Virus record (IMG/VR): IMGVR_UViG_3300032931_001151
Location: 62,001-126,000 of that record
Direction: 5' to 3' (one strand)
Length of the DNA stretch: 64,000 nucleotides
Shown: in pieces, positions 1 through 64,000 of the stretch
How the letters are laid out: each line of letters begins with the position of its first letter
How positions within the stretch are numbered: the stretch's first letter is position 1
Notes under the pieces: generated by a model
What the model saw: the letters and a program-made list of their open reading frames with translations, nothing else
Told to the model about the DNA's origin: nothing
Databases searched by the model: none
Translations under genes and position numbers: made by a program

Positions 1-38
1 AAGAAAAGAAACAAAATAACTCGTGAAAGGAGATTATT

Positions 39-218
39 ATGAAGTATATCGTAAGAAGCCGTACAACTGGTGGTAGATATCTCGTTGAGAGAGAAACCGG
101 AAAAAAGGCATACCGTTGGACCAAAAGAGCCGCTAAGGTTGCTCATCGTTTTACATCATATGATGCTGCCCAAAAAGCATCACAAAGATATAACGGCGAA
201 TTGATTAGCGTTAAGTAA
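39..218 (+). CDS. small basic hypothetical protein (59 aa, not in ORF track)
   Basis: AGGAG at 28-32, ATG 39, hand translation MKYIVRSRTTGGRYLVERETGKKAYRWTKR...ISVK, TAA 216-218, next gene starts at 221. Confidence 0.75.
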   Translation: MKYIVRSRTTGGRYLVERETGKKAYRWTKRAAKVAHRFTSYDAAQKASQRYNGELISVK

Positions 219-220
219 TT

Positions 221-409
221 ATGCCGAGATATGACTATCAATGTGAAAAGTGTGAACACATTCAAGAGGAATCGCATCCTATAAACGGACCTATTGAATG
301 TATTATTTGTGAAAATTGTAAGTCTAAAAAGATGGTAAAAGTAGTTTCCGCCCCCTATGTGCGATTCATAGGGGACTGGCAAACTAATGATGTTAGAAAA
401 ACTAATTAA
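221..409 (+). CDS. FmdB-family zinc-ribbon protein
   Basis: MPRYDYQCEKC...CENCKS...KVVSAP..F.G.W matches the FmdB CxxC-CxxC pattern. Confidence 0.85.
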   Translation: MPRYDYQCEKCEHIQEESHPINGPIECIICENCKSKKMVKVVSAPYVRFIGDWQTNDVRKTN

Positions 410-418
410 GGAAATACA

Positions 419-724
419 ATGAATAAAAAGATTTTTCTTGTAATGCGGGATCCCAAAACCGAACTAGAAACTCATATGGAATGGGAAGGACATGATTCAT
501 TAGAAGATGCCAAAAAAGAATATACCAATATTCGTAATATGTCTATGCAAGAAGGAGTAAAACCAATTGATGGTTTCGTGTATGAGGCCGATATCCCAGA
601 GTATGGCAATGTTGCCGAGAAACTTGATATGGCGGAATTAGCCAAACATTACGAGAATAAAGTAATGGATATGAACTTCTCGGATCCTCTTACTCCACAG
701 TTTGAAGTAATTAACAATGACTAA
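419..724 (+). CDS. hypothetical protein
   Basis: AAGGA RBS, tight packing with neighbours. Confidence 0.75.
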   Translation: MNKKIFLVMRDPKTELETHMEWEGHDSLEDAKKEYTNIRNMSMQEGVKPIDGFVYEADIPEYGNVAEKLDMAELAKHYENKVMDMNFSDPLTPQFEVINND

Positions 725-1238
725 TTACCTAAAAGGTAAAACGGTTTATTTGGCCGGAAGTATTCACCACAACGACGAAGATTCGGGTGTTGGTTGGAGA
801 GAATCTATAACCCCAAAATTAGAAAAATTTGGAGTTAATGTACAAGATCCATGTAAAAAAACTATTAATGGGGTTGGGGAAGTTGGCGACGATAAAAAAG
901 AATTAATAGATTTAATTAAAAGAAAGAAATTTTTGGATGTTAAAGAGAGATTTTTTCCAATACTAAAAGCAGATTTAAGATGTGTGGACATATCGCATTT
1001 CGTTATTGTCAATTATAGACCAAAAATTAGGCATATTGGAACCATCCATGAACTAGTTATGGCAAATATAGAACGCAAGCCTATACTTCTTTATTATCCC
1101 GAAAATGAATTAGAAGATTTCAATCCGTGGATAGCATGTCTTATTAAATCCAATCACATTTTCGACGATTGGAATAAAATGTTTGATTATTTAACTGAAG
1201 TAGACAAGGGAAACTTTGATACCTCTTTATGGTACTAA
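717..1238 (+). CDS. nucleoside 2-deoxyribosyltransferase-like / (d)NMP N-glycosidase
   Basis: VYLAGSI, WRE, DLRCVD, GTIHEL motifs of the NDT/Rcl fold. Confidence 0.8.
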   Translation: MTNYLKGKTVYLAGSIHHNDEDSGVGWRESITPKLEKFGVNVQDPCKKTINGVGEVGDDKKELIDLIKRKKFLDVKERFFPILKADLRCVDISHFVIVNYRPKIRHIGTIHELVMANIERKPILLYYPENELEDFNPWIACLIKSNHIFDDWNKMFDYLTEVDKGNFDTSLWY

Positions 1239-1248
1239 AAGGAACTAT

Positions 1249-1449
1249 ATGTTAAAAATACCATTACTAAAGGGTTGCGACGATTTAGATTTAATTAGAA
1301 TGAGATCCTTATTAGAATCTACTCTAAAATCCGTTGAAGTTGAAATATACGATAGACTAATTCCCAAACAAGTTGTAACTCACAATAGTAAAACGTTAAC
1401 TCTTCAATATATCATTGAAGACCATGAAATAGAACTTAATTTTAAATAA
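1249..1449 (+). CDS. hypothetical protein
   Basis: AAGGA RBS precedes ATG 1249 (MLKIPLL), preferred over the track start at 1216. Confidence 0.6.
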   Translation: MLKIPLLKGCDDLDLIRMRSLLESTLKSVEVEIYDRLIPKQVVTHNSKTLTLQYIIEDHEIELNFK

Positions 1450-1460
1450 AGGAATCTAAA

Positions 1461-1628
1461 ATGAAAATGAAGACAACCCAAATAGTATCGGTAACAAATG
1501 AAGAAGTTATTAGATACCTCACTAAAGTAGTTGAGAAGAAAACGGGAAAGAAAGTAGTTAAAGTAACCGAACCTTTTGATTTCCATCTTCAAGATGAGGA
1601 AGCCGATCTAGATAAGGAGCAAGCTTAA
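1461..1628 (+). CDS. small hypothetical protein (55 aa, not in ORF track)
   Basis: AAGGA RBS, MKMKTTQIVSVTNEEVIRYL...DKEQA, fills the gap exactly. Confidence 0.7.
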   Translation: MKMKTTQIVSVTNEEVIRYLTKVVEKKTGKKVVKVTEPFDFHLQDEEADLDKEQA

Positions 1629-1629
1629 T

Positions 1630-1917
1630 ATGCCTTATATCAAACAAGAAGATCGCACTAAGTTTAACGAAGATGCCGTTAGACTTGGAACAAAAGCGGA
1701 ATGTGCAGGCGATTTAAACTATGCCATCACCGTTATATTGCACACTTATCTTAAAAAGAAGGGTATTAGATACTCCAATCTCAATGAGGTAATTGGAATG
1801 CTTGATTGTGCAAAGATGGAATTATATAGATCAATTGCGGGTCCTTACGAAGATATTAAAATTAAAGAATCTGGTCTAGTAGGTCTAATATCCGAATTTG
1901 GCGGCCCAACCCCATAA
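1630..1917 (+). CDS. conserved phage helical protein (MPYIK...GDLNY...CAKMELYR family)
   Basis: Recognisable motif set common in phage nucleotide-metabolism regions; function unknown. Confidence 0.75.
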   Translation: MPYIKQEDRTKFNEDAVRLGTKAECAGDLNYAITVILHTYLKKKGIRYSNLNEVIGMLDCAKMELYRSIAGPYEDIKIKESGLVGLISEFGGPTP

Positions 1918-1922
1918 TAATT

Positions 1923-1958
1923 AATCCCTTTTTGATATAATATATGTAAGAAGGGATT
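1923..1958 (+). promoter_or_regulatory. hairpin with extended -10 (TGaTATAAT) in the loop and RBS in the 3' arm
   Basis: AATCCCTTTTT (1923-1933) pairs with AAGAAGGGATT (1948-1958); TATAAT 1936-1941; ATG 1963. Confidence 0.65.
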
Positions 1959-1962
1959 TGAT

Positions 1963-2217
1963 ATGGAACAACTTGTTTGTACTTTAGAATCGGTATCGGG
2001 ATGTGGGTTACAAACAATCCAAATATTTACTCCTAAAGTAATTAAAGTAAACGACAAACTAAATAATTTAATAGATTATTTAGTTTTTTGTAATGGAGAT
2101 GATTATATTTTAGTGTTACCACCTAGAGATATTCACAAAGAAGCATTAAAAATAAAATGTTTATATCCTCTATTAGAAGTCGAAGTTATAAATACAAGGA
2201 TAAAACTATCCTTCTAA
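1963..2217 (+). CDS. hypothetical protein
   Basis: AAGGGA RBS, open frame. Confidence 0.65.
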   Translation: MEQLVCTLESVSGCGLQTIQIFTPKVIKVNDKLNNLIDYLVFCNGDDYILVLPPRDIHKEALKIKCLYPLLEVEVINTRIKLSF

Positions 2218-2225
2218 AATATAAA

Positions 2226-2253
2226 TTGACAAATTATGTTTATGCAATAAAAT
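2226..2253 (+). promoter_or_regulatory. sigma70-type promoter
   Basis: TTGACA 2226-2231, 16-nt spacer, TAAAAT 2248-2253, then AAGGAG RBS. Confidence 0.7.
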
Positions 2254-2272
2254 CATGTGAAGGAGAACACGA

Positions 2273-2719
2273 ATGACTAAAACAAATAAAATAGAAAAAC
2301 ATTATTTAGTGGTATGCGATGTAGGCCCACTTATTATGACCGAGAATAAAGATAAGGCTATTAATTCACTTAAAATAGCGAGACTAAAAGGTCATAGGGG
2401 GTATGTACAAGAAATAACAGCATCCACCGAAAGACTTAAAGAAATAGGGAAGAATCTTTTTAAACGAAAAATATCGCCCAATGAAAGAATGAATATACTC
2501 ATTACAAGAGGAAAAATAATTCGTGAATTCATTGATGTCCGTGATGATAATGATTTTACCGATGAAGTTGCTTGGAAAAAAGTTACAAAGAATAACCAAT
2601 TAACAGGATTTAGCGACTTGGACGATTTTAGTCAATGGACCCTTGATGTCCGTGAATTCAATCCCCACGACAACCCTAAATTACTATTAGACGAGGGAAT
2701 TGATGGATCAGATAATTGA
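2273..2719 (+). CDS. hypothetical protein
   Basis: Strong AAGGAG RBS and upstream promoter. Confidence 0.75.
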   Translation: MTKTNKIEKHYLVVCDVGPLIMTENKDKAINSLKIARLKGHRGYVQEITASTERLKEIGKNLFKRKISPNERMNILITRGKIIREFIDVRDDNDFTDEVAWKKVTKNNQLTGFSDLDDFSQWTLDVREFNPHDNPKLLLDEGIDGSDN

Positions 2720-3032
2720 TAGAATAAATAAACTCTCTAAAAGTGATAATAAAAACTTACTAGAAACTTGTATAAAAATTCAGGAAGAAGTTGGAGAATT
2801 GTCCGCAGAACTTCTTAAAATAAGAGGTAAAAAAGGCTCTAATGGACAATTAAGGTTTCAAATTGAAGAAAATATACTAGAAGAATGTTGTGATGTGCTT
2901 ATTATGGCATTTTCTTTATTAAATAAATTTAAGTTCAATAGAACTAAGATTAAAAAAGCATTTAATAAAAAACTTGATAAAGCTGAGATTAACATTAAGA
3001 AACAAAAAATATGGAAGAAACAAATTAAATGA
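2703..3032 (+). CDS. MazG-like NTP pyrophosphohydrolase
   Basis: KIQEEVGELSAE ... EECCDVLI acidic metal-binding motifs; ATG 2703 follows GAGGG. Confidence 0.8.
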   Translation: MDQIIDRINKLSKSDNKNLLETCIKIQEEVGELSAELLKIRGKKGSNGQLRFQIEENILEECCDVLIMAFSLLNKFKFNRTKIKKAFNKKLDKAEINIKKQKIWKKQIK

Positions 3033-3271
3033 ATATTAATGATGCGATTAAAATTATGAAGTTTTCAGTTAAAAATGAAATTGCTAAAGCCTACTTAGAA
3101 ACACTAGAATACTCAATAGACGATCACGGAACCCATGGGTTAGTAAATCAGTTGAATTATATTATGTGCAATGTTTCCTCATGGAAAGGTTCTCAAGCAA
3201 AAGAAGTCAAAACCTTTGTAAAAGATTGGATTAAAGAAAAAAATGGAAATAATACAATCTCCCCCCGATAA
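3029..3271 (+). CDS. hypothetical protein
   Basis: ATGA overlap with upstream stop. Confidence 0.7.
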   Translation: MNINDAIKIMKFSVKNEIAKAYLETLEYSIDDHGTHGLVNQLNYIMCNVSSWKGSQAKEVKTFVKDWIKEKNGNNTISPR

Positions 3272-3680
3272 GTGGATTAAACATTGGCTTAAAATAGCAC
3301 TTGTTACGTCCGAATTAAGCAAAGATCCTCGAACAAAAGTCGGCGCTTGCGTGGTAACACCTGACAATAGGCAATGTTCATTAGGTTATAATGGATTTGC
3401 TAATGGCATTGAAGACTTAGCAGAACGATGGAATAATAGAGCAATTAAATATGAATTTTGTATTCATGCCGAAGAAAATGCTATTATTAATAGCCCGTTT
3501 GACACTAAAGGGTGTACTTTATTTTGCACTCTTCAATGTTGCCATAAATGCATGGCAAGAATAGTTAGAGCGGGAATTAAAAAAGTTTACTATCTAAAGC
3601 CATATGACAATATAACTCATCTTGACATTATTGAAGCCCATTCAAAACTACTTGACGAGATAAGACAAGTTTCTATATAG
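3243..3680 (+). CDS. dCMP deaminase
   Basis: SKDPRTKVGA, GYNG, HAEENA and CxxC (CCHKC) zinc motifs. Confidence 0.92.
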   Translation: MEIIQSPPDKWIKHWLKIALVTSELSKDPRTKVGACVVTPDNRQCSLGYNGFANGIEDLAERWNNRAIKYEFCIHAEENAIINSPFDTKGCTLFCTLQCCHKCMARIVRAGIKKVYYLKPYDNITHLDIIEAHSKLLDEIRQVSI

Positions 3681-3693
3681 ACTTACAAAGAAC

Positions 3694-3720
3694 TTGACTT
3701 TCCAAAAAGTACTATATAAT
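3694..3720 (+). promoter_or_regulatory. probable sigma70-type promoter for rIIA
   Basis: TTGACT 3694-3699, TATAAT 3715-3720 (15-nt spacer, suboptimal), intergenic. Confidence 0.5.
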
Positions 3721-3756
3721 TACCCTCAAGATAACCAACATTATTAAGAGGAATTT

Positions 3757-5943
3757 ATGAAACTCGACTTTGATACTACAATTATTGAAAGATCCGAAGA
3801 CTTTGAGGAGCAAACTTTCGGATTCTCCGATGTTACAATAGTCATGGAAATTCTTAGGTCAAAACTCTATTCAAACCCTATTAAGGTGTTAGTTCAAGAA
3901 TATATGAGTAATGCCCGTGATGCTCATAGAGAAATTGATAATAATCAACCCATTGAAGTTCAATTGCCTTCCCACATTTCGCCACAATTTGAGGTTAGAG
4001 ATTTTGGCCCCGGAATAACACCAAAAAGAATGAGTAACGTATTCATTAAATATGCGGCATCAACAAAGCGAGACTCTAATAAGATGACTGGTGGGTGGGG
4101 ATTAGGATCAAAGAGTGGTTGGAGCTATTCCGACACTTTTAGTGTAATATCTATTACTAACGAAACCGGTGAAAATATTAAAAGAACTTATTCTTGCATC
4201 ATTGATGAAACTCGTAATGGTAAACTCGTGAAAATGTGCGACGACGCAAAAACCGAAGAACCATGTGGTACTCGTATCATTGTGCCGGCTCGTAAAGAAA
4301 ATTTCAATCAATTTAGAGACTATGCGGTTCAAACGGGAACCCTATGGGAAGTGAAACCAATAATTTTTGGCCAAACCATTAATAACCCATCCATCATTAG
4401 CGAAGGTGCTAATTGGAAGTATTTTGAGCGTCACACTGTTCCTACCGACTTTATATCTAATAAAGCATTTGTTGTATATGATGGGATTCCTTATCCTTTA
4501 AAAACCGAAACTTTAAAAAATTTGATTTCGGATGAGGTAATGGCTGTACTAAATAGTTCTTGTTTCGGTCTATATTTTAATATTGGCGATATTACTATCT
4601 CCGCTAACCGTGAGGAAATTCAATATACGGAGAAAACTAAAAACACATTAGCAACCCGAGTAAACGAGATGGTATCCGAGATAGCAAGTAAATTCTCGGA
4701 TACTATTCAACAAGAGCCAACATTCATTGACGCTCTTATGAAGTTTAATGACATTTCTAAAGAGAATGACGTAATCGCCAAACTTATTAGCAATTCGGTT
4801 GAATGGAACGGAACCAAACTCCACCGTATTAACCAACTTAATACTATGGATAAGGCTGTTAAAATTGAAAATTTCTATTACGATGATGGTAAACTATGCC
4901 ATATTAGGAATGCCTATGTACATCTAGAAAATAAAGATAAATTTAAAAAAATCTATATTAATGATGAAAAACTTCGTGGTGCTCCAATTTCTAAAATGCG
5001 TGGGTTGTTTTATTCTAGTTCTAAATCAGACCAGGAATCGTTTGATGTTTATGTTATCTCATATCAAACCAATAACCCCAAAGGTCTATCACAACAAGAA
5101 ATTGATAATGCAAATGTAAGTATTAATAAGTGGAATAAAGAAAACTTTATTGGTTTAATGGATCTACAAACTACATCATCCATCAAAAAATCAATAATCC
5201 CAAAAGGAATTTCTCAACCTAAAGTGATAGGAAAACTTGTAACCTATAGAGAGTTGAAATTAAACGTAGGATCCGATTATGCGGTTACTATAGAACATGA
5301 GGATATTGATAGCACATTAAGCGGATATTATACTCTAATACATGAAGGAAGATTTTCAATTGGAGGATCGAGATACAATATTAGAGATTCGTGGGAAATG
5401 AGAAATCTACACCGTAGATTAAAATTAGTTCTAAGCCACTTAAAAGTTGATAAAATTCTTTTATTTACTCAAAAGTACACGAAAAATATCTCCGAAAATA
5501 AGAATTTAATTCATTTGCCTATAGATATTTCAAAAGATATTGTAAATTCGTTTGATTCTAATAAGATAAAAGAATATACTAAGTATGTTCGTGGAGATAA
5601 AATGTATAATCACGAATTCTTTAAACTACTAAGTCCCATGAAACATATGGATAGATTTAATGTTGGTAGTAAGATTAGAGAGAAGTTAGAGTCAATGTTA
5701 CATAATGAAAAATATATTGCCACTCAAGAATATAAAGAAATGAATTCTTTATATGAAGAATTTAATCACGTTATTAAAGATCTATATAAAGTAGATGGCG
5801 ATTCCACCCAAGACGAAGACTCTTTTTCTAAAAAATATCCGCTTTTATCTGATAGGTATTATGGGTATCATACTAGTAGTAATGAAACATTCGTTGAGCA
5901 TGCGATTAACTATATTAATTTTGTTGACAATGGTAAAAATTGA
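3757..5943 (+). CDS. rIIA: RIIA-like protein (N-terminal GHKL ATPase)
   Basis: LYSNPIKVLVQEYMSNARDAH, VRDFGPG, STKR..N..GGWGLGSKS, ISANREEIQY; followed by rIIB. Confidence 0.9.
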   Translation: MKLDFDTTIIERSEDFEEQTFGFSDVTIVMEILRSKLYSNPIKVLVQEYMSNARDAHREIDNNQPIEVQLPSHISPQFEVRDFGPGITPKRMSNVFIKYAASTKRDSNKMTGGWGLGSKSGWSYSDTFSVISITNETGENIKRTYSCIIDETRNGKLVKMCDDAKTEEPCGTRIIVPARKENFNQFRDYAVQTGTLWEVKPIIFGQTINNPSIISEGANWKYFERHTVPTDFISNKAFVVYDGIPYPLKTETLKNLISDEVMAVLNSSCFGLYFNIGDITISANREEIQYTEKTKNTLATRVNEMVSEIASKFSDTIQQEPTFIDALMKFNDISKENDVIAKLISNSVEWNGTKLHRINQLNTMDKAVKIENFYYDDGKLCHIRNAYVHLENKDKFKKIYINDEKLRGAPISKMRGLFYSSSKSDQESFDVYVISYQTNNPKGLSQQEIDNANVSINKWNKENFIGLMDLQTTSSIKKSIIPKGISQPKVIGKLVTYRELKLNVGSDYAVTIEHEDIDSTLSGYYTLIHEGRFSIGGSRYNIRDSWEMRNLHRRLKLVLSHLKVDKILLFTQKYTKNISENKNLIHLPIDISKDIVNSFDSNKIKEYTKYVRGDKMYNHEFFKLLSPMKHMDRFNVGSKIREKLESMLHNEKYIATQEYKEMNSLYEEFNHVIKDLYKVDGDSTQDEDSFSKKYPLLSDRYYGYHTSSNETFVEHAINYINFVDNGKN

Positions 5944-5951
5944 TATATAAT
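5924..5951 (+). promoter_or_regulatory. sigma70-type promoter for rIIB overlapping the rIIA 3' end
   Basis: TTGACA 5924-5929, 16-nt spacer, TATAAT 5946-5951. Confidence 0.75.
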
Positions 5952-5977
5952 AAACAAATAACTTTTAGGAGAACACC

Positions 5978-6958
5978 ATGAGATATCTTATAACCCCCAA
6001 ATGCATTTCTTTAAATTACGATGGAAATACTAAAGTAGTTGAGAAAACGGATAGTCGTTTCCAACCAATTATAGACGCCATTAAAGCCAAAAACTTTGAC
6101 GTAATTCCCGGAATTATTGATGGACTTAAAAACGCCATTGCAACTAGTACAAATAAGGATTTTAAAGTTGATAATGGTTTAGTATATATTGATAATAAAT
6201 CAGTTGGTGGTAGAATTAGCGAAAAGATCGTTGAGTATGTAAATGCTGGACTAGATCCAATTAGCCTTGTTAATTTTTGGAGGAATTTACAATTAAATCC
6301 TTCATATAGAGCAAGAGAGGCGTTATTTTCCTTCCTTGAAAATGGGAATCATCCTATTACGGACGATGGGCACTTTATCGCATATAAGAAAGTACGAAGC
6401 AATATGAAAGACGGTCATAATGGGACTTTTGATAACTCTGTTGGGGCTAAACCATCAATGCCACGAGATCAAGTTGACGACGATCCGACACACACTTGCG
6501 CTCCAGGGCTGCATGTGGCGTCCTGGGAGTATGCACAAAACTATAGTGGAACGGTTCTTATTGATTGTAAGGTAAATCCCATGAATGTCGTTGCCGTCCC
6601 AATTGATTATAATTTTATGAAGATGCGTACTTGTGGATATGAAGTTATTGCCGTGGCTAAAGAGAAAAGGCAAGAGCTACATATTAGCGACAATAAAGAT
6701 ATTACTAGCGATGACGCTACGGATATTGATCCTGATGATATAAATCTAAATGATAATAATGAAGATTTTGACTATAATAATATGGATAATGTTGACTACC
6801 AACAAGGCGTGGACGACGCTAACGCTTTGATAACTTACTTCAAGTCAATTGGAAGAGAATATACTTACGACGAGTTCATTGAACTAAAGAGATTTGAGAA
6901 TAAATCGGATAGTTACAAATGTGGAATTGAGGAAGTGGCAGACGAAAAACTATCTTAA
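5978..6958 (+). CDS. rIIB: RIIB-like protein
   Basis: FWRNLQLNPS, LFSFL, ITDDGHFIAYKKVR, MPRDQVDDDP..TC..GLHV, KVNP.NVVAVP.DY. Confidence 0.92.
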   Translation: MRYLITPKCISLNYDGNTKVVEKTDSRFQPIIDAIKAKNFDVIPGIIDGLKNAIATSTNKDFKVDNGLVYIDNKSVGGRISEKIVEYVNAGLDPISLVNFWRNLQLNPSYRAREALFSFLENGNHPITDDGHFIAYKKVRSNMKDGHNGTFDNSVGAKPSMPRDQVDDDPTHTCAPGLHVASWEYAQNYSGTVLIDCKVNPMNVVAVPIDYNFMKMRTCGYEVIAVAKEKRQELHISDNKDITSDDATDIDPDDINLNDNNEDFDYNNMDNVDYQQGVDDANALITYFKSIGREYTYDEFIELKRFENKSDSYKCGIEEVADEKLS

Positions 6959-6975
6959 ATTTAAGTAGATTTTGG

Positions 6976-7011
6976 AATCCCCTTGGGTATAATTACTCAA
7001 GGGGATTTTTT
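6976..7011 (+). terminator. terminator-like hairpin with TATAAT at the loop and the next gene's RBS in the 3' arm
   Basis: AATCCCCTTGGGTA / TACTCAAGGGGATT 14-bp stem (one G-U), T-run, ATG at 7012. Confidence 0.75.
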
Positions 7012-7677
7012 ATGGAAAATATTATTGAAATTGAGTTAAATCCGGAATTTCATATAAGCAAATTTCTAACCACTAACGTTAGAAAGTTGGCATTGTACAT
7101 TCCTACTATTGATCAATTAATGCCAACCGAAAGTAACTATTTTGGTCTAAAGGAGATGACATATGGTAATATCATATTAGATCAAGAAAGCGGATTGGTG
7201 GCTTTAACGGTTAGACAATTCTTTAAAGCATTACTTTCAAATATGCCATATGCGTATGAAATCGCTTGCACTCCCCATTCCAATATAGTAGCGGATTCCC
7301 AATTAGGATTTGAAATATTAAATTTCGGAAAAACCCATCTTATTTCTAAGCCCATTATAGATAAGTACTTAAAAAGCTTCACAGAAGATAAAATAACGGG
7401 GAATTATACAAGAGCATATAGAATCGGAACCGTTCTAAAGAGATTGTATAGAGGATTAAGAACTACCGAAATGACGAACGAAGAAACCGAATTATATAAC
7501 CACTTATTAAGTGATACCGTTAAATTAGAAGATATTGAATTTTCTTTAACGCATATGGATGTTGAATTCCAATCTATTGAGCCTACTATAAACTATAATG
7601 ATATATTTCCACCAATTGATATAAATTACATAAATCAATTTTTAATTCAAACCCATAAGGATTACTTAAAACTATGA
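7012..7677 (+). CDS. degenerate Pol-beta-superfamily (YcgL/RlaP-like) nucleotidyltransferase
   Basis: LYIPTIDQL and VRQFFKALLSNMPYAYEIACTP and RAYRI resemble the family's downstream motifs; no GS..YG....SDxD. Confidence 0.5.
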   Translation: MENIIEIELNPEFHISKFLTTNVRKLALYIPTIDQLMPTESNYFGLKEMTYGNIILDQESGLVALTVRQFFKALLSNMPYAYEIACTPHSNIVADSQLGFEILNFGKTHLISKPIIDKYLKSFTEDKITGNYTRAYRIGTVLKRLYRGLRTTEMTNEETELYNHLLSDTVKLEDIEFSLTHMDVEFQSIEPTINYNDIFPPIDINYINQFLIQTHKDYLKL

Positions 7678-8000
7678 CATTAGAAGAAGATGTTACTTGG
7701 ATTATGGAGAGATGTCCGAAATTAAACTCTTTAGCCGTTTTAGAGCCATCAGCACAAGCAATTGCTATTATGTTGGCAATCGGGGGAAATAACCCCTTCA
7801 ATGAACAAGAAATGGCTAAACTATCGCTTGTTGGCATCATAGCCATGCATTGCCGCAAAATAGATGAAGAAAGATTTCAAACGTTGTCTCCTTACGCTTA
7901 CTTACAAATTGCCAACGCTTATATAGATGAAAATGATACATCGGGGGTTAATTATAAGGAACTCGTAAATAAAATTAAAAATATTATAAAGTTAATTTAA
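7674..8000 (+). CDS. hypothetical protein
   Basis: ATGA overlap. Confidence 0.7.
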   Translation: MTLEEDVTWIMERCPKLNSLAVLEPSAQAIAIMLAIGGNNPFNEQEMAKLSLVGIIAMHCRKIDEERFQTLSPYAYLQIANAYIDENDTSGVNYKELVNKIKNIIKLI

Positions 8001-8004
8001 TTAA

Positions 8005-8012
8005 TATAAATA
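8005..8012 (+). promoter_or_regulatory. T4-type late promoter TATAAATA
   Basis: Exact octamer in a 28-nt intergenic gap just before AGGAG RBS and ATG 8029. Confidence 0.55.
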
Positions 8013-8028
8013 GGTTTAGGAGATACAA

Positions 8029-8334
8029 ATGGATAATTTTTCTACTTGGTACTACAATAATAAGAATAAAAAAGTTGACGTATCAATGGCACCATCAGAA
8101 AAGATGTTTTTTGATGTTGTTGGTATAAAAATTCCATCTCTTAAGGCTTTCATATCTTGGTTAATATTGAAGAAATTGATTAATCCAATAATTAAAGAAA
8201 AAGATAAGAAAACATTGAATTTATTGTCCTTACCGGTTGAAAAAAAAGTTCATTATCTCGTTAGTAAATTGAAAGATATAGATAAACTAGCTAATGAGTA
8301 TAATAAAATATTTGGGGAATCGCCCAAAGAATAA
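8029..8334 (+). CDS. hypothetical protein, probably late-expressed
   Basis: AGGAG RBS, late-promoter motif. Confidence 0.7.
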   Translation: MDNFSTWYYNNKNKKVDVSMAPSEKMFFDVVGIKIPSLKAFISWLILKKLINPIIKEKDKKTLNLLSLPVEKKVHYLVSKLKDIDKLANEYNKIFGESPKE

Positions 8335-8368
8335 TTAAGTTTATCTTGTGAATTAATGAAAGGCTGTT

Positions 8369-8542
8369 ATGATATTATTCATAGGTATGATTTTATGCTC
8401 ATTGATTTTATGGGCATTCTCTCACTTTGGAATTAAAAATTACGAATACGATCACGAAGAAAGTATGCTTACTGCTAAAATAGTTAATTTAATAGTATTT
8501 GCTATATTGTTAACATTAATAAGTTTGAAGCATTTTTTATGA
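8369..8542 (+). CDS. small two-TM membrane protein (57 aa, not in ORF track)
   Basis: AAGG RBS; MILFIGMILCSLILWAFSHFGIKNYEYDHEESMLTAKIVNLIVFAILLTLISLKHFL has two hydrophobic stretches. Confidence 0.7.
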   Translation: MILFIGMILCSLILWAFSHFGIKNYEYDHEESMLTAKIVNLIVFAILLTLISLKHFL

Positions 8543-8577
8543 ATTTGGAAGTATAATAACAATTAAGGAGAACATTT

Positions 8578-8805
8578 ATGTCATATGCTACATCACAGGG
8601 TAAAGCCTACACTCTAATGGATCTTGAAAGACTTGCAAAAGTTGAGACTTTCGGACAATTCACCGGAGCTATCTTAGGACTTATCCAAAGATCCAAACAA
8701 CTTGAAGCTGAAAACGCCTTCTATAAAAAGAATGCATTAGATGCCGAATCATATAAAAGCCAATTGATGGAATTAAGAAGAGAAGTAAACGAATTAAAGA
8801 AGTAA
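8578..8805 (+). CDS. hypothetical coiled-coil protein
   Basis: AAGGAG RBS, TATAAT at 8552. Confidence 0.75.
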   Translation: MSYATSQGKAYTLMDLERLAKVETFGQFTGAILGLIQRSKQLEAENAFYKKNALDAESYKSQLMELRREVNELKK

Positions 8806-8808
8806 AAT

Positions 8809-9939
8809 ATGAAAAGCGAACAAGTTAATTTATTTAAGAATATTCTTGAAATTAGTAGCGACTTACCTATATATCTATATGGTAAGTCGCTATTGTTTCT
8901 ATTTTTAAATAGAGAACCCAATTCTATTGACTTGTTCATAAAAAGCAAACACGTTTCAGAAGAAGTAATATTTAAATTAAAAAGTTTGAGTGATAAGATT
9001 AATGTATCTTTTGGAAAAGAACTAGTTTTTGATTCCGAAATATTCACAATTAATTGTATTTCTTGTGAATTGAGAAATGTTCTTGAAAAAATCGGAAGCA
9101 TTGAAGGTAAACACCTAACATTAAACGACCTTCAAAAAAGAATTATTAGATTTATTGATAAAGATGGATCATCTAAAAATCCTAAACATATTATGGAAGC
9201 CATACTATTTTCGGGAGAAATAGACTTTAATCTTGAAATAGATACAATGAAACATATCTTTGTTAATAAATCAATAGTTAAACAACTCGTGAAAAGAGAT
9301 ATATTTCACTTAATAAAAAACATATATTTTAAGAGTGAGAAACCAAGAAAAACAATATCATTACTTAATACTCTTGGTATATCATTTGAATTATTTGATA
9401 CTATATTAGTGGAATCGGCAGTTCTTAATAATCTTGGAAAGAAAGATGTTAATGAATTTTTCGCATTAATATTTAATAATATTGATGAAGAACAACAAGA
9501 AAAATTCTTTATTGAAAAGGTAGGATTTCATTTAAGGGATGTTGATAAGGTATTACAAGTAACTAAAATATTAAATAGTGTTAATTCCCAAGATCCTACC
9601 CCGTTAAATGCTCGAAAGATGCTAAAAGTATATGGTAAGGATAGGGCTATGAGTCTTTATAGATTATTTAAAGCTATAGGATTAATAGAGTTATCTCAAC
9701 TTATCAAGTCAGAAAAGAATTCCCCAATAGAAATTGGTGATTTGTGCATAGATAAAGATTATATTAGTAAAGCATTTGGTGTAAATGAAGATGTGGCCAA
9801 AAAACTACTTGATTTGGCAATTGATATCGTTATAATTCAACCTGAGTTAAACGAGCCGATAAAACTTTTAAATGCTATTAATAAAAACCCACTAAAAAGG
9901 AACTTTCTATGCCAAGAGGAAGAAAAAAGAATTCTTTAA
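8809..9939 (+). CDS. CCA-adding enzyme / poly(A) polymerase homologue with degenerate catalytic motifs
   Basis: IYLYGKSLLFLFLNREPNSIDL, FTINCI, LNDLQKRIIRF, NPKHIMEAILF, IGDLCIDKDYI..FGV align in order with class II CCA motifs. Confidence 0.75.
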   Translation: MKSEQVNLFKNILEISSDLPIYLYGKSLLFLFLNREPNSIDLFIKSKHVSEEVIFKLKSLSDKINVSFGKELVFDSEIFTINCISCELRNVLEKIGSIEGKHLTLNDLQKRIIRFIDKDGSSKNPKHIMEAILFSGEIDFNLEIDTMKHIFVNKSIVKQLVKRDIFHLIKNIYFKSEKPRKTISLLNTLGISFELFDTILVESAVLNNLGKKDVNEFFALIFNNIDEEQQEKFFIEKVGFHLRDVDKVLQVTKILNSVNSQDPTPLNARKMLKVYGKDRAMSLYRLFKAIGLIELSQLIKSEKNSPIEIGDLCIDKDYISKAFGVNEDVAKKLLDLAIDIVIIQPELNEPIKLLNAINKNPLKRNFLCQEEEKRIL

Positions 9940-10496
9940 AAAAGAAAAACTCTTCTAAAAATGTTTCTAAAGAAGTACAAGATATATTCTTTAATACAGA
10001 CATTAAAGACGAAGAAGAAATTGTTGATACTACAACGGAAGAGACAATAGAATCTCCGGAAGAGATCCTATCAACGCTAGATGAAGATAAAGAGGTTGAA
10101 GTACCCGAAACCGTGCCTATTCCAGATGGTAGCATTAACGATACCGAACAATTTACGGTAGTTGCTTCATATTCCGATGACGGCGAAGAAGTTAAAACTG
10201 TACAATGTATAAGAAAAAATCAACCACCACCCGAATCTACTTGGGCCGATAAAAAATGTAAGTTTAAGTGTGGACAAAAAATAATGCCTAGAGTAATAAA
10301 GAAAAAAGACATCCCAAATTATGAATGTGCCGTCGTTATTAGCCCCGGAACGTATCCCGACACATATATAATTAAAATATCTAGATCGTTAAATGAAACA
10401 CAAGTTATAGGAAATAATTGGGAAGAGGCAAGTGATAAATGTAAGCCATACGTTAGTTTTTGGGAAGCTAATTCACCACCAAAAAGGATTTTATGA
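9909..10496 (+). CDS. hypothetical protein (basic N-terminus, acidic middle)
   Basis: AAGGA RBS, open frame. Confidence 0.7.
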   Translation: MPRGRKKNSLKKKNSSKNVSKEVQDIFFNTDIKDEEEIVDTTTEETIESPEEILSTLDEDKEVEVPETVPIPDGSINDTEQFTVVASYSDDGEEVKTVQCIRKNQPPPESTWADKKCKFKCGQKIMPRVIKKKDIPNYECAVVISPGTYPDTYIIKISRSLNETQVIGNNWEEASDKCKPYVSFWEANSPPKRIL

Positions 10497-10978
10497 TTGA
10501 TACTTCCAATCCCATAGTATTAGTAGGAGTTGGAGCGCCAGGTAGTGGAAAATCTACTTGGTGGAGTGAAGGATTGAAAAATGGACTAATTCCAAGACAA
10601 TCTACTAGAATAAATATGGATGAAATTAGATTACATTTAACGGGAAGCGAATCCGACCAAAGTCAAAATAATACTGTTGCTAAATTGGCCGAAGAACAAT
10701 TAAAATCTAATTTGTCAAACAAAACTCCGGTAATCTTTTGGGATAACACCTCGGCTAAACGGAAATATAGAAAATCTATAATTGACTTGGCTAAAATGTC
10801 TAATTATAAGATAATCGCAATATATTGGGATATACCACTACAAACTTGTTTGGAACGCAACAAAAGTAGGGCACGGATGGTCCCCGAAGATGTTATTCTT
10901 AAAATGTATAATAGCATTAAAGAGATTCCTCCTACTAAAAATGAAGGTTTTGATGATATAATAGTTATCAACAATTGA
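10493..10978 (+). CDS. polynucleotide-kinase-like P-loop kinase (AAA_33)
   Basis: GAPGSGKST, DEIR, WDNT...KYRK, CLERN..R.R.VP..VI..M, EGFD. Confidence 0.88.
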   Translation: MIDTSNPIVLVGVGAPGSGKSTWWSEGLKNGLIPRQSTRINMDEIRLHLTGSESDQSQNNTVAKLAEEQLKSNLSNKTPVIFWDNTSAKRKYRKSIIDLAKMSNYKIIAIYWDIPLQTCLERNKSRARMVPEDVILKMYNSIKEIPPTKNEGFDDIIVINN

Positions 10979-10987
10979 AAGGGCTTT

Positions 10988-11500
10988 ATGGCAAACTTTG
11001 AAAATAAAGATACACCAAGCAAACTTGATACTGGATGGAAAGAAGGCGCTTATATTAAATCTATAATTGATATTGATAGCGGGGATCCATCATACGAAGA
11101 TAAAGATTGTACTACTTTATCATTTGCTTGGTTTAGAGTTGAATCAAATATGCAACCTTCTCAAAAAGAAGAAATAGAGAAACAAGAAGCAATGAAAAAG
11201 CAATACGACTTAAAAGTCATTAATAAGTATGGAATGCCATATGGCATGCCTATGCCAAAAGAAGTTAAAGATAAGATCCGTAAAATGGAAGAGGAACAAG
11301 CTCAAAAAAGTAATAAGTGGATGAAAAAGAGACAAAAACTTATAAACAAACAAATTGAAAAAGATATGAAGAAGAAGAAAATTGATGAGGAAAGACAAAA
11401 ATCAGCATTGCTAGTAGATAATAGCACGTCATCTAATACTAGTAACATAATTGACGCCAATAAACCAATATCACCAACATTGCTAACATTTTTGAAGTGA
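10988..11500 (+). CDS. hypothetical protein
   Basis: AAGGG RBS, charged helical protein. Confidence 0.7.
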   Translation: MANFENKDTPSKLDTGWKEGAYIKSIIDIDSGDPSYEDKDCTTLSFAWFRVESNMQPSQKEEIEKQEAMKKQYDLKVINKYGMPYGMPMPKEVKDKIRKMEEEQAQKSNKWMKKRQKLINKQIEKDMKKKKIDEERQKSALLVDNSTSSNTSNIIDANKPISPTLLTFLK

Positions 11501-11504
11501 TATT

Positions 11505-12152
11505 ATGAAATATATATTTTTATTTGGCCATAGACAACAACACGGAAAAGATACTTGTTGCAATATTCTTGAAAATATATTAAAGAAGAAGAAAATATCA
11601 CATGCACGTACATATTTTGCAAAATTACTTAAGAAACAAGTATCGGAAAGATATAATCTAAATTTTGAAAAAATGGAAAATAATGATTATAAGTTGTGGT
11701 GCCCACCACATATAAAAAAGAAAATTGTTAGAACTACTGAAGGTCTAACACACGAAGTTATGAGAACCGTTAGAGATATACTAATAGAAGAGGGATGCAA
11801 AGGTAGAGAAATTTGGGAAAATACTTGGGCAAATGCGGCATATATGGAGTTATTTAGAGCCAATCCGGAAATAGGAATAATAAGCGACTATAGATATCCC
11901 TCTGAGTATATTACATTTTCTGCATCATTTGAAACATTTGAGAAAGAATACGAGAAGATTGAAAGACCTATACCTATTAGAGTATTGGTCCATAGACCTA
12001 ACGGAGTATTCAAAACCGACGGGGCTGACGGGGAGTTGCCCGACATAGACCCAATTGCCTGGGATTATGTTATATTAAATGATAAAAGCGTTGGATGGGA
12101 AGAGCATTTGGAGAATCAATTAGAAGACATACTTAAAAAATTAGGAGTTTAA
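11505..12152 (+). CDS. deoxynucleoside monophosphate kinase (T4 gp1-like)
   Basis: GHRQQHGKDT, FAKLLK, RDIL, ISDYRYPSE, DYVILND. Confidence 0.85.
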   Translation: MKYIFLFGHRQQHGKDTCCNILENILKKKKISHARTYFAKLLKKQVSERYNLNFEKMENNDYKLWCPPHIKKKIVRTTEGLTHEVMRTVRDILIEEGCKGREIWENTWANAAYMELFRANPEIGIISDYRYPSEYITFSASFETFEKEYEKIERPIPIRVLVHRPNGVFKTDGADGELPDIDPIAWDYVILNDKSVGWEEHLENQLEDILKKLGV

Positions 12153-12153
12153 A

Positions 12154-12441
12154 ATGGCCTTTAGATTTATAAAACTTAATAGAGCGAAGTGTTTGACTTG
12201 CGGCGATACTTTAATTTCAAAATCGGAAAGTGCAAGCACTCCGATTACTTGTAGTTGTGGAGGTTTAACCATTTCAGGTGGAGCAACCCATTCAATTAGA
12301 ACTGGTAAAAATTACAAAGATATGTGTATATTAGACTTTTCGGATTGCCCAGAAGTATCAATCGATACTCCAATCCCGCCTCCGGGAAGTGAAATAACTC
12401 CCGAAGAACTTGATGAAAGAAAGAGATACATCAAACAATAA
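12154..12441 (+). CDS. zinc-finger protein (CxxC...CxCG..ISGG)
   Basis: NRAKCLTCGDTLIS...TCSCGGLTISGG, a common phage small-protein pattern. Confidence 0.75.
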   Translation: MAFRFIKLNRAKCLTCGDTLISKSESASTPITCSCGGLTISGGATHSIRTGKNYKDMCILDFSDCPEVSIDTPIPPPGSEITPEELDERKRYIKQ

Positions 12442-12452
12442 AGGATCAACGT

Positions 12453-13067
12453 ATGTCATTCCAAGTAAAAACCCCGGAACAAGAAGTTAAAATTCCAGAA
12501 TATTGGAATGTTATATTTTTAAATGGTGAAATAAACGAAGGAACCGCTATTGATATATCTCAACGGTTGCTTTCAATTGATTTAATAAATCAAAATCTTG
12601 ATAAGCCTGAGCCAGTTAACTTAGTAATTAATAGTGGTGGCGGATCTTTAAATGCGGCTTGGCAAATTTGTGATATGATGGATTTTATAGATACTCCGGT
12701 CTATACAGTTGGTCTTGGAGTAATAGCTAGTGCGGCTCTTGTTATTTTTATGAACGGCAATAAAGGACATAGAATACTATCAAGTCGTTGCTCTTTAATG
12801 TCCCATCAATATTCATGGGGAGCGGTCGGAAATCACTCCGATTTATTAGCAGTTAGAAAAGAGCAAGATGTTACCATGGCAAAAATTCTAAAGCACTATA
12901 AAGAAACGACTAAACTATCGGAAAAAGTTATTACTGCCAATTTATTAAAAGAACACGATGTATGGTTAACACCCGAAGAAGCTATTAAATTTCACATAGC
13001 GGATAAAATCGTAACCACTAAAAAGAAAAAGAAAATAAATGGAAGAACGTCTAAAATCTCCAAGTGA
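12453..13067 (+). CDS. clpP: ClpP protease subunit
   Basis: INSGGG, GVIASAA (catalytic Ser), MSHQ (His), HDVWLTPEEAIKFHIAD (Asp). Confidence 0.92.
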   Translation: MSFQVKTPEQEVKIPEYWNVIFLNGEINEGTAIDISQRLLSIDLINQNLDKPEPVNLVINSGGGSLNAAWQICDMMDFIDTPVYTVGLGVIASAALVIFMNGNKGHRILSSRCSLMSHQYSWGAVGNHSDLLAVRKEQDVTMAKILKHYKETTKLSEKVITANLLKEHDVWLTPEEAIKFHIADKIVTTKKKKKINGRTSKISK

Positions 13068-13821
13068 GCTAATAGTACCAAACTTATCCAAATTAATACT
13101 TGATAATGATGAATTATCAAGTATTAATAAGTTTGAATCGGTTAATGTATCATTAGTTGCTCAAAATGGACTTGATATAGTTGAATCTATTAGAAATACA
13201 AATTTAATAACCGAAGAAGATGCGAAAAACATTAAGAATGCTCACGATTTCTTATTATCATCTTATACGGACGTTATTATCTATAACACAAGAATAGCAA
13301 AAGTAACTTCTATATTGTCTGATGGAAAATTCCCAACTAACGATTCTAAATTCTGGCAATGTAAAATGCAAGCGGAAGTTCATTTTAACGAATTTATACG
13401 AGCACTATATAAGTTAGATAGAGTAAAAATTGATATTGAAGAAATACAATATCAAATATTATGTCTTGATAATATGCTTAACAATGAAAATTCGGAAACT
13501 TCACAAATGGATAAAATAAAATTATCATTTGATAAGAGGCGGTTGGTTAATAAATTAAATCAATATATTCATGAAATGAAGTTACTTGAAAAAGATATTA
13601 AACAAAGACTCCGTGAAATAAACGATTGGTCAGAAATAGCGGAAGGATTTAAGAGTGCATGTGTGCATAGTACTTCCAATTATGAAGAACATACTATTAA
13701 TAGTCACATATTAGCATTACAAAATTATGTAAATAACGCTAAAACTCCCGAAGAAAAGAAGAACTTTGTTGACCAACTTAATACATTCTTAAGATTACTA
13801 GGAAAGCCGCCGATTAAATAA
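13039..13821 (+). CDS. conserved phage coiled-coil protein (FPT.DSKFWQC motif)
   Basis: SILSDGKFPTNDSKFWQC ... RLREINDWS; function unknown. Confidence 0.7.
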   Translation: MEERLKSPSELIVPNLSKLILDNDELSSINKFESVNVSLVAQNGLDIVESIRNTNLITEEDAKNIKNAHDFLLSSYTDVIIYNTRIAKVTSILSDGKFPTNDSKFWQCKMQAEVHFNEFIRALYKLDRVKIDIEEIQYQILCLDNMLNNENSETSQMDKIKLSFDKRRLVNKLNQYIHEMKLLEKDIKQRLREINDWSEIAEGFKSACVHSTSNYEEHTINSHILALQNYVNNAKTPEEKKNFVDQLNTFLRLLGKPPIK

Positions 13822-14536
13822 AAGACCCGTTCTCTAACGGTATAAATGGGTCACATGTAATTGGATACTCTATTGTTCCGGCGTTTCCAACCCAACTTAC
13901 AACTAATTGGCAACCATAATCTTGAACTAAAATTCCATTTCTTCCTATAAGAGATTTCATCAAGAAAACAACGTTGCTTTCCCCTGGAGTTCCGATAGTC
14001 CCATAATAAGTTCCTATTCCATACCCAGTGTTCTCAAATTGATATTTCCATGCTTGTAAGTATAGTGTACAATGACTATTAATAGTTTTATTATTTATTC
14101 CCCCATCATTCCAAATAAAATTTGAATCCAATCCACTAATAACAACCGTTCCATCGGTTGTTAAACTCTTAAATAGAGGTTTAGTTTTCATTGGTTCCGA
14201 ATAATCAACATTATATAAAATATTGTCACTTGGCCAATTTGAAGCATCACACGAAATAGCACTACATGGTCTAAAATCATACCATTTAGCATCTATTAAT
14301 ATATTAGAATCTACTGTATCAGCGGGATCCATTCTAATACAACTACCGGGTACTAGTGATGCTATTGATAGATAATATCCCGAAAAACAATTTTGATAGT
14401 ATTCATCGCTGTATGTTTTTTGAGAAAATGTCAAACTATTAGGAATTTTACCTAAATATACCATACCTTCATTTATACCCATATTATTGGCACTATATAT
14501 TTTATAAGGTAAATTTTGATTTATTAAAGTGGACAT
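13814..14536 (-). CDS. putative tail/fibre-associated structural protein
   Basis: In structural operon; C-terminal YYGTIGTPGESNVVFLMKSLIG shared with neighbour. Confidence 0.7.
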   Translation of the reverse strand: MSTLINQNLPYKIYSANNMGINEGMVYLGKIPNSLTFSQKTYSDEYYQNCFSGYYLSIASLVPGSCIRMDPADTVDSNILIDAKWYDFRPCSAISCDASNWPSDNILYNVDYSEPMKTKPLFKSLTTDGTVVISGLDSNFIWNDGGINNKTINSHCTLYLQAWKYQFENTGYGIGTYYGTIGTPGESNVVFLMKSLIGRNGILVQDYGCQLVVSWVGNAGTIEYPITCDPFIPLENGSFI

Positions 14537-14549
14537 ATTGTTTTCCTAA

Positions 14550-15110
14550 TTAACAACAAGAAGTTGGATCCGCTACAATGGTAATAGTTCCTTGATCTTG
14601 CATAATAGAAATACAAGATGATTGTCCAACTACTTCCTTAAATTTCCATACTACATTGGAATTTCCCGGAGTTCCTATAGACCCATAATAAAATCCATTT
14701 ATACTACACACATTTTGAACATCGTATGTAAAAGTAGATAACCCTAGATTACATCCGTTATCCTCGATAGTTATAGACGGGTCACTATTAAGATTTCGCA
14801 AGACTAATCCTGTGTTGTCACCAGACTTCAATAAAGAAGTGGATTTATATTGTGGGCATTGTTGAGGTTCAACTTTACGAGTCTCTATGTATACATATGG
14901 GTCTGTTGTAGTTGGCCTAGTTACCTTAACATTCCGAGTACCAACAACACTTGCAAATAAATAAGTAGTTTTACATGCTGATACTTGATGTGGGTAGTAA
15001 TCAGTAGTATTAATGTTATTCGCTTTTGCCGAAATACCTAAAAAAACATTAACTCCCTTGGAGGATTCATTTTTTACGGTATAGGTAGTGAACGGAATGG
15101 AATTGGCCAT
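14550..15110 (-). CDS. putative tail/fibre-associated structural protein, paralog of 13814-14536
   Basis: YYGSIGTPGNSNVVWKFKEVVG. Confidence 0.7.
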   Translation of the reverse strand: MANSIPFTTYTVKNESSKGVNVFLGISAKANNINTTDYYPHQVSACKTTYLFASVVGTRNVKVTRPTTTDPYVYIETRKVEPQQCPQYKSTSLLKSGDNTGLVLRNLNSDPSITIEDNGCNLGLSTFTYDVQNVCSINGFYYGSIGTPGNSNVVWKFKEVVGQSSCISIMQDQGTITIVADPTSCC

Positions 15111-15113
15111 AAA

Positions 15114-15521
15114 TTATACAACTCTCTTAATAACAACATATACGTTATCGGGAGAAAAAACTTTCATATATATGTAATTTTGGAAAGTTTGTATGGTATC
15201 AACCGTTATTTTGATGTAATTAGAGTCATATACTTCAACAATTACGCCCATTTGTAATGCTAAACTTAAATTAAAATTAGTAGGAATAGATACCGCATAT
15301 AACGCCTCTGTTGGTAGATACGTATAATTGGAAGTTTCAATTCCAACTACTATAGCGGGATCTAATACTAATTGACCCCCCGATATTACACCCATTAATT
15401 CTTTTAATTTAACACCAGGAACGAAATTGTCTCTAAATACCATATCACCGTCAAATGATTTGGTTATTATGACATTTGGATCATCTATTATAATACTAGT
15501 TGTTTTTTGTGGAGTAATCAT
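15114..15521 (-). CDS. putative fibre-associated structural protein
   Basis: DGDMVFRDNFVPGVKLKEL motif shared with the 411-aa and 3195-aa proteins. Confidence 0.7.
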   Translation of the reverse strand: MITPQKTTSIIIDDPNVIITKSFDGDMVFRDNFVPGVKLKELMGVISGGQLVLDPAIVVGIETSNYTYLPTEALYAVSIPTNFNLSLALQMGVIVEVYDSNYIKITVDTIQTFQNYIYMKVFSPDNVYVVIKRVV

Positions 15522-15525
15522 TTTA

Positions 15526-16761
15526 TTATCCTATTGTAGTAGCATTTAAATTAGTTATGGTCCAATCTATAGACCCAGTAAATGGAAGCTCTGATACTAT
15601 TGTAAATCCAACATTTGTTTTTGATGTCCACCAACAATTTATATTTTGATCACAACTTAAAGAAATTGCATAGTTACTTGATGTTAACGGATTTTCAAAA
15701 GTTACTTGAGCAGTCTTTTGTGCCTTAAATTGAATAGTTGCGTTTCTTTTGCCATATGTTGCTTGAGGACTTGAATCAAAAATCATAGCCTCCATAGTAG
15801 ATTGGGCCACATATTCCCCATCAACTTCCATTCCAAATATACGGCTCCAATGATCTGTTTGATATCCACTCACATGAAATTGAACTTTTATAACTCTTGA
15901 TCCCGTATCATATTGTCTTTTAACTACTTGTGACGATTCTACTGTATTACAAGAGGCATCCCCGGTAGTACAAGATATATCAACGCATCCACAAGACTCA
16001 CGCAATGTGCAATTTGCTGGTGTTTCTAACTTGCCTTGCCAAGATAATGTTACTGGATATGACACTTCACATGGATTACATTGTACAATCGCTACCCTTG
16101 ATAGTTCTATATTATTAGTATCATCCCAAAGTCTAAATACAATTGGCTCTGAGGAATTATAAGCAACAAATGCTAATTTAGCAATTATTTGTGAAATCTT
16201 ATATTCGTCTATTATAGGAGGAAGAACCATAGCCAATCCTGGAACGTCATACCATATCCATTCACCATTCAATTGATTAACGAATAAATCTCCAAAAATT
16301 ATTTCATCCGAATTACATCTTGAATACACATTAGATTGTATTTTATTAAAGAAAAATCTATCAATGCTCCATAGTCTTAAATTATCGCTCGTTGACTCGG
16401 GTTTTCTTGGTATGTTGGCACATGGACTATGATTGGTTTGAACATTGCCCATCCACCATAACGCACCCGTTAATAGGTTATTTTTCCAACTACTACTAGA
16501 ATCAACTATCTCACTCAACGTATACGGTCTACTTAACGTGCTATCATTAAATATTAACTCACCATTACTATTTGAATAAACCCCTTTTGTTCTAGTGTAT
16601 AGTTCTTTTAGAGTTATACCATTAGGTTTATCTAAAATATTGGTAACATAATCATCTTTGAATAGCAAATTACCACTAGTATCCATTGATAATGTTAACG
16701 CAGCAACATTATCCGATCTTGAGGATAAATTTACTCCGTATGTTCTATATGGTACATCCAT
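15526..16761 (-). CDS. tail-fibre-like protein, short paralog of the 3195-aa protein
   Basis: Shared N-terminal, middle and C-terminal motifs; C-terminal VTF..P....YAISL.......WW..K...GFTI......G.IDW domain. Confidence 0.75.
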   Translation of the reverse strand: MDVPYRTYGVNLSSRSDNVAALTLSMDTSGNLLFKDDYVTNILDKPNGITLKELYTRTKGVYSNSNGELIFNDSTLSRPYTLSEIVDSSSSWKNNLLTGALWWMGNVQTNHSPCANIPRKPESTSDNLRLWSIDRFFFNKIQSNVYSRCNSDEIIFGDLFVNQLNGEWIWYDVPGLAMVLPPIIDEYKISQIIAKLAFVAYNSSEPIVFRLWDDTNNIELSRVAIVQCNPCEVSYPVTLSWQGKLETPANCTLRESCGCVDISCTTGDASCNTVESSQVVKRQYDTGSRVIKVQFHVSGYQTDHWSRIFGMEVDGEYVAQSTMEAMIFDSSPQATYGKRNATIQFKAQKTAQVTFENPLTSSNYAISLSCDQNINCWWTSKTNVGFTIVSELPFTGSIDWTITNLNATTIG

Positions 16762-16772
16762 TTTTATTCCTT

Positions 16773-19700
16773 TTATAACTCGTAGAATTCGTCGTATGTT
16801 TGTTGTTCATCTAAATTGTCAATCTTATCACTTGGTATAGCATCTTCAAGATATATTGACCAATCTACATAACCAGAGAATTTCGCTTCCGCATTAATTG
16901 TAAATCCAGATGACGATTTATTTGACCACCAAACCTTTACGTTATCACTACACACCAAAGATATACTATATTTATCTTTATTTGGTAAGTAATCTGGTAT
17001 TGCATTTGTAAATTTCACCGCATAAGTAGTTATATTATTTTCAAACTTAGCACTACCTTGGCGCTCTACCGTGGTATTACTACCAACATCAAATATAGTA
17101 ACCCCAAGAGAACTTGTGGCACCCGCATTTTCACCACTTGAGAAGAATGGACTTAATGTTCTATACTTATAGTTATTATTAGAAGTATCCTCGGGTTGTA
17201 TTACTTTAGTATTCCATTTAAAAGTAACTCCAAATGTACTACTTTCCCACCAAGATTTACTCTTATGTAATTCACCATCGCCTGCTATAGCGTATCCACC
17301 TACTATAACCGAAGACTCAGTATTTCCTATAGCCGATTGGCCTATAAACCACTGATTTATTCTTTGGCAAGTAAATTCGGTATTTCCATCGAATAGATTT
17401 AATGCGGGAGCATCGCCACCCAAACCGACCCCATCTTGATACCTTCTCCATTGAGTAGGAACTATATCATTACTATTGATGCAATGTAATCCGATATACG
17501 TATTTGAATCCATATTACTATCAAGATTGTATTTGAAGAAATGCTTTTGCTCGGGATAACAAATGGAATCCTGTAAGCTTCTATATTCTTGAATAAAGCT
17601 CGTTGCCCATTCTACATATCCTTGATTGGTGTTTTGAAGTAATTGGATATTAAATGCAGAACATGGGTTAGTAGAGACATTACATGAATAACCATTAATT
17701 TGTTGTATTATAGGTCCACCAGAAACACTATTTAAGAATACGTTATTAACACTTGCTATCATATGATCCGAACAATCTATTCCATTTGACGAGTTTTCAT
17801 TTTCACTGTCTAGAATAGATTGTATTGCTTTTGCATTTCTATAATCGTCAAGGCAATAAATAAACTCATCGTAATTCACATAGACGGGTACATGAGAAGT
17901 TGAACCAGACAAATCATATGATGAGGTGGAAATAGAAGCAAAGTCATCAATAGCAACGGAAGCCGTCATTGATGCTAGTACAACGTGATCTCTATACTCA
18001 TTTACATGTAATCTTTGTCTTCTATAATTAGCCCAGACCTTTCCTTCCTCTAATGAGGTCCATAGAGTTACACCCCATCTTGGCTCTTTTCCAGTCGTTA
18101 GCCAAATATTAAACCCTTGTTCGCTATAAGGACCGGCGAAAGGGGATTCCATATATGGAGCAACCCATTCTTCGTGATTATGTTGCATCCATGGGGAGGC
18201 TGACGGACAATCGGTTACAAACGTTGAGTCACAAATGGAGCACGATATGCAATTTATATCAAATTGTGATACTAAATCAAGACCTTGAATAACATTTACA
18301 TTAGGACTAATTGATAGTGGTTCTAGTGGTAATGTGTATGCACCACTTATTTGAGTATTAAGAGAACTATCTATATATGTAGGTGAAGAATAATTAATTT
18401 TGTCTTTAGCCGACGAATTTATATTAACATTTGGAACGTTTTCTTGAATAATTTTTATATATAAATCGTAATATCTTTGCCCTTCTACCATATTAAGAGC
18501 CTCTTGTATTCCTTCACGGAAGCGAGTTCCTCTAATATCTTCAGTTAACAAATTATAATATTGAGATAGGCAAACTATACCATTTAAATTTGCTCCATCA
18601 ACTTCTTTCCAATTTGTTCTTGCTAGTGTGGTATTAAAGAATTCCGATTTCTTATCAGCACTAACTTTGATTATAGTATATAAATTCTTAAACTTATTTT
18701 GAGTGAAAGATACAAATTGCGAATCTATATATGGGTTTGTATTATTGATGTCCCCGATGGCTATCCAATAGTTTCCTTGACTATCAATCGCATCGGTATA
18801 ACCATTAGGTCCTAGTAATCCATCAAATCCCAATATATTCCAAGGCCATGCTTTATTTACTATAGCATCGTCGGGAGTTGTATCTAATGCCGAATTACTA
18901 AATTGCGAGTATTGACATGGGTTTCTTTGACCGCCATATAACAAACTTCCGCACATTGCAGTAGATTTGCCAAGTCCAAGACCACCTATTCCAAATGATT
19001 GTGGACCAGTTACATATGCACTTGAAACTATACCACCATCAACTTCCCCATTTGAATATCTATACGATCTAACTATTTCTGATCCCATGGAGTTATAATT
19101 CTGGTTGCACTCTGTCCATCCCAATATTGTGTAAGGAGCAACATATCCAGAAGGACTTGGTTGACCAAATGAGAAGAATCCTATAGAAGATAGAGGAATT
19201 GAAGATGCATTGACTAATCCGGAACTAATACACGGAATATTACCATTTATTATTTTAGAGGTGGAAACTAACAATTGACATACATTACTACTATATTGAT
19301 ATGAAGCGGAAGCGATATCAAATGATAAGCATTGCCCATTTACTCCTGGGTAATAACAACAAGCCGATGGGGCGGATGATACACTATGGCATATTGGAGT
19401 TAATGGCGGGAATCCGTCTATTATGCAATATCCACTACCAATTAAACTACTATTGGTAGTTGACATTCCGCTAATCGAACCTTGTAGTATTGAACTAATA
19501 GCAAAAGGCGAACTTTGTATAAAGAAGTTATCATTATTAAATGATAATCCAGTATTACCTATTGGAGCACTATAAATCCAAGTATCTTCATCAGATTCTA
19601 TAGTACAGAAATATCCTTTTCCATCTTGGATGTTATTTTTGTAATAACCTCCACTTAACATTTCACATATAGTTCCACGATTATAAGGATATAAATCAAT

Positions 19701-22700
19701 TGAACAACCCGAAGTTCCTTCTAATGAAGTTCTTCTCCAATTAATTGCATGAATACTATTTAACTCTTCGTTTTCCACCCACGTTTGAGTTGGGCCACTC
19801 AAAGGTTTATTATTGTAATTTAATAAATCAATCTTTCTTGGTTTTAATGCTGTACCGAATATATTATAATCAAATCCTTCTTTAGATCCAACAATTTCAG
19901 GACCCGCAACTTCATCATAAGTAATCTTATAATTTACAACTATATTTCCGTGCTTATCCTGACATGTTATTCTATAAGTCTCTCTATCATAAGTAGTTGG
20001 ATATAGAGAATTTATAGTTGATGGTGAAAGTTTTCTATGTAATGGGTCGGTGTTAGATGTTTGATCAAAGCAGAAAGTTGGGGTGATTTGGTCAATAGAA
20101 ATTACTTCTGCCGTCCAAATATTACCATTGACATCCCAATACCAAGTGGACGCTCCCAACGTTGGCTTATTAGATGCTTTTCCTGCTAATAAGTCGCACC
20201 AAGGCCACAAAGAAGCTCTATCACGAATTGAACTACTATTAGAAGATGGAATTATACTAAATTGTGATTGATGTGTTGTACCTCTTGGTAAGAAATATGG
20301 ACCGCCACTAGTTGGCCCATTAAAACTATCGTAAGTCATAGGATAGTAATGTGAAGAATATTTTTCTGGCAATGTATTATCAACCGATGTATTTAACCAT
20401 TCTCCGAGAGAAGAGAAATTACAAGAGGCGGAAGTTGTATTTGTTCCACTATTATAATAATTAGCAACTCTTGACGCCGAAGATATGTCAGCTTGAACTT
20501 TTGACATAGTAATGATAGCGTTAAGTATTGAAGATCCGTCTATTGAGCCATCCCATGATGTACTAAATTCTGGATATTCTATTTCTCCAACCGATAGCGA
20601 GCCATATTGGAAAATATTAGATTCGCTTAAAGGTATAAAATTCCCCGACCCATCATTATTTGTAATATACGGGGAAGAATCGTTGAAATTTAAAGTATCA
20701 AGAATGACATCGGTATGTGGGAACTTCCATCTCTCAACAAATGTATTTCTCTTGCTTCCATAGAAGAATTGATCTAATCCTACACCATCTCTTGAAATAT
20801 AGAACGAATAAGTGAATTTAGATGGTTTTATATAATCTTCTGGTAAACCAAAACTTAAAATATCGTAGAAATCTCTTAAGTTATTTAATCTATTAATATC
20901 ATTCGTTTGGGGTAAAGAGAAATTCCAATATGATGTTATGTCTTTAATTCCATATGAGCAAGTATTTGAGCCGCAGCCAGATATAGCAAACTCATTGGAA
21001 TAATATCCAGTTTCTCTTTGTAGATATGTCGCATCTTTTGCATGGACCCAATAGAATCCAGTACCGGATCCTGGAATTGTTATGACGTGACAACCCGAAG
21101 TCCACCAAGTTAAGCAACTATTTTCACACGATTCGCTATATGTTAATACTTGGAATCCTGAAGGTTTAGCACAACCATATAAGGCGTCTATTCTATCATC
21201 GAACCATCCAGTATGATAGAATACTCTCACGTCACCGGATGCACCAGATACGTTTGAAGTAAAACAATCACATTCATTTATATATAATCCACAAGGATTT
21301 AAATAAACACAACCACTTGTGCTAACACACCCATATTGAATTCCATCAGCACTAATGCAAATAGAAGTAGGAATAGATATTTCCTTATTGGATAATATGT
21401 TTCCCATATATCCCGAAGACCCAGTAATATTAGTGGTAGTGCAAATTATATCCGTTGGAATTGGTTGGAAACGAATAGCCAATCCGGGATGAATTATTCC
21501 AGTTTGATTATATGAAACTTCAACACCTTTAGTTCCATTACTATTTTGAATTCCGACTGTTGCATCACTAGGATCGTCAACTCTTTGATATAACAATGTA
21601 ATAGTTCCATCTCTATGAAGTTGAATTTGTGCGGTTAATAATAATGATCCGGTATTATCTCGATATAAAGTAGCCTTATTATATTGTATTACTATAGTAT
21701 CAGAGTCAATTTGTTTATAATATACCGCCGATGAACCCAATTGAAAGTTAAGATCGTCCCATAGTAAAGCAATAATATTTAGAACAACTGACGGCGATGG
21801 CAAATGGGTAGCACTAGGACTAGTACTTGTAGAACTATCCGTAAAACTAATAAATCCATTAGAACAAATATAAGCCGAATTAAAAACATTTCCATAGAAT
21901 GGAAAGTTTATTCCCAATGGTATTGATGTTGTAGAATCGTCGGCACCGGTTGATATAATCTTCGATCCGGTTCCACTAATATCTATCCATTCATAAGTTG
22001 GACCGTTTAATTGGTCACTAGTCATTACGTTGTATGGACTTTCAAATAGATAGTCGCAATTACCATTACAACAAGAAGAAACCGGTATTGATGGTATAAA
22101 CCAAACTTGATTGAAATAATCAATTGGAGTAAAGCATTTACTATTATACCCAACTAGATCGGCAGTAGGATTAACCGTATATGTAGGATATGCTGAACTA
22201 ATAGAGTTAGTTGAAAAGAAATTTGAATTATAATCTATTTGAATTGGCATAGATAAGCCAGATTCCATAGGCGAACCGGTTATAAACGATACGCCGGATA
22301 GAGGTGCTACATTTGATTGTATAGTTTCGTAAACATAGTCGAAATAAGTAGCCCAATTTGACGAAGGAGCAATTGTTAATGCCGTGTTTATGTCCGTAAC
22401 AATGCCCGTAACATTTATTTGATCAATACTAGTACCATTATCAATATATCCAACATAATGTTGAGTTGACGTAGTAGCGGGGCAAAGGATAACTCTTCTA
22501 AAATTATTTTTAGTATCCCAAGCATATAGATACGAATAAGAATTTCCATTTGCTAATTCTACATTTGATGACGGACCATTAATTAAATCGCAAAGACTAA
22601 TATATCCAAGTTTATATAAAGTTTCACGATCTGAAGCAACATTAGCATCAAGACAACCTATTTGTTTTCCAGATGGAGATAGTCTATTCGCTTTTGGTCT

Positions 22701-25700
22701 AAAATCTCCCATTGTCCATCTATAATTTCTTGATGTATTAGTTACACTAGCAAATCCTTGAGATTGCTCTTGCGTCGAATCCTGAAGTGTCAAGCAATCT
22801 TGAGCATCATACCAACAGATAGCAGAATGCAATCCAATATTTGTTTTAAATGATTGGTCTATCCAACTCTCATATGTTTGCCAAGTTCCGCTAATATGCT
22901 TAACATTGCAAGAATCATAATAATATTGGGGATTATCGTGTATATTTGTTGGGTGGAATAATTCTTCACCAGCGGTTGGTCTACTCCATAGCCACATTCC
23001 ACCATCGGTTGGATGGCCCGAATACTTATATTGACCAACAACATTAATATAGTTTTCTTTATTTGCAAAATATCCACTAATAGGGAATGCTGCTATTCCG
23101 TCTATAGAGTCATTTGGATTTGCCACATAATCTGGCTTATACGATTCAACAAATTGATTTGAATTTGGAGTTATATAATTTTGAGTAAAATATCCGACTT
23201 GATCTGTAAAATCTAGAGCAGACTCTCTTTCAGCATAAGGCAAGGTGGCATTTGAATTATTTAATTGTTCGTATTGTATTGCAGAACTTGTCCAACTTTC
23301 GCCGCCCGTAAAATATGTTATATTTAATAAATCGGGATATACGGAATTACTATTAGCATATGCTATTTGTGTTATATGTCCACTAGTTGCATTTACATAA
23401 GTAGACCAATCAACACCACTTAAATCCGGAATATTTCCACTATTTAAGTATTGAGTTGTATATAATATACCGCTAGTATTAGAATCTCTTAAATCTCCAA
23501 CTTTATAATATGTATTCTTAAAATAATCTTGATATAAAGTACTAAAAGAGGCGTATCTTTTCTCTCTATCTAATCCCGTTGTGCCTTTTTTATGCCAAGT
23601 TCCGCCAAATGATCCTATCATCTTCTCCCATTGTTCACAACCGGGATATGATACGGAAATATCTCCTGTTTCAACCGAACTATGGAGTCCACCGTAAATT
23701 ATTTGATGATTTACGTCACCGACGCCAGTATGAAAAGCAACACATTCTGGCATATTGTCTCTTCTAATCCAAGCCACGCCATTGTATTCATAAACTAAAT
23801 TTACTATAGAATTATTAAATTCGCTATATCTACTATCATCAAAGTACGAATAAAGTATATTATTTGTGGCATTTATAGAATTGGCCGGATTTAATGACAC
23901 CCCGGTCTTTCCGCCTGTAGCAACTCCAGAATTTTCATCTCCAAGATATAAAGTTCCCATAGTTTTTACGGGATAATTTCTTGTTGAATCCAAGAACCAA
24001 CCAACATTTGAATTAACCGAACTTTCAAGACTAATACCATTATTAGTTGGATTAGTAGATGATACTCCGTAAAAATTGACATTTGTTTGCTGCATATATT
24101 CAAATATATTAGTCAATTCAGAGTCTAGTATTCTATCTAATCCAAATGGATTAATGTCGCTTCCAGGAGTCCCTAATCCTGTAGTAGATGAATTTCCGCC
24201 GGCACCAATCCATCCATTAAATACCATTCCAATATTTGAGATAGCAACCGTAGTTATGGGTTTATCAGAAGAATTACTTGTGATGCCATTCATAGCATCT
24301 TTTATTTTTAATTGAGTTATAGCATCTATATGTAATAGTGTATTAGGGAATAAAGATGGATTTGAGTCTGCGGTGAATAGAACCGAAGGTAAAATTGGTG
24401 GAGTGTTACAAGTACCAGCAATATCACTTGTACCATTGAAGCTACCAGATGATGTTACAGTTGTAGTTTTTAAATATCCGGCAGGAGATACACGAGAATA
24501 GTTAGCATTATTTAAATGTGACCATATTCCATTTGACGTGATCCAAACTTGAGAAGTGGGGTAAAGAGTTTTAACTACTCCGTTATTCAAGAATTCGGCG
24601 TCATATACGCCAAATCCAATTATTTTTTCTTGATTAATTGTGCCGCCGCCGGCCAATCCCATCGCTTTAGGAGTTGGAATTGTAGTATTATTTTTCACAT
24701 ACCAATTATTTCCGTTCCACTCTTCTTCATAATATAAAGTAAACGCATTAGTTGTATTATAGTTATATCCACCGGGAGTTGCAATTTCATAGTATACGGT
24801 GCTATCTCCAATCAAATTCCAAGATTTTACGTTTAGAAAATTGTTTGGTATGTTAGTGGACGAGTTTCCGTTTAACGTGGAATTAAAAAATCCTCCACAA
24901 ACATACGCTTGCGAAGAGTCGCCGCCCGCATAATGGAACGCTCTTGGAACATTTAAATGTCCTATATTATATTCCTCTTCGCCCCATTCAGATATTAAAT
25001 CGCTAAATATATTTTTATAATCGGGAATATTTTGTATTCCAGTTGTCCATTGGATAGGATCTATAGTATTTACGAAATCTGATCCAGTAACATTAACTAT
25101 CAACGGATTAAGACGAATTTGTGGCATTATTTCGTGTACAATTCCTTGAACACTCTCATTAGCAACGCAATTGTCAACTTTTACAATTGTATTTGCACAC
25201 TTGTCTTGAATTATTTTCTCGCAGGGACTACAAGTTGCGGAAGCTGCATTACTTTCACTTGATGTGCCATATTGCATATTACCAGTATATGTTAAATCAA
25301 TTTGATTACCAACACATGATGCATTTCCATTTATAGCATTTTGATAATCAAATATTTGACCGGTGGTAGTATCCTTTACACGAACGCCGAAATCAACTAA
25401 CTTATTTTGAGAATTTAATTCGACTATACTACTTGAGTAATTCAAAATTAATTTTAATAGAATTCTCTTAGCATCTACTATTTTTCTTGTTCTAATAGAG
25501 AGAGAACTAGTCTCATCCACTACACCGAGGTCATTAGTAGATAATTGGTCTATATTAATCCATCCACCATTAATATAATCGGGAGAAACCAAAAATCCAT
25601 TATATGCGGGATATTGTTCGGGACATTGTGAATGTAATAAATCTATTTTATTTTTACGAACAATCTCATCATTTAGCATTTTGTCAAATGATACATATCC

Positions 25701-26360
25701 TAAAGCCGTTGCAACAGAAGAACAAATACTAGCATTAGCATTTGGATGCTCACCAAAATTTACTAATTTAAATTGAAAATCATATACTTTACCAAAATTC
25801 TTAATTTTATCCGAAGATTTTATAAACGCATTTTCCGAAGTTAATTGTATTAATGGTACGATACCCGAGGTTGAAACTGAACATCCCGAGTTATTAACCC
25901 CACCAACTTGAGAGTCTTTAAAAAATAGTTGATTTCCTACTTGATCGTAGATTATATTTGAATCTTGAGTAGATAAATCGGATATGGATATACTACTTAT
26001 AATATTTTTTTCGTCAAATTTTTCGGCTGAATTAGACCATTCATCCGAAAAAGTAATGGCTTCGGTAGAATCGGCATTGGTTTCTTTTCCTATCGTAGCA
26101 ACTAAAGTTTTAGCATTTATATTAGAAACCTCTATAGAAGATGCTAATGTATAATCAGAAGGAGTAATCGTAGGTTGTGTGTATACTATATCTTTATTAA
26201 TGTAATTTTTACTATTTACTAACGGAGAATTGCTATTTTGTATATCACTATTAGAAGAAGCAATAGAAACAGATTCAAGTGTTCCATTACTTGTTGAAGA
26301 ATTTGGATTTACACTTTTTAAGAACGCATTTGAAAATGGTGATGCTACTACGTTTGTCAT
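16773..26360 (-). CDS. giant (3195 aa) fibre/adhesin with Kelch-like blades and a NIDO-like domain
   Basis: Uninterrupted ORF; Kelch-like R....GG.....CGG / EEWNG..W / YEYNG..W repeats; WIDISGTG..DD...IPLG..FPFYG..SNGFISF..IALLWDDL domain. Confidence 0.8.
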   Translation of the reverse strand: MTNVVASPFSNAFLKSVNPNSSTSNGTLESVSIASSNSDIQNSNSPLVNSKNYINKDIVYTQPTITPSDYTLASSIEVSNINAKTLVATIGKETNADSTEAITFSDEWSNSAEKFDEKNIISSISISDLSTQDSNIIYDQVGNQLFFKDSQVGGVNNSGCSVSTSGIVPLIQLTSENAFIKSSDKIKNFGKVYDFQFKLVNFGEHPNANASICSSVATALGYVSFDKMLNDEIVRKNKIDLLHSQCPEQYPAYNGFLVSPDYINGGWINIDQLSTNDLGVVDETSSLSIRTRKIVDAKRILLKLILNYSSSIVELNSQNKLVDFGVRVKDTTTGQIFDYQNAINGNASCVGNQIDLTYTGNMQYGTSSESNAASATCSPCEKIIQDKCANTIVKVDNCVANESVQGIVHEIMPQIRLNPLIVNVTGSDFVNTIDPIQWTTGIQNIPDYKNIFSDLISEWGEEEYNIGHLNVPRAFHYAGGDSSQAYVCGGFFNSTLNGNSSTNIPNNFLNVKSWNLIGDSTVYYEIATPGGYNYNTTNAFTLYYEEEWNGNNWYVKNNTTIPTPKAMGLAGGGTINQEKIIGFGVYDAEFLNNGVVKTLYPTSQVWITSNGIWSHLNNANYSRVSPAGYLKTTTVTSSGSFNGTSDIAGTCNTPPILPSVLFTADSNPSLFPNTLLHIDAITQLKIKDAMNGITSNSSDKPITTVAISNIGMVFNGWIGAGGNSSTTGLGTPGSDINPFGLDRILDSELTNIFEYMQQTNVNFYGVSSTNPTNNGISLESSVNSNVGWFLDSTRNYPVKTMGTLYLGDENSGVATGGKTGVSLNPANSINATNNILYSYFDDSRYSEFNNSIVNLVYEYNGVAWIRRDNMPECVAFHTGVGDVNHQIIYGGLHSSVETGDISVSYPGCEQWEKMIGSFGGTWHKKGTTGLDREKRYASFSTLYQDYFKNTYYKVGDLRDSNTSGILYTTQYLNSGNIPDLSGVDWSTYVNATSGHITQIAYANSNSVYPDLLNITYFTGGESWTSSAIQYEQLNNSNATLPYAERESALDFTDQVGYFTQNYITPNSNQFVESYKPDYVANPNDSIDGIAAFPISGYFANKENYINVVGQYKYSGHPTDGGMWLWSRPTAGEELFHPTNIHDNPQYYYDSCNVKHISGTWQTYESWIDQSFKTNIGLHSAICWYDAQDCLTLQDSTQEQSQGFASVTNTSRNYRWTMGDFRPKANRLSPSGKQIGCLDANVASDRETLYKLGYISLCDLINGPSSNVELANGNSYSYLYAWDTKNNFRRVILCPATTSTQHYVGYIDNGTSIDQINVTGIVTDINTALTIAPSSNWATYFDYVYETIQSNVAPLSGVSFITGSPMESGLSMPIQIDYNSNFFSTNSISSAYPTYTVNPTADLVGYNSKCFTPIDYFNQVWFIPSIPVSSCCNGNCDYLFESPYNVMTSDQLNGPTYEWIDISGTGSKIISTGADDSTTSIPLGINFPFYGNVFNSAYICSNGFISFTDSSTSTSPSATHLPSPSVVLNIIALLWDDLNFQLGSSAVYYKQIDSDTIVIQYNKATLYRDNTGSLLLTAQIQLHRDGTITLLYQRVDDPSDATVGIQNSNGTKGVEVSYNQTGIIHPGLAIRFQPIPTDIICTTTNITGSSGYMGNILSNKEISIPTSICISADGIQYGCVSTSGCVYLNPCGLYINECDCFTSNVSGASGDVRVFYHTGWFDDRIDALYGCAKPSGFQVLTYSESCENSCLTWWTSGCHVITIPGSGTGFYWVHAKDATYLQRETGYYSNEFAISGCGSNTCSYGIKDITSYWNFSLPQTNDINRLNNLRDFYDILSFGLPEDYIKPSKFTYSFYISRDGVGLDQFFYGSKRNTFVERWKFPHTDVILDTLNFNDSSPYITNNDGSGNFIPLSESNIFQYGSLSVGEIEYPEFSTSWDGSIDGSSILNAIITMSKVQADISSASRVANYYNSGTNTTSASCNFSSLGEWLNTSVDNTLPEKYSSHYYPMTYDSFNGPTSGGPYFLPRGTTHQSQFSIIPSSNSSSIRDRASLWPWCDLLAGKASNKPTLGASTWYWDVNGNIWTAEVISIDQITPTFCFDQTSNTDPLHRKLSPSTINSLYPTTYDRETYRITCQDKHGNIVVNYKITYDEVAGPEIVGSKEGFDYNIFGTALKPRKIDLLNYNNKPLSGPTQTWVENEELNSIHAINWRRTSLEGTSGCSIDLYPYNRGTICEMLSGGYYKNNIQDGKGYFCTIESDEDTWIYSAPIGNTGLSFNNDNFFIQSSPFAISSILQGSISGMSTTNSSLIGSGYCIIDGFPPLTPICHSVSSAPSACCYYPGVNGQCLSFDIASASYQYSSNVCQLLVSTSKIINGNIPCISSGLVNASSIPLSSIGFFSFGQPSPSGYVAPYTILGWTECNQNYNSMGSEIVRSYRYSNGEVDGGIVSSAYVTGPQSFGIGGLGLGKSTAMCGSLLYGGQRNPCQYSQFSNSALDTTPDDAIVNKAWPWNILGFDGLLGPNGYTDAIDSQGNYWIAIGDINNTNPYIDSQFVSFTQNKFKNLYTIIKVSADKKSEFFNTTLARTNWKEVDGANLNGIVCLSQYYNLLTEDIRGTRFREGIQEALNMVEGQRYYDLYIKIIQENVPNVNINSSAKDKINYSSPTYIDSSLNTQISGAYTLPLEPLSISPNVNVIQGLDLVSQFDINCISCSICDSTFVTDCPSASPWMQHNHEEWVAPYMESPFAGPYSEQGFNIWLTTGKEPRWGVTLWTSLEEGKVWANYRRQRLHVNEYRDHVVLASMTASVAIDDFASISTSSYDLSGSTSHVPVYVNYDEFIYCLDDYRNAKAIQSILDSENENSSNGIDCSDHMIASVNNVFLNSVSGGPIIQQINGYSCNVSTNPCSAFNIQLLQNTNQGYVEWATSFIQEYRSLQDSICYPEQKHFFKYNLDSNMDSNTYIGLHCINSNDIVPTQWRRYQDGVGLGGDAPALNLFDGNTEFTCQRINQWFIGQSAIGNTESSVIVGGYAIAGDGELHKSKSWWESSTFGVTFKWNTKVIQPEDTSNNNYKYRTLSPFFSSGENAGATSSLGVTIFDVGSNTTVERQGSAKFENNITTYAVKFTNAIPDYLPNKDKYSISLVCSDNVKVWWSNKSSSGFTINAEAKFSGYVDWSIYLEDAIPSDKIDNLDEQQTYDEFYEL

Positions 26361-26368
26361 TATTTACC

Positions 26369-26839
26369 TTATTCGGCAAAGTTGAATATATTTGGATATA
26401 CCGTCGCCACTTGTCTATCGGTTATAAATGGTGGTTGCGATGCGCCTGGAGGGCCTAAACAAAAACAACCCGCCGCTTCTTGAGAGTTTATACGAAAAGT
26501 TGAAACTATGTTTTTAACGGCTATAACATTTGAATTTATTACTTCTTGAGATGCGTATAAATCGTCGGTATCTTTAACATTATCGTCAACTATAAAATAC
26601 GACGGAGTTATTATATATGTTGTATTTGTATTGGATATTTTAACAAATCCGGTGCCATTTGGGGCATTTATATTTGCAAAATAAAATCCGTTGCCTATTT
26701 CTGTAACAACACCTGTTGTAATGACTTCGGTATTAACTCTTCCGGTTATTAACCAACCAGTAGATGCTCCGCTTATTGCTGCACCACTTATATCCGTAAC
26801 ATAAACTGTATAATTTTTTGGACCCGCTTTAGATGACAT
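26369..26839 (-). CDS. putative virion protein (Ig-like, VTEIGNGFY)
   Basis: Operon context, beta-rich sequence. Confidence 0.6.
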   Translation of the reverse strand: MSSKAGPKNYTVYVTDISGAAISGASTGWLITGRVNTEVITTGVVTEIGNGFYFANINAPNGTGFVKISNTNTTYIITPSYFIVDDNVKDTDDLYASQEVINSNVIAVKNIVSTFRINSQEAAGCFCLGPPGASQPPFITDRQVATVYPNIFNFAE

Positions 26840-26863
26840 ATCCTATTCCTTTAGTATTATTTA

Positions 26864-27799
26864 TTACGGTTGACCCGATGTTCCCGAAGTACCTGAAGTA
26901 CCCGGAGTGTTACACATACACTGTTGTAGTATCTTGGCTAATAATTCAACTGTAACTATATCACTTCCTTTAGCCATTTCATAACTTTCTGCAACTTTAT
27001 GTCCCATAACACTAGTTGAGGTTATCTTTGATATACCTCTTTCAAAATCATATAGTTCATTAATATCAATATTATTTTGAATATATCCTTGATATGGGAA
27101 TGTCATACCACCCAAAAACATCTTATTAATGAGTAAGAAATTCGTATTCACCGTTCTTGTTATTTTTATCTTTATAGACTGTGTATTTCTTGCCGTAACA
27201 AATGGTAAATGATATGTCAATATTTTAGGAACATTTTGTGGATTTGTATAATAATCAAAATTTTCCCACGGTCCTACTACTCCGAAATCAATAACATCTT
27301 GTTTTCCACCTAGAATCTGTATACCAATAGTTTCAGATATAGCATTAGATTCGCTATAAGTTGTCTCGGAGCAACCTGTTGCTTTTATAGAGAATATTAA
27401 CTCTTGATCTCTTAGTATTTCCGGTATATAAATCTCTCGCTCAATCCATTTTTCACGAGAATCCACCAAATTACTTTGGCCTTCATACACCAACATCTTA
27501 TTTACCGAGTCGTAACTTATTTCAGAGTCATTAGTTACAGCATTATCGGTTAAAGATGTCCAAACGTTACATTTTCTCAATGAATCAAATTGTCCACCGT
27601 TAAAGAGTATTCTTTTTCCACTTTCATTAAAATCAAATAGATTTCCATATAGTGCAGGTATTAATAACTTATTACCATTCAAAAAATTAAGAACATATTT
27701 AAAATTATTCTCTAACTCGGATAGTGGTAAATTTATGTTGTCATTATTGACTAAATCTGTTGGATTCACATAGTTTATGTTAGTTGTAAGATCAACCAT
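26864..27799 (-). CDS. putative fibre/baseplate protein with C-terminal (GTS)n tag
   Basis: N-terminal NLPLSELENNFKY fibre-attachment-like motif; ends PGTSGTSGTSGQP. Confidence 0.7.
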   Translation of the reverse strand: MVDLTTNINYVNPTDLVNNDNINLPLSELENNFKYVLNFLNGNKLLIPALYGNLFDFNESGKRILFNGGQFDSLRKCNVWTSLTDNAVTNDSEISYDSVNKMLVYEGQSNLVDSREKWIEREIYIPEILRDQELIFSIKATGCSETTYSESNAISETIGIQILGGKQDVIDFGVVGPWENFDYYTNPQNVPKILTYHLPFVTARNTQSIKIKITRTVNTNFLLINKMFLGGMTFPYQGYIQNNIDINELYDFERGISKITSTSVMGHKVAESYEMAKGSDIVTVELLAKILQQCMCNTPGTSGTSGTSGQP

Positions 27800-27814
27800 T
27801 TAATTCTTTCCCTT

Positions 27815-28648
27815 TTATATGAGATTCCACCAATCGACTCCGGTTTTTACTATAAAGTAATCAATATAGCAAGAGGCAGGATAACTAGTACCTATTTTAA
27901 CACAATTTGTACCTTTTTCTATATAATATGTATTTATATTTTCATTTGAAGAAATTACGACAGAATAATTATATTCTATATTTCCATTGCCATCTTTGAT
28001 AATATTTCCCTTGGAATCGGTTAATGGTTGGAATGCTGGAAGTGTTTGAATTCCATCATAGGTGCTATTGGGTTGAACGATATACTCATTTAAATACCAA
28101 CTACTACTTCCAAGTCCATTATAATGACTAGTATTTGATATATCTAACGTTTCTATTAATTTTCCGTTAGTATCATACATATTGGAAGCATTATTTGTTA
28201 TACTTCTTGTTCCTGCGAATATATTCCCAGATTTATTGAATCCGGTACTTGTTAATAATGTCTTATGGATAGCAAACCAAGTAATTTCGCTACCAAGAGA
28301 ATAACTACTATTAACTACTACTCTATTAGCATACTTTGTTGACCAAAATAATGTAGAATTGTCATTACTTCTAAAAAAGACATAATAATTTGTATCGGGG
28401 AATGATGTATCAAATCTAATTGTTGTGCTCTTTTTAGTTGATGCGATTTTTAGTACACCCGATTTGGTATATTTACTATCCACCGTTGTAGTTAATATCC
28501 AGTTAAATATATTTTCTGACCCATTCCAAGCACTATTAACGGTAAATGTACCATTGACATTTCTTTCGTACCAAGTATTAGCATTAAATCCGGCTTGGGT
28601 TAATACCCCACCCATTATTTTACTATTATCTATAATTTTAGAAGCCAT
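27815..28648 (-). CDS. structural protein built from about three copies of the shared beta-sandwich module
   Basis: TIRFDTSFPDTNYYVFF...WSTK...ITWFAI plus two diverged copies. Confidence 0.7.
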   Translation of the reverse strand: MASKIIDNSKIMGGVLTQAGFNANTWYERNVNGTFTVNSAWNGSENIFNWILTTTVDSKYTKSGVLKIASTKKSTTIRFDTSFPDTNYYVFFRSNDNSTLFWSTKYANRVVVNSSYSLGSEITWFAIHKTLLTSTGFNKSGNIFAGTRSITNNASNMYDTNGKLIETLDISNTSHYNGLGSSSWYLNEYIVQPNSTYDGIQTLPAFQPLTDSKGNIIKDGNGNIEYNYSVVISSNENINTYYIEKGTNCVKIGTSYPASCYIDYFIVKTGVDWWNLI

Positions 28649-28651
28649 TTT

Positions 28652-31600
28652 TTATTCTCCCGCCGAGGAATTTGATTCAACTAATAGCTGATTCATAGGT
28701 TGTACGCCTCTAATTTGCATAAAAGCGGGGGTGAAGAGTTTAACATTAGAAGTGATAAACTCCTCAACCATTGGTTCACGATTTCTATTGATCTTTGCAT
28801 CATCATAATAAATATCAAATTTATTACTCTTATAGAGTTTAGAATTTCCTAACATATATTGCTTATCAACTTGAGTAACATATGTTTTTCCATCATTCCT
28901 TGATACTATTAGTGCTTCCCCACCATTAAAGACCATAGTTCCATCGTATCTTAATCTATTTATATTTACTAATTTATTCATTCTCCAAGCCGCTATATGA
29001 TCATCAAATGGGTTCATATTGACTTGAGAATTGATATATTGCAAATCGCCATAATACATTAGCAATTTTTGCCCATTCCACCCATCAAGTTTTACCCATA
29101 GCGTCATAATATCTCTTTCACTATCATAAGAGTCTACTTTCCAAGATAATGGCTTTGTTCCACCCTCATAACTAAATGCAAAGTGGGGGTCGGCTATATC
29201 TATTTTATTAAACTCAAATATACTTCTTATTAGTTGAGAGTTATAAGTTGACGACACATTATAGGCGTTACCTTGAAGAACAATAGGAACAACTAACGAT
29301 TCGTTATTTTCCCAAGGAATATTATTAAATGTTATGGGTCTTCTAAATAAGAAGTTTTCAAATCCTCTATTGGAAACCGTATTATCGGATTCCGATCCTA
29401 ATTTTGCCCAATATACGTTTGAATATATTATAGACATTGCATTATTATACATTTGTGAATCGTCTAAATAATCTCTAACTTCCATATAATTTAATGACGA
29501 AGTAAATGAATTATCTTGATTGTATGTAACTACATAAGTATTTGTTGTATCAAAAGTATAAGACGAGTCTGTATATAATTTCTTCCCATTAACACATAGT
29601 TCAAAGTTTACAACATATCTCTTTCCACAATAATACCCATTTACTTGCTTTCTCGTAGTATTAAGAGTAACTACATTGGTGTAATTTGGAGAAATATTTA
29701 TATTACTTTGGGATATTATTACGGTTACTTGTTGAGCCTTATTATTAAAATAATTTAATATCCATTCTTGTTGATATGGATTATAAGCAACATCTAGAGC
29801 ATAGACTGAAGGGTTCCCATTACAATGTAATTTGACAATTCCCAAAGAAGAATCGACATATTGTTTAGATTGTGTTTCCAAACCTATTATGGTTTGTGGC
29901 ATTAATTCATCAACCACAACTTGAACCGTGTAATAATTTGCAATATAGTTTACTTCAGTTAAGTAGAAAATAGGAATTGAATACAAATCCGATATTATCG
30001 GTTGATTTGGACTACCCGAAGTTCCCGATGTGCCCGATGTACCAGATGATCCAGTTGTTGGACAATTTATAGAAAATATAAGTTGTTTTATTTCTGGATG
30101 TTCATCATAAATAAACACTCTATTGTCTTCAGTTATATCTTCTCTTATACAACCAAAAGCAACACTATAACCGTCATCACTTATATCTAATGATTCGCCA
30201 CTATACATTTGTGTAGTAGGAATTTTATTGAATTCAAAATATCTTCTAAAATATACATTAGAATTAAATTGCTTAACACTAAAACTACTCTTTGCGAATA
30301 TAATACTAGCATCTTGATTTGACTTGACGCTAATTCCAAAATTTCCATTAATGGCCGATTCTGGATCCGACACTATAATTTCTTGATACGGTATTTGTCC
30401 TATATTAAACCAATTCAAATTATTAAATATATGAACTAACCCGGCGCTATTCAATTCATTGGGACAACCGACTACTATAGTTGAGCCGTCTTTACTTAAA
30501 TCAATAGAGTATTTTGAAAATAACATACCCGCATATGAATTGCTTGGTATTAATTTTATCAATTTCAAAAGACTAGTAAAAATACAACGAGTATCAAATA
30601 TTGGTATATTATAAGCATAAACCGCACCACCATTTAAATAATTTTGGCTATCATTCTTAGCCGATACTATTATATTAGATGAGACATCATTAACTCTAAC
30701 TTGTTCTCCATATCTCTTTCCTTGTAATCCGTTTGCTAGACATTCCTTGTACGACATACCACCTATAGCCACATCGCTTGAATCGTATGGTATTAATCTA
30801 GCAATAAAATTCCAATTTGATCCACTAATAGTATCACCATAGATATAATCTCTACCAGAAATTGGGGTTGATGCTATATCTAAATCTTTTTGATCTATTA
30901 TGCCATCTTGATTCAAATCTAAAACTGGGTTCCACAATGGACTTGAAGAATTTGTTCCCAATGCGGCAGAAATATCAACTATACTTGCAGCGGTTAATGG
31001 GTTTGTAGTTACCATATAAACCGCACCATTATTACCAATATCAAATTCATCTAATAGAGCGCCGGTTGAATCATACTTTCTATAACTATAATACTCACTA
31101 GGAGATCCTATTAATAAGAAACTACCATCGTTAGAAGTTGATACTGAGCAACCAAATTCATAATTATTTACTATATTTCCAAAATAATCGGTTGAAGTTA
31201 AATATGATTGTTGTGAACTAGGCAATATATCATTAGTTTGTATAACTTGTTGATTATAAGAATGCCATTCATTATTTGTTGTATATGTTCTAACAACATA
31301 TCCGGTATAATTAAATTGCTTTCCAAATGGTATTATATTTCCAACATCTTTATTTGTTGCCACTGAAGATATTACTACAAATGATCCATCAAAATTAATA
31401 TCTATTTTTTCCTCGTCCGAAATTTCAAGAAATCTATTTAAATTAAATATATCATGCGACGAAGGTTTAATCTCGTTAATAAATCTCCATTGCGATCCAC
31501 ATCGTTTATATATAAGGACTCTTGAGGTGGGGACATTATATATTGGAACACCAATATTATTAGTGAATACGTAATTCTTTATAACTATAACGGCGGTATT

Positions 31601-33676
31601 GCCATCACCCGAAAGTTTTACTATTCTGCCGAAATCTATTGAATTTTTAAGAATACTATGTGTTGGGACTATTTCTTGTAAATTGGCGTAATAGTTTTCC
31701 GTATACTGATTGCCGGTAAGTGGAACGACTTCTACAAAAGGATTCACGTTTTCAATTTGAATTCCATCTTGTCTTATTTGTTGAGTAGTATATGATACTC
31801 TTTGTTCTGCTTGATACACCGGAGTAAATTCGGTGTATTTATCATATACCGAATCTAAAAGTATATGTTTATGTGGAGCATAATCATCATCAAAGGTATT
31901 AGTTCCAACTATATTTGTATCAATAGATGTTTGAATTGACGTTTCGTTTATATTAAATGCTACGGTGTATGACATATCATCAACTATATTAGTTGAGTCA
32001 AATGAAACCGACGAACTTCCTATTTTTATTTCTTTCTCATGCGGTGAGCCTAGTTGTAAATATTGTATTCCATCATTTAACGTTTTTATTTGCCTTGAAC
32101 TATTAAAATTTTCTTTATCTATTTTAGTTATATCGTCAAATACTAAATATGCTTCCCCTATTCCGTGATTTTCGACCGATAAAAGTTGTGTGCTTGAAGT
32201 TTTAGGAACAAACGTGGTTGTCAATTTAGGGGAATCATGTATAATATCTTTTTCCCAAAGATAATTTATATAACTCTTTTTATTGTCAATTTTACAGTCT
32301 TCTATTTCATATCCAACTATAGTAAACAAATCGTCTTGTAATATTACGGACGAAGCGAAAAAGTCTTGTTTTAATATGAAAACGCCAGAAGAATCTAATA
32401 CTGATATATTTTTCTTATTCAAATATCCAGCCAATATATTCTCAAATTCGGCATCATTGGAGAAACTCAAATCAACTTTTATAACTCCAAAATTCCAACT
32501 ATAACTAATATGATTATATTTTTGTTCATATTTTGGATCGTTGCTTATAGGAAGCAATTCATTAAAGAATATATAACAGTTAGAAATATCTTTTTTATTT
32601 GATGGGATTATACTTGTTATAAATTTGGTATGTAGGTATGGAACAAGTTGGTTATTAACTTCACCAAAATATTGAATATTCCCATTTAAACACTCGGTTA
32701 CACGAGCGAATGCATAATTTGCATTACTTGATATCGCTTGCGTCACGGTACTAAAATCGTAATCAATAAATTTATTAAGAGATACATCCTCATAATTTTT
32801 AACTATAAGATCGTGTATTTTGTTGGAATCGTCTATATAGAATATATTCGTATACCCATTTTTATCTACTATTTGTACAATTTCTTTATATGTTGCTTGT
32901 ATTGGTATTAATTCTTTCAAATCAACTTCCGAACTACTACCGAGACTTCCCAAATATACTTTGGAAATGTTTAGTCTTCCGCTATTTCTTTCAATATTAC
33001 TTATTACAAGATCGTTAATAGAATAGGTATAAGAATATCCTGTTATATCTATAATATTCTTATCTTCGTCACATTCTCTTTTTATCCATATTTTTAAATA
33101 CTCACCAGGCATTAAGTAGTCATTGTAAGCAATAGATGATTGCCAAGTTCTTCCAGATGCTACAACTAAATTTTGAAGTTCGTCAATACTATCAAGTTCA
33201 TTTGTTATAGTAAATGTATTTTTACTTGATTGTATATTATACTTTCCCTCATACCATATTGACAATTTAACACTATTTGTTAGATATGTTATGGCTTCGG
33301 GTATAGTCATTCCGACAGGAATATTAGTTGGAGTTGTAAAAGAAACGCTTGACGAAATATTATCTATATATTCCAAAAAATTAGAATTAGATATTCCCGA
33401 ATCCGCTTCACAACCAATATAGATACATCTATAAGTGGTAGCACCTTTAATGAAGTCAAAGTCTGTTACGCTATTGTAAAACCAATTTGACGACTGTTGT
33501 CCAGGAAGAACTTCTGAATTAGATATTAATTTTGAATCAACTTTATCAAAAGGGAATGATGTTAATGATTTTTCTTTTACTATTGCCCCACCCAATGATT
33601 GGCCAATCCAATACCCGCTAGTATTGATATTTACTGGATTGGTCGTATTACCTGATGATGGGCGATATATAATCAT
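28652..33676 (-). CDS. 1674-aa virion adhesin-like protein (FG-GAP propeller, dockerin-like EF-hand, DUF2341-like C-terminus)
   Basis: FGCSVSTSNDGSFLLIGSP, GAVY, DLSKDGSTIVVGCP; DLNQDGIIDQKDL; LSWKVDSYD...LWVKL...LMYYGD. Confidence 0.75.
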   Translation of the reverse strand: MIIYRPSSGNTTNPVNINTSGYWIGQSLGGAIVKEKSLTSFPFDKVDSKLISNSEVLPGQQSSNWFYNSVTDFDFIKGATTYRCIYIGCEADSGISNSNFLEYIDNISSSVSFTTPTNIPVGMTIPEAITYLTNSVKLSIWYEGKYNIQSSKNTFTITNELDSIDELQNLVVASGRTWQSSIAYNDYLMPGEYLKIWIKRECDEDKNIIDITGYSYTYSINDLVISNIERNSGRLNISKVYLGSLGSSSEVDLKELIPIQATYKEIVQIVDKNGYTNIFYIDDSNKIHDLIVKNYEDVSLNKFIDYDFSTVTQAISSNANYAFARVTECLNGNIQYFGEVNNQLVPYLHTKFITSIIPSNKKDISNCYIFFNELLPISNDPKYEQKYNHISYSWNFGVIKVDLSFSNDAEFENILAGYLNKKNISVLDSSGVFILKQDFFASSVILQDDLFTIVGYEIEDCKIDNKKSYINYLWEKDIIHDSPKLTTTFVPKTSSTQLLSVENHGIGEAYLVFDDITKIDKENFNSSRQIKTLNDGIQYLQLGSPHEKEIKIGSSSVSFDSTNIVDDMSYTVAFNINETSIQTSIDTNIVGTNTFDDDYAPHKHILLDSVYDKYTEFTPVYQAEQRVSYTTQQIRQDGIQIENVNPFVEVVPLTGNQYTENYYANLQEIVPTHSILKNSIDFGRIVKLSGDGNTAVIVIKNYVFTNNIGVPIYNVPTSRVLIYKRCGSQWRFINEIKPSSHDIFNLNRFLEISDEEKIDINFDGSFVVISSVATNKDVGNIIPFGKQFNYTGYVVRTYTTNNEWHSYNQQVIQTNDILPSSQQSYLTSTDYFGNIVNNYEFGCSVSTSNDGSFLLIGSPSEYYSYRKYDSTGALLDEFDIGNNGAVYMVTTNPLTAASIVDISAALGTNSSSPLWNPVLDLNQDGIIDQKDLDIASTPISGRDYIYGDTISGSNWNFIARLIPYDSSDVAIGGMSYKECLANGLQGKRYGEQVRVNDVSSNIIVSAKNDSQNYLNGGAVYAYNIPIFDTRCIFTSLLKLIKLIPSNSYAGMLFSKYSIDLSKDGSTIVVGCPNELNSAGLVHIFNNLNWFNIGQIPYQEIIVSDPESAINGNFGISVKSNQDASIIFAKSSFSVKQFNSNVYFRRYFEFNKIPTTQMYSGESLDISDDGYSVAFGCIREDITEDNRVFIYDEHPEIKQLIFSINCPTTGSSGTSGTSGTSGSPNQPIISDLYSIPIFYLTEVNYIANYYTVQVVVDELMPQTIIGLETQSKQYVDSSLGIVKLHCNGNPSVYALDVAYNPYQQEWILNYFNNKAQQVTVIISQSNINISPNYTNVVTLNTTRKQVNGYYCGKRYVVNFELCVNGKKLYTDSSYTFDTTNTYVVTYNQDNSFTSSLNYMEVRDYLDDSQMYNNAMSIIYSNVYWAKLGSESDNTVSNRGFENFLFRRPITFNNIPWENNESLVVPIVLQGNAYNVSSTYNSQLIRSIFEFNKIDIADPHFAFSYEGGTKPLSWKVDSYDSERDIMTLWVKLDGWNGQKLLMYYGDLQYINSQVNMNPFDDHIAAWRMNKLVNINRLRYDGTMVFNGGEALIVSRNDGKTYVTQVDKQYMLGNSKLYKSNKFDIYYDDAKINRNREPMVEEFITSNVKLFTPAFMQIRGVQPMNQLLVESNSSAGE

Positions 33677-33686
33677 TCATTGACCT

Positions 33687-36600
33687 TTAAACATCGTTGA
33701 AAGTGACATAGAGATTAGACGGAGTAGCATAAATATCTTCTATTTCTCTACTTGTCCACAATAGATATTTATAGATGTGATCTGTATTAAAGTAGTTATC
33801 TTTAACGTAAACATTTTGGATATTTGTAAAATTCTCGTCTATTATTGATAGAGTTAACACATTATTTGAATTAAACTTTATAACTATTTTATTATTTGAT
33901 ATGTATATATTTTCAACATTTTCATATCGTTTTATTACAAATTTATTTGGCATTTTGTGGAATAGGTCTGTTCCATATTGTACTATTACTCCACCATTTA
34001 TAGTCTTCCCAATCATTTCAACTATCCCATTAGTTGTATAGTTATTCTCTATTTCCAATATTATACTATTTAAATCCACCAATTCGTTAGCTGTAGTAAA
34101 CGTCTTATCATCTTGAATTAATGCTGTATATGTTACATTTTTCACATAAGTATATGGATTAAATAACTTTATACCGGCATATAATCCTAACGGTCTTATA
34201 TTTGCCGCCCAAGTTTCATTCCAATTATTAGTGTAGAATGTATCACCTGCTATAGATTGTAGGTTATTAGGATATGTTATTTTAAGATTTTCAAGGCCCG
34301 TCACTAGATATACTAATTGTTCAAATTCACCATTAAGATATCTATTAACATCATATTGATAATTTATATCAATATCATACTTTATAACCATTCTATCATC
34401 GTCTTTTTCTTCATTGAATATAATTCTAATAAACTTTGAATCAACTAATACTTTTAATTTATACCAAGTATTAGTTGATATATTATTTGAATTATAATTC
34501 CCAAATCCAGCTAAGAATGTCTTATCCATAGTATTAGTTGCAGGATTATATTTAGCAACACCCAATGCTACATCAAAATTATAGGTTCCTATTCCTACAA
34601 AGTAATAGGAAGATAATATGTATGTATTAGTTTTAGGATTAAAATCGGTTTCAGTTTTAATTATGTATTCGAAATGCTTGCCGTTATATCCTTTTAACGA
34701 ATTTAAAGCATCATCAAACCATACTAATGTTTCTAATTGGAACGAATCGTGTTGTTCGTCAATTAAAGATAGTGTTGGAGTATATCCACCATTAGAATCT
34801 TTTGAAATAGACGTTGAGTTATTATAAGATACACCACTTAATAACGGGTCATATTTATTAATTGTATTTCCTTGAGTACTATGTAAAACGTGAATTCCAT
34901 TAAAATTGGTTATTTTTAATAAAGGATCGGTGCCGGAAGTAAACAGAACCTCACTTGGATTTCTAATGACCAATTCAAGAATATCTTTATAATTGTTTTC
35001 TTGATAGTTAATCCAATCTATTTCACGAGTAGAATAGAAATCGTCAACTAATATTACTTTATTTACACTATCACTAAAAATATCATCAAATGATACACTC
35101 ATATTCATACTACCAGATTCTAATACATTGTAGATATTATCGTTACTAAGTGTTAATGTATTATTTGATATAGTATATAAATTTAATGGAATCACATAAT
35201 TTGAAACTTTTATGCTTTCAACGTCTTCAGTCCAATTTACTAATCTATATAAAGCATTAGGAATATTAAAGTAATAAGAATTATATCCTTGTGGATACAT
35301 AGTGACGGAATCAATAACTTTCCAATCTAAATCTCCAGCATTATAATTTATAACTATTTTAGCACTATTTGCCGGAGCATATTTACTTACAAACCCAAAA
35401 TCATTATATAATTTGTAAGCAGAGGATGGTATAAGTTCAGCTATATATTCAATATTAACAAATTGCATGAATCTATCATTCCAATCTTGTATAGTCCATC
35501 CCGAAGTAACTTGAGATATATCTATAGAATTGAAATTAGCATTAGTAGAATTCATAATTAAATATGACATTAATCCATACGGTGTTAATGAAACTGAAGG
35601 AGAATTAACATCCCCATTAGTACCTTTTATGTAATTACCCCATTGAATTACATTATCCGATGGCAATTCACTTTCTGGATACCAAGAAATTGGAACGTAA
35701 AAATCAATACAATCTGCCACCGGAGCTGGCATACTATTTAAGTATTTTGAAGATTTTCCACCAACAGTTACAAGTTGACTTGCTTCTAATGCGGATAGTG
35801 GTCTTGCGGGTTTTACACTACCGTCAACCAACGACGCATTTCCTAACAATAATTCGTCAAATCCGCTCCAACTCATTTTAAACTTGACTTTGGCATAGTA
35901 AGTTGTATATGGGGTTATAGGACCATCTTTTATTTTTATTCTTAAAGAGTTTACTTGAGAATTAGAATTTACCTTCGTCCCATAAAAATACTTATCCGAC
36001 GAAGAATCATAGTTTAATCCCGTAGCAACATCAAATTTTGAGTCCAACTTGAGAACATCAAAGTCTCTCTTTCTCCACAATTCTTTTGGAATCCACCAAA
36101 GATATGAATCAAAAGAAACATTCGATTTATCTAATCCATCAAGCATTTTTCTAAAGTCATAATTCATCATATATTTAGTAGATATGCCTTCGCTAACTAC
36201 TTCATAGTCATTTAGATTTGTGGCTAATTGTAATTCAGCACTCCAATAGTATCTGCATTTTAGAGATTTTGAGTCATCTTCATACGGATTTAAAGAAGGC
36301 AATACTAATATGCTATCTTGCTCCTTATAAGTCATAACATCTCTTGGGATTCTTGTATAAACACTATCTAATATTATAGAAGTTGCACCACTATTGTTTA
36401 TGTCGTGCATATATTCGGTGCCGAGAGAATAATTTTGAATTTCGGAATTCAACGCACCCAAAGGCACAAACATTTTAACTATTACCGTATTTTGATCATC
36501 GGCAAATACTTCAAGGTTTTTATTTAACTCTGGTCTAAATTTTATAGCTTCTATTGGTAATTGTAAAATAAATAATCCATACAACTGAATTGATTCCGTT

Positions 36601-39422
36601 CCACCCGCCGATACTCTTGATATTATATTTGATATATCCGAGCAATTTCTAAATCTAACACCCACAACCCTTTGATTGTTTGCGTTATTTACGACTATAG
36701 GATAGAATAAAATATTATTATATGCAGTTCCATCTTGATTAACTTCTATTCCACACATTGAATCATTAGAAAATATAGTGGAATTTGGACAAACCTCTTC
36801 AAATAACCCCAAAACTCTATTTTGATTATTTGATAGTTTATACTGTTGTATTTTATCATTTGCTTGGAATTCGCTACTCAATAAAGTCGTCTTTATGTCC
36901 CTATTGTCAATTCTCGTGACTGAGGAAAAAGCATCAAATGGTTCGGTTTTATATAAACCCAAAGTAGTAGAAACGTTATATACGAAATAACCCGGAGTGT
37001 CTATAATATTTGGAGCATCTACGGTTCCAAAATCATGATTTGAAGTAGTTTCTCCAAAATAATTCAAGTAGAAATCTCTATCGTATACTCGACTTTCAAT
37101 AGCAAACCACGACGGTTGACTTCCAAATGGAACTATTATCTTATTCATAACATCTTGTTCATTAACGAAATTGGTCTTAATCCAATCGCCGTCAAATGAT
37201 ACGGTATATCTACTTGCCAATTCTTCTGTTACCGGAGAATTATCAAAATATAAATGTTTGAATGCCGAAGTTTCGTTTGATTGTAGAGCATATGTTTTTA
37301 CATTAGGATCAAACGTTTCACTTAGCGTAATGCTAAAAGTATCATTTTTATGTTGATCAAACGAGTTAAACGATAATAATTTACTATTTTGCCATTCTAG
37401 ATACTTTGGTTTTAGATCTAACTCTTTTTGTGTATCATTATACAATGTATCTTCGAGATCAAGATTGTTCAAATAAATTTCAAATATTTCCACTATGCTA
37501 TTTTTAACACCTACTCCATAAAATCCACTTGATAAGAGTGCTTTATATTGATATGATGGGATTATTTGTCCCGTACTATCAATAGATAATATGTTTGAAT
37601 CGGACACGTTTATATCAACATTTTCAAATAGTGGAACCCAGGTTGATAGGGTTTGACCAAACGGAACTTCACCCTCGTTAGATTCAATTTTTTGTGTTAT
37701 AGTGTCATACTCTAATGCTTCTCTATAATAGGCTGAAACCAATGAATCTACAATAGACAATTTCAATTCATAAAATGTATTGAACTTAAAAGCTTTAACA
37801 TCATCATCATTTTCTATTATAAGTTTAGAAAATATAGGATTGGTAGAGTCGGACTGATTCAAATTTATTTGTTGGGTTACTATTTCCCCATTAGCAGAAT
37901 TCAAAATAACTTTTGATAAAGAGATGGTCGAATTCTTGGCATTTAGCGATAATCTATAATATTCGTTGAAATTATAATAACTTGAATCGTCGGTTTTTTC
38001 TCCCCTAAAAGTCAAAAATATTTCATTATCCGGTATTTTAAAATTATTATCTTCATAAGTTGATGGAATTGATAGATATTTAAATCTAACAGTATAGTCC
38101 ATATTCTTAACAATAGCATCAGTCGTAGCAACGAGAGAATCTATGGACTCATTTGATGTTGTTTCGTAATTAATAGATATCTTATCGCCATCCGTGAGAT
38201 AACTAGTTTTTATTTTTAACAAGTAAGGATATACCGATCTCGTTTCAGTGTCAGCATTAGGAATTATGTCATAATAATCCGATGTTATTTCTTCCGAGAC
38301 AATCATGTTACCATTATTTAGTCTAATATCTTTGAATATAGGAGTGCTATGATATATTCTAAAATAAGCATATTCATCTGGATCCATATCATCATCGTCA
38401 CTATCTAAAGTATCAGTCGGAAAATCTAATTTTTGAACTGTATGATAATTGTCTAGAGTAAAAGAATTAAACTCTTTTACTAAATGACCCACGTCGTTAT
38501 TGTTTCCTATTACGAGTAAATCTTCCCATTTTAATCCAAATTTATTATCTGTGAAGTTATCATAGCCGACAAAATTATCATCTATTATACCTTTTGGTAT
38601 TAATCCCCAATATTGGGTCCACAAGTCCATTGATTTGGCATCAATTGAAAATAGCGATAAGAATTGTTTTATTTGGTTTGGCGTACCACCCGTCTTGAAT
38701 ATATCAACGCTTAATAGCAAGAACTGTCTAAATGCATTTATTTCCGATGTAGTTGCAACATTATTATTTATTTTTTGAAATATATCATATTGCTCAAAAG
38801 TGTCATCATTGGCATTTCCACCTATTTTTCTCGCATAATCTACATTATGTCCTAATGTAAGGGCCAAATAATTAAAATATTTAGGATCTACTTTTTCAAT
38901 ATCAATTAGATTATATATTCCTTGTATGTCACTATAGATACTATCAAAAAACTTTGATGCTGAATTAATAAGATCTACGTTTGCTTGATTGTTTGCTCCA
39001 TACTCCCACATTGGGTTATTTTTGACAATCATTTTATAGAAAAACGAATTTACATCAACATTTTGTATGTATGTATACGTAAATTGGAAAGGTATTCCAT
39101 TATAGAACTGTTGTTCCGATGTAATAGTTATAGATATGGTATAAGTACCGGATGTTTTAAAACAATGAGTTATTGATTGGGTTGAATAAAAATAACCATC
39201 TTGAGTACTCCAACTATACTTTGTTGCCTCATTAATAGAATAATTGTAGTATATTGGTATTATGTCTTCTTTATTGACATTGCCAACTATTTGCATGGCA
39301 TTAGAAGTGATTTGACTTGACAATATTGGACCAGGAGTAAATTCGGCATTAAAATACAACTTATCGTTTGCGTAATTCGCCGTTCCGCCATTGCCATTAG
39401 TTATTGTTACATCAAAAGCCAT
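33687..39422 (-). CDS. baseplate wedge protein (P2 gpI / T4 gp7-like) with PKD and two ConA-like domains
   Basis: FFDSIYSDIQGIYNLIDIEKVDPKYFNYLALTLG...IFKTGGT..IKQFL; THCFKTSGTYTISIT; position directly after gp6. Confidence 0.75.
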   Translation of the reverse strand: MAFDVTITNGNGGTANYANDKLYFNAEFTPGPILSSQITSNAMQIVGNVNKEDIIPIYYNYSINEATKYSWSTQDGYFYSTQSITHCFKTSGTYTISITITSEQQFYNGIPFQFTYTYIQNVDVNSFFYKMIVKNNPMWEYGANNQANVDLINSASKFFDSIYSDIQGIYNLIDIEKVDPKYFNYLALTLGHNVDYARKIGGNANDDTFEQYDIFQKINNNVATTSEINAFRQFLLLSVDIFKTGGTPNQIKQFLSLFSIDAKSMDLWTQYWGLIPKGIIDDNFVGYDNFTDNKFGLKWEDLLVIGNNNDVGHLVKEFNSFTLDNYHTVQKLDFPTDTLDSDDDDMDPDEYAYFRIYHSTPIFKDIRLNNGNMIVSEEITSDYYDIIPNADTETRSVYPYLLKIKTSYLTDGDKISINYETTSNESIDSLVATTDAIVKNMDYTVRFKYLSIPSTYEDNNFKIPDNEIFLTFRGEKTDDSSYYNFNEYYRLSLNAKNSTISLSKVILNSANGEIVTQQINLNQSDSTNPIFSKLIIENDDDVKAFKFNTFYELKLSIVDSLVSAYYREALEYDTITQKIESNEGEVPFGQTLSTWVPLFENVDINVSDSNILSIDSTGQIIPSYQYKALLSSGFYGVGVKNSIVEIFEIYLNNLDLEDTLYNDTQKELDLKPKYLEWQNSKLLSFNSFDQHKNDTFSITLSETFDPNVKTYALQSNETSAFKHLYFDNSPVTEELASRYTVSFDGDWIKTNFVNEQDVMNKIIVPFGSQPSWFAIESRVYDRDFYLNYFGETTSNHDFGTVDAPNIIDTPGYFVYNVSTTLGLYKTEPFDAFSSVTRIDNRDIKTTLLSSEFQANDKIQQYKLSNNQNRVLGLFEEVCPNSTIFSNDSMCGIEVNQDGTAYNNILFYPIVVNNANNQRVVGVRFRNCSDISNIISRVSAGGTESIQLYGLFILQLPIEAIKFRPELNKNLEVFADDQNTVIVKMFVPLGALNSEIQNYSLGTEYMHDINNSGATSIILDSVYTRIPRDVMTYKEQDSILVLPSLNPYEDDSKSLKCRYYWSAELQLATNLNDYEVVSEGISTKYMMNYDFRKMLDGLDKSNVSFDSYLWWIPKELWRKRDFDVLKLDSKFDVATGLNYDSSSDKYFYGTKVNSNSQVNSLRIKIKDGPITPYTTYYAKVKFKMSWSGFDELLLGNASLVDGSVKPARPLSALEASQLVTVGGKSSKYLNSMPAPVADCIDFYVPISWYPESELPSDNVIQWGNYIKGTNGDVNSPSVSLTPYGLMSYLIMNSTNANFNSIDISQVTSGWTIQDWNDRFMQFVNIEYIAELIPSSAYKLYNDFGFVSKYAPANSAKIVINYNAGDLDWKVIDSVTMYPQGYNSYYFNIPNALYRLVNWTEDVESIKVSNYVIPLNLYTISNNTLTLSNDNIYNVLESGSMNMSVSFDDIFSDSVNKVILVDDFYSTREIDWINYQENNYKDILELVIRNPSEVLFTSGTDPLLKITNFNGIHVLHSTQGNTINKYDPLLSGVSYNNSTSISKDSNGGYTPTLSLIDEQHDSFQLETLVWFDDALNSLKGYNGKHFEYIIKTETDFNPKTNTYILSSYYFVGIGTYNFDVALGVAKYNPATNTMDKTFLAGFGNYNSNNISTNTWYKLKVLVDSKFIRIIFNEEKDDDRMVIKYDIDINYQYDVNRYLNGEFEQLVYLVTGLENLKITYPNNLQSIAGDTFYTNNWNETWAANIRPLGLYAGIKLFNPYTYVKNVTYTALIQDDKTFTTANELVDLNSIILEIENNYTTNGIVEMIGKTINGGVIVQYGTDLFHKMPNKFVIKRYENVENIYISNNKIVIKFNSNNVLTLSIIDENFTNIQNVYVKDNYFNTDHIYKYLLWTSREIEDIYATPSNLYVTFNDV

Positions 39423-39431
39423 TGCGTTTCC

Positions 39432-42400
39432 TTATTGTTCTAGTTCTAGTATTATATTTCCAAGTTGAGGAAATTCGTATGGTCCTAATATGATTTTCAA
39501 ACTATAGTCCCAACTCGTTGTCCCGTTAGTATTTAGTGAACTAAATAGTGGTTGGAATATTCTAACAAGTGATGGATCTTTTGTAACTAATTCCATTAGT
39601 TTATTTCTTCTAGCTATATCGGTTTGTTCTTGTGTAGAATATATAGTATTTATAGATGCAACATAATCGGATGGAGTAAGCTTATTGTCGGGATTCTTAT
39701 TTAACATTACTTCAAACGAATCCACCGCATCAATAGCACTTATTAAATTTCCAATATATGAGTTCTCTATAGTTTCACCTAGATTGTGATTAGTATAGTT
39801 GAAATAATCTCCTATAGATTGTTTTATTTGTGATTCAATAATATCCGGATTTCCATAACTTTTTGCTTTATATCTAACAAGAACATCAATTGGAACCCAA
39901 GTTGCGGGAATTACGACGTGCTTTTTCCCAATAACTTTGACTGGATCACTATCAAGAGTATTAACTATTAAATCGTTTAAATTCTTACTGATAGTATTAG
40001 TGCCATCTTTGTTCAATATAATGACGAACACATAATTAAAGAAATAATTAGAATTTTCGGTTGAACTTATTAATCCTGCAGATTTAGCTTCTTCGTAATC
40101 CAAAACTTTTGCTCTTACTACGTAATCATTAAATACTTGTTCAACATAATTTAGCGTATCGTTAACCGAAACGTTTCTACCTTGACTCGTAAAGTAGTTT
40201 GTTGCATTTCTTCTTAACTCGTCAACCGTTTCTACATTATTTCCGCCAAATGCATTTTGATTTTGAATAATAGTCAAGTCGGTCGTTTGTAGTTTTGTTC
40301 CCTCAGAATCTACTAATCTTGTTTCAGGTGAAGACCCATTAAAATATTGTTGAGTCTTTAATCCCAACAATTCAACGAAATTATCTTCAAATTTAATATC
40401 TGTTTGGTCGTTTCCTAAAATATATTGCGAAACAATTATTTGATCGTTGAGAGTTGATTTATTGATATTGCCATCATTTCCAACAGAATTTAATCCAATA
40501 ATAAAAGTTTCTTTATCTAATGGCGAGGATCCATAGTTAACACCATCCCCAAAATCAATAGTAATTAATTGATCGGGGTTTGCTCTAACGAAAAATACTT
40601 GTTGCCCAACTGCTATATCCGAATTAAACCCAGTCCCCGAGCGTTTCCACTCATCCCATGTCCCAGAATCGTTTTTAACGAAAACTCTTAAGCTATTAAT
40701 AGATATATTTGAGTTATTAACTATATATCTAACATCATTGTCCGACAATCTTGATGGATCTATAGATATATTTAATCCATTATTGTTTGTATCTATGTTA
40801 GTACTTTTATCAATATATGTAAATGTAATTTGTCCTTGTAATAAATTATTAATGGCAAAAGTTTCGGGGACGTTCGTGAATCTTAAACCGGGTATAGTAG
40901 CAGCACTTGAGGTGCTTCCAGAAAAATCTATTTCGCCATGGCGTTGGAATGCGTATCCAGTACTACTATCAACATACCAATTTATAGTAACCACTTGATC
41001 TGTTATACCTGGCTCAATATTAATAGTAAACCCACTTGAACTCTTATTAGTATAATAGGTAACTAAATTAGCATCTGGAACTAGTTGTATAGCATAATTT
41101 GTATCGGTAATAGGAGTCTTGAGTTGTATGGCACCACTCGTTTCTCCTGGACGCAATACTATAGTTCCAATTTGTCTATATCCGCTTTCTGGTTCCGATG
41201 GAATGGTATCATTTTGGAAGAAATTGAAAATACTCCAACTTATCTTACCCGAAAAAGATTTTTCGGTTTTTACAGAGAACCCAGTTGTTCCAGCATTCTC
41301 ATACCATACTTGAATGTTATCATTAGGAGTTAATTGAACCATATAATTAGAAGTTAGACCATCTTGACTTATTCCTAATGGCATAGGTGTGTCAAATACT
41401 ACATCTTTTTGTTTAACATTCTCTTGAACTATTCTAGTAGCCGACCAACCAATAGTTCCAGCAAATTGTGTATTTGGTTCAACATATATAGTAAATCCGC
41501 TCTCATCCGAATTAGAATACCAAGTTCTAACATTATCTGAAGGAGTTAATTGAATGCTATATTCAACTTTAACTTCATTAGGATTTAACACGAAAGCACT
41601 ATTAAAATACACTTTTTGCGATGTTACTCCACTTCCAAATGTAACTTGGCCAGCTTTTTGTTCAGACGTTTGTATTGGCTCAGGTTCAACAACTTGGAAA
41701 TTTCCAAATTTTGTACTATTTGAAGTTGCTAATGCTGACGTTGAGGTTGTTGAATCTATGAAATTTGTAGTAATAGTAGCAATAGTAACTTGATTAGATA
41801 AAGGAGCATTAGCCGTTACTTCTAATCTAGCACCATAGTTGTTTATTGAATCGGTTTCATCTGCAATGACCAAATTAATATTATATGTAGGAACGTCGGA
41901 GCTAAAGAAGTTCTTGTCAAATTGTTGACTTGAAATAGTCCCGCTACTAAAAGTATAAAATACACCATTAATCAACACGGTTAATGGAGATTGAGATCCA
42001 TCTTTATTAACTACCAAATTTATTTGCTTTATAGCATTTGGAACATCTTGAAAATAAGAGAATTCAAGCTTAGTGCTATCTAAATTCTGTAGCCCTAAAA
42101 CTCCAGTAAAAAATCTATTAATTGTGCCATCTTCATAGAATTTTAATGAATAATTCATATTAGTATTGTCGGTTGGTTGAAGAATAATTGCTACTAATAT
42201 ATCATTTGCTTTTTCACCTAGGGTAGTCTTATCTTCCGCTATACTAATATATGGTGATGATGTATTCTTATCCCAATTGAATATTAAGTAATACGGAGTA
42301 TTAGGCACCATCGTCTTACTATACGCTATCGTTGGGATAGTTTGGATGAATGGTTGCCCAACCGAATTTGGATTACTTGGGTCAAATAATGGATAATTAG

Positions 42401-43046
42401 TAGTATCAAAACCTCTATAATTATTACTATCTGGTAAATTAATAATACTTAATGGCTTTTGAAGTGATAAAGGTAAACCTAATCCCGTAGGATTAATTGT
42501 TATATTACCTAATGAATCCGAGAAGAAACTTGCGGGAGCCTCAAATGGCAAGGCATAATTATTATAACTAATATCTGTTATATCTATTGGGGAAATACCA
42601 AACGCTTTAACTAATTGAACATGAGATGTTGTATTCGTGAAATTAAAATTAGTATTTGACGTAGTTGGTTTAGTTGAAGGGAATATTGAATATGCTGGAA
42701 TTTCAATATACTTTCCAGCTTTACCGTAAACGTATGACGGAGTTAGTGCTCCTAATACGTTCAATGATGCTGAAGTTACACCACGAGCGTCATATCTAAG
42801 CATTTGGGCTATCTTATTGAGATTCTTATATCTCTTGGCAGTCGGTAAGAATACTTCGTTAGCCGCCGAATTTATATAATACCCATTTAGCGATCCAATC
42901 CAAGCCCATATAGTTACTAATGTATTAATATTAGATTGAGTTAGATCGGCATCTTTATATGTTTGGGTTTGTTGTAAATAAGTAATTATGTCACTTTTTA
43001 GAGCGTCTATATCATAACTAGTATAATCAATTGTCGTTTTCTGCAT
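39432..43046 (-). CDS. baseplate wedge protein (T4 gp6-like), expanded by internal insertion
   Basis: DYTSYDIDALKSDIITYL, YYIN.AANEVFLPTA, IDFGDGVNYG..P, GGNNVETVDELR.NA..YFTSQGR.V. Confidence 0.9.
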   Translation of the reverse strand: MQKTTIDYTSYDIDALKSDIITYLQQTQTYKDADLTQSNINTLVTIWAWIGSLNGYYINSAANEVFLPTAKRYKNLNKIAQMLRYDARGVTSASLNVLGALTPSYVYGKAGKYIEIPAYSIFPSTKPTTSNTNFNFTNTTSHVQLVKAFGISPIDITDISYNNYALPFEAPASFFSDSLGNITINPTGLGLPLSLQKPLSIINLPDSNNYRGFDTTNYPLFDPSNPNSVGQPFIQTIPTIAYSKTMVPNTPYYLIFNWDKNTSSPYISIAEDKTTLGEKANDILVAIILQPTDNTNMNYSLKFYEDGTINRFFTGVLGLQNLDSTKLEFSYFQDVPNAIKQINLVVNKDGSQSPLTVLINGVFYTFSSGTISSQQFDKNFFSSDVPTYNINLVIADETDSINNYGARLEVTANAPLSNQVTIATITTNFIDSTTSTSALATSNSTKFGNFQVVEPEPIQTSEQKAGQVTFGSGVTSQKVYFNSAFVLNPNEVKVEYSIQLTPSDNVRTWYSNSDESGFTIYVEPNTQFAGTIGWSATRIVQENVKQKDVVFDTPMPLGISQDGLTSNYMVQLTPNDNIQVWYENAGTTGFSVKTEKSFSGKISWSIFNFFQNDTIPSEPESGYRQIGTIVLRPGETSGAIQLKTPITDTNYAIQLVPDANLVTYYTNKSSSGFTINIEPGITDQVVTINWYVDSSTGYAFQRHGEIDFSGSTSSAATIPGLRFTNVPETFAINNLLQGQITFTYIDKSTNIDTNNNGLNISIDPSRLSDNDVRYIVNNSNISINSLRVFVKNDSGTWDEWKRSGTGFNSDIAVGQQVFFVRANPDQLITIDFGDGVNYGSSPLDKETFIIGLNSVGNDGNINKSTLNDQIIVSQYILGNDQTDIKFEDNFVELLGLKTQQYFNGSSPETRLVDSEGTKLQTTDLTIIQNQNAFGGNNVETVDELRRNATNYFTSQGRNVSVNDTLNYVEQVFNDYVVRAKVLDYEEAKSAGLISSTENSNYFFNYVFVIILNKDGTNTISKNLNDLIVNTLDSDPVKVIGKKHVVIPATWVPIDVLVRYKAKSYGNPDIIESQIKQSIGDYFNYTNHNLGETIENSYIGNLISAIDAVDSFEVMLNKNPDNKLTPSDYVASINTIYSTQEQTDIARRNKLMELVTKDPSLVRIFQPLFSSLNTNGTTSWDYSLKIILGPYEFPQLGNIILELEQ

Positions 43047-43058
43047 TTTAGTGTACCC

Positions 43059-43448
43059 TTAAAGTTTCGCTATTACTATTTTTGCGGTGTCGTTTTCTTG
43101 TAACTCTTGAATAAAGTAATTAATTTCAATATCTATTTTATTATTATCCGAATCAACGTTAACCTTAACATAGTTAATTACAATTCTATTCTCATAGGTA
43201 TTTAGAGCATTCTTTATACTATTTTGAATACTTATTGATGTTTTATCATCTATTAATTCAAATAAGTAAGAAGTTGCCGTACAACCGAAGCCCGGATCAA
43301 AAAGCCTTGACCCTAAAGGAGTTAGAACAATTGTCTTAACGGCTTGTCTAATAGAATCTAAATTTATAACCTTACTCGCATCACCAAAATGATTTAATAT
43401 TGGATTAAATGCCAAATCGGAATAAATTTCAGGTTGGGTGGTTGCCAT
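43059..43448 (-). CDS. baseplate wedge subunit (T4 gp25-like)
   Basis: YSDL, SIRQAVKTIVLTPLGSRLFDPGFGC..LFE, YENRI. Confidence 0.93.
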   Translation of the reverse strand: MATTQPEIYSDLAFNPILNHFGDASKVINLDSIRQAVKTIVLTPLGSRLFDPGFGCTATSYLFELIDDKTSISIQNSIKNALNTYENRIVINYVKVNVDSDNNKIDIEINYFIQELQENDTAKIVIAKL

Positions 43449-43460
43449 ACAATAATAGAA

Positions 43461-43487
43461 TCCTTTTTGTTTATTTATATAAAAGGA
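43461..43487 (-). promoter_or_regulatory. T4-type late promoter in the loop of a short RBS-containing hairpin
   Basis: TATAAATA on minus at 43472-43479, flanked by a 7-bp inverted repeat (43461-43467 / 43481-43487) whose downstream arm holds AAGGA. Confidence 0.6.
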
Positions 43488-43490
43488 ATA

Positions 43491-45125
43491 TTATATCTTT
43501 GAAGATATATCTGGATTACCCGCCTTGTCAACACCATCGTCTTTTTCTAATGACGTTACATCTAAAGCTACTTTATCTTGTTTAGGACTATTAACGAAAC
43601 TACTTGGAGTAATTGGCGTAGTAGGATTGGCAGGCGAGGCTGGAGACGCTACACCAATATAAGGAGTAGACGGCCCTGCACCAGGGCCGGGAAAACACCC
43701 GACATGAAGAGCGTTTGATATAGGAACAGACATTTGAATGTTTCCACCAAAACCACCCGGATCAACTTTAAATGAAGATCCCGCATTTATAACAAATTGA
43801 GAATCTATATTCATAGTTGATGCTGCACCAGAGAATTTCAATGCTTGAGCATTCATATCAATTGTTTGTGCTGTCACTTTTAATGCGGAACAAATTATAC
43901 CTATCTCGTTAGATGATTGAAGTGCTATATTACCAGAAGCAATGATTTTAGTGTCCCCGGTTGAATTTAAACTCGTATTTCCCATAACGGTTGCCGACAT
44001 ATTATTATTAACGGTGGCATCAACATTGCCCCCAACTTTCATTATAACATCTTTATCTACTTGGACTTGCATATTGCCACCAATATGAGCATTCAAGTTT
44101 CCAGAAGATACTTCAACGTTAGCATGACCCTTCTCAACAACTATATCAATATCCCCCTCTCGAACGACAATCCCAACATTCTTTTTAACATTCAATTGAC
44201 AATGTTCTTCGCCTTGAATGAATATATTACCTTGAGCAAATAAATCATAATCGCCTATAATGTGTAATTCCTTATGTCCCGCAACTAATTCTTCATCATT
44301 ACTATTAATGGTACTTCCTGCCGATTTAGTAGTACCTACAATAGTTTTTCTATGACCGTATTCGCTTACAAAGGTGGTCGTACCCTTGTTTATTAAATAA
44401 TATCTTTCTTTCCCATCTTGATTGACTACTATGAATGTAGTACCATTTTTTGAAGTAAATGAGGTTACATCCTGTTGGTTAATATCATCAATTGGATATA
44501 CGTTGACTCTAGGCTTACTACAATAGGTTTGCACTAAAGCATTTTGAGCGGGAATAGATCCATTGTGAGCATTTTTATCCGGCGTAAATCCGGTTCTTAA
44601 GTTACTTACATCATTAATAGTATCGTTTACGTCTTGTGTTAATTTTCTTTGTTGTTCTTTCCAATCTTGTTGTTTTGGGCTTGTAGCCCAATATTGGGGT
44701 CTATTATGATTGCTAGAGTCAAAAAAGACCCATACTATAGTTCCCTTACGAGGAACCGTAAAGAATCCACCAGTTCCACAATCATCTTCTACCGGATCCG
44801 TGAATTTCCCACTATTAGGAGTTAACTGAGTTGCGGACTTTCCTGGCATAGTTTTTTCGTCGCCACTTGGTCTATATCTATCCGAAGATGTATCATTATT
44901 TTCTATATTATGACCACCTGACCAATATACTCCAAGACAAGGCTCGGCCCAAGGAAGGTGTAAGGTGGGAGTTTCAGCCGCAAATGGGCTATGTAGGCCA
45001 AATATTCTTACTTGTACTCTACCAGCTTTTTTCGGATCTACATTATTTTCTACAATAGCTCTATAATTCCCATTAAAGTGAGAATCGTCTTTCGTAAAAT
45101 CATCGTATTCTTGTCCAAATCCCAT
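43491..45125 (-). CDS. baseplate central spike (T4 gp5/VgrG-like OB fold + beta-helix), no lysozyme domain seen
   Basis: YRAIVENNVDPKKAGRVQVRIFGLH..LPWAEP, VP..GT.VWVFF, V.GN beta-helix repeats. Confidence 0.9.
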   Translation of the reverse strand: MGFGQEYDDFTKDDSHFNGNYRAIVENNVDPKKAGRVQVRIFGLHSPFAAETPTLHLPWAEPCLGVYWSGGHNIENNDTSSDRYRPSGDEKTMPGKSATQLTPNSGKFTDPVEDDCGTGGFFTVPRKGTIVWVFFDSSNHNRPQYWATSPKQQDWKEQQRKLTQDVNDTINDVSNLRTGFTPDKNAHNGSIPAQNALVQTYCSKPRVNVYPIDDINQQDVTSFTSKNGTTFIVVNQDGKERYYLINKGTTTFVSEYGHRKTIVGTTKSAGSTINSNDEELVAGHKELHIIGDYDLFAQGNIFIQGEEHCQLNVKKNVGIVVREGDIDIVVEKGHANVEVSSGNLNAHIGGNMQVQVDKDVIMKVGGNVDATVNNNMSATVMGNTSLNSTGDTKIIASGNIALQSSNEIGIICSALKVTAQTIDMNAQALKFSGAASTMNIDSQFVINAGSSFKVDPGGFGGNIQMSVPISNALHVGCFPGPGAGPSTPYIGVASPASPANPTTPITPSSFVNSPKQDKVALDVTSLEKDDGVDKAGNPDISSKI

Positions 45126-45137
45126 TAATATGCCTTT

Positions 45138-45398
45138 TTAATAAAAGAGTACTAACCAAACTATCTTTTCAACATGAGTTTCGGGATCGGCTTTAACGGT
45201 TTCAAGAACATTCAACCCATTATAAAACCAATGCTCACGAGCATATGACATCAACTCATTATATTTATCGGGGGTTGGTTCAAGTTCTACTATATCACCT
45301 ATGACATCTTCATATTTTGCCCATTCGGATTTAGGCAAAGTTCCTTTAAGAACCATTCGAGATGTATCTTTAGATGTTTCTATGGCTATTGAAGACAT
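45138..45398 (-). CDS. hypothetical protein
   Basis: Tight packing on minus strand. Confidence 0.65.
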   Translation of the reverse strand: MSSIAIETSKDTSRMVLKGTLPKSEWAKYEDVIGDIVELEPTPDKYNELMSYAREHWFYNGLNVLETVKADPETHVEKIVWLVLFY

Positions 45399-45399
45399 A

Positions 45400-46035
45400 T
45401 TATTTGACTATACTAATATCATCATTATCTAAAGAAACATTATTCCAATCTTGGATTATTTTTCTAGTAACAACTCTACCGTTAATCATGGTATCAAAAT
45501 ATGCGGCGACTTGTAGTATCCCATTCACAACCCTAGTTTCAGTTTGAAAATATCCTTCGGATTGTGTACTCTTTATTGGAAAAGTATCACTTGGTTTATC
45601 TACTATTCCCAAATTAGCACTAATTCTTTTAGAAGTTTCTTCGTCTACTTTATATTCTCCTGGAATATTCTCCGGAATCTTAACTGGGCCTGATATATAT
45701 CCGTGTATATCAGTCATACATTCATATTCTTTTTCCAAATCAGCAATAGAATTTGAACCCGTTGCTTTTTTTGTAGATGCTAATAAAGTGTTATATTTCT
45801 CAAGAAGTACCTTGATTTCACCGTCTTTATCATTAAGTTTACTTTCAAGCACCTTATTAGCATCTTTTAAGATTGCAACTTCTTCATTAGTATGGGCTTC
45901 TAGATCGGATCCATGAGTAAGATTACTTACGAATTTTATTATTCCACCCTGAGAAGTAATATTAGAATAAATTTCTTTATCTTTAAGGGCCGATGTTAAT
46001 ATTGAATTATATAATTCTTGGGGTATGTCTAACAT
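45400..46035 (-). CDS. hypothetical protein with coiled coil
   Basis: AAGGAG RBS inside upstream hairpin. Confidence 0.7.
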   Translation of the reverse strand: MLDIPQELYNSILTSALKDKEIYSNITSQGGIIKFVSNLTHGSDLEAHTNEEVAILKDANKVLESKLNDKDGEIKVLLEKYNTLLASTKKATGSNSIADLEKEYECMTDIHGYISGPVKIPENIPGEYKVDEETSKRISANLGIVDKPSDTFPIKSTQSEGYFQTETRVVNGILQVAAYFDTMINGRVVTRKIIQDWNNVSLDNDDISIVK

Positions 46036-46041
46036 ATAAGA

Positions 46042-46082
46042 AATCTCCTTCGTGATATGACTATTATATCACGAAGGAGATT
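46042..46082 (-). promoter_or_regulatory. perfect 17-bp hairpin containing TGaTATAAT and the RBS of 45400-46035
   Basis: AATCTCCTTCGTGATAT (46042-46058) / ATATCACGAAGGAGATT (46066-46082). Confidence 0.8.
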
Positions 46083-46088
46083 AACTTT

Positions 46089-46622
46089 TCACCAAAGATT
46101 TACATTATTCTCTTTAAGCCAATCAATCCAATTTGACCTCTCAACCGATGAGACTCCTTTAATATAAACGGCAAGCCTTTCACTATCACTTAGCTCTTTT
46201 GGTTGGAATCCCATTTTTAATCCGGCTTGATCGGGTGTACGGTTGCTCTTTTTTGTGTTGCAATTTTTACAAGTCGCAACTATATTAAAACTTTTATTGG
46301 GTCCATTTTGACCTAATGGAATTATATGATCTCTATTTCCATTTTTAATAGTTAATTTACATCCACAATAGCAGCAAGTATATGAATCTCTAGCAAGAAT
46401 GTATCGGAGAGATGTAGAAGCATTTCTTCTTCTTTTTGAAACATCTTTGTATTTCTTTAGAACAATGATACTAGGAACTTTCCAAGTACAAAATTGTGAT
46501 CTCATTACTTTATCGTAAGCATGAACAATTTCAGCTTTTCCTTCAAGATACATTACAAGAGCATCAAAGCTATTTATTATGTTAATATAGGTGTAGTCGG
46601 CATTAAGTACGAGCGAACGCAT
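46089..46622 (-). CDS. HNH endonuclease (McrA/HNH_5-like)
   Basis: LVLNADY, RDSYTCCYCG, DHIIP, NIVATCKNCNTKKSNRTP. Confidence 0.9.
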   Translation of the reverse strand: MRSLVLNADYTYINIINSFDALVMYLEGKAEIVHAYDKVMRSQFCTWKVPSIIVLKKYKDVSKRRRNASTSLRYILARDSYTCCYCGCKLTIKNGNRDHIIPLGQNGPNKSFNIVATCKNCNTKKSNRTPDQAGLKMGFQPKELSDSERLAVYIKGVSSVERSNWIDWLKENNVNLW

Positions 46623-46646
46623 TTTTATCCTTTCTATTATTTTTAT

Positions 46647-46674
46647 ATTATAAATGAAAAATAAGCTTTGTCAA
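46647..46674 (-). promoter_or_regulatory. sigma70-type promoter for the HNH gene
   Basis: Minus-strand TTGACA 46674-46669, 16-nt spacer, TATAAT 46652-46647. Confidence 0.75.
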
Positions 46675-46729
46675 GATTTTTCTTAAAAATCATTTTTCTC
46701 GTATATATAGTGTATAGGAGAAATACACA

Positions 46730-46894
46730 ATGAGAAAAGAACATCAAATCCATATCCGAGTTAATGATGAGGAAAAACAAAAAATGATTTTAAAGTCAAC
46801 TAAGCTTGGATTTAAACAATTAAGCGAATATCTACGATTTATTGGATTAAATTCTGAAACTAAAGTGGAAATTGACATAAAGGAAAAAAATTAA
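46730..46894 (+). CDS. MobC-like ribbon-helix-helix protein (54 aa, not in ORF track)
   Basis: AGGAG RBS; MRKEHQIHIRVNDEEKQKMILKSTKLGFKQLSEYLRFIGL; TAATG overlap with next gene. Confidence 0.8.
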   Translation: MRKEHQIHIRVNDEEKQKMILKSTKLGFKQLSEYLRFIGLNSETKVEIDIKEKN

Positions 46895-48054
46895 TGATTG
46901 CTAAACTAACCCAAGAAGAATTTGTATATAAAGCAAATAAAATACATAATAACAAATATACATATGATAAAACTGAATATGTTAATGCTAAATCAAAAAT
47001 AACAATAACGTGTCCCGTTCATGGAAATTTTACCCAACTTGCTAATAATCACATTAATGGTTATGGATGTAAGAAGTGCGCTAAAGAAGAACTATACTCT
47101 AATAATACTATGACAATTGACGAATTTCTATCCAAGTCAAACAAAATACATAATAATTTTTATATATACACTAAAACTAAATATATAAAAAGTTATAAAA
47201 AAATTATTATAACTTGCCCAAAACACGGAGATTTTGAACAATTACCCTACGTTCACATAAGGGGATTTGGTTGTATAAAATGTAGCAATGAAAAGAAATC
47301 TCTTCAATATACACATTCAAACGACGACTTCATAAAAAAAGCAAATGTGATACACAATAAGCTCTACGACTATTCAAAATGCATCTATAAAGGAACTCGT
47401 GCAAAGATATGCATTATTTGCCCAATACATGGGGAATTTCACCAAATAGCACATAACCATTTAAATGGGATGGGGTGTAAAAAATGTGCTATGATATCTC
47501 AAAAGAGTATTATTACAAAATCTAACAAAGAATTTATTGATAGATGTAGAAATGTTCACGGAAATTTATATAATTATGATAAAACCAACTATAAAGGTAG
47601 TAAATATAAAGTTTGTATTACCTGTAATAGCCATGGACCGTTCTATCAATCCGCAGGAGGACACCTAAAAGGACAAGGATGTCCAAAATGCAACAACTCT
47701 AAAGGTGAAAACATAATAAATAATTTCTTAATTCGCAATAATATAGAATTTATACCAGAAAAAACATTCCAAGGCTGTAAATTTAAAAAATTGTTACCAT
47801 TTGATTTCTACATTCCATCTCATAACTTATGTATTGAATTTGATGGAAAGCAACATTTTGAATCTGTTGACTATTTTGGAGGGGAGAAGCATCTTAAATA
47901 TATTAAAAACAACGATTTAATTAAAACCAATTATTGTATTAGTAATGGAATAAAGTTGCTTCGTATAAAATATACGGATTTTGATAATATTGAGTTTATT
48001 TTAAATACTCAATTGAATATCACTACCGCAACACCCGAAACTATTTTCAAGTAA
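46894..48054 (+). CDS. putative homing endonuclease: four DUF723-like zinc repeats + Vsr/PD-(D/E)XK-like domain
   Basis: Four C..HG.F.Q....H..G.GC.KC repeats; SKGE, PFDFY, IEFDGKQH, D..K..YC, LLRIKY. Confidence 0.88.
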   Translation: MIAKLTQEEFVYKANKIHNNKYTYDKTEYVNAKSKITITCPVHGNFTQLANNHINGYGCKKCAKEELYSNNTMTIDEFLSKSNKIHNNFYIYTKTKYIKSYKKIIITCPKHGDFEQLPYVHIRGFGCIKCSNEKKSLQYTHSNDDFIKKANVIHNKLYDYSKCIYKGTRAKICIICPIHGEFHQIAHNHLNGMGCKKCAMISQKSIITKSNKEFIDRCRNVHGNLYNYDKTNYKGSKYKVCITCNSHGPFYQSAGGHLKGQGCPKCNNSKGENIINNFLIRNNIEFIPEKTFQGCKFKKLLPFDFYIPSHNLCIEFDGKQHFESVDYFGGEKHLKYIKNNDLIKTNYCISNGIKLLRIKYTDFDNIEFILNTQLNITTATPETIFK

Positions 48055-48079
48055 CTAATAATTATCTAAATTTTCATAC

Positions 48080-48107
48080 TTGACATCTCCAAAACATATG
48101 CTATACT
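48080..48107 (+). promoter_or_regulatory. sigma70-type promoter
   Basis: TTGACA 48080-48085, 16-nt spacer, TGc-TATACT 48102-48107, AAGGAG RBS. Confidence 0.75.
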
Positions 48108-48128
48108 CCGTCACACAAGGAGAAAGAA

Positions 48129-48785
48129 ATGCTCAAATCCATCACCCTCGCCCTTTTAGTCGGAAGCCTCTTCGGAGCCGACCAAGCCCCGCCTAAAGTG
48201 GCTGACACTATCTATGACAAGGCAGTGGCCGACAATATCAAAGATGCCCAAAGGGGTTATGAAGCATATCAAAAGGCCCTTGAATTGGCTAACCAGAAGA
48301 TTCTCAAGAGTCTTGAGGCTGCCAAGACCGATCTAAATAATCCACAGAAGGGGAAGTTGACCATCAAGGAGCGATCACAGGCGATTGATGAGATTGATAC
48401 TAAAATCGCATCATTGAAGGCCGGAGCATTGGCAGATCTTGTTGTCCAAAAGGCGAAAGAGGGGCTTATGGGGGATGGGGGAAATGGGAAAATTGATGAA
48501 AATAAATATCTTGGGACATTTACTACCAACGAACTTGGAGACTTTTCCATACAAATGAAAGATGGAAGTTTGTACTTAACGGAACTATCAACATCAAATC
48601 ATAGTGTTTCTTCAAAAATAATTGATGGAACCGTAGTGTTTCAATGGTCAAATAACAACGGCATACTTGTAGCAAAGGTAATTAAACCAACAGTCACATT
48701 AAATTACTATTCCAAAGCATACAAGGGTTCTCTAATTGTCCCACAAACCTCCCCAAGTTGGTCATATCAAGGCAAATTTAAATAA
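48129..48785 (+). CDS. secreted protein with signal peptide, probable recent acquisition
   Basis: MLKSITLALLVGSLFGA signal-like start; helical N-half in visibly GC-richer DNA. Confidence 0.75.
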   Translation: MLKSITLALLVGSLFGADQAPPKVADTIYDKAVADNIKDAQRGYEAYQKALELANQKILKSLEAAKTDLNNPQKGKLTIKERSQAIDEIDTKIASLKAGALADLVVQKAKEGLMGDGGNGKIDENKYLGTFTTNELGDFSIQMKDGSLYLTELSTSNHSVSSKIIDGTVVFQWSNNNGILVAKVIKPTVTLNYYSKAYKGSLIVPQTSPSWSYQGKFK

Positions 48786-48786
48786 A

Positions 48787-49557
48787 TCAATAATTACAAA
48801 GTTCATCATATTTTCTTGACATTATATCGAGCCTATTCTTAAATCCCGCATAATGTCTTAAAATATTTGTACCTTTTTTATCATAACGAAAGGAGACAAA
48901 TGAATCGTCTCCTTTTGTTGATTTGATTAGACCGCTTCGTATTATATAATTCAGTGAGGGTTGATCATACCACCATTTATAAATTTTATCATTATGATTA
49001 AAAATGGTAGATCTCCATATATCGTAAGTGCCGGTATATATAGAGTCTCTACTAATTATGTATTGTCCGGAGTTTATACCTCTAAAATCTTTTAATAAAA
49101 ATAAATCTCGATGATTAAAATATCTTGAGAAAAATGGTTTGTTGATATTCATTGTGCTCTCATAATACACGAAATCATTTGTTGGCTCGTTGAAATAATT
49201 AGTTATTTTGTTTTCACATATTATGTCGTCGTCAAGAACCATTATTTTTGAATATTTCCCAACGTCTATGTGTTCATCAATATACATTTTTAAGAACGCT
49301 GGATGAAAAACATGTTTAGGTTCTATGGTTGAAACATCATATTTGGAGAATTCTCTATGGTTATCGGTTATTACGAGAATTTCATCTTTATACTCTCCAA
49401 ATTTACGAAGACTCTTAATAAGTATTTTCGCCATATCGTAATGTTCGCAGTGTGAAGTTGATATGATACAAATTAAATTCTTCTCATTTCCGCCCAACTT
49501 TTCTAACTTATTTTTGATTATTTCTGGGTGTATCTGTGTATCTCTAATTATTCTCAT
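48787..49557 (-). CDS. GT-A glycosyltransferase (GT8-like)
   Basis: LIKSLR, VLDDDII (DxD), INSG, DQPSLN, RHYAG. Confidence 0.8.
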   Translation of the reverse strand: MRIIRDTQIHPEIIKNKLEKLGGNEKNLICIISTSHCEHYDMAKILIKSLRKFGEYKDEILVITDNHREFSKYDVSTIEPKHVFHPAFLKMYIDEHIDVGKYSKIMVLDDDIICENKITNYFNEPTNDFVYYESTMNINKPFFSRYFNHRDLFLLKDFRGINSGQYIISRDSIYTGTYDIWRSTIFNHNDKIYKWWYDQPSLNYIIRSGLIKSTKGDDSFVSFRYDKKGTNILRHYAGFKNRLDIMSRKYDELCNY

Positions 49558-49560
49558 TTA

Positions 49561-50283
49561 TTATTCTCCCGTTAGCAAATCTTTATAATCATCCTTATGT
49601 TTAAATCTTTTCATCACTTTACCTTCTATGTCTGAATAGTCATCAAGTTGTAGAGCATATTCTTTTCCTGTACAATATGTTATTAGTCCACTATTAACTA
49701 AAGTATAATCTAACCCGTTCTTATCCGTTTCTTTCTTCTTCATATGACTGTATATCTTCTCCAAATTATTTAAATATAAACATTGTGTACACCATGGCTT
49801 ACGGCTCATTCTTACTACAATCTCTTTCATTTGTTCGTTAGTTAATTTGTGTATTTGTGGATTATGGAAACAAAGTATCTCACAATCAGTCTCCCTAACT
49901 GCCTCCATTATGCTTCCAATATCATCTAAAATACATTTCCTGAATAGAACATCATCTTCTAAAAACAATATACGCTTCTCACCTCTACTCATAGCCAATT
50001 CAAGGATTTTGATGAACGATAGTTTATTCCCAACCGACCCATCTTTGTGCCTTATGGCATTGAATAATGTATAAGTAGAATTTAGTTGCTTGAATTGCCT
50101 ATTGAGGATTTCAAGCCTATCAGTCCGTTCTTCAAGATGATTGACATAAATGTTGTCAAAATATGCATTTAGGGAGTTGCTTGAAATATTAACGATACTA
50201 TCTCTCTTATCTCTCAACTCCTTTAAAATGCATTCTAAAGTTCCTCTATGAGTATGTAGATTTGAATCTCGAATCACCTTCAT
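49561..50283 (-). CDS. GT25-like glycosyltransferase
   Basis: IYVNHLEERTDR, FNAI, GNKLSF, ILFLEDD. Confidence 0.82.
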   Translation of the reverse strand: MKVIRDSNLHTHRGTLECILKELRDKRDSIVNISSNSLNAYFDNIYVNHLEERTDRLEILNRQFKQLNSTYTLFNAIRHKDGSVGNKLSFIKILELAMSRGEKRILFLEDDVLFRKCILDDIGSIMEAVRETDCEILCFHNPQIHKLTNEQMKEIVVRMSRKPWCTQCLYLNNLEKIYSHMKKKETDKNGLDYTLVNSGLITYCTGKEYALQLDDYSDIEGKVMKRFKHKDDYKDLLTGE

Positions 50284-50893
50284 AACAAATCCTCATAAAT
50301 CCGCCTATGGTCAAATCGTCTCATAATCCTATTTTTAATATTTGAATAGTCGTCCAATTGTATGGCATATTCTTTACCCGTACAATATGATATTAGTCTA
50401 CTATAAACTAAAGTGTAATCTAAACCATTCGTATTGGATTCTCTTTCCTTCACATGCTCATAAATCTTCCCTAAATTACTCAAATATAAACACTGATTAC
50501 ACCAAATCTTATGCTTTCGTCTCACGATAAGCATTTTCTTTTCGTCTTCCGTTAGTTTAACTATTTGAGGATTATGGAAACAAAGTATCTCACAATCAGT
50601 CTCTCTAACTGCCTTCATTATGCTTCCGATATCATCTAAGATGCACTTCCGAAATAGTACATCATCTTCTAAAAACAATATACGCTTCTCACCTCTACTC
50701 ATAGCCAACTCAATAATTTTGATGAAAGATAGTTTATTCCCTACCGATCCATCTTTATGTCTTATGGCATTGAATAATGTATAAGTAGAATTAAGTTGCT
50801 TGAATTGCCTATTGAGGATTTCAAGCCTATCAGTCCGTTCTTCAAGATGATTGACATAGATGTTGTCAAAATATGCATTTAGGGAGTTGCTTG
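49853..50893. repeat. direct repeat pair, 49853-50183 vs 50563-50893 (offset 710)
   Basis: 20 mismatches in about 331 nt by hand alignment. Confidence 0.9.
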
Positions 50894-50957
50894 GAGTAGC
50901 CTTCATCTCCTTTGTAGTCGGTATGATCAATTTAGGAGTTTCGTGGAGTATTTTCAT
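50280..50957 (-). CDS. GT25-like glycosyltransferase, tandem duplicate
   Basis: Same motifs; start MKILHET at 50957 overlaps upstream stop (ATGA). Confidence 0.82.
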   Translation of the reverse strand: MKILHETPKLIIPTTKEMKATPSNSLNAYFDNIYVNHLEERTDRLEILNRQFKQLNSTYTLFNAIRHKDGSVGNKLSFIKIIELAMSRGEKRILFLEDDVLFRKCILDDIGSIMKAVRETDCEILCFHNPQIVKLTEDEKKMLIVRRKHKIWCNQCLYLSNLGKIYEHVKERESNTNGLDYTLVYSRLISYCTGKEYAIQLDDYSNIKNRIMRRFDHRRIYEDLL

Positions 50958-51328
50958 TCTTTCCGTTCCCACCATTTTTCAACTTTGTATTCATCGTAAT
51001 TCAATACACAATCCCAATATTCTTCTTTACTTCTATAAACCCACATAGGAATTCTAAATCCGGCGGCAATAAAACATGGACCGGATTGGGGTGTAATAAG
51101 TAAATCTAGGCTTCGTATCATTTCTACTATCCATTTAATATCACCTTTAGTTGGCCTCCAATCTTCGACCCCTTTAGGGATATATGTATTATCTTTATTT
51201 CCTATGGCAATTATAGTATGATCTGGATATTGCTCATGGGCTTGGGCGACCATTTCATCTACTATATGATTTGGAATATCCCCTTGAGTATTTGAGTGAG
51301 TTATTAAGCCAATTAGTTTGAGTCTCAT
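50954..51328 (-). CDS. C-terminal Rossmann half of a GT9-like (GT-B) glycosyltransferase
   Basis: EMIRSLDLLITPQSGPCFIAAGFRIP resembles GT9 D..I..DSGP.H.AAA...P; start MRLKLIG at 51328. Confidence 0.75.
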   Translation of the reverse strand: MRLKLIGLITHSNTQGDIPNHIVDEMVAQAHEQYPDHTIIAIGNKDNTYIPKGVEDWRPTKGDIKWIVEMIRSLDLLITPQSGPCFIAAGFRIPMWVYRSKEEYWDCVLNYDEYKVEKWWERKE

Positions 51329-51330
51329 AA

Positions 51331-52065
51331 TTATTCCATATCCCAATATTTCTTGACCAAAATAGTATACTCTTCATTTAATTCTTTATCTAATTCTTTA
51401 TTGTATTTCTTTTTTAGTTCATAATATAATTGCGAAATTCTTTTAAACCATTTCCATTTATATTTTGCATCATTTATTAATTCCCGCACCATTTCGACGT
51501 TGCTATCATATAATTTAAATAAAATAATTTTTATTAGATCTTGGGCATTCGTACCACATACTTCTTCAAATACTTTTCCGGATTTTAACTCTTTCTCTAT
51601 TGAATTTGCCACCTCTTGATAATATGCATTAAACTCTCTATCATTGTTATACTCAGAAGATGTAACCGAACGTGGATGATAATTATCTTTCCATCCCATA
51701 TAGTTTAGAAAATGCACCACTTCATGGAATAGATCGTCTTTCATTTTCTCTACGATTTTATAGTATTCTTTATTTTCAAATTCAGCACCTAGTCCTCTTG
51801 ATATAGCATTTAAATTTATCATTGGATATTTATTACGATCTAATACCGTGAAATATCCCGGAACATTAATTCTATTTTTATTATTAGTTATGCCGACCAA
51901 AAGCGAATATTTAACTAAATATACATCTTTCTTTCCACTATTCTTGAATTCTTTTAATATATCATCAACAATATCATTTACTTGATTTCTAAAATTTTCA
52001 TCATCTATTCTTTCCACTAAAAAATGCCCATTTATATAATTCTCATAAAATTCACTAAATTTCAT
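51331..52065 (-). CDS. putative zinc metallopeptidase-like protein (HExxH), possible internal head protein
   Basis: LFHEVVH...REFNAY; start MKFSEFYE at 52065 after GAGG. Confidence 0.65.
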   Translation of the reverse strand: MKFSEFYENYINGHFLVERIDDENFRNQVNDIVDDILKEFKNSGKKDVYLVKYSLLVGITNNKNRINVPGYFTVLDRNKYPMINLNAISRGLGAEFENKEYYKIVEKMKDDLFHEVVHFLNYMGWKDNYHPRSVTSSEYNNDREFNAYYQEVANSIEKELKSGKVFEEVCGTNAQDLIKIILFKLYDSNVEMVRELINDAKYKWKWFKRISQLYYELKKKYNKELDKELNEEYTILVKKYWDME

Positions 52066-52066
52066 T

Positions 52067-53227
52067 TTATTTCCTCTCACAATTAAAATGTATATCAAAC
52101 GATTTAGGATTTGTCATGGTTGGATCCATAAATCTATAAAATCTCTTCACTCCATTCATTGTAGGCCATTCTTCTAATTTTGGATTACAACCACAATCAA
52201 TAGCATACGGTATATTTTCTCTTGGAACCCACTCAACCCCGTCAAAATACTCTAAAATACCCTTGCGAGACTCTTGGAACCACACTTTAACTGGCTTACC
52301 CGTCTTTATATAATACAAATGAGCCGCAGCAACAAACCCTATAACATCTCCAAGTAACGAGTGACCACACCAAAATCCTCTATTATTAGGTGATATATAT
52401 TTTTTATCATATTCGGCTATTAATGCATCTTTGGATCTCATACAATGAACTATTGATGGCTTTACAATCCTCTTATCGCCATTCATATAATCTTCAAATA
52501 CCCACGGTTGATACGAGGGTAGTCCACCTTTCCAATAATTAGTCCAATCGGAACACCAAAGATGTTTAGTTTTATCTAAGGTTCTTTCATATGGATCTTG
52601 CATAATATGACCAACATAAGCTAATGCGGGTTCTTCCGTGAAGTTTTTGTATCCTTTATTGTGAGCATCTTCAAAAAACTTCGTAGTTCTTTGATAGAAC
52701 TCATCAATAGCATCTTTAGAAATACCCCAAAATCCCGCATTAGTATTCCAATATTTATTTGTTGTAACCCCGTGTTCTTTCAATAGATTACAATAATCTT
52801 CTAATTTACACCCCCACCAATTGTCTCTATGTTTTGAGTTTATTGGGTTAACTTCATTCTCCATTTGTACGAAAACTTTACTATTTCCAATTTCTTTAGT
52901 CAAATCTCCGGGATTAGCAACGAAGTAACAGTCCGCATCGAGAAACACATAATAATCATAATTAAGTTTACTTACTTCATTTTTGAGGAAATGGAACTTA
53001 AACATATATAGCTTTTTATCAAATTTACCACAAGGATGCACTATAGCACCTTCAATTGAAGGTAAGTCCGTAAAAATGTGGAAGTCTTGAGTTACCCCTA
53101 CTCGTCTTGCCGATTCAACCATAGTAGAAGCCATTTTCCCATGATTCTCGGAGGCAACGGTCCAATAGCAGAATGTTTTTTTATTACTTCTTGTTATTAT
53201 TTTACCAATTGATTCTGGAAGATTCAT
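52067..53227 (-). CDS. GT-A glycosyltransferase fused to the N-terminal half of a GT9-like domain
   Basis: VFLDADC, NAGFW, EEPALA, IVH; then GHSLLGDVI...KVWF..ILEYF. Confidence 0.78.
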   Translation of the reverse strand: MNLPESIGKIITRSNKKTFCYWTVASENHGKMASTMVESARRVGVTQDFHIFTDLPSIEGAIVHPCGKFDKKLYMFKFHFLKNEVSKLNYDYYVFLDADCYFVANPGDLTKEIGNSKVFVQMENEVNPINSKHRDNWWGCKLEDYCNLLKEHGVTTNKYWNTNAGFWGISKDAIDEFYQRTTKFFEDAHNKGYKNFTEEPALAYVGHIMQDPYERTLDKTKHLWCSDWTNYWKGGLPSYQPWVFEDYMNGDKRIVKPSIVHCMRSKDALIAEYDKKYISPNNRGFWCGHSLLGDVIGFVAAAHLYYIKTGKPVKVWFQESRKGILEYFDGVEWVPRENIPYAIDCGCNPKLEEWPTMNGVKRFYRFMDPTMTNPKSFDIHFNCERK

Positions 53228-54012
53228 TTAATTCTCTTGCCTTTCCCATTGCCTTTGCACACTTGAGGTTCACAATTCTGGTATTCACACCAACTACATA
53301 GAACTGATGGGCATGGCTTCCATTTTGACACATCATCAACGTCAAGGGCTAATATGGTGTTTATACCATTCCCTATTCTATTTTCAGCATCTTCAATGGA
53401 ATCAGCTTCTAAAATTTCTTCTTTTACAAAATCGTCTATCTCAAATCCCGAACCAGCACATAGATATACTCCTTGAAATTTAAGTTTTTTAGGAGTCTTA
53501 CCTGTTACTTTAGATATAAGATAATAATAGAAAGCAAATTGTGCCGTATGATCTCCCGTTTTTTTAGAAGTTTTATAATCTACCACACACCAATTCTCTT
53601 CTTCATCTCTATATAAAACGTCTATTTTTCCGGTTACATCTATATAAGGACTTAAAGCAATTCTAAATTCCTTTTCATGATAAACTTTTGAACTATTTGC
53701 CAATTTAGCATTATAAAACGCTTCAATTCTCTTAAAGGCTAATGGGAGTTTAGCCGCATATTCTTGAGTTAATATATATTTTTGATTATATAAATTAAAT
53801 AATCTTTTAATTTCATCTTGACCACCACCAAAGTAATTTTCCGCAATTTCATGGCATAAATTGCCGAAATCTGTAACATCATTATCTTTCTCTACTCGCT
53901 TCTTTTCTACATATTTTAAATACCAAGAATACCGACACTTTTCTATAGCACCCAAACTAGAGTGAGATAATGTAAATACTGTAGTATCGTGAGTGGTCTT
54001 AGTTTTTTGCAT
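53224..54012 (-). CDS. RecB/Cas4-like PD-(D/E)XK exonuclease
   Basis: LSHSS....CRY, G..CHE, GKID, VDYKT, QFAFY, C.WC...C; start MQKT at 54012 after AGGA. Confidence 0.88.
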   Translation of the reverse strand: MQKTKTTHDTTVFTLSHSSLGAIEKCRYSWYLKYVEKKRVEKDNDVTDFGNLCHEIAENYFGGGQDEIKRLFNLYNQKYILTQEYAAKLPLAFKRIEAFYNAKLANSSKVYHEKEFRIALSPYIDVTGKIDVLYRDEEENWCVVDYKTSKKTGDHTAQFAFYYYLISKVTGKTPKKLKFQGVYLCAGSGFEIDDFVKEEILEADSIEDAENRIGNGINTILALDVDDVSKWKPCPSVLCSWCEYQNCEPQVCKGNGKGKRIK

Positions 54013-54038
54013 AATATTTCCTATTATGCTATTATACC

Positions 54039-54278
54039 TCAAATTATATGGATTTCAACACCCATTTCAGTTAATTCAAGAATATCTTCGGTAAAGTATT
54101 TCGACTCTATTACTAATGTATCGGTTTCAAATATATAATCATCAAGATCATCACCCGATACTTCTTCAAAATCTTTCCCATATACATCCGACATAAACAA
54201 TAATATCTTTTTTGTTTTAGATTCATTTTCTTCAAATATAGCAAATGAAGTTTCTTCTAAATCGGAAAAGTAAAGCAT
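54039..54278 (-). CDS. acidic hypothetical protein
   Basis: AGGAG RBS. Confidence 0.7.
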   Translation of the reverse strand: MLYFSDLEETSFAIFEENESKTKKILLFMSDVYGKDFEEVSGDDLDDYIFETDTLVIESKYFTEDILELTEMGVEIHII

Positions 54279-54287
54279 TGTAATCTC

Positions 54288-54716
54288 CTAGTAAAAGAAA
54301 TGTAAATGGTTGTTATTGCTATTTATTATAGAAATGCCATTATAATGAAATTTATTATCTCTCATTTCTTTTATAAGCTCTTTATACTTACTACTTTTTA
54401 TTACTTTTCCTATTACATCATATCTATATTCACTCTCGGGGGTCTTTTTAATAGTTTCTTCAATCTCCTTAAAGTTGCTATTGATTTGTCTCCAAGAATT
54501 AATTAACGTATTTATTTCTACGATGTGTTCAATTATGCAACAAAATTCCCATAATCTGGCCTTAGAATCTATTGTTCCATTTTTAGTATATTCTTGTATA
54601 TCTTTTTTGTCTTCATCTAAAAGATATTTATTTTCAATAAAGATGTTTCTAAATGATGAAATAAACCTAACCATCTTTAGAATGGTTTGAATATCTATTA
54701 GGAGTGGTTCAGGCAT
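54288..54716 (-). CDS. hypothetical protein
   Basis: Overlapping operon packing. Confidence 0.7.
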   Translation of the reverse strand: MPEPLLIDIQTILKMVRFISSFRNIFIENKYLLDEDKKDIQEYTKNGTIDSKARLWEFCCIIEHIVEINTLINSWRQINSNFKEIEETIKKTPESEYRYDVIGKVIKSSKYKELIKEMRDNKFHYNGISIINSNNNHLHFFY

Positions 54717-54945
54717 TTTGAAGAACTTCTATCAAATAATCTATTTGAGATGAAATAAGAGTTTTTGAATATTTTCCATTTTCAAATTTATAATCAACTA
54801 TAAAAAACTTATTAAATACATTGTAAACCATATTACAATTATAATATTCAAGTACGGTTAAATTTGGATGTATTCTACTTCTTTTTCCTTTTTCAAGAGT
54901 AATATATTCTTCTTGAATCGGGATTGTGTTAATCATTATTTGCAT
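54709..54945 (-). CDS. hypothetical protein
   Basis: Operon packing. Confidence 0.6.
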   Translation of the reverse strand: MQIMINTIPIQEEYITLEKGKRSRIHPNLTVLEYYNCNMVYNVFNKFFIVDYKFENGKYSKTLISSQIDYLIEVLQNA

Positions 54946-54947
54946 AA

Positions 54948-55226
54948 TTATGCCTTTTGTATAAGTTCTTCAACCTTTTCTTTCGGAATATTAACTTTAA
55001 AAGCAAATCTAATATCTTCAATATGTCTTAAATCAAGTACAACGTCCACCGAATGAATATCAACTTCTCCTATTCTTTTTTTAGCTTCATTCGTTATCTT
55101 AACTCTTAAGTAGTGTAAAGTATCAGCACTAAAGAATTTAGACTCTTTAGAGTATTCGGAGAGAACTTCGTCAATTATCTCTCCTAATATTTTTTGCTTT
55201 TCTGGTTCTAGTTTAAATTCTTCCAT
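54948..55226 (-). CDS. hypothetical protein
   Basis: AAGGA RBS. Confidence 0.7.
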   Translation of the reverse strand: MEEFKLEPEKQKILGEIIDEVLSEYSKESKFFSADTLHYLRVKITNEAKKRIGEVDIHSVDVVLDLRHIEDIRFAFKVNIPKEKVEELIQKA

Positions 55227-55238
55227 ATATCCTTTCTA

Positions 55239-56579
55239 TTATTTCACGGGGAGCGGTGGAACCGCATTATCTAATCCTTCTTCCTCTGGAGTTGCTTCTG
55301 GAGTTTCTGGTGTTGCTTCAGGAGTTGCTTCGGTAGGAGTTTCCGATGTTGCTTCGGGTGTTGCTTCAGGTGACTCCCCTTTAGTCGGCGTCGTTTCGGC
55401 GGCAACTTCCTCTGGCTTGGACTCTTCTTGATCTTTTATATCACCTTCGCCTAAGTTCTGAGAATTAAATATAACATATACTTGACCCATAGAACCCGAT
55501 TCTTGATTATATACACTCGTTAACGTTCTAAAAATATTACTTCTAACGAATATAGGATCTTCTTTATTTGATTTTATAAACTCGTGTACTAATGACGGAA
55601 CCATTACGTTAACTTTATCGAGTGGAATCTTATAGTTCTCACCTTCTTCAGTAACCATTGCCCCTATATCAATCAAATTTGCTCTAATAGCTGGAGCATT
55701 TGAGAAGTTTATTTTGATAGTTCTCAAAAAGTTTATAGCCTTTGATTTATCTTGCCAATTCTTTCCGAAATTCGTTTCAAGGTATGCATTTATTTTATCA
55801 TATGCTTGGCGTTTCATATCGGTTGAAAGTTCATTGTTAGCATTATATATTGGAACATTGGAATTATGAATTATTATGTTCTTCTCTCTCTTATCCATTA
55901 AAGGGTATGTTTTTCTTAATTCTCTATTTTTATCTCTTAACATATCTCTTTGAGAAGGAGTAAGTAAATTCATAACATCTTTAGAAGAGATTCCAGATTT
56001 TAAATCGTCTTCTGGTATAAGTTTCTTCAAATCAAGTCCGACATTGACATATTTAAATTTTTCTAATCTAATATTGTTTTCATTGGTTAAGCTATAATCA
56101 ACATCTACGTCTCCACTATCAGCGAACATCTTTGTTACTTTTTGCTCAGGGGTTTCTTGCGGTTCAACTGGAGATTCGGGGGTAATTTCAGGCTCTACTG
56201 GAGCATCTTCCGTTGGTAGTTCTTTCGTATCATCTTTAGTTTCTTTAGGTGGTGGAGTTTCATCTTTACTTATCTCAGCGTCTATCATATCATCTAAAGA
56301 TTCTTCCCCTTCTGCCTCAATTATTCCAAATTGAGTTTCGCCTGGCTCTTTGGCTACACATATTGGACCCGCATAACCACCGCCTCCACCTTCCGATTGA
56401 CTTAATGACGATTGACCGGTTCCATATAATTTTGGACCAGCGCCGAATAATACACCCTCGGCAATTATGGCCTTCACTTTATTTCTAACTGGTGGTTCTA
56501 TCACGACTTGAGTCTTAACCGGCTCCAATTTGATAGGTTTAGGTGACTCATAAAATAATGATTTAATTTTGTTCGACAT
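55239..56579 (-). CDS. acidic Pro/Glu/Thr-rich late protein (prohead core/internal-protein candidate)
   Basis: Late-promoter motif upstream; PEAT repeats at about 55283-55372. Confidence 0.65.
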   Translation of the reverse strand: MSNKIKSLFYESPKPIKLEPVKTQVVIEPPVRNKVKAIIAEGVLFGAGPKLYGTGQSSLSQSEGGGGGYAGPICVAKEPGETQFGIIEAEGEESLDDMIDAEISKDETPPPKETKDDTKELPTEDAPVEPEITPESPVEPQETPEQKVTKMFADSGDVDVDYSLTNENNIRLEKFKYVNVGLDLKKLIPEDDLKSGISSKDVMNLLTPSQRDMLRDKNRELRKTYPLMDKREKNIIIHNSNVPIYNANNELSTDMKRQAYDKINAYLETNFGKNWQDKSKAINFLRTIKINFSNAPAIRANLIDIGAMVTEEGENYKIPLDKVNVMVPSLVHEFIKSNKEDPIFVRSNIFRTLTSVYNQESGSMGQVYVIFNSQNLGEGDIKDQEESKPEEVAAETTPTKGESPEATPEATSETPTEATPEATPETPEATPEEEGLDNAVPPLPVK

Positions 56580-56618
56580 GGTTAAAAGTACCTTTTTGTA
56601 TTATAGCCTCTTTTAACT

Positions 56619-56626
56619 TATTTATA
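56619..56626 (-). promoter_or_regulatory. T4-type late promoter TATAAATA
   Basis: Exact octamer on minus strand in the gap between dUTPase and the 446-aa gene. Confidence 0.55.
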
Positions 56627-56632
56627 TAATAT

Positions 56633-57082
56633 TTATTGACCAGACGACCCGAATCCTTTAGTCCCTCTAGAATCATTGGTTGGCATAGCATCAAGTTGTT
56701 TCAATGTAACTTGAGGTACTCTTTTAAAGATCATTTGGGCTATTTTTGATCCTTTTGGTAGGTTTACTACTTCCTTACTAGTATTCAATAGAATAACCTT
56801 AATATTATTATGGTAAGTGTAATCTATAGTTCCAGGAGTATTTACTATAGTTAACCCCAATTTTAGAGCATTTCCGCTCCTTGGGCGAATTTGAGCTTCC
56901 CAAATATCATTTGAAGTGGTCATGTCAACTACGACCCCCGTATCTACTAACTTTCGTTCTCCTGGATTAATAGATACTTCCTCAACGGAGGACAAATCCC
57001 ATCCCGCATCCGTAGGATTGGCCTTGGATGGCATTTTAGCATCCAAATGATTTAAATAGACTCCGAAAGTAATATCTTCCAT
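56633..57082 (-). CDS. dut: trimeric dUTPase
   Basis: AGWDL, RPRSG, NTPGTID..Y, KIAQM, RGTKGFGSSG. Confidence 0.96.
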   Translation of the reverse strand: MEDITFGVYLNHLDAKMPSKANPTDAGWDLSSVEEVSINPGERKLVDTGVVVDMTTSNDIWEAQIRPRSGNALKLGLTIVNTPGTIDYTYHNNIKVILLNTSKEVVNLPKGSKIAQMIFKRVPQVTLKQLDAMPTNDSRGTKGFGSSGQ

Positions 57083-57107
57083 AATTATTTCCTTAATTGG
57101 GTTTTCT

Positions 57108-57168
57108 AATTATAGCATAAAAATAAATCCAAAATATAAAAAATTTGTACTAGCTCTATGCTATAATT
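57108..57168. promoter_or_regulatory. divergent extended -10 promoters (TATGCTATAATT on both strands)
   Basis: Perfect 12-bp inverted repeat 57108-57119 / 57157-57168 between dut and the GT25 genes. Confidence 0.7.
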
Positions 57169-57194
57169 GCTACATCTTAATATAGGAAAATAAT

Positions 57195-58109
57195 ATGATA
57201 AAGGCAAAATTCTATCTAATAAATCTTGAAAAAGATACCGCTAAATTAGAGTGGTGTAAAAAAGTAATTGGCGATAGATTTGAATTTGAAGTATTTAAGG
57301 CTATTGAAGTGGGAGAAAAAGAAGATATAAAAAACTTTAAAACTAAGGGAGAATATGGGTGCTTCCAAAGTCATATGAAAGTAATGGAAAAGTGTCTAAA
57401 AGAAAAAGATAGTTATGATTTATTTTTCATCATGGAAGATGATATATTATTTGTAGAGAATTTTGATAAGTATTTCAACGATGTTGTGGATAAACTTGTT
57501 AAAACCGACTACGATGTATGTTTGTTTTATGATTGGTCTAAAACCGACGATTTAACAGAAGATATAATTTCACTTAAAAAAACCGATTCGTTATATTTAC
57601 ATTTTTATGCTATACATCCTAATAAAATAGGAAAAATGCTTTGGTATGGTAATACATATTGGTGCCCATTAGATTATATTATAAAGCATGAAAGTAGTCA
57701 AGGAAATATAAACGCAATAACAACATCTAAAATTCTTGTTAAACAAAATAGATTTTTTGATTCTGCATTAACTGGATATGGATTTAGAGGAGAGCTAAAC
57801 GGCGTTCTTGATTGTGTATATCCGTATGATGACATGTATTCTAAAGAATGTGAATTAATTGGAAAATGGAAACTTTACAAGACTAATTTTAGAGATATAT
57901 TAGAATTTTTTATTGACGGATCCGTTACTTGCGAACAATCAAAACTTACGGGTGGGAGATGGAGAATGATACACAACGAGGTAATAATAACATTTTTACA
58001 ACCCGAAGTATTTGAAATAATCTATTTAAAAAATAATAAAGTATATAGTAAAATGCCGGGAGAAAGTTGGGATACTATGAAAACTTTTATTATAAAAGAG
58101 GGAAAATGA
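57195..58109 (+). CDS. GT25-like glycosyltransferase + C-terminal beta domain
   Basis: YLINLEKD, FKAI, GCFQSH, IMEDD, HFYAI; LIGKW...GGRWR. Confidence 0.85.
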   Translation: MIKAKFYLINLEKDTAKLEWCKKVIGDRFEFEVFKAIEVGEKEDIKNFKTKGEYGCFQSHMKVMEKCLKEKDSYDLFFIMEDDILFVENFDKYFNDVVDKLVKTDYDVCLFYDWSKTDDLTEDIISLKKTDSLYLHFYAIHPNKIGKMLWYGNTYWCPLDYIIKHESSQGNINAITTSKILVKQNRFFDSALTGYGFRGELNGVLDCVYPYDDMYSKECELIGKWKLYKTNFRDILEFFIDGSVTCEQSKLTGGRWRMIHNEVIITFLQPEVFEIIYLKNNKVYSKMPGESWDTMKTFIIKEGK

Positions 58110-59884
58110 GAATTAAATTCTATCTAATAAATCTTGAAAAAGATATATCTAAACTTAATTGGTGCAAAAAAATAATAGGAAATATGTTTGAATTTGAAGT
58201 ATTTAAAGCAATTGTACCCAAAAGTAGAGGAGAATTCCCATCCATAGGGATTCGTGGTTGTTTTGAGAGCCATTTAGCATTATATAAAGAAATTGATAAA
58301 ATTAAAAATGATATAGATGTTGCTATTATAATGGAAGACGATATATGTTTTTCTAGTGAATTTGAATTAAATTTTAAATCTCTAGTTGATCGATTGCTAT
58401 ATAAAGAATATGACATATGTCATTTTTATGATGTACACCAAAAAGATATTGACTGGCCTATTACATTTAGAGAAAGTAATACCCACAATACTCATTTTTA
58501 TGCCATAAACCCAAAAAGTGCTCTAAAAATATTCAATAAAATAAAAGATTATGACGTTGATATTGATCATGTGTTGCATACTAAAAGTAAATTAAAAGAA
58601 ATAAATACACTGTCAACAACTAAAACCATAGTTAAACAGAATAGATATTTTATGTCTAGTGTTACTGCCCAAGGTTTTAGAACCGATATACAATATAGTT
58701 ATGATTTTATATATCCATATGATGATCTTTTCAAAGATGAATGTCCTTTAATTGGAAAATGGCATTTCTCAAAAATAAATTATAAAGAAGAATGGATTTT
58801 TAATGAAAACGGATCTATAATTTGTAAAAATACAGGTGGAAGATGGAGAATAATTAACGGAGTTCTTTCAATTACATTTGATGACCCAAGATATTGGGAA
58901 ACGTTTCCAATTAAAGATGGAAAATCATATACAGCAATGAAAGGATCTAGTTGGGATAATAGAGACATCTATTTAATTAAAGACTCTTCTACGTACAAAG
59001 AAAGTGGAGTAAAATTCTTTTTAATAAATCTTGAAAAAGATAAAGAAAAATTAAAATGGTGTAAAAAAATAATAGGAGATAGATTTGAATATGAAGTATT
59101 TAATGGGATTGTGCCGGAGGACAAAGGTGAATTCCCAACTATAGGAATGAGAGGATGTCACGAAAGTCATACTAAAATATGGGAAATGGCAAAAAATATG
59201 ACAGATTGTAGTTTAGTCATAATAATGGAAGATGATATAGTGCTATCCAATAGTTTTGATTCTAAATTTAAAATGGCTTTGGCGGCAATGAAGCAACAAG
59301 ATTTTGAAATAGGGCTATTTTACGATTGCTTCCGTGAAGAATTTACGGAAGAAAATATATTCTTAGTTGAAAGTTCTTCGTATAATTTACATTTTTATGC
59401 AATTAAACCTCACACCGTAGAAAAATGCCTAGATTTAGTAAAAGGGTCTTGTTGCGATATAGATCACACTTTACATATGGGTTCTATAGATAAAAAAATA
59501 AGAATGGTATCAACTTCACGAAATCTTGTTGCTCAAAATAGATATTTTGATTCTAATGTAACAAAAACGGGATATAGAGAGGAAAATAGAAGCTTTCCTT
59601 TTATATACCCATATGATGACATATATTCAAAAAAATGCCCATTAATAGGAAAATGGTATTTTAGAAAAATTAATTTTAGAGATACGTTTGAATTTAAAGA
59701 GAATGGGACCGTAAAATGTATGGCACCCGGAGGAAGATGGAGAAAAGTTGGAAATGAAATCGTTATAACTTTTGAAAATAGTCAATGGAAAGAATACATA
59801 TATTTGCTAGAAGGAAATACTTACACCGTAATGCAAGGGGTAAGTTGGGATAAAAACAATATTATTGTAACTAAATTAAATTAG
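58106..59884 (+). CDS. tandem double GT25-like glycosyltransferase
   Basis: Two full copies of the same unit; start MRIKFY at 58106 (ATGA overlap, GAGGG RBS). Confidence 0.85.
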   Translation: MRIKFYLINLEKDISKLNWCKKIIGNMFEFEVFKAIVPKSRGEFPSIGIRGCFESHLALYKEIDKIKNDIDVAIIMEDDICFSSEFELNFKSLVDRLLYKEYDICHFYDVHQKDIDWPITFRESNTHNTHFYAINPKSALKIFNKIKDYDVDIDHVLHTKSKLKEINTLSTTKTIVKQNRYFMSSVTAQGFRTDIQYSYDFIYPYDDLFKDECPLIGKWHFSKINYKEEWIFNENGSIICKNTGGRWRIINGVLSITFDDPRYWETFPIKDGKSYTAMKGSSWDNRDIYLIKDSSTYKESGVKFFLINLEKDKEKLKWCKKIIGDRFEYEVFNGIVPEDKGEFPTIGMRGCHESHTKIWEMAKNMTDCSLVIIMEDDIVLSNSFDSKFKMALAAMKQQDFEIGLFYDCFREEFTEENIFLVESSSYNLHFYAIKPHTVEKCLDLVKGSCCDIDHTLHMGSIDKKIRMVSTSRNLVAQNRYFDSNVTKTGYREENRSFPFIYPYDDIYSKKCPLIGKWYFRKINFRDTFEFKENGTVKCMAPGGRWRKVGNEIVITFENSQWKEYIYLLEGNTYTVMQGVSWDKNNIIVTKLN

Positions 59885-62019
59885 TCACAATCTATCGGAA
59901 TCCAAGAGGGTAAATCTACATCCGGAGCAATTATAACATTATAATCGGTTTGGATTAGTTTACTTGCAACGCAACTATTAGTTGGACTCCAATCAATATC
60001 TTCTAATTTATCAACTGCCGGAATTGGCCCTTCCATTGAAACTTCCCAAGCACCCACTCCATTATTAGTAGTTGGATTCCATGTTGATGTATACCACCAA
60101 TTCTTGTATGAATATACTATAGTATTTGCCGAAACGCTTAAACCGGTTAATGTACTTCTAGTATTAGATACGAACATCATCATATTATAATAATCATCGT
60201 AAGAAGAGCTACTAGACGAAACACAACAGTCTGTATCTGGTGGTGGATCCGTATTAACATCATAGTAATCGTCAAATGTTTCGTATATATCGGTGCCGGT
60301 AGGAATATAAACTACTAATTTATATTGTATAGCGGGACCTTCACCGCAAGGATAATCTTCCCAACTTCCATATATTGTTCCGTATGGAGTATCTTGAGAA
60401 AAATCATATGATCCTAATACGACTGCCGTCCCAGTACTAACATCGTCTATACTAATATCCCAATCTGGTAGATCCCAACAATTCACATAAAAGTAAACAT
60501 CATACGTGTCATATAATATAGAAGGACCCGTGCTACTAGAAGATGAACTAGAAGAAGAAGAAGAAGATGAACTAGAAGAAGATGAACTTGAGGATGAGCT
60601 AGAAGATGAACAACAATTGGTTCCACCATTTAATACTATAATTTTACCTTTATTTTCCGTATTTATACTTGCACATCCTTGAACATTTATACTTTTAAAT
60701 AAAAAGGTATATGATGGCCTTCCATAACTTTCATATTTTTTATCTTTACCATAATAAACCGATGCGGTATTAGTAGTTAAAGTTCTATTATTCCCATAAA
60801 CTAATGATTCATTTATAAATAACCCGTTATTTTTAAAATAGTTCATTAAATTTGAGTTACTACTTGTGGCTGGACACACACTTACTACGGTCATCCCCGA
60901 ACTTGATAAAGAACTAGCATCAATACTATCCAAAATCTTATCAACATCACTACAAGAAGCACAATCATATATTGGAGTGCTTAATTCTATATAACACCCA
61001 TTTTGGTTTATATTCACTGAAGGATAGCCTCGATATAAAGCTCTATTCAAGAAGCTATCCGATGGAGTTGAAATATCAACTATTAATCCACTATTATTAG
61101 TTACTTCCGAGTATACCGTATTTGATATATCAATATCACCAACACAATTAATATTTAGTTGACTCGTCGAACAATTATTAGTACATGCCGGAGTCAATTT
61201 TCCAGTAGTAGTATATGAATCTATATAATAATCATTATTAACCGAATTATTAACCGTTCTATTGATATTGCTAATTCCTTTAAAAAACCATATAGATCCA
61301 AATTGCCAAGTATATCTTTCCGGAATTACTTCAAGTATACTTTTGTTTGAATGTATTTCTGATTCTTTATCCGCCCACTTTTTAGTCCCTAAGCCAACCC
61401 CGTTTCCGGTAGTTAACGAATAAAAGTTTCCATTATACCAAGTATCAATTTCTTTAACGGCACTTACAAAATTAGCCCCTTTACCACATGATGTTATTGT
61501 GAAACATGGTTCGGACACAACGATATTTGGAGAGCAATTTTGTTCAACGGAAATAGAGTTATTAGTAATTGAAGGGCTAATTCCCGCATTAGGAAAGCTA
61601 CATTGTGGTATTTCTTGCCCTTGTATATTAGCAAAGAAGAATATTTTTTCACAATTTGATTGATTGGAAGTACTTCCAAATATAGAATCACTTGGATCGT
61701 ATACCGTTGGACTAGCATATAAAAATTGAGGATCGGGATTTCCGGGAGAACCTAGAAATATAGGAGCATATATATTTGAATTTATTGTTTTAAAACAAGT
61801 CCCAGGTAAATTTGTATTACTTATATACGATAATGATTCTTTTATTTTCTTAAGATTATTAACTGGAGGCATAGCATTGGCAAAAACTAACTCATTTTGT
61901 GGCAATATATCATTTGTTCTATACGGTGTTTGTGTACTAGCATCTAACAAACTACTATTTTTATTAGTAGTCGTCGTATTTAGAGATGTTAATCGCTTTT
62001 TATTTCCGTATAATGACAT
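59881..62019 (-). CDS. Cys/Ser-rich putative virion protein with poly-Ser linker
   Basis: 26 consecutive Ser codons at 60532-60609; follows gp3-like gene. Confidence 0.7.
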   Translation of the reverse strand: MSLYGNKKRLTSLNTTTTNKNSSLLDASTQTPYRTNDILPQNELVFANAMPPVNNLKKIKESLSYISNTNLPGTCFKTINSNIYAPIFLGSPGNPDPQFLYASPTVYDPSDSIFGSTSNQSNCEKIFFFANIQGQEIPQCSFPNAGISPSITNNSISVEQNCSPNIVVSEPCFTITSCGKGANFVSAVKEIDTWYNGNFYSLTTGNGVGLGTKKWADKESEIHSNKSILEVIPERYTWQFGSIWFFKGISNINRTVNNSVNNDYYIDSYTTTGKLTPACTNNCSTSQLNINCVGDIDISNTVYSEVTNNSGLIVDISTPSDSFLNRALYRGYPSVNINQNGCYIELSTPIYDCASCSDVDKILDSIDASSLSSSGMTVVSVCPATSSNSNLMNYFKNNGLFINESLVYGNNRTLTTNTASVYYGKDKKYESYGRPSYTFLFKSINVQGCASINTENKGKIIVLNGGTNCCSSSSSSSSSSSSSSSSSSSSSSSSSSTGPSILYDTYDVYFYVNCWDLPDWDISIDDVSTGTAVVLGSYDFSQDTPYGTIYGSWEDYPCGEGPAIQYKLVVYIPTGTDIYETFDDYYDVNTDPPPDTDCCVSSSSSSYDDYYNMMMFVSNTRSTLTGLSVSANTIVYSYKNWWYTSTWNPTTNNGVGAWEVSMEGPIPAVDKLEDIDWSPTNSCVASKLIQTDYNVIIAPDVDLPSWIPIDCD

Positions 62020-62021
62020 TT

Positions 62022-62681
62022 TTAAACCTTTTTAATAACATATCTATCGGATGGAACTATACCGGAATGCACCCATGTAATTGGTAATATAATCTTATCC
62101 GGTTCACTTTCTTTTAGTTGAATTTGGCCTATTGATGCGGGATGTAAATCTTTTATTTCCATTTCAAATACTTTTTCTTGGTGATTATTCAATATAAGTA
62201 ATGTGCCATTTACATAGAATCTCTTATAATACTCATATTCTTGAAACTTCATATGTTCTTCGGGATTATGTGCCGCCAATAACCAAAAATACATTAATCT
62301 ATATACAAACCAATCTTCATCATTCATTACATTCATTGTTAAATCGCCAAACTCCAATTTACCCATAACATGCTTTACCGTAGCCATTTGAGTTTGCATA
62401 GATGCATACCCCACGTTCATTTCTGGCAAGTCTACATTTTGTACAAATAATAAAAAGTTTTTAAGGTCAGTATTTCGTTCTACGAAAACTTCTTGTCTTA
62501 TTTTCTCTAACTCTATATTATTCTTTCCAAATTGCAATTGTAAGTTTAATAAATATTCATCTGTAAATTTAGAAAGAAGATAACTAGTTGGAATGGAATC
62601 TAATATGAATATATACTTATTAGTATGAGATTCATTAATGAGTAACTCTGAATTAAATACTATTTGATCACAAATGGCCAT
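62022..62681 (-). CDS. tail-tube-fold protein, T4 gp3-like tail completion protein
   Basis: FVQNVDLP, KLEFGDLTMNVMNDED..VY..MYFWL, GTLLILNN, LHPASIG.IQL. Confidence 0.78.
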   Translation of the reverse strand: MAICDQIVFNSELLINESHTNKYIFILDSIPTSYLLSKFTDEYLLNLQLQFGKNNIELEKIRQEVFVERNTDLKNFLLFVQNVDLPEMNVGYASMQTQMATVKHVMGKLEFGDLTMNVMNDEDWFVYRLMYFWLLAAHNPEEHMKFQEYEYYKRFYVNGTLLILNNHQEKVFEMEIKDLHPASIGQIQLKESEPDKIILPITWVHSGIVPSDRYVIKKV

Positions 62682-62690
62682 AAAATATCC

Positions 62691-63077
62691 TTAATAAAGA
62701 TCCATTAGTCTAAAATAAGTAACTTTTACATCACTCATAGTAGTTGAAGGTGCTCCAGAAGTACCAGAAGTGCCGGATGTCCCCGATGTTCCGGGGGTTA
62801 AGGTGGTTGTAAGTCTAACTATAACTCGATATACGCCTTTAATCCACGATTCATCAGTTTGGAGTCTATATGAGTACCATCCAGGTCTTGAATATATTTG
62901 ATCCATTTGCGTGGAAACTAATAAGTTATCTTCAGTGTCATGAATCTCTATGGTAGCTCCGTCTGCCCAACGATAATCATTGGACTCGGGGGGAATAGAT
63001 TGGTCAACATATGGCTTATTACTCACTTCAATGGTAACACTCTGTCCAATTCGTATTGCGATATCTTTTGCGTACAT
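62691..63077 (-). CDS. small Ig-like virion protein with (GTS)4 loop
   Basis: GWYSY..W.KGVYRV..; PGTSGTSGTSGTSGAP. Confidence 0.65.
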   Translation of the reverse strand: MYAKDIAIRIGQSVTIEVSNKPYVDQSIPPESNDYRWADGATIEIHDTEDNLLVSTQMDQIYSRPGWYSYRLQTDESWIKGVYRVIVRLTTTLTPGTSGTSGTSGTSGAPSTTMSDVKVTYFRLMDLY

Positions 63078-63086
63078 ATAAGTCCT

Positions 63087-63293
63087 TTAGGCAATAAAGT
63101 ATATATCTATTTTATTAGTTTCAAAAATTATTAAATCTGATATTAGTGGTTGATATTTTGTTGTATCTTCTATGGGGATAATAGGAGTTACTGGAACTAT
63201 AGGAGTTGGACTAATGCATTCCTCAACCTCATGGGTATTGCCCCAATCGGCCCACCAACTTCTATTATTAGCATTAGGTACTTCGTCCGTCAT
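63087..63293 (-). CDS. hypothetical protein
   Basis: Operon packing, Pro-rich linker. Confidence 0.55.
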   Translation of the reverse strand: MTDEVPNANNRSWWADWGNTHEVEECISPTPIVPVTPIIPIEDTTKYQPLISDLIIFETNKIDIYFIA

Positions 63294-63294
63294 A

Positions 63295-64000
63295 TTAACT
63301 ACCTTTAAGTTGTGAATTAGAGGATAAGGTACTTATCCTTGGTATAAAGTTATTTATCCGTTTAGAATCTATTAAGAAGTATGAATCTCTAACTAATTCA
63401 ATCTCGGATACGGCTTTACCACTTGAGGATATCTTATCGGTAATACTCCATATAACCCAATCCCCCGAATTCATTAAGTCTATCCCAACCGATTTATCGG
63501 AACTTGGTAATGTTATATTTACTTTTTCTCCTGGATTTCTAAATTCATTTGCATAGGAATATATAACTATTCTATTTGCTCCAAGCATTATTCTTTTACT
63601 ATATAAATTTCTAAAGTAGTTTTGTACTTGATTTGTATCATATGAGGTAGCACCCATAAATGTATTGTTAATGGAAGACCATTGATTTCCCCAAGATTTC
63701 TTATTTGCTTCCTTTTGATACACACTCCACATGCCCAATCCAGAATATGATTGTAAGAAATTCTCAAATGTGGTTGAGAAATATGAAGTTCCCCCTATTG
63801 CATCTCTACCTACAATAGTTTCCCCATTCATACCAAAGAAAAGCATACTACCATCGAATGATTTTTGCATTCTACCTAAAATAACATCTTGAGGACTATA
63901 ATCTTTGTCTTTTCCATCGGCTGGAGATTTGAATTGTTGTGGAGTTGTATTTTCCGTGCCCGGAGTAGGATCACGGAGCATTTGGTCAGATCTTTGAGAA
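63295..64000 (-). CDS. baseplate hub-like protein (gp27-like C-terminus), 5'-partial
   Basis: PGEKVNITLP...SGDWVIWSITDKI...EIELVRDS; frame stays open to the window edge. Confidence 0.6.
   Translation of the reverse strand, partial: SQRSDQMLRDPTPGTENTTPQQFKSPADGKDKDYSPQDVILGRMQKSFDGSMLFFGMNGETIVGRDAIGGTSYFSTTFENFLQSYSGLGMWSVYQKEANKKSWGNQWSSINNTFMGATSYDTNQVQNYFRNLYSKRIMLGANRIVIYSYANEFRNPGEKVNITLPSSDKSVGIDLMNSGDWVIWSITDKISSSGKAVSEIELVRDSYFLIDSKRINNFIPRISTLSSNSQLKGS

What the first reader, a model, noticed from the sequence alone, without database searches (positions are those of the whole stretch)
15526..41665. One ~65-aa module reused about eight times across the wedge and fibres: candidate docking system
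Seen: a module G...F......V.F..P.....Y.I.L....N...W......GF.I......G.I.W occurs three times in tandem inside the gp6-like wedge (about 40965-41665), about three times in the 277-aa protein (27815-28648, two copies diverged), and once at the C-terminus of both the 411-aa and 3195-aa proteins. Knowledge: this resembles the H-type-lectin-like small beta-sandwich at many fibre C-termini, which normally trimerises, and T4 gp6 has no such insert. Inference: triple tandem copies may form single-chain pseudo-trimers acting as sockets or adaptors for fibres, or give the wedge its own glycan-binding surface.
Basis: partly seen in the sequence, partly recalled or inferred. Interest (0 to 1): 0.75.

Follow-up and report, generated by a model that had tools for sequence, protein, structure and literature searches.

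The report
Lectin-fold knob reused across phage baseplate
An uncultured 214-kb phage uses one small lectin-shaped domain at the tips of its tail fibres and also, as three tandem copies, inside its baseplate wedge protein; the domain is a known fibre-tip fold, but its triple insertion into the wedge has no described counterpart that I could find.

Summary
A ~70-aa module occurs three times in tandem in the gp6-like wedge protein. It occurs once at the C-terminus of the 3195-aa and 411-aa proteins, and one clear plus two diverged times in the 277-aa protein. It occurs nowhere else in the 214-kb genome.

Predicted models (pLDDT 85-90) give the H-type-lectin / discoidin-like beta-sandwich. They match the Pam1 and LKA1 tailspike C-termini, the R-pyocin fibre foot, Helix pomatia agglutinin and AP22 gp53 (Z 7-10, rmsd about 2 A). 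No copy reaches a Pfam threshold.

The wedge triplet is a clean ~272-aa cassette. Shorter gp6 homologues lack exactly it, and all 86 long homologues carry exactly three copies. The 277-aa protein is the detached C-terminal domain of the neighbouring 1674-aa protein, since the two are fused in relatives. The whole set is conserved in at least six related large phage genomes.

My best reading is that fibres carry one copy per chain and trimerise, while other carriers hold three copies in one chain. High pTM (0.72, 0.83) supports compact units, but three-fold geometry was not verified. The docking-socket idea has no direct support; the only complex prediction run, on the three wedge copies alone, gave no answer. 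I rate it a new variant of a known kind, of moderate interest.

The parts
39432..43046 (-). gp6-like baseplate wedge protein, 1204 aa, carrier of the triple cassette
   Evidence: Pfam Baseplate_J reaches 28.7 bits against a cut-off of 21.1 at aa 924-1099. Gp6-like_1st reaches 21.3 bits, below its cut-off, at aa 14-81. PHROG 219 'baseplate wedge subunit' scores 2.5e-34. The gene lies directly after the gp25-like and hub genes.
40932..41747 (-). Inserted cassette, aa 434-705: a 24-aa linker followed by three tandem modules
   Evidence: gp6 homologues of 847 aa (L038) and 874 aa (L039) align to aa 1-433 and to aa 706 or 723 to 1204 only. The AlphaFold2 model of aa 455-705 has pLDDT 90.3 and pTM 0.72.
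41427..41657 (-). Wedge module a (aa 464-540), six predicted strands
   Evidence: HMM domain E 1e-31 and 3e-21. Fold matches to the R2 pyocin foot (Z 8.2), SLL-2 (7.6) and AP22 gp53 (7.2).
41217..41414 (-). Wedge module b (aa 545-610); lacks the first strand and has five predicted strands
   Evidence: HMM domain E 1e-29, covering profile positions 8-73. Secondary structure.
40959..41177 (-). Wedge module c (aa 624-696)
   Evidence: HMM domain E 8e-27. Fold matches to the Pam1 tailspike C-terminus (Z 9.8), LKA1 gp49 (8.6) and Helix pomatia agglutinin (7.9, rmsd 2.0 A over 70 aa).
28652..33676 (-). 1674-aa baseplate or fibre protein whose C-terminal domain is encoded separately as the 277-aa protein
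   Evidence: In G001 and G002 one ORF of 1336-1369 aa aligns to this protein (aa 2-590 and 1328-1668) and then to the 277-aa protein (aa 8-277).
27815..28648 (-). 277-aa protein with three beta units: a half-recognisable copy (about aa 18-57), a full copy (aa 62-131) and an interrupted copy (about aa 143-270)
   Evidence: HMM results. AlphaFold2 with a 27-sequence family alignment gives pLDDT 84.6 and pTM 0.83. Residues 54-133 match Pam1 (Z 9.2), the R1 pyocin foot (8.1) and AP22 gp53 (7.4).
16842..17063 (-). C-terminal module of the 3195-aa fibre-like protein (aa 3100-3173), followed by a 22-aa acidic tail
   Evidence: HMM domain E 1.7e-34. Orthologous position in large proteins of G001-G005 and G010.
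15544..15753 (-). C-terminal module of the 411-aa protein (aa 337-406), ending 5 aa before the stop
   Evidence: HMM domain E 8e-30. Orthologues of 429-467 aa with the same C-terminal module occur in G001-G005 and G010.

Best explanation
The module is a ~70-aa H-type-lectin-fold (discoidin-like, gp53-like) beta-sandwich. In every solved relative named here this domain works as a three-fold symmetric trimer at the distal end of a fibre, tailspike or lectin.

This phage lineage uses it in two formats.
- In the 3195-aa and 411-aa proteins there is one copy at the C-terminus. If these are trimeric fibres, which is assumed and not tested, the chains supply the trimer.
- In the other carriers the same unit is written out as three tandem copies in one chain. 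One is a 272-aa cassette inserted at a single point of the gp6-like wedge protein. In T4, gp6 sits as two non-equivalent copies per wedge; this is my knowledge and was not tested here. The other is the C-terminal domain of the 1674-aa protein, here split off as the 277-aa protein.

I think the resulting knobs most likely act as conserved low-specificity adhesion points for a host surface glycan. That would give the baseplate its own contacts in addition to the fibre tips.

Shown: the copies, their fold, the cassette boundaries, the fixed number three, the split versus fused gene, and conservation of the set.

Inferred: the closed pseudo-three-fold packing and the ligand.
For: - Copies and coordinates.
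- Fold: predicted models with pLDDT 90.3 and 84.6. Single modules superpose on Pam1 tailspike 7eea (Z 9.8 and 9.2), LKA1 gp49 4ru4 (8.6), R2 and R1 pyocin feet 6cl6 and 6cxb (8.2, 8.1), HPA 2ccv (7.9, rmsd 2.0 A over 70 aa, 19% identity), SLL-2 3wmp (7.6) and AP22 gp53 4mtm (7.2-7.4).
- AFDB and ESM Atlas neighbours are proteins carrying Pfam H_lectin, several with tandem arrays.
- These domains are trimeric, and their distal loops are the proposed sugar site (PMC6363177).
- Cassette: insert-less homologues lack exactly aa 434-705.
- Fixed number: 86 of 86 homologues at 40-91% identity have three copies. Copies a, b and c are each orthologous among the closer relatives.
- Compactness: pTM is 0.72 and 0.83. 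By my estimate, three ~80-aa domains with undefined mutual placement would give roughly 0.4.
- The 277-aa protein is fused to the 1674-aa homologue in G001 and G002.
- The set is conserved in G001-G005 and G010.
Against: - No copy reaches the Pfam thresholds for H_lectin or Gp53-like_C, so kinship rests on fold.
- Splitting the three copies into separate chains gave no usable complex prediction.
- Copy b lacks the first strand.
- The N-terminal unit of the 277-aa protein did not give lectin-fold matches of its own.
- Nothing shows sugar binding. In KP32gp38 the lectin-like C-terminal domain serves trimerisation rather than capsule binding (PMC13082707).
- The modules are as conserved as their carriers, or more so: wedge 34-48% against 40-45%, fibre tips 36-46% against 28-33%. 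This is unlike host-range-determining tips.
- The oligomeric states of the 3195-, 411- and 1674-aa proteins are assumed.
Confidence: 0.5

Rival explanations
1. Structural knob without an external ligand. At fibre tips the module is mainly a trimerisation and folding nucleus. In the wedge and the 1674/277-aa protein the triple copies are a rigid decoration or brace that contacts neighbouring baseplate proteins and stabilises a very large baseplate.
For: - In KP32gp38 the lectin-like C-terminal domain is necessary and sufficient for trimerisation and does not confer capsule binding or specificity (PMC13082707).
- The modules here evolve no faster than their carriers, and the fibre-tip copies evolve more slowly, as expected for structural elements.
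- The cassette and the whole set are stably inherited across 40-91% identical relatives.
Against: - A trimerisation role is meaningless for three copies already joined in one chain, so the wedge cassette needs another explanation.
- gp6 homologues without the cassette exist, so it is not needed for wedge assembly as such.
- The fold's best-characterised members bind sugars.
Confidence: 0.28
2. The wedge-borne and 277-aa triple units are sockets or adaptors that hold the module-bearing C-termini of the 3195-aa and 411-aa fibres, for example in a stowed state before attachment.
For: - Wedge triplet, 277-aa-type unit and the two module-tipped proteins always occur together in seven genomes (G000-G005 and G010).
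- Two contig fragments whose wedge lacks the cassette carry no module at all.
- As general knowledge, T4 short tail fibres are stowed against baseplate proteins, so tip-to-baseplate contacts have precedent.
Against: - No interaction test succeeded. The only complex job addressed the three wedge copies and returned no answer.
- Co-occurrence is confined to one lineage, and the insert-less contigs are 7-21% complete, so it carries no independent weight.
- The same tip domain is common where, to my knowledge, no gp6-like wedge exists, in podophage tailspikes. It is C-terminal in 84% of 145 database proteins of all sizes.
- Fibres normally attach to baseplates by their N-termini (general knowledge).
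- A closed pseudo-trimer would leave no free lateral interface for a further module.
Confidence: 0.12
3. Independent beads. The three copies are a flexible string of separate lectin or spacer domains, like Ig-like repeats on other virion proteins, with no defined mutual arrangement.
For: - Tandem H_lectin arrays in cellular proteins exist. Their predicted models superpose on the triplet only two modules at a time (TM 0.25-0.40).
- The split-chain complex prediction did not assemble the copies, although that is formally no evidence.
Against: - Bead arrays usually vary in number, and here 86 of 86 homologues have exactly three.
- pTM values of 0.72 and 0.83 indicate defined inter-module placement.
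- The a-to-b linker is only about 4 residues.
- The cassette enters and leaves the wedge at a single point, so its two ends must lie close together.
Confidence: 0.08

Closest known systems
C-terminal 'foot' of R-type pyocin fibres (6CL6, 6CU2, 6CXB) and AP22 tail fibre gp53 (4MTM)
   Same: The fold is the same small beta-sandwich (Z 7.2-8.2, rmsd 2.2-2.9 A over 72-76 aa). The position is also the same: the extreme C-terminus of a myovirus-type fibre, as in the 3195-aa and 411-aa proteins. These domains are trimeric, and their distal loops are the proposed LPS-binding site (PMC6363177).
   Different: Sequence similarity is below the Pfam Gp53-like_C cut-off (best 11.4-13.9 bits against 24.9). 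Those proteins carry one copy per chain. None has tandem copies or an internal position in a wedge protein.
H-type lectins: Helix pomatia agglutinin (2CCV), coral lectin SLL-2 (3WMP), and the Discoidin I lectin domain (2W94)
   Same: The fold matches (Z 7.9, 7.6 and 7.4-8.0; 19% identity to HPA). The nearest AFDB and ESM Atlas neighbours carry Pfam H_lectin, and some carry tandem arrays of it.
   Different: The Pfam H_lectin model does not detect any copy here. Sugar-binding residues were not compared. The context here is a virion baseplate rather than a soluble lectin.
Lectin-like C-terminal domains of tailspike depolymerases (Pam1 7EEA, LKA1 gp49 4RU4, phi297 4RU5, AP22 gp54 4Y9V, KP32gp38 9QRM)
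   Same: These are the best fold matches overall (Z 9.8 and 8.6 for the first two; 20% identity to Pam1). The domain is also the last one of a trimeric receptor-binding protein. Database relatives of the module likewise follow beta-helix or pectate-lyase domains.
   Different: In KP32gp38 the domain was shown to drive trimerisation rather than binding (PMC13082707). No enzymatic domain was detected in the four carriers here.
Carbohydrate-binding modules inserted into structural tail proteins of siphophages ('evolved' Dit, Tal and neck-passage proteins; PMC6669499)
   Same: The logic is the same: a core assembly protein of the tail tip acquires an inserted sugar-binding-type domain, so that the baseplate itself can adhere.
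   Different: The phage type differs (siphophages of Gram-positive hosts), as do the carrier proteins and the CBM folds. Those inserts are single modules, not a triplicated domain that normally forms trimers.
T4 gp6 / Baseplate_J family wedge proteins
   Same: The N-terminal helical segment, the C-terminal Baseplate_J region and the hub, gp25, gp6 gene order all match.
   Different: The protein is about twice the length of the 660-aa T4 gp6 (that length is from my own knowledge). It has a lineage-specific middle part that includes the 272-aa triple-lectin cassette, which is absent from the 847-874-aa homologues.

Membership tests
H-type lectin domain (Pfam PF09458 H_lectin) | Sequence match to the family model above its gathering score (24 bits) | tested here: not met
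   None of the five clear copies matched, even at E<=10. The model run on the whole genome hit only an unrelated frame with stop codons (14 bits). Only 2 of 62 database relatives reached E 0.0015.
H-type lectin domain (Pfam PF09458 H_lectin) | Six-stranded antiparallel beta-sandwich superposable on Helix pomatia agglutinin | tested here: met
   The predicted model of module c against 2ccv_A gives Z 7.9, rmsd 2.0 A, 70 of 99 residues and 19% identity. SLL-2 gives Z 7.6. The middle copy of the 277-aa protein gives Z 6.8. AFDB and Atlas neighbours are annotated H_lectin. This rests on predicted models, not solved ones.
H-type lectin domain (Pfam PF09458 H_lectin) | Three-fold (pseudo-)symmetric trimer of domains | tested here: inconclusive
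   pTM values of 0.72 and 0.83 suggest compact three-domain units.
H-type lectin domain (Pfam PF09458 H_lectin) | Binding of GalNAc or another sugar at the protomer interface or distal loops | not testable with these tools
   This needs glycan arrays or cell-binding assays. Binding-site residues were not mapped.
Gp53-like_C (Pfam PF21882, AP22 gp53 type fibre C-terminus) | Sequence match above the gathering score (24.9 bits) | tested here: not met
   The best match in the genome is 11.4 bits, on the middle copy of the 277-aa protein and in register (positions 15-82 of 84). A 411-aa-type relative reached 13.9 bits. One of 62 relatives reached E 0.004.
Gp53-like_C (Pfam PF21882, AP22 gp53 type fibre C-terminus) | Fold match to 4MTM and location at the C-terminal end of a tail fibre | tested here: met
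   Z is 7.2-7.4 with rmsd 2.5-2.9 A over 74-75 aa. The C-terminal location holds for the 411- and 3195-aa proteins and for 84% of 145 database proteins. It does not hold for the wedge copies, which are internal.
gp6 / Baseplate_J wedge protein (for the 1204-aa carrier) | Match to Baseplate_J (PF04865) above its cut-off, and to the gp6-like N-terminal helical domain | tested here: met
   PF04865 reaches 28.7 bits against a cut-off of 21.1. PF21379 reaches 21.3 bits, below its cut-off of 27. PHROG 219 'baseplate wedge subunit' scores 2.5e-34. PF21379 is precomputed on many homologues.
gp6 / Baseplate_J wedge protein (for the 1204-aa carrier) | Gene order hub (gp5/gp27-like), gp25-like, gp6-like, then large peripheral proteins | tested here: met
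   The same order is seen in the relatives L001, L004 and L006.

The most novel reading that the evidence does not exclude
The wedge cassette and the 277-aa unit are single-chain mimics of a fibre tip that pair head-to-head with the real, trimeric fibre tips. Helix pomatia agglutinin pairs two trimers in a comparable way. The giant 3195-aa fibre and the 411-aa protein would then be held stowed on the baseplate. Competition by the host glycan for the same surfaces would release them and pass the attachment signal directly to the wedge. That would make it a lectin-based latch linking receptor binding to baseplate triggering.
Probability: 0.07. Interest if true: 0.8.

Novelty: new variant of a known kind. 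Interest (0 to 1): 0.5.

Why it matters
Fibre-tip lectin-fold domains are well known. They are usually discussed as the ends of trimeric fibres. Here a lineage of uncultured phages with large genomes (contigs up to about 400 kb) has turned the same domain into a single-chain triple unit. It has placed that unit in a core assembly protein of the contractile-tail baseplate, the gp6-like wedge, and at the end of a second large baseplate protein.

If the pseudo-trimer reading holds, it gives a clear natural example of how an obligate trimer domain can be moved onto non-trimeric carriers. It would also mean that the wedge itself can carry adhesion points. I know of no description of this for gp6-type proteins.

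It also offers compact, monomeric lectin-like units (about 250 aa) that could be expressed and tested for ligand binding. The practical limit is that the host and any cultured relative are unknown.

Tried and rejected
- Sequence searches of the module against Pfam and against PDB sequences found nothing meaningful. The weak PDB hits, to capping enzymes and GH32, are chance.
- Running the Pfam H_lectin and Gp53-like_C models on the genome gave only sub-threshold matches, so I do not file the module as a member of either family by sequence.
- Searches of 50,697 deposited phage records found no match: megablast and tblastn of the wedge gene and tblastn of the cassette.
- Foldseek against PDB with the whole three-domain model was uninformative except for Pam1. 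The weak PCSK9 C-terminal-domain hits (TM 0.24) looked like a possible pseudo-three-fold analogue, but they did not reappear in the VIA search and I dropped them.
- Complex prediction with modules a, b and c as separate chains scored 0.15 against a mark of 0.32. Chain pLDDT was only 54-60.
- Model coordinates are not exposed, so no symmetry calculation was possible.
- An ESM Atlas lead suggested that the N-terminal part of the 411-aa protein is an F5/8-type-C discoidin domain, which would have made it discoidin-I-like. The score was 0.82. Pfam scans of ten family members did not support it, so I rejected it.
- The first related-loci run with a single protein found nothing. The alignment-based call worked.
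- The phiKZ baseplate paper (PMC13250141) describes no lectin-like wedge insert. The Z 4.2-4.9 match to 9xqs_A is too weak to use.
Full report
CONTEXT

All genes between 13.8 and 45.1 kb lie on the minus strand and form one tail and baseplate block. In order they encode:
- a hub/spike protein of 544 aa (Phage_base_V and PHROG 430);
- a gp25-like protein of 129 aa (PF04965, 8.9e-15);
- a gp6-like wedge protein of 1204 aa (Baseplate_J above its cut-off, PHROG 219 at 2.5e-34);
- proteins of 1911, 1674, 277, 311, 156, 3195, 411, 135, 186 and 240 aa.

The window belongs to a 214,200-base IMG/VR virus record that CheckV rates about 90% complete. GC content is about 32%. Neither the wedge gene nor the cassette finds anything by BLAST in 50,697 deposited phage genomes. 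The lineage therefore has no close relative among those records.

I built an HMM from the five obvious copies and ran it on every open frame of the 214-kb genome. It recovers:
- three adjacent copies in the wedge (aa 464-540, 545-610, 624-696; window 40959-41657);
- one copy at the C-terminus of the 3195-aa protein (aa 3100-3173);
- one copy at the C-terminus of the 411-aa protein (aa 337-406).

It also finds the 277-aa protein, which was not in the model, at E 3e-5. With a broader model of 155 family members the 277-aa protein reaches 5.7e-17. That protein has one full copy (aa 62-131, 2.8e-12) and a C-terminal partial copy (aa 228-270, 8.5e-6). Its N-terminal half copy is not significant here, but it is significant in orthologues (4e-5; 3e-7). 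Nothing else in the genome scores better than E 0.7.

The five-copy profile finds 341 protein clusters at E<=1e-3 among 1.84 billion representatives. Among the 145 best with a near-complete module, 84% have it within 45 aa of the C-terminus. This holds in proteins from 70 to 3473 aa. Some of these proteins also carry beta-helix or pectate-lyase domains.

WHAT THE MODULE IS

No Pfam model detects any copy. The H_lectin and Gp53-like_C models run on the genome stay far below their cut-offs. The best match is 11.4 bits for Gp53-like_C, in register on the middle copy of the 277-aa protein.

The fold is nevertheless clear.
- AlphaFold2 on wedge aa 455-705 gives pLDDT 90.3 and three sandwiches of five to six strands.
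- A structure search that does not depend on Foldseek matches single modules to a consistent set of proteins:
  - Pam1 tailspike C-terminus (Z 9.8);
  - LKA1 gp49 (8.6);
  - the R2 pyocin fibre foot (8.2);
  - Helix pomatia agglutinin (7.9, rmsd 2.0 A over 70 residues, 19% identity);
  - the coral lectin SLL-2 (7.6);
  - AP22 gp53 (7.2).
- The middle copy of the 277-aa protein gives the same list.
- AlphaFold DB and ESM Atlas neighbours are proteins carrying Pfam H_lectin, some as tandem arrays.

These are the discoidin-like or H-type lectin domains. PMC6363177 describes them as trimeric and places the proposed sugar site in the distal loops. So the module has that fold and works like that family. 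By sequence criteria it is not a member of either Pfam family.

THE WEDGE TRIPLET IS A DISCRETE AND ANCIENT CASSETTE

- A database search returned 82 homologues of about 1200 aa at 40-91% identity, from contigs of up to 406 kb.
- Together with the window's own protein and three earlier hits, all 86 carry exactly three modules.
- More distant gp6 homologues of 847 and 874 aa were found in IMG/VR. They align to aa 1-433 and to aa 706 or 723 to 1204, and so lack exactly aa 434-705. They show no module match.
- In a tree of 191 module sequences, copies a, b and c each group with the same-position copies of the closer relatives. The triplication therefore predates their divergence. Support values are modest, and the two most distant wedges place less cleanly.
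- The cassette is as conserved as the rest of the wedge.

THE 277-AA PROTEIN IS A DETACHED C-TERMINAL DOMAIN

In G001 and G002, whose wedges are about 42% identical to this one, a single ORF of 1336-1369 aa aligns first to the 1674-aa protein and then to aa 8-277 of the 277-aa protein.

In the window the two genes are separated by TAA plus three bases. They are in the same frame, with a GGAG upstream of the ATG. Closer relatives also encode the piece separately.

AlphaFold2 with the family alignment gives pLDDT 84.6 and pTM 0.83. The model has three beta-rich units, the third interrupted by a long insertion.

THE SET TRAVELS TOGETHER

In six related genomes or large contigs (G001-G005 and G010; 72-332 kb) the module occurs 7-8 times each, in the same four places:
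- three copies in the wedge;
- one copy at the end of a large protein of 1342-2478 aa;
- one copy at the end of a protein of 429-467 aa;
- two to three copies in the 277-aa-type unit.

The two contigs with an insert-less wedge have no module at all. They are only 7-21% complete.

PSEUDO-TRIMER OR BEADS

Four points favour a compact three-part unit.
- The number three is invariant.
- pTM is 0.72 and 0.83. By my estimate, three ~80-aa domains without defined mutual placement would give roughly 0.4.
- The linker between copies a and b is about four residues.
- The cassette enters and leaves the wedge at a single point.

All solved relatives named above are trimers. This makes 'three copies in one chain where the carrier cannot trimerise' an economical explanation.

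It remains an inference. I could not read coordinates. The one complex prediction, with the three copies as separate chains, folded the chains poorly and returned 'no answer'. Predicted tandem H_lectin arrays of cellular proteins superpose on only two modules at a time.

FUNCTION

The fold suggests sugar binding, and an inserted binding-type domain in a baseplate assembly protein has an analogue. Siphophage Dit, Tal and neck-passage proteins carry inserted carbohydrate-binding modules (PMC6669499).

Two facts argue for caution.
- In KP32gp38 the lectin-like C-terminal domain drives trimerisation and is not what binds the capsule (PMC13082707).
- The modules here are as conserved as their carriers, or more so. 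Fibre-tip copies are 36-46% identical, against 28-33% for the preceding fibre parts. This is not the pattern of a host-range-determining tip.

I therefore favour a conserved, low-specificity adhesion or anchoring role. The structural part of this explanation is well supported and the ligand is not. I put overall confidence at 0.5. A purely structural role is the main rival at 0.28.

Nothing tested it successfully. The co-occurrence is lineage-wide inheritance. The same tip domain is also common on podophage tailspikes, and to my knowledge those phages have no gp6-like wedge.

NOVELTY

The domain and its place at fibre tips are known. Tandem H-type lectin arrays exist in cellular proteins.

I did not find the following described:
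- the triplicated domain as a cassette inside a gp6-type wedge protein;
- its second appearance as a split or fused C-terminal unit of another baseplate protein;
- the conservation of the whole set in a clade of uncultured phages with large genomes.

This is a new variant of a known kind, of moderate interest.

Noticed in passing
window 28646-28654 (junction of the 1674-aa and 277-aa genes): The 1674-aa gene ends in TAA. Three bases later the ATG of the 277-aa gene follows in the same reading frame, with GGAG 7 nt upstream. In G001 and G002 the two are one ORF of 1336-1369 aa. This is a gene split, or a fusion in the relatives. Readthrough was not examined.
   Followed up: partly
window 16773-16841 (last 22 aa of the 3195-aa protein) and database hits: Fibre-tip modules come in two classes. 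One ends 0-5 aa from the C-terminus (63 of 145 proteins, the 411-aa type). The other is followed by an 18-26 aa tail (44 of 145, the 3195-aa type). That tail is strongly acidic here and poorly conserved (18-23% identity to G001 and G002). Its role is unknown.
   Followed up: partly
window 39110-39230 (1911-aa protein, aa 65-105): A PKD-like stretch scores just below the Pfam cut-off (PKD_4, 26.3 bits against 27). The 1911-, 1674- and 3195-aa proteins otherwise have no Pfam or PHROG match.
   Followed up: no
window 15946-16089 (411-aa protein, aa 225-272): A cysteine-rich segment lies just upstream of the module and gives a weak metallothionein-like match (E 0.086). It could be a metal or disulfide knot.
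   Followed up: no
whole record G000; window 39432-43046: IMG/VR classes the 214-kb record as 'provirus'. Its wedge protein finds nothing by tblastn among 50,697 deposited phage genomes. Metagenomic relatives sit on contigs of up to about 400 kb. Host and lineage were not determined.
   Followed up: no
database proteins P0011 (3341 aa) and P0065 (1771 aa): These match only positions 3-42 of the module profile, 20 and 9 times respectively. This looks like a different repeat that shares the first strands, not this module.
   Followed up: no
PDB 9xqs chain A, residues 204-299 (phiKZ baseplate, inner peripheral region): There is a weak fold match (Z 4.2-4.9) of a module to a domain of a phiKZ baseplate protein. 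It is too weak to interpret. The phiKZ paper mentions no lectin-like domain.
   Followed up: partly
L001 2791-3324: A relative's tail-gene region carries an HNH endonuclease gene two genes upstream of its hub gene.
   Followed up: no

What the first reader, a model, noticed from the sequence alone, without database searches (positions are those of the whole stretch)
26871..62795. The same (GTS)3-4 tag is grafted onto three unrelated virion proteins
Seen: TPGTSGTSGTSGQP (about 26871-26908), TTGSSGTSGTSGTSGSP (about 30012-30058) and TPGTSGTSGTSGTSGAP (about 62752-62795). All start with T(P/T)G and end with G-x-P. Codons vary between units (e.g. gga aca tcg ggg aca tcc ggc act tct ggt act tct), so this is not simple DNA slippage. 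One copy is a free C-terminus, which argues against a mere linker. Inference: a portable recognition or modification tag.
Basis: partly seen in the sequence, partly recalled or inferred. Interest (0 to 1): 0.62.

Follow-up and report, generated by a model that had tools for sequence, protein, structure and literature searches.

The report
Portable Gly-Thr-Ser loop in phage tail proteins
Three unrelated tail and baseplate proteins of an uncultured 214-kb phage carry the same short Gly-Thr-Ser stretch, which is real, conserved and movable, but most likely an exposed flexible spacer akin to known 'phage collagen' repeats; a modification tag is not shown.

Summary
Exactly three (G[TS]S)n tracts exist in the 214,200-bp genome. 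All lie in the window, on the minus strand, in tail/baseplate genes that are unrelated once the tags are masked. Chance expectation is about 1e-5.

The tags are kept in orthologues. Silent sites are saturated (pS 0.56-0.81) but replacement change is low (pN 0.03-0.20). Selection therefore acts on the peptide, not the DNA.

They sit at module boundaries or loop tips:
- Tag A lies between a CBM-like body and an exchangeable C-terminal module. That module has been split off here as a separate 156-aa gene, so the 'free C-terminus' is a fission scar.
- Tag B lies in an old interdomain linker, next to a roughly 660-aa insert.
- Tag C lies in the last hairpin loop of a 128-aa Ig-like protein.

In distant relatives the tag is missing from some of these sites. 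It appears instead in other loops and in a fourth tail protein.

GTS triplets are the common unit of collagen-like arrays in environmental phage fibre proteins.

Best reading: an exposed hydrophilic spacer or hinge, a miniature of phage collagen. O-glycosylation remains open, because the phage carries a large glycan-synthesis island, but it is untested. Novelty is modest.

The parts
26867..26908 (-). Tag A: TPGTSGTSGTSGQP, the last 14 residues of P0001; preceded by C-M-C-N
   Evidence: pLDDT is below 50 in the AF2 model. Conserved in 29-30 of 40 homologues.
26864..27799 (-). P0001, 311 aa: long N-terminal helix, CBM-like jelly-roll body, C-terminal helix, then tag A. Fibre- or adhesin-like tail protein.
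   Evidence: AF2 pLDDT 79. Foldseek matches to CBM4/22/61 and Cry domain III-type sandwiches, E 1e-6 to 1e-4. No Pfam or PHROG hit.
26840..26866 (-). Junction between P0001 and P0005: TAA TAA, a third in-frame stop, and an AAGGA ribosome-binding site before the ATG
   Evidence: Nearly identical in relative L128, so this is a real two-gene arrangement.
26369..26839 (-). P0005, 156 aa: the split-off C-terminal module. Its last 31 residues (CFCLGPPGA...YPNIFNF) match the tail that follows the tag in single-gene relatives.
   Evidence: 55% identity, E 3e-7 to P0072.
30008..30058 (-). Tag B: TTGSSGTSGTSGTSGSP, residues 1207-1223 of P0002; preceded by N-C-P
   Evidence: Kept in the 61-70% identity orthologues, shortened in P0103, absent at 40% identity.
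28652..33676 (-). P0002, 1674 aa: baseplate or fibre protein downstream of the gp6-like and PKD-bearing genes
29861..31843 (-). Roughly 660-aa insert of P0002 (residues about 612-1272, weak FG-GAP signal) that orthologues of about 1000 aa lack. Tag B lies near its C-terminal edge, where short orthologues have a GTS- or T/S/P-rich linker.
62748..62798 (-). Tag C: TPGTSGTSGTSGTSGAP, residues 94-110 of P0003, in the loop between the last two beta strands
   Evidence: strands 81-93 and 112-125; pLDDT of the loop below 50 to 55.
62691..63077 (-). P0003, 128 aa: Ig/macroglobulin-like beta sandwich encoded in the tail operon
   Evidence: AF2 pLDDT 77.7. VIA-align Z 10.6, rmsd 2.5, 92 residues aligned to MG domains; phage baseplate chains at Z 7.6-8.2. 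Neighbouring genes.
62022..62681 (-). Tube-like 219-aa protein (gp3/tube paralogue). It has no tag here, but its homologue in relative G003 carries TPATSGTSGTSSTPD in an inserted loop.

Best explanation
The tags are a lineage-wide, short, Gly-X-Y-phased low-complexity module with the form T-[TP]-(G-[TS]-S)n-G-x-P. It is inserted in solvent-exposed loops and at domain junctions of tail and baseplate proteins of an uncultured T4-like jumbo myovirus clade. I take it to work as an unstructured or extended hydrophilic spacer or hinge, a miniature of the GTS-type collagen-like repeats common in environmental phage fibre proteins. It separates and tethers independently folding modules and tolerates insertion, exchange or fission of the module next to it.

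Shown:
- The tags are non-random.
- They lie at module boundaries or a loop tip.
- They are predicted to be disordered.
- Their length is highly variable.
- They are gained and lost at different sites and in at least four protein families.
- Selection acts on the peptide, not the DNA.

Inferred:
- The physical role, meaning flexibility, reach and solubility.
- That the repeated identical sequence comes from copying of an existing idiom rather than from recognition by an enzyme.
For: - Tag A sits exactly where the conserved body (residues 1-297) ends and variable C-terminal architectures begin. These are nothing (this phage, split gene), a 40-aa tail, or a roughly 150-aa domain plus tail.
- Tag B sits where short orthologues have a GTS- or T/S/P-rich linker joining the two conserved halves, next to a roughly 660-aa insert.
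- Tag C is the low-confidence loop of the last hairpin of an Ig-like sandwich. Homologues of 115-121 aa have a short tagless hairpin there.
- In the P0003 family the loop-bearing segment spans 22 to 88 residues.
- The tag moves. It occurs in a jelly-roll loop of a P0001 homologue and in the tube-like protein of other relatives. In short P0002 orthologues it lies at residues about 100-140, 310-330 and 578-605.
Most are long strict Gly-X-Y arrays in ORFs of 500-3800 aa. Nine of ten sampled carriers hit tail-category PHROGs: tail fibre, collagen-like minor tail, baseplate hub.
- Gly-X-Y repeats rich in Pro, Ser and Thr are described in cyanomyovirus tail-fibre candidates (PMC1079782).
Against: - A pure spacer should tolerate more replacement than is seen. 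pN in the tags (0.03-0.20) is no higher than in the folded parts (0.08-0.23), while silent sites are saturated.
- The core [ST][ST]G[ST][ST]G and the closing [ST]-G-x-P are as conserved as fold-core residues: 52 and 50 of 56 in the P0003 family.
- Other low-complexity linkers in the same genome (poly-Ser, ATPE, ASPASP) are not shared between proteins. Composition alone therefore does not explain why this one sequence recurs.
- No structure or experiment shows the tags are disordered in the assembled virion.
Confidence: 0.5

Rival explanations
1. The tag is an acceptor for a post-translational modification, most plausibly O-glycosylation of its Ser/Thr by the phage's own glycosyltransferases. 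Several tail proteins would then be decorated through one portable sequon.
For: - The Ser/Thr stretch is exposed and under purifying selection, with a conserved TSG...SGxP core.
- The same sequence was acquired independently by at least four tail-protein families.
- The genome carries a roughly 13-kb glycan island, outside the window at genome 188.9-201.8 kb. It encodes GDP-mannose dehydratase, a fucose-synthase-like epimerase, a DegT aminotransferase, a NodZ-like fucosyltransferase, two GT2, two GT7C-like, a GT21-like and an AsnB-like protein. There is also a 614-aa double-GT2 protein conserved in two relatives.
- Glycans at the C-termini of mycobacteriophage capsid and tail-tube subunits are a precedent (Freeman 2023, as cited in PMC12619734).
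Against: - No modification was or could be observed here.
- Phage glycan islands more often act on host surface polysaccharide or on DNA.
- The island is 60-135 kb away from the tagged genes.
- Two of five relatives whose P0003-family gene or its neighbour carries a tag show no GT2 hit, although they are only 62-76% complete.
- No known bacterial O-glycosylation sequon matches G-T-S (own knowledge).
Confidence: 0.25
2. The tags are short structural elements. They would be either collagen-like triple helices stapling homotrimers, helped by flanking Cys knots, or polyproline/polyglycine-II segments that pack, as in the glycine-rich motifs of T-even gp38.
For: - All three tags are in perfect Gly-X-Y phase, with 4-5 triplets closed by G-x-P.
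- One P0003 homologue has 13 uninterrupted triplets and a precomputed Pfam Collagen hit.
- 350-aa P0001 homologues have 5-8 in-phase Gly positions bracketed by C-x-C on both sides.
- P0001 has a long N-terminal helix typical of trimeric fibres.
- Long GTS arrays elsewhere are annotated as collagen-like tail proteins.
- gp38 glycine-rich motifs form a conserved core between variable segments (PMC3157838).
Against: - Four to five triplets with almost no imino acid or charge would be far too unstable alone (own knowledge of triple-helix propensities).
- 19 of 56 P0003 homologues break the Gly phase, for example with GTSGTSG[VI] 8-mers and GTPSTSG.
- Tag C is a hairpin loop with both ends on one domain, which cannot enter a parallel triple helix.
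- The Pfam Collagen model finds nothing in this genome.
- AF2 gives the tags pLDDT below 50.
Confidence: 0.15
3. The function is at the DNA level. The tags would be recombination or slippage hot spots, either conserved microhomology used to swap modules or a contingency repeat.
For: The tags coincide with module junctions, a gene fission and a large insertion. Exchanges in T-even adhesin genes occur in or near conserved motifs (PMC3157838). Tag length varies among close relatives.
Against: - Silent sites in the tags are saturated between relatives (pS 0.56-0.81).
- Codons differ between units and between the three tags, so there is no DNA identity for homologous exchange or slippage.
- Tandem Repeats Finder scores only tag B, at 81% matches.
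Confidence: 0.05

Closest known systems
'Bacteriophage collagen': Gly-X-Y repeats in phage tail-fibre proteins (Smith et al. 1998; Gly-X-Y with Pro/Ser/Thr in cyanomyovirus P-SSM2 ORFs, PMC1079782; PHROG 'collagen like minor tail')
   Same: Same triplet phase and same favoured triplets (GTS, GSS). Found in tail proteins. IMG/VR holds many phage ORFs built of long GTSGTSGSSG... arrays.
   Different: Here there are only 4-5 triplets. There is no Pfam Collagen hit. The phase is often broken in homologues. One copy lies in a hairpin loop and one at a protein end, so a triple helix is unlikely.
Glycine-rich motifs (GRMs) of T-even gp38 adhesins
   Same: Short conserved Gly-rich motifs that delimit exchangeable or variable segments in a host-recognition protein (PMC3157838).
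   Different: GRMs are a fixed set inside one domain of one protein family and form its structural core. The GTS tag is one motif scattered over at least four unrelated proteins, and it is predicted to be disordered.
Natural and engineered Gly/Ser/Thr interdomain linkers
   Same: Same composition, position between domains, variable length and low predicted order.
   Different: Sequence conservation is as strong as in folded parts. The same ordered motif with a closing G-x-P recurs in unrelated proteins.
Glycosylated C-terminal extensions of mycobacteriophage capsid and tail-tube subunits (Freeman et al. 2023, via PMC12619734)
   Same: Exposed Ser/Thr-bearing appendage on virion proteins of a phage that encodes glycosyltransferases.
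   Different: No modification is shown here. The phage type, the host and the positions (loops and junctions, not only C-termini) all differ.

Membership tests
Collagen-like triple-helix repeat (Pfam PF01391 / phage collagen) | Long uninterrupted Gly-X-Y run recognised by the family model | tested here: not met
   There are 4-5 triplets per tag. PF01391 finds nothing in the genome even at E<=1. Only one homologue (P0010, 13 triplets) carries a precomputed hit.
Collagen-like triple-helix repeat (Pfam PF01391 / phage collagen) | Gly phase strictly kept across orthologues | tested here: inconclusive
   The phase is kept in 37 of 56 P0003 homologues and in 31 of 34 tag-bearing P0001 homologues. 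Triplet-unit duplication would give the same result.
Collagen-like triple-helix repeat (Pfam PF01391 / phage collagen) | Three parallel chains (trimeric carrier) | not testable with these tools
   The oligomeric state is unknown. Tag C is a hairpin loop in the monomer model.
Flexible interdomain linker | Lies between independently folding modules and is predicted to be disordered | tested here: met
   Tags A and B lie at module junctions defined by orthologue architectures. Tags A and C have pLDDT below 50-55. Tag C is a loop, not a junction.
Flexible interdomain linker | Relaxed sequence constraint compared with the folded domains | tested here: not met
   pN is 0.03-0.20 in the tags and 0.08-0.23 in the rest of the proteins, with saturated pS.
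Post-translational modification sequon (virion O-glycosylation) | Exposed acceptor residues and a candidate transferase in the same genome | tested here: met
   The Ser/Thr loop is exposed. The glycan island holds at least six glycosyltransferase-like genes. This shows co-presence only; no link is shown.
Post-translational modification sequon (virion O-glycosylation) | Observed covalent modification of the tag | not testable with these tools
   This needs mass spectrometry of virions.
gp38-type glycine-rich motif / recombination linker | DNA-level conservation that allows homologous exchange at the motif | tested here: not met
   Silent sites are saturated, and third-position identity between tags is 1-5 of 10.
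Simple-sequence contingency repeat | Near-identical tandem DNA units | tested here: not met
   Units differ at most third positions. Tandem Repeats Finder detects only tag B, at 81% matches.

The most novel reading that the evidence does not exclude
The T-[TP]-(GTS)n-G-x-P module is a portable sequon. The phage's own fucose and amino-sugar glycan island would recognise it and O-glycosylate several tail and baseplate proteins. That would be a virus-encoded 'glyco-tagging' system on the host-contacting end of an aquatic jumbo myovirus.
Probability: 0.2. Interest if true: 0.75.

Novelty: new variant of a known kind. Interest (0 to 1): 0.42.

Why it matters
If the tag is only a spacer, the finding still has two uses. 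It is a clean example of how tail proteins of large uncultured phages are rebuilt around a reusable linker by module insertion, module exchange and gene fission. It is also a handy marker for domain boundaries in proteins that otherwise have no annotation. If the tag is instead a modification sequon, it would extend virion glycosylation from mycobacteriophages to aquatic T4-like jumbo phages. It would also tie a phage 'auxiliary' glycan island to a defined set of acceptor sites, and that link is directly testable by mass spectrometry.

Tried and rejected
- Nucleotide and protein searches of the INPHARED phage collection with the tagged region, P0116 and P0003 found nothing. Only the tube-like protein gave distant cyanophage gp3 hits, at 25% identity.
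- PHROGs and Pfam gave no significant family for P0001, P0002 or P0003.
- Read-through of the P0001 stop was rejected. There are three in-frame stops, a conserved ribosome-binding site and an ATG, and the same split occurs in a relative at 85% identity. The long intact ORFs give no sign of an alternative genetic code.
- Prolyl-4-hydroxylase-type oxygenase (PF13640) and Collagen (PF01391) have no hit in the genome.
- Complex prediction of P0001 with P0005 gave no verdict. It is not evidence either way.
- The look-up of sequencing runs listed no run.
- The Freeman 2023 paper is not held.
- A full-text search for the peptide string found only Plasmodium MSP1 block-2 repeats and engineered linkers, and nothing on phages.
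- The test of co-occurrence between tags and GT2 genes in five relatives was uninformative, because the records are fragments.
- The large representative protein search was not needed and was not run.
Full report
**Setting**

The window is bases 62,001-126,000 of a single 214,200-bp contig with 32.8% G+C. IMG/VR lists the record as a virus record, about 90% complete.

The genome encodes the following structural proteins:
- a portal, a major head protein and a large terminase;
- a 648-aa sheath and a 218-aa tube;
- a baseplate hub and a tape-measure-like protein;
- a gp5-like hub/lysozyme, a gp25-like protein and a gp6-like wedge protein.

It is a distant T4-like jumbo myovirus. Its nearest named relatives are marine cyanomyoviruses at only about 25% identity. 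The standard genetic code gives long intact ORFs, so no other code was invoked.

**Observation**

The three tracts exist as described, all on the minus strand:
- Tag A is at 26867-26908, the last 14 residues of the 311-aa P0001.
- Tag B is at 30008-30058, residues 1207-1223 of the 1674-aa P0002.
- Tag C is at 62748-62798, residues 94-110 of the 128-aa P0003.

A six-frame search of the whole genome for two or more G[TS][TS] units finds only these three. Composition predicts about 1e-5 such runs, and 200 shuffles gave none.

With the tags masked, the carriers share nothing. All three lie in the two tail/baseplate blocks, which make up 22% of the proteome, so the chance of that is about 0.011. 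Codons differ between units and between tags. Each tag is in perfect Gly-X-Y phase, with 4-5 triplets closed by G-x-P.

**What the carriers are**

P0001 models with pLDDT 79. It has a long N-terminal helix, a jelly-roll body and a short helix, followed by a disordered tag. The body resembles carbohydrate-binding modules at Foldseek E 1e-6 to 1e-4.

P0003 models with pLDDT 77.7 as a seven-strand Ig/macroglobulin-like sandwich. VIA-align gives Z 10.6, rmsd 2.5 Å and 92 aligned residues, with phage baseplate chains at Z 7.6-8.2. Its tag is the low-confidence loop between the last two strands. It is encoded between a PHROG 'tail protein' gene and a tube-like gene.

P0002 follows the gp6-like gene and a PKD-bearing 1911-aa gene.

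That these are virion proteins is therefore well supported by context. It is not proven.

**Tag A is a fission scar, not a designed free end**

Forty homologues of P0001 were found. Their architectures after the tag differ:
- Those at 74-85% identity mostly end within 0-1 residues of the tag.
- Those at 62-65% identity continue for about 40 residues into a tail of the form C-x-C-x-G-P-P...Y-P-N-I-F-N-Y.
- Many at 43-49% identity continue through a roughly 150-aa domain to the same tail.

In this phage, the next ORF is P0005 (156 aa). It starts 24 nt after the stop and ends in that same tail, with 55% identity over 31 residues (E 3e-7). The stops, ribosome-binding site and start codon are conserved in an 85%-identity relative that has the same 311 + 156 aa arrangement. 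A 64%-identity relative has one 350-aa gene and no 156-aa ORF.

The tag therefore marks the boundary between a conserved body and an exchangeable C-terminal module, and the gene has split there.

**Tag B lies in an old linker**

Orthologues of about 1000-1060 aa align to P0002 residues 1 to about 600 and about 1272 to 1671. P0002 and its near relatives therefore carry a roughly 660-aa insert with a weak FG-GAP signal.

Between the two conserved halves, the short orthologues have a GTS-rich or T/S/P-rich linker. Tag B is kept in the three closest long orthologues, shortened in a fourth, and absent at 40% identity. Short orthologues carry GTS tags at other places, around residues 100-140 and 310-330.

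**Tag C is an insertion into a hairpin**

All 56 homologues found by the word-based protein search carry a G/T/S-rich stretch at this spot. The segment spans 22 to 88 residues. The core [ST][ST]G[ST][ST]G is present in 52 and a closing [ST]-G-x-P in 50.

More distant homologues of 115-121 aa in IMG/VR have a short, tagless hairpin instead. In one such genome the tag sits in an inserted loop of the neighbouring tube-like protein. In another it sits in a loop of the jelly-roll of a P0001 homologue.

The element is thus portable, in the sense that it is gained and lost at different exposed sites in at least four tail-protein families.

**Level of selection**

I compared the window with relatives by the Nei-Gojobori method. 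The tags show saturated silent change (pS 0.56-0.81) but little replacement (pN 0.03-0.20). Replacement in the rest of the same proteins is no lower (0.08-0.23).

This excludes recent slippage and any role that needs DNA identity. It also shows that the peptide itself is under constraint, more than a composition-only linker would predict.

**Wider context**

Most are long, strict Gly-X-Y arrays in large ORFs, with up to 99 separate regex runs of three or more GTS-type triplets per ORF. Nine of ten sampled carriers hit tail-category PHROGs, including 'collagen like minor tail'. Among those with short tags are baseplate-hub proteins.

Gly-X-Y repeats rich in Pro, Ser and Thr in cyanomyovirus tail-fibre candidates are in the literature (PMC1079782). 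This genome has no long array.

**Interpretation**

The best-supported reading is an exposed, flexible, hydrophilic spacer or hinge, a miniature of phage collagen, placed where modules meet or where a loop projects. Its neighbourhood is prone to insertion, exchange and fission. I give this reading a probability of 0.5.

Its weakness is the strength and specificity of conservation. That keeps a modification-sequon reading alive at 0.25. The genome holds a roughly 13-kb glycan island with sugar-nucleotide enzymes and at least six glycosyltransferase-like genes. Virion glycosylation is also known in mycobacteriophages (cited in PMC12619734). No link between the island and the tags is shown, however.

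A true collagen-like or polyglycine-II structural role gets 0.15. It fits the phase and the flanking Cys pairs in some homologues. It is hard to reconcile with the short length, the frequent phase breaks (19 of 56) and the hairpin position of tag C.

A DNA-level role gets 0.05 and is contradicted by the silent-site data.

**Verdict**

This is a new variant of a known kind of phage low-complexity element, of moderate interest.

**Working notes**

The window contains no broken toxin gene; the Cry-type and iota-toxin structure hits are fold-level matches of a beta-sandwich only.

Noticed in passing
window 26369-27799 (-): Gene fission. P0001 (311 aa) and P0005 (156 aa) correspond to one gene in relatives. 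The split falls directly after tag A and is conserved in an 85%-identity relative.
   Followed up: yes
window 29861-31843 (-): A roughly 660-aa insert with a weak FG-GAP signal in P0002. Orthologues of about 1000 aa lack it.
   Followed up: partly
window 59881-62019 (-), repeat DNA at 60535-60611: The 712-aa Cys- and Asn-rich protein P0116 has a 29-residue poly-Ser run preceded by Cys-Cys, and a second CC-V-SSSSSS. The gene, and the two plus-strand ORFs at 57195-59884, are absent from relative L158, so this is a variable island.
   Followed up: partly
window 55239-56579 (-), repeat DNA at 55285-55372: The 446-aa acidic protein P0115 ends in (E/P)-A-T-P-E repeats. It has no family hit.
   Followed up: no
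genome 188,895-201,789 (outside the window; locus L160): A glycan-synthesis island flanked by phage replication genes. It encodes GDP-mannose 4,6-dehydratase, a fucose-synthase-like epimerase, a DegT aminotransferase, a NodZ-like fucosyltransferase, two GT2, two GT7C-like, a GT21-like and an AsnB-like amidotransferase. A 614-aa double-GT2 ORF at genome 160,709-162,553 has counterparts of 609 and 631 aa in two relatives.
   Followed up: partly
the three tags (window 26867-26908, 30008-30058, 62748-62798): The Ser codon TCG is used 6 times out of 13 in the tags, against 10.9% genome-wide (binomial p 0.0015). AGY is almost unused. No explanation was found.
   Followed up: partly
L150:1276-2037 (+) and L151:447-2159 (-): In distant relatives the tag occurs in the tube-like protein (an inserted loop near residue 76) and in a jelly-roll loop of a 571-aa P0001 homologue. 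Their P0003 homologues have no tag.
   Followed up: yes
window 16773-26360 (-): A 3195-aa ORF directly downstream of P0005 with no PHROG hit. Counterparts of 2805-3112+ aa occur in relatives. It is presumably a giant fibre or baseplate protein.
   Followed up: no
window 46089-46622 (-); genome 142,081-143,889 (-); L159:2022-3218: Mobile elements lie inside the structural modules. There is an HNH endonuclease next to the baseplate genes and a 602-aa homing endonuclease next to the major head gene. In a relative, an IS605 OrfB/TnpB gene sits after the tube-like gene.
   Followed up: no
P0001 residues 294-296; P0002 residue 1205; homologues in alignments A1 and A2: Cys residues often lie just before the tag (C-M-C-N-TPG, N-C-P-TTG, V-C-TTG). 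In 350-aa P0001 homologues and some P0003 homologues they bracket it on both sides, which suggests disulfides closing or knotting the segment.
   Followed up: partly

What the first reader, a model, noticed from the sequence alone, without database searches (positions are those of the whole stretch)
48787..59884. Eight glycosyltransferase domains between two tail-gene blocks: candidate virion glycosylation system
Seen: five GT25-like, two GT-A (GT8-like) and one split GT9-like domain, lying between gp5 and gp3/hub genes, with no flippase, polymerase or TM anchors evident. Nearby virion proteins carry (GTS)n and poly-Ser tracts. Knowledge: GT8/GT9/GT25 build LPS/LOS-type oligosaccharides, and phage-encoded glycosylation of capsid and tail proteins is known in some actinobacteriophages. 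Inference: a pathway that builds a glycan chain on Ser/Thr tags of the particle. Alternatives are host LPS remodelling for superinfection exclusion or DNA hypermodification.
Basis: inference. Interest (0 to 1): 0.75.

Follow-up and report, generated by a model that had tools for sequence, protein, structure and literature searches.

The report
Phage tail-region glycosyltransferase island
An uncultured 214-kb T4-like phage carries eight soluble sugar-transferase domains among its baseplate genes, next to tail proteins with conserved Ser/Thr-rich tags. This fits glycosylation of the virus particle but does not prove it.

Summary
Window 48787-59884 encodes eight glycosyltransferase (GT) domains:
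- five GT25-like, three of them fused to a lipocalin-like barrel;
- one GT8-like;
- one GT6/GT8-like GT-A;
- one compact GT9-like GT-B.

In 12 related loci the GT9-like domain is continuous. Here a zincin-like ORF splits it exactly at the inter-domain linker, and a complex model supports reassembly of the halves (0.86 against 0.00 for controls).

The interval is not purely GT. It also holds a PD-(D/E)XK nuclease, a dUTPase, small ORFs and a conserved acidic protein.

None of the GTs has a TM segment. The genome has no Wzx/Wzy-like protein and no known route to a hydroxylated DNA base. It does have GDP- and dTDP-type sugar genes and about ten more GTs elsewhere.

P-(GTS)n-G-x-P tags and poly-Ser occur only in four tail-region proteins. 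The tag is kept in all 55 homologues of a small Ig-like protein, as a disordered loop. A T4-type late-promoter motif precedes the minus-strand GT string.

Co-occurrence across relatives is mixed: one complete phage has the GT cassette without these tags.

Virion O-glycosylation is the best reading (about 0.4). Host LOS/envelope remodelling remains a serious rival. DNA glycosylation is unlikely.

The parts
48787..49557 (-). GT8-like GT-A glycosyltransferase (256 aa), DDD motif
   Evidence: Pfam GT8 23.9 bits against a cut-off of 24.3. A homologue lies next to the GT-A/GT9 gene in L011. No TM segment.
49561..50283 (-). GT25-like glycosyltransferase, tandem paralogue a (240 aa)
   Evidence: Pfam GT25 30.4 bits. 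The EDD motif aligns to the GT25 modules. A homologous domain is fused to the GT9-like domain in G006.
50280..50975 (-). GT25-like glycosyltransferase, tandem paralogue b (231 aa)
   Evidence: Pfam GT25 28.9 bits. The central ~300 nt are about 90-100% identical to paralogue a, and the ends about 45-75%.
50954..51328 (-). C-terminal (donor-binding) half of the split GT9-like GT-B domain (124 aa from ATG 51328)
   Evidence: Aligns to the C-terminus of intact homologues. Junction sequence read. Predicted to bind the other half, ipSAE 0.86 against 0.00.
51331..52065 (-). Inserted ORF B (244 aa), HExxH zincin-like, absent from all intact relatives
   Evidence: The Atlas places it in a phage-only family with structural leads to Peptidase_U49/M48/SprT/M78. 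No paralogue in the genome.
52067..53227 (-). GT-A (GT6/GT8-like, DAD motif) domain plus the N-terminal half of the GT9-like GT-B domain (386 aa)
   Evidence: 93 homologues. AF2 model of P0002 and VIA/Foldseek matches.
53224..54042 (-). PD-(D/E)XK nuclease; not a GT; syntenic in relatives
   Evidence: Pfam E 4e-23. Homologues in L006, L030, L036-L038.
54039..55226 (-). Four small ORFs (79, 142, 78, 92 aa), conserved with the slot
   Evidence: Similar-sized ORFs (87, 148, 89, 93 aa) stand in the same order in L006. Similarity was scored only for the 92-aa ORF in L015-L017 and the 78-aa ORF in L037/L038.
55239..56579 (-). 446-aa acidic protein with a Thr/Pro/Glu-rich repeat tail; always follows the tube-like gene in relatives
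56619..56626 (-). TATAAATA, a T4-type late-promoter-like motif 39 nt upstream of the 446-aa gene
   Evidence: Genome-wide, about 22 of 40 copies lie 16-41 nt upstream of same-strand starts, mostly in the structural module.
56633..57082 (-). dUTPase; not a GT
   Evidence: Pfam E 1.3e-25.
57195..58109 (+). GT25 domain plus C-terminal lipocalin-like barrel, module 1 (304 aa)
   Evidence: Pfam GT25 50.4 bits. Alignment of the three modules. Atlas places the C-terminal domain as lipocalin-like. TGcTATAAT lies upstream.
58106..59884 (+). Two further GT25 + lipocalin-like modules in one 592-aa protein
59881..62019 (-). 712-aa Cys-rich protein with a 26-Ser run; every homologue found that extends past the conserved N-terminal ~400 residues carries poly-Ser runs
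   Evidence: No run was found in the 411-aa L031 homologue, which matches only the N-terminal ~400 residues.
62022..62681 (-). Tube-like paralogue (219 aa); the main tube and sheath lie outside the window
   Evidence: PHROG tail tube E 1e-19..
62691..63077 (-). 128-aa IgV-like protein with a (GTS)4 loop
   Evidence: 55 homologues all carry the tract. AF2 shows a disordered FG-type loop. Ig-like fold matches.
26864..27799 (-). 311-aa tail-region protein ending in P-(GTS)3-G-Q-P
28652..33676 (-). 1674-aa tail-fibre-like protein with an internal P-TTGSS(GTS)3GS-P tract
43491..45125 (-). gp5-like baseplate hub/spike; left border of the island, followed by gp25 and gp6 homologues
   Evidence: Pfam Phage_base_V is weak. 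gp25 and gp6 homologues. Syntenic in L006, L037, L038.

Best explanation
The island is the tail-module part of a phage-autonomous, cytoplasmic glycan-building system. Soluble GT-A and GT-B enzymes use sugar nucleotides, some made by the phage itself. They add and extend short O-linked glycans on Ser/Thr-rich segments of tail and baseplate proteins before assembly. Candidate acceptor segments are the P-(GTS)n-G-x-P loops, the poly-Ser runs and the Thr/Pro-rich tails.

The conserved core is a GT-A / GT9-like / GT25-like (or GT8-like) cassette. The GT9-like domain is the candidate initiating enzyme, by analogy with protein heptosyltransferases. The three GT25 + lipocalin-like modules are lineage-specific additions.

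Shown: the domains, their solubility, the split and its predicted reassembly, the synteny, tag conservation and exposure, the late-promoter motif, the sugar-nucleotide genes, and the absence of DNA-hydroxylation enzymes.

Inferred: the acceptor, the order of action, and that any glycan is attached to the virion.
For: - Eight GT domains keep DxD/EDD or G-x-x-GD motifs and have no TM segment.
- The minus-strand string 56579->48787 has overlapping or abutting genes, a T4-type late motif in front, and no minus-strand terminator-like site before 46082.
- The same slot between the tube-like/poly-Ser block and gp5-gp25-gp6 holds different GT sets in L006, L030, L013 and L036-L038.
- Ser/Thr tags occur only in four tail-region ORFs of 236, and they use mixed synonymous codons.
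- All 55 homologues of the 128-aa protein keep a (TSG)n tract of 2-13 triplets, down to 32% identity. It is a disordered loop of an Ig-like fold.
- The GT-A gene directly adjoins the poly-Ser protein gene in L006 and L030. In L009 it adjoins non-homologous poly-Ser and TPTPT proteins.
- Foldseek's top hits include SRRP glycosyltransferases GlyA/D/E/F and protein heptosyltransferases TibC/Aah.
- The GT25 modules' best PDB sequence hit is Mimivirus R655.
- The phage encodes Gmd, a fucose-synthase-like enzyme, DegT, a 4,6-dehydratase + RmlD-like pair, and about ten more GTs.
Against: - No chemical evidence exists.
- VIA-align ranks the LPS heptosyltransferases WaaC/WaaF slightly above TibC, so the fold does not choose the acceptor.
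- GT8/GT9/GT25 together are the classic LOS-core set.
- The slot also collects an HNH, a Zn-ribbon HEG-like gene, a PD-(D/E)XK nuclease and a dUTPase. It may simply be a hyperplastic region.
- The plus-strand GT25 genes have a sigma70-like extended -10 element.
- Relative G002 (62% complete) and G003 (32%) carry the tags, but no GT25 or GT-A/GT9-like (P0002) match was found in either. For G002, no homologue of any window GT was found.
- Complete phage G006 has the GT-A/GT9/GT25-like cassette but no (TSG)n protein and no poly-Ser.
- The tagged 128-aa protein sits among baseplate-hub genes, so it might be internal.
Confidence: 0.4

Rival explanations
1. Host envelope remodelling. The soluble GT9-, GT8- and GT25-like enzymes act at the inner face of the membrane on the host's lipid A-core/LOS, or on another lipid-linked glycan. 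This changes the cell surface during infection, for example to block superinfection, avoid adsorption of progeny to debris, or evade grazers. The Ser/Thr tracts would be plain flexible linkers.
For: - The family set GT8/GT9/GT25 is the LOS-core set (Pfam names). The best VIA matches of the GT-B domain are WaaC and WaaF.
- LOS-core GTs also lack TM segments, so one search does not discriminate.
- Lipocalin-like barrels on the GT25 modules could bind a lipid or glycolipid.
- The plus-strand GT25 unit has a sigma70-like promoter.
- Large T4-like marine phages carry many such genes, and the literature reads them as cell-wall modification (PMC12801897).
- The cassette occurs in G006 without the tags.
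Against: - Five domains lie behind a late-promoter-like motif together with tail-module genes. That is late for exclusion.
- The cassette moves between phages of 28-56% GC. A conserved host core acceptor across such hosts is less likely than a phage-borne one.
- No Wzx/Wzy/WecA-like membrane protein is present. Kdo and ADP-heptose pathway genes were not looked for.
- The tags are conserved in sequence, not only in composition.
Confidence: 0.25
2. No single pathway. The interval is a hyperplastic accessory-gene slot where mobile endonucleases have gathered unrelated GTs with different acceptors (proteins, envelope, small molecules). 'Eight domains' is then a count, not a system.
For: - HNH, DUF723/Zn-ribbon, PD-(D/E)XK and dUTPase genes, plus an ORF inserted into a GT, share the slot.
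- GT content differs in every relative.
- There are two strands and two promoter types.
- A second GT island lies 70 kb away.
Against: - GT-A and the GT9-like domain are fused or adjacent in most of the phage loci found with them, 8 of the 12 contexts. They recur with GT25-like or GT8-like partners, which indicates a functional cassette.
- The minus-strand genes are tightly packed.
Confidence: 0.2
3. DNA hypermodification. The GTs glycosylate hydroxylated pyrimidines in phage DNA to evade restriction.
For: T4-like ancestry (for relative G002). A dUTPase and a nuclease lie in the interval. Phage GTs of several folds glycosylate DNA (PMC13326640; bioRxiv 10.1101/2023.12.21.572611).
Against: No thymidylate-synthase homologue, which is needed for 5hmC, 5hmU and 5hoC (PMC13326640). 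No Tet/JBP dioxygenase, though the Tet_JBP search had no positive control. No C5 methyltransferase. The record is about 90% complete.
Confidence: 0.03

Closest known systems
Virion O-glycosylation of mycobacteriophages (Freeman et al. 2023, as summarised in PMC12619734)
   Same: Phage-encoded soluble GTs encoded beside structural genes. Ser/Thr-rich acceptor segments on virion proteins.
   Different: There the glycans sit on C-terminal extensions of the capsid and tail-tube subunits, made by one or two GTs. Here no capsid or tube tags were found. The tags are internal loops or runs on baseplate and tail accessory proteins. There are 8 GT domains locally and about 18 genome-wide, and the host is unknown (probably not an actinobacterium, given 32% GC).
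Serine-rich-repeat adhesin glycosylation in Gram-positive cocci (GtfA/B plus GlyA-G; PMC5207161, PMC6973325)
   Same: Cytoplasmic, stepwise O-glycosylation of long Ser-rich tracts by soluble multi-domain GT8-type enzymes. GlyA/D/E/F are Foldseek's top Swiss-Prot hits.
   Different: No GtfA/B-type GT4 initiator was identified. The similarity is at fold level only, with 10-11% identity.
Bacterial autotransporter heptosyltransferases TibC/Aah (GT9-like protein O-heptosyltransferases)
   Same: GT9-type GT-B fold, Z 14.8. Soluble. Ser acceptor on a folded protein.
   Different: The domain here is about 235 aa against about 400. No sequence-level match. The iron-finger and dodecamer features were not examined. 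WaaC and WaaF match equally well.
LOS/LPS core glycosyltransferases (WaaC/WaaF GT9; RfaI/J, LgtC GT8; LgtB/Lic2A GT25)
   Same: The same three CAZy-type families together. All are peripheral cytoplasmic enzymes.
   Different: No neighbouring waa/kds genes were seen in the window. The genes lie in a phage tail module behind a late-type promoter. The GT9-like domain is truncated and fused to a GT-A domain.
GT-rich 'LPS / cell-wall modification' clusters of large T4-like cyanomyoviruses (P-SSM2, S-SCSM1, S-SCSM2R; PMC12801897)
   Same: A T4-like phage over 200 kb with many GTs (GT2, GT10, GT11, GT25) and NDP-sugar epimerases. Function untested.
   Different: No detectable protein similarity to GenBank phages. 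About 18 GT domains against the 13 called a record there. A link to conserved peptide tags has not been described there.
Giant-virus autonomous glycosylation (chlorovirus A064R-type multi-domain GT+MT; Mimivirus R655/R699)
   Same: Virus-encoded multi-domain GT (and GT-methyltransferase) fusions plus own sugar-nucleotide synthesis. R655 is the best PDB sequence hit of the GT25 modules. GT9-like-MTase fusions occur among homologues.
   Different: Eukaryotic viruses. The comparison with A064R rests on memory and was not tested here.
Alg13/Alg14-type two-polypeptide GT-B enzymes
   Same: A GT-B fold divided at the inter-domain linker into acceptor-side and donor-side polypeptides that reassemble. 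The model here supports binding.
   Different: Here the split is recent and unique to this phage (0 of 12 relatives). It was caused by insertion of an unrelated ORF.

Membership tests
CAZy/Pfam GT25 (PF01755) | Profile score above Pfam's gathering cut-off | tested here: met
   Five domains score 28.9-73.9 bits against a cut-off of 24. The two minus-strand copies match only profile positions 2-42.
CAZy/Pfam GT25 (PF01755) | GT-A acidic (DxD-type) motif retained | tested here: met
   IMEDDI in all three modules. LEDDV in both paralogues.
Pfam GT8 (PF01501) | Profile score above the gathering cut-off | tested here: inconclusive
   48787-49557: 23.9 bits against 24.3, E 3.5e-5, covering the DxD region. 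No PDB sequence hit.
GT9 heptosyltransferase family (PF01075) | Sequence-profile membership | tested here: not met
   No Pfam or NCBIfam hit for 52067-53227 or 50954-51346. A domain profile finds no GT9 chain in the PDB.
GT9 heptosyltransferase family (PF01075) | GT-B fold superposable on WaaC/WaaF, with an N-terminal G-x-x-GD motif | tested here: met
   VIA Z 16.1 (WaaC), 15.4 (WaaF), 14.8 (TibC) over model residues 265-502. The LLGD motif is conserved.
GT6-type retaining GT-A | Fold match over the whole catalytic domain | tested here: met
   BoGT6a Z 15.7 and ABO transferases Z about 14.5 over residues 1-259. This is fold only, at 10-13% identity.
Actinobacteriophage-type virion glycosylation | GT genes adjacent to virion structural genes | tested here: met
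Actinobacteriophage-type virion glycosylation | Ser/Thr-rich C-terminal extensions on the major capsid and tail-tube subunits | tested here: not met
   The only tracts in the genome are in four other tail-region ORFs. One of them, the 311-aa protein, is C-terminal.
Actinobacteriophage-type virion glycosylation | Glycans detected on virion proteins | not testable with these tools
   Uncultured phage. No sequencing run was listed.
Phage DNA glycosylation systems | An enzyme that creates a hydroxyl acceptor on a base (thymidylate-synthase homologue, or C5-methyltransferase plus Tet/JBP) | tested here: not met
   No match in the ~90%-complete genome. The Tet_JBP search had no positive control.
Wzx/Wzy- or ABC-dependent surface polysaccharide pathway | Polytopic flippase, polymerase or initiating phosphoglycosyl transferase | tested here: not met
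   A hydropathy scan finds one polytopic ORF, the tape-measure-like protein. This is a heuristic, not a profile search.
Two-polypeptide GT-B (Alg13/14-like) | Break at the inter-domain linker, and association of the halves | tested here: met
   The break maps between residues ~365 and 377 of the P0002 model. ipSAE 0.86 against a best control of 0.00; the mark was reached by 58 of 80 solved complexes and 2 of 110 mismatched pairs. Own alignments were used, so those counts hold only roughly.

The most novel reading that the evidence does not exclude
P-(GTS)n-G-x-P loops and poly-Ser runs are genetically portable glycosylation tags. A mobile GT-A / GT9-like / GT25-like cassette reads them in a cosmopolitan, uncultured lineage of T4-like aquatic jumbo phages. 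The phage then coats its baseplate and tail accessory proteins with complex glycans built from sugar nucleotides it makes itself. This would be the first autonomous virion-glycosylation machinery of giant-virus complexity in a tailed phage outside the actinobacteriophages. The compact 235-aa GT9-like domain would be a new protein O-glycosyltransferase family.
Probability: 0.3. Interest if true: 0.8.

Novelty: new variant of a known kind. Interest (0 to 1): 0.6.

Why it matters
- Large aquatic T4-like phages are known to hoard glycosyltransferases, but what these enzymes act on has stayed open. The default reading is host LPS remodelling.
- This locus offers a concrete alternative that can be tested by cloning: defined peptide tags on small, expressible tail proteins, next to a compact conserved GT cassette.
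- If the tags are acceptors, virion glycosylation would extend from actinobacteriophages to a widespread uncultured lineage. That would bear on adsorption, particle stability, and grazing or immune recognition.
- It would also supply new soluble protein-O-glycosylation enzymes and a short sequon for glyco-engineering.
- The naturally split GT-B domain is a small bonus example of gene fission at a domain linker caused by insertion of an ORF.

Tried and rejected
- GenBank phages hold nothing similar by DNA or protein, apart from one weak hit to an unannotated metagenomic phage.
- Single-protein scans of viral contigs found nothing.
- A word-indexed search with the GT25 module returned only itself. 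The exhaustive profile search was needed.
- I considered that the phage is a 'moraphage' (PMC12619734). It lacks HSP70, so this is not supported.
- I considered a collagen triple helix for (GTS)n, because one homologue hits Pfam Collagen. For the 128-aa protein I rejected it: the tract is a disordered hairpin loop that returns to the same beta-sandwich.
- PDB sequence searches for the A, C, GT8-like and GT9-like domains were empty.
- No sequencing run was listed, so no expression data were available.
Alignment A2 was too diverse for a locus scan.
- The IMG/VR label 'provirus' is not borne out. The shared gene content with T4-like G002, the late-promoter motif pattern and an 18-tRNA block fit a lytic T4-like jumbo phage.
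- An enzyme-substrate complex prediction was not run.

Full report
**What the window is.**
- It is bases 62001-126000 of a 214,200-bp IMG/VR virus record, about 90% complete and about 32% GC.
- Nothing in GenBank phages resembles it, by DNA or by the proteins tried.
- A partial relative, G002, shares 55 proteins with it. G002 carries T4-type Gp23, portal, gp15, gp32 and baseplate families.
- The genome ends in a block of 18 tRNAs.
- TATAAATA, the T4 late-promoter motif, is rarer than chance overall: 11 copies in the window against 23 expected. About 22 of the 40 genomic copies lie 16-41 nt upstream of a same-strand start, mostly in the structural module.
- I therefore treat it as an uncultured lytic T4-like jumbo phage. 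The 'provirus' label looks like an artefact.

**The observation.** Going down the minus strand from 56579:

| Coordinates | Product |
|---|---|
| 55239-56579 | 446-aa acidic protein |
| 54039-55226 | four small ORFs |
| 53224-54042 | PD-(D/E)XK nuclease |
| 52067-53227 | gene A, 386 aa |
| 51331-52065 | ORF B, 244 aa |
| 50954-51328 | gene C, 124 aa |
| 50280-50975 and 49561-50283 | two tandem GT25-like genes |
| 48787-49557 | GT8-like gene |

- These genes overlap or abut.
- On the plus strand, 57195-58109 and 58106-59884 encode three tandem modules. Each is a GT25 domain followed by a ~100-aa domain. The modules are 42-44% identical to one another.
- Pfam supports all five GT25 calls above its cut-off. 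GT8 misses its cut-off by 0.4 bits.
- The acidic motifs are intact.
- The tandem GT25-like pair is about 90-100% identical over a central ~300 nt and about 45-75% at the ends. That is the mark of gene conversion.
- No protein in the interval has a TM-like segment.
- So the count of eight domains stands. The interval also contains seven or eight genes that are not GTs, including a dUTPase.

**The split gene.**
- Gene A has 93 homologues. About 260-aa proteins match its first two thirds. Proteins of 220-470 aa, some fused to SAM methyltransferases, match its last 100 residues at 56-73% identity. Proteins of 486-577 aa match all of it and continue.
- Aligned with six of those, A and C together cover the full length. 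A ends at '...FDIHFNCERK' and C resumes at 'LKLIGLITHSNTQGD'. The homologues bridge the gap with a handful of residues, 4-9 in the six aligned.
- The DNA reads: A, TAA, one base, ATG of B; then B, TAA, two bases, ATG of C.
- B is an HExxH protein from a phage-only family. It has no paralogue in the genome.
- The intact homologue P0002 models at pLDDT 93.4. Residues 1-259 are a GT-A domain closest to GT6 enzymes (Z 15.7). Residues 265-502 are a compact GT-B domain closest to GT9 heptosyltransferases (WaaC 16.1, WaaF 15.4, TibC 14.8).
- The break falls in the linker between the two Rossmann halves.
- A complex model puts C against residues 291-386 of A, with ipSAE 0.86 against 0.00 for the best control. 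The mark was reached by 58 of 80 solved complexes and 2 of 110 mismatched pairs. My own alignments were used, so those counts hold only roughly.
- In 12 other loci the two halves are always contiguous. The split is therefore recent, and the model gives no sign that it is disabling.

**Where the island sits.** Relatives show a conserved order:

1. sheath, tube, T4_baseplate protein, tape-measure-like protein;
2. three further genes and a ~67-aa ORF;
3. the (TSG)n Ig-like protein, a second tube-like protein, a ~420-aa acidic protein and a ~93-aa protein;
4. the poly-Ser protein;
5. GT genes, small ORFs, a PD-(D/E)XK nuclease and an HNH gene;
6. gp5, gp25 and gp6.

- Our sheath and main tube lie just outside the window.
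- The GT content of the slot changes from phage to phage:
  - L006 has the fused 503-aa GT, a DUF5672 protein and a GT17.
  - L030 has separate GT-A and GT9-like genes.
  - L036-L039 have 777-980-aa fusions plus a GT25.
  - L013 has a 1053-aa DUF5672-GT17-methyltransferase-GT25 module next to a radical-SAM gene.
- GT-A and the GT9-like domain are fused or adjacent in most contexts. In the complete 220-kb, 56%-GC phage G006 the GT9-like domain is fused to a homologue of our GT25-like paralogues.
- The core is thus a mobile GT-A/GT9-like/GT25-like cassette. The three GT25 + lipocalin-like modules have only about seven relatives with the same architecture among 1.8 billion representatives.

**The tags.**
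- In 236 ORFs, runs of eight or more Ser/Thr/Gly (with at least five Ser/Thr) occur in four, all in the tail module.
- Three share the frame P-(GTS)3-4-G-x-P, written with mixed synonymous codons. The Ser run of the 712-aa protein mixes TCN and AGY codons. Selection is therefore on the peptide, not the result of DNA slippage.
- All 55 homologues of the 128-aa protein, down to 32% identity, keep a (TSG)n-type tract at the same place, with 2 to 13 triplets.
- The AF2 model is a seven-strand IgV-like sandwich. The tract is a disordered loop (pLDDT below 50) at the tip of the last hairpin, the position of a CDR3.
- Homologues of the 712-aa protein carry poly-Ser, up to ten runs. The exception is the 411-aa L031 homologue, which matches only the N-terminal ~400 residues.
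- The GT-A gene directly follows that protein's gene in L006 and L030. In the unrelated L009 lineage it abuts a 326-aa TPTPT protein and a non-homologous 1045-aa poly-Ser protein. In L011 a 629-aa protein with GSSGTSGTSGTP lies 4 kb from the GT.

**Tests of the rivals.**

*DNA glycosylation.*
- The known routes to a hydroxyl on a base need either a thymidylate-synthase homologue (PMC13326640) or a methyltransferase plus a 5mYOX/TET enzyme (bioRxiv 10.1101/2023.12.21.572611).
- None is found. The Tet_JBP search had no positive control.

*Lipid-linked export.*
- The only polytopic protein is the tape-measure-like one.

*Sugar supply.*
- The phage encodes Gmd, a fucose-synthase-like reductase and a DegT aminotransferase.
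- It also encodes a 4,6-dehydratase with an RmlD-like partner, a pair that G002 shares.
- A second island at genome 192.9-201.8 kb holds NodZ-, GT2-, GT10-, GT7C-, GT29-, GT21- and TOD1-like genes.
- That gives about 18 GT domains in all. Thirteen was recently called a record for a marine phage (PMC12801897).

*Host LOS remodelling.*
- This cannot be excluded. The three families are the LOS-core set, those enzymes are soluble too, and WaaC/WaaF fit the fold as well as TibC does.

**Timing.**
- A TATAAATA lies in the 53-nt gap upstream of the 446-aa gene, 39 nt from its ATG. No minus-strand terminator-like hairpin follows until 46082-46042.
- On that basis five GT domains would be made late, together with tail proteins.
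- The plus-strand GT25 unit instead has TGcTATAAT, an extended -10 element, in its 112-nt leader. That suggests host-polymerase, possibly early, transcription.
- Both readings are inferences from motifs.

- Tag family and cassette together: this phage, L006, L030 and G004.
- Tags without GT25 or P0002 (GT-A/GT9-like) matches: G002 (62% complete) and G003 (32% complete). For G002 no homologue of any window GT was found. G002 does have a nucleotidyltransferase, a UDP-galactopyranose mutase and a weak MptE/Maf-like gene among its tail-fibre genes.
- Cassette without tags: the complete G006, and no tract within 10 kb in L036-L042.
- The sample is small and mostly fragmentary.

**Verdict.**
It is supported by position, probable late timing, conserved exposed tags, gene adjacency in two lineages, and the failure of the DNA rival.
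- It is unproven. Host-envelope remodelling (about 0.25) and 'no single pathway' (about 0.2) remain open.
- Relative to known systems, it is a new variant of phage virion glycosylation and of the GT-rich islands of large T4-like aquatic phages.

Noticed in passing
outside the window: genome 188895-201789 and 177827-180152 (loci L029, L028): A second, larger glyco-island. It holds Gmd, a fucose-synthase-like enzyme, DegT, an AsnB-like amidotransferase, and NodZ-, GT2 (x2)-, TOD1/MUCI70-, GT10-, GT7C (x2)-, GT29- and GT21-like genes. A 4,6-dehydratase + RmlD-like pair lies beside a homologue of G002's gp32-family protein and is conserved in relative G002.
   Followed up: partly
window 51331-52065 (-): A 244-aa HExxH (zincin-like) ORF inserted precisely into the linker of the GT9-like domain. 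RBS, stop and start codons are nested with both halves. It belongs to a phage-only family and is absent from all 12 intact relatives.
   Followed up: partly
window 49561-50975 (-): Tandem GT25-like paralogues whose central ~300 nt are about 90-100% identical while their ends are about 45-75%. This points to recent gene conversion.
   Followed up: partly
window 46089-48785: An HNH endonuclease (177 aa, 65% identical in L013), a 386-aa DUF723/Zn-ribbon protein on the opposite strand, and a 218-aa protein with an N-terminal signal-like peptide (homologue in L013). A 17-bp-stem terminator-like hairpin lies at 46082-46042.
   Followed up: no
window 55285-55372, inside 55239-56579 (-): A 12-nt tandem repeat encodes a (T-P-E-A)-type Thr/Pro/Glu-rich tail on the conserved 446-aa acidic protein. 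This is another possible O-glycosylation or spacer segment.
   Followed up: no
genome-wide; in the window at 2187, 8005, 43472, 56619 and others: TATAAATA is depleted overall but strand-matched, and it lies 16-41 nt upstream of many structural-gene starts. The pattern fits T4-type late promoters.
   Followed up: partly
outside the window: genome 208273-214085: A block of 18 tRNA genes. One has anticodon CUA (ARAGORN calls it 'Pyl'), i.e. a potential amber suppressor.
   Followed up: no
L013:47-3208 and P0098 (L014): The GT25 + lipocalin-like module occurs fused to DUF5672 + GT17 + an FkbM methyltransferase (1053 aa, next to a radical-SAM gene). It also occurs fused directly to a radical-SAM domain (541 aa).
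   Followed up: no
G002 15115-23976 (L018/L019): In a relative that lacks our GTs, a nucleotidyltransferase, a UDP-galactopyranose mutase, two unannotated 240/300-aa ORFs and a weak MptE/Maf-like protein sit between tail-fibre genes.
   Followed up: partly
L009:10811-11791 (-): A 326-aa protein made almost entirely of Thr/Pro/Ser repeats (mucin-like), convergent with and 4 nt from a standalone GT-A gene in an unrelated phage lineage.
   Followed up: no
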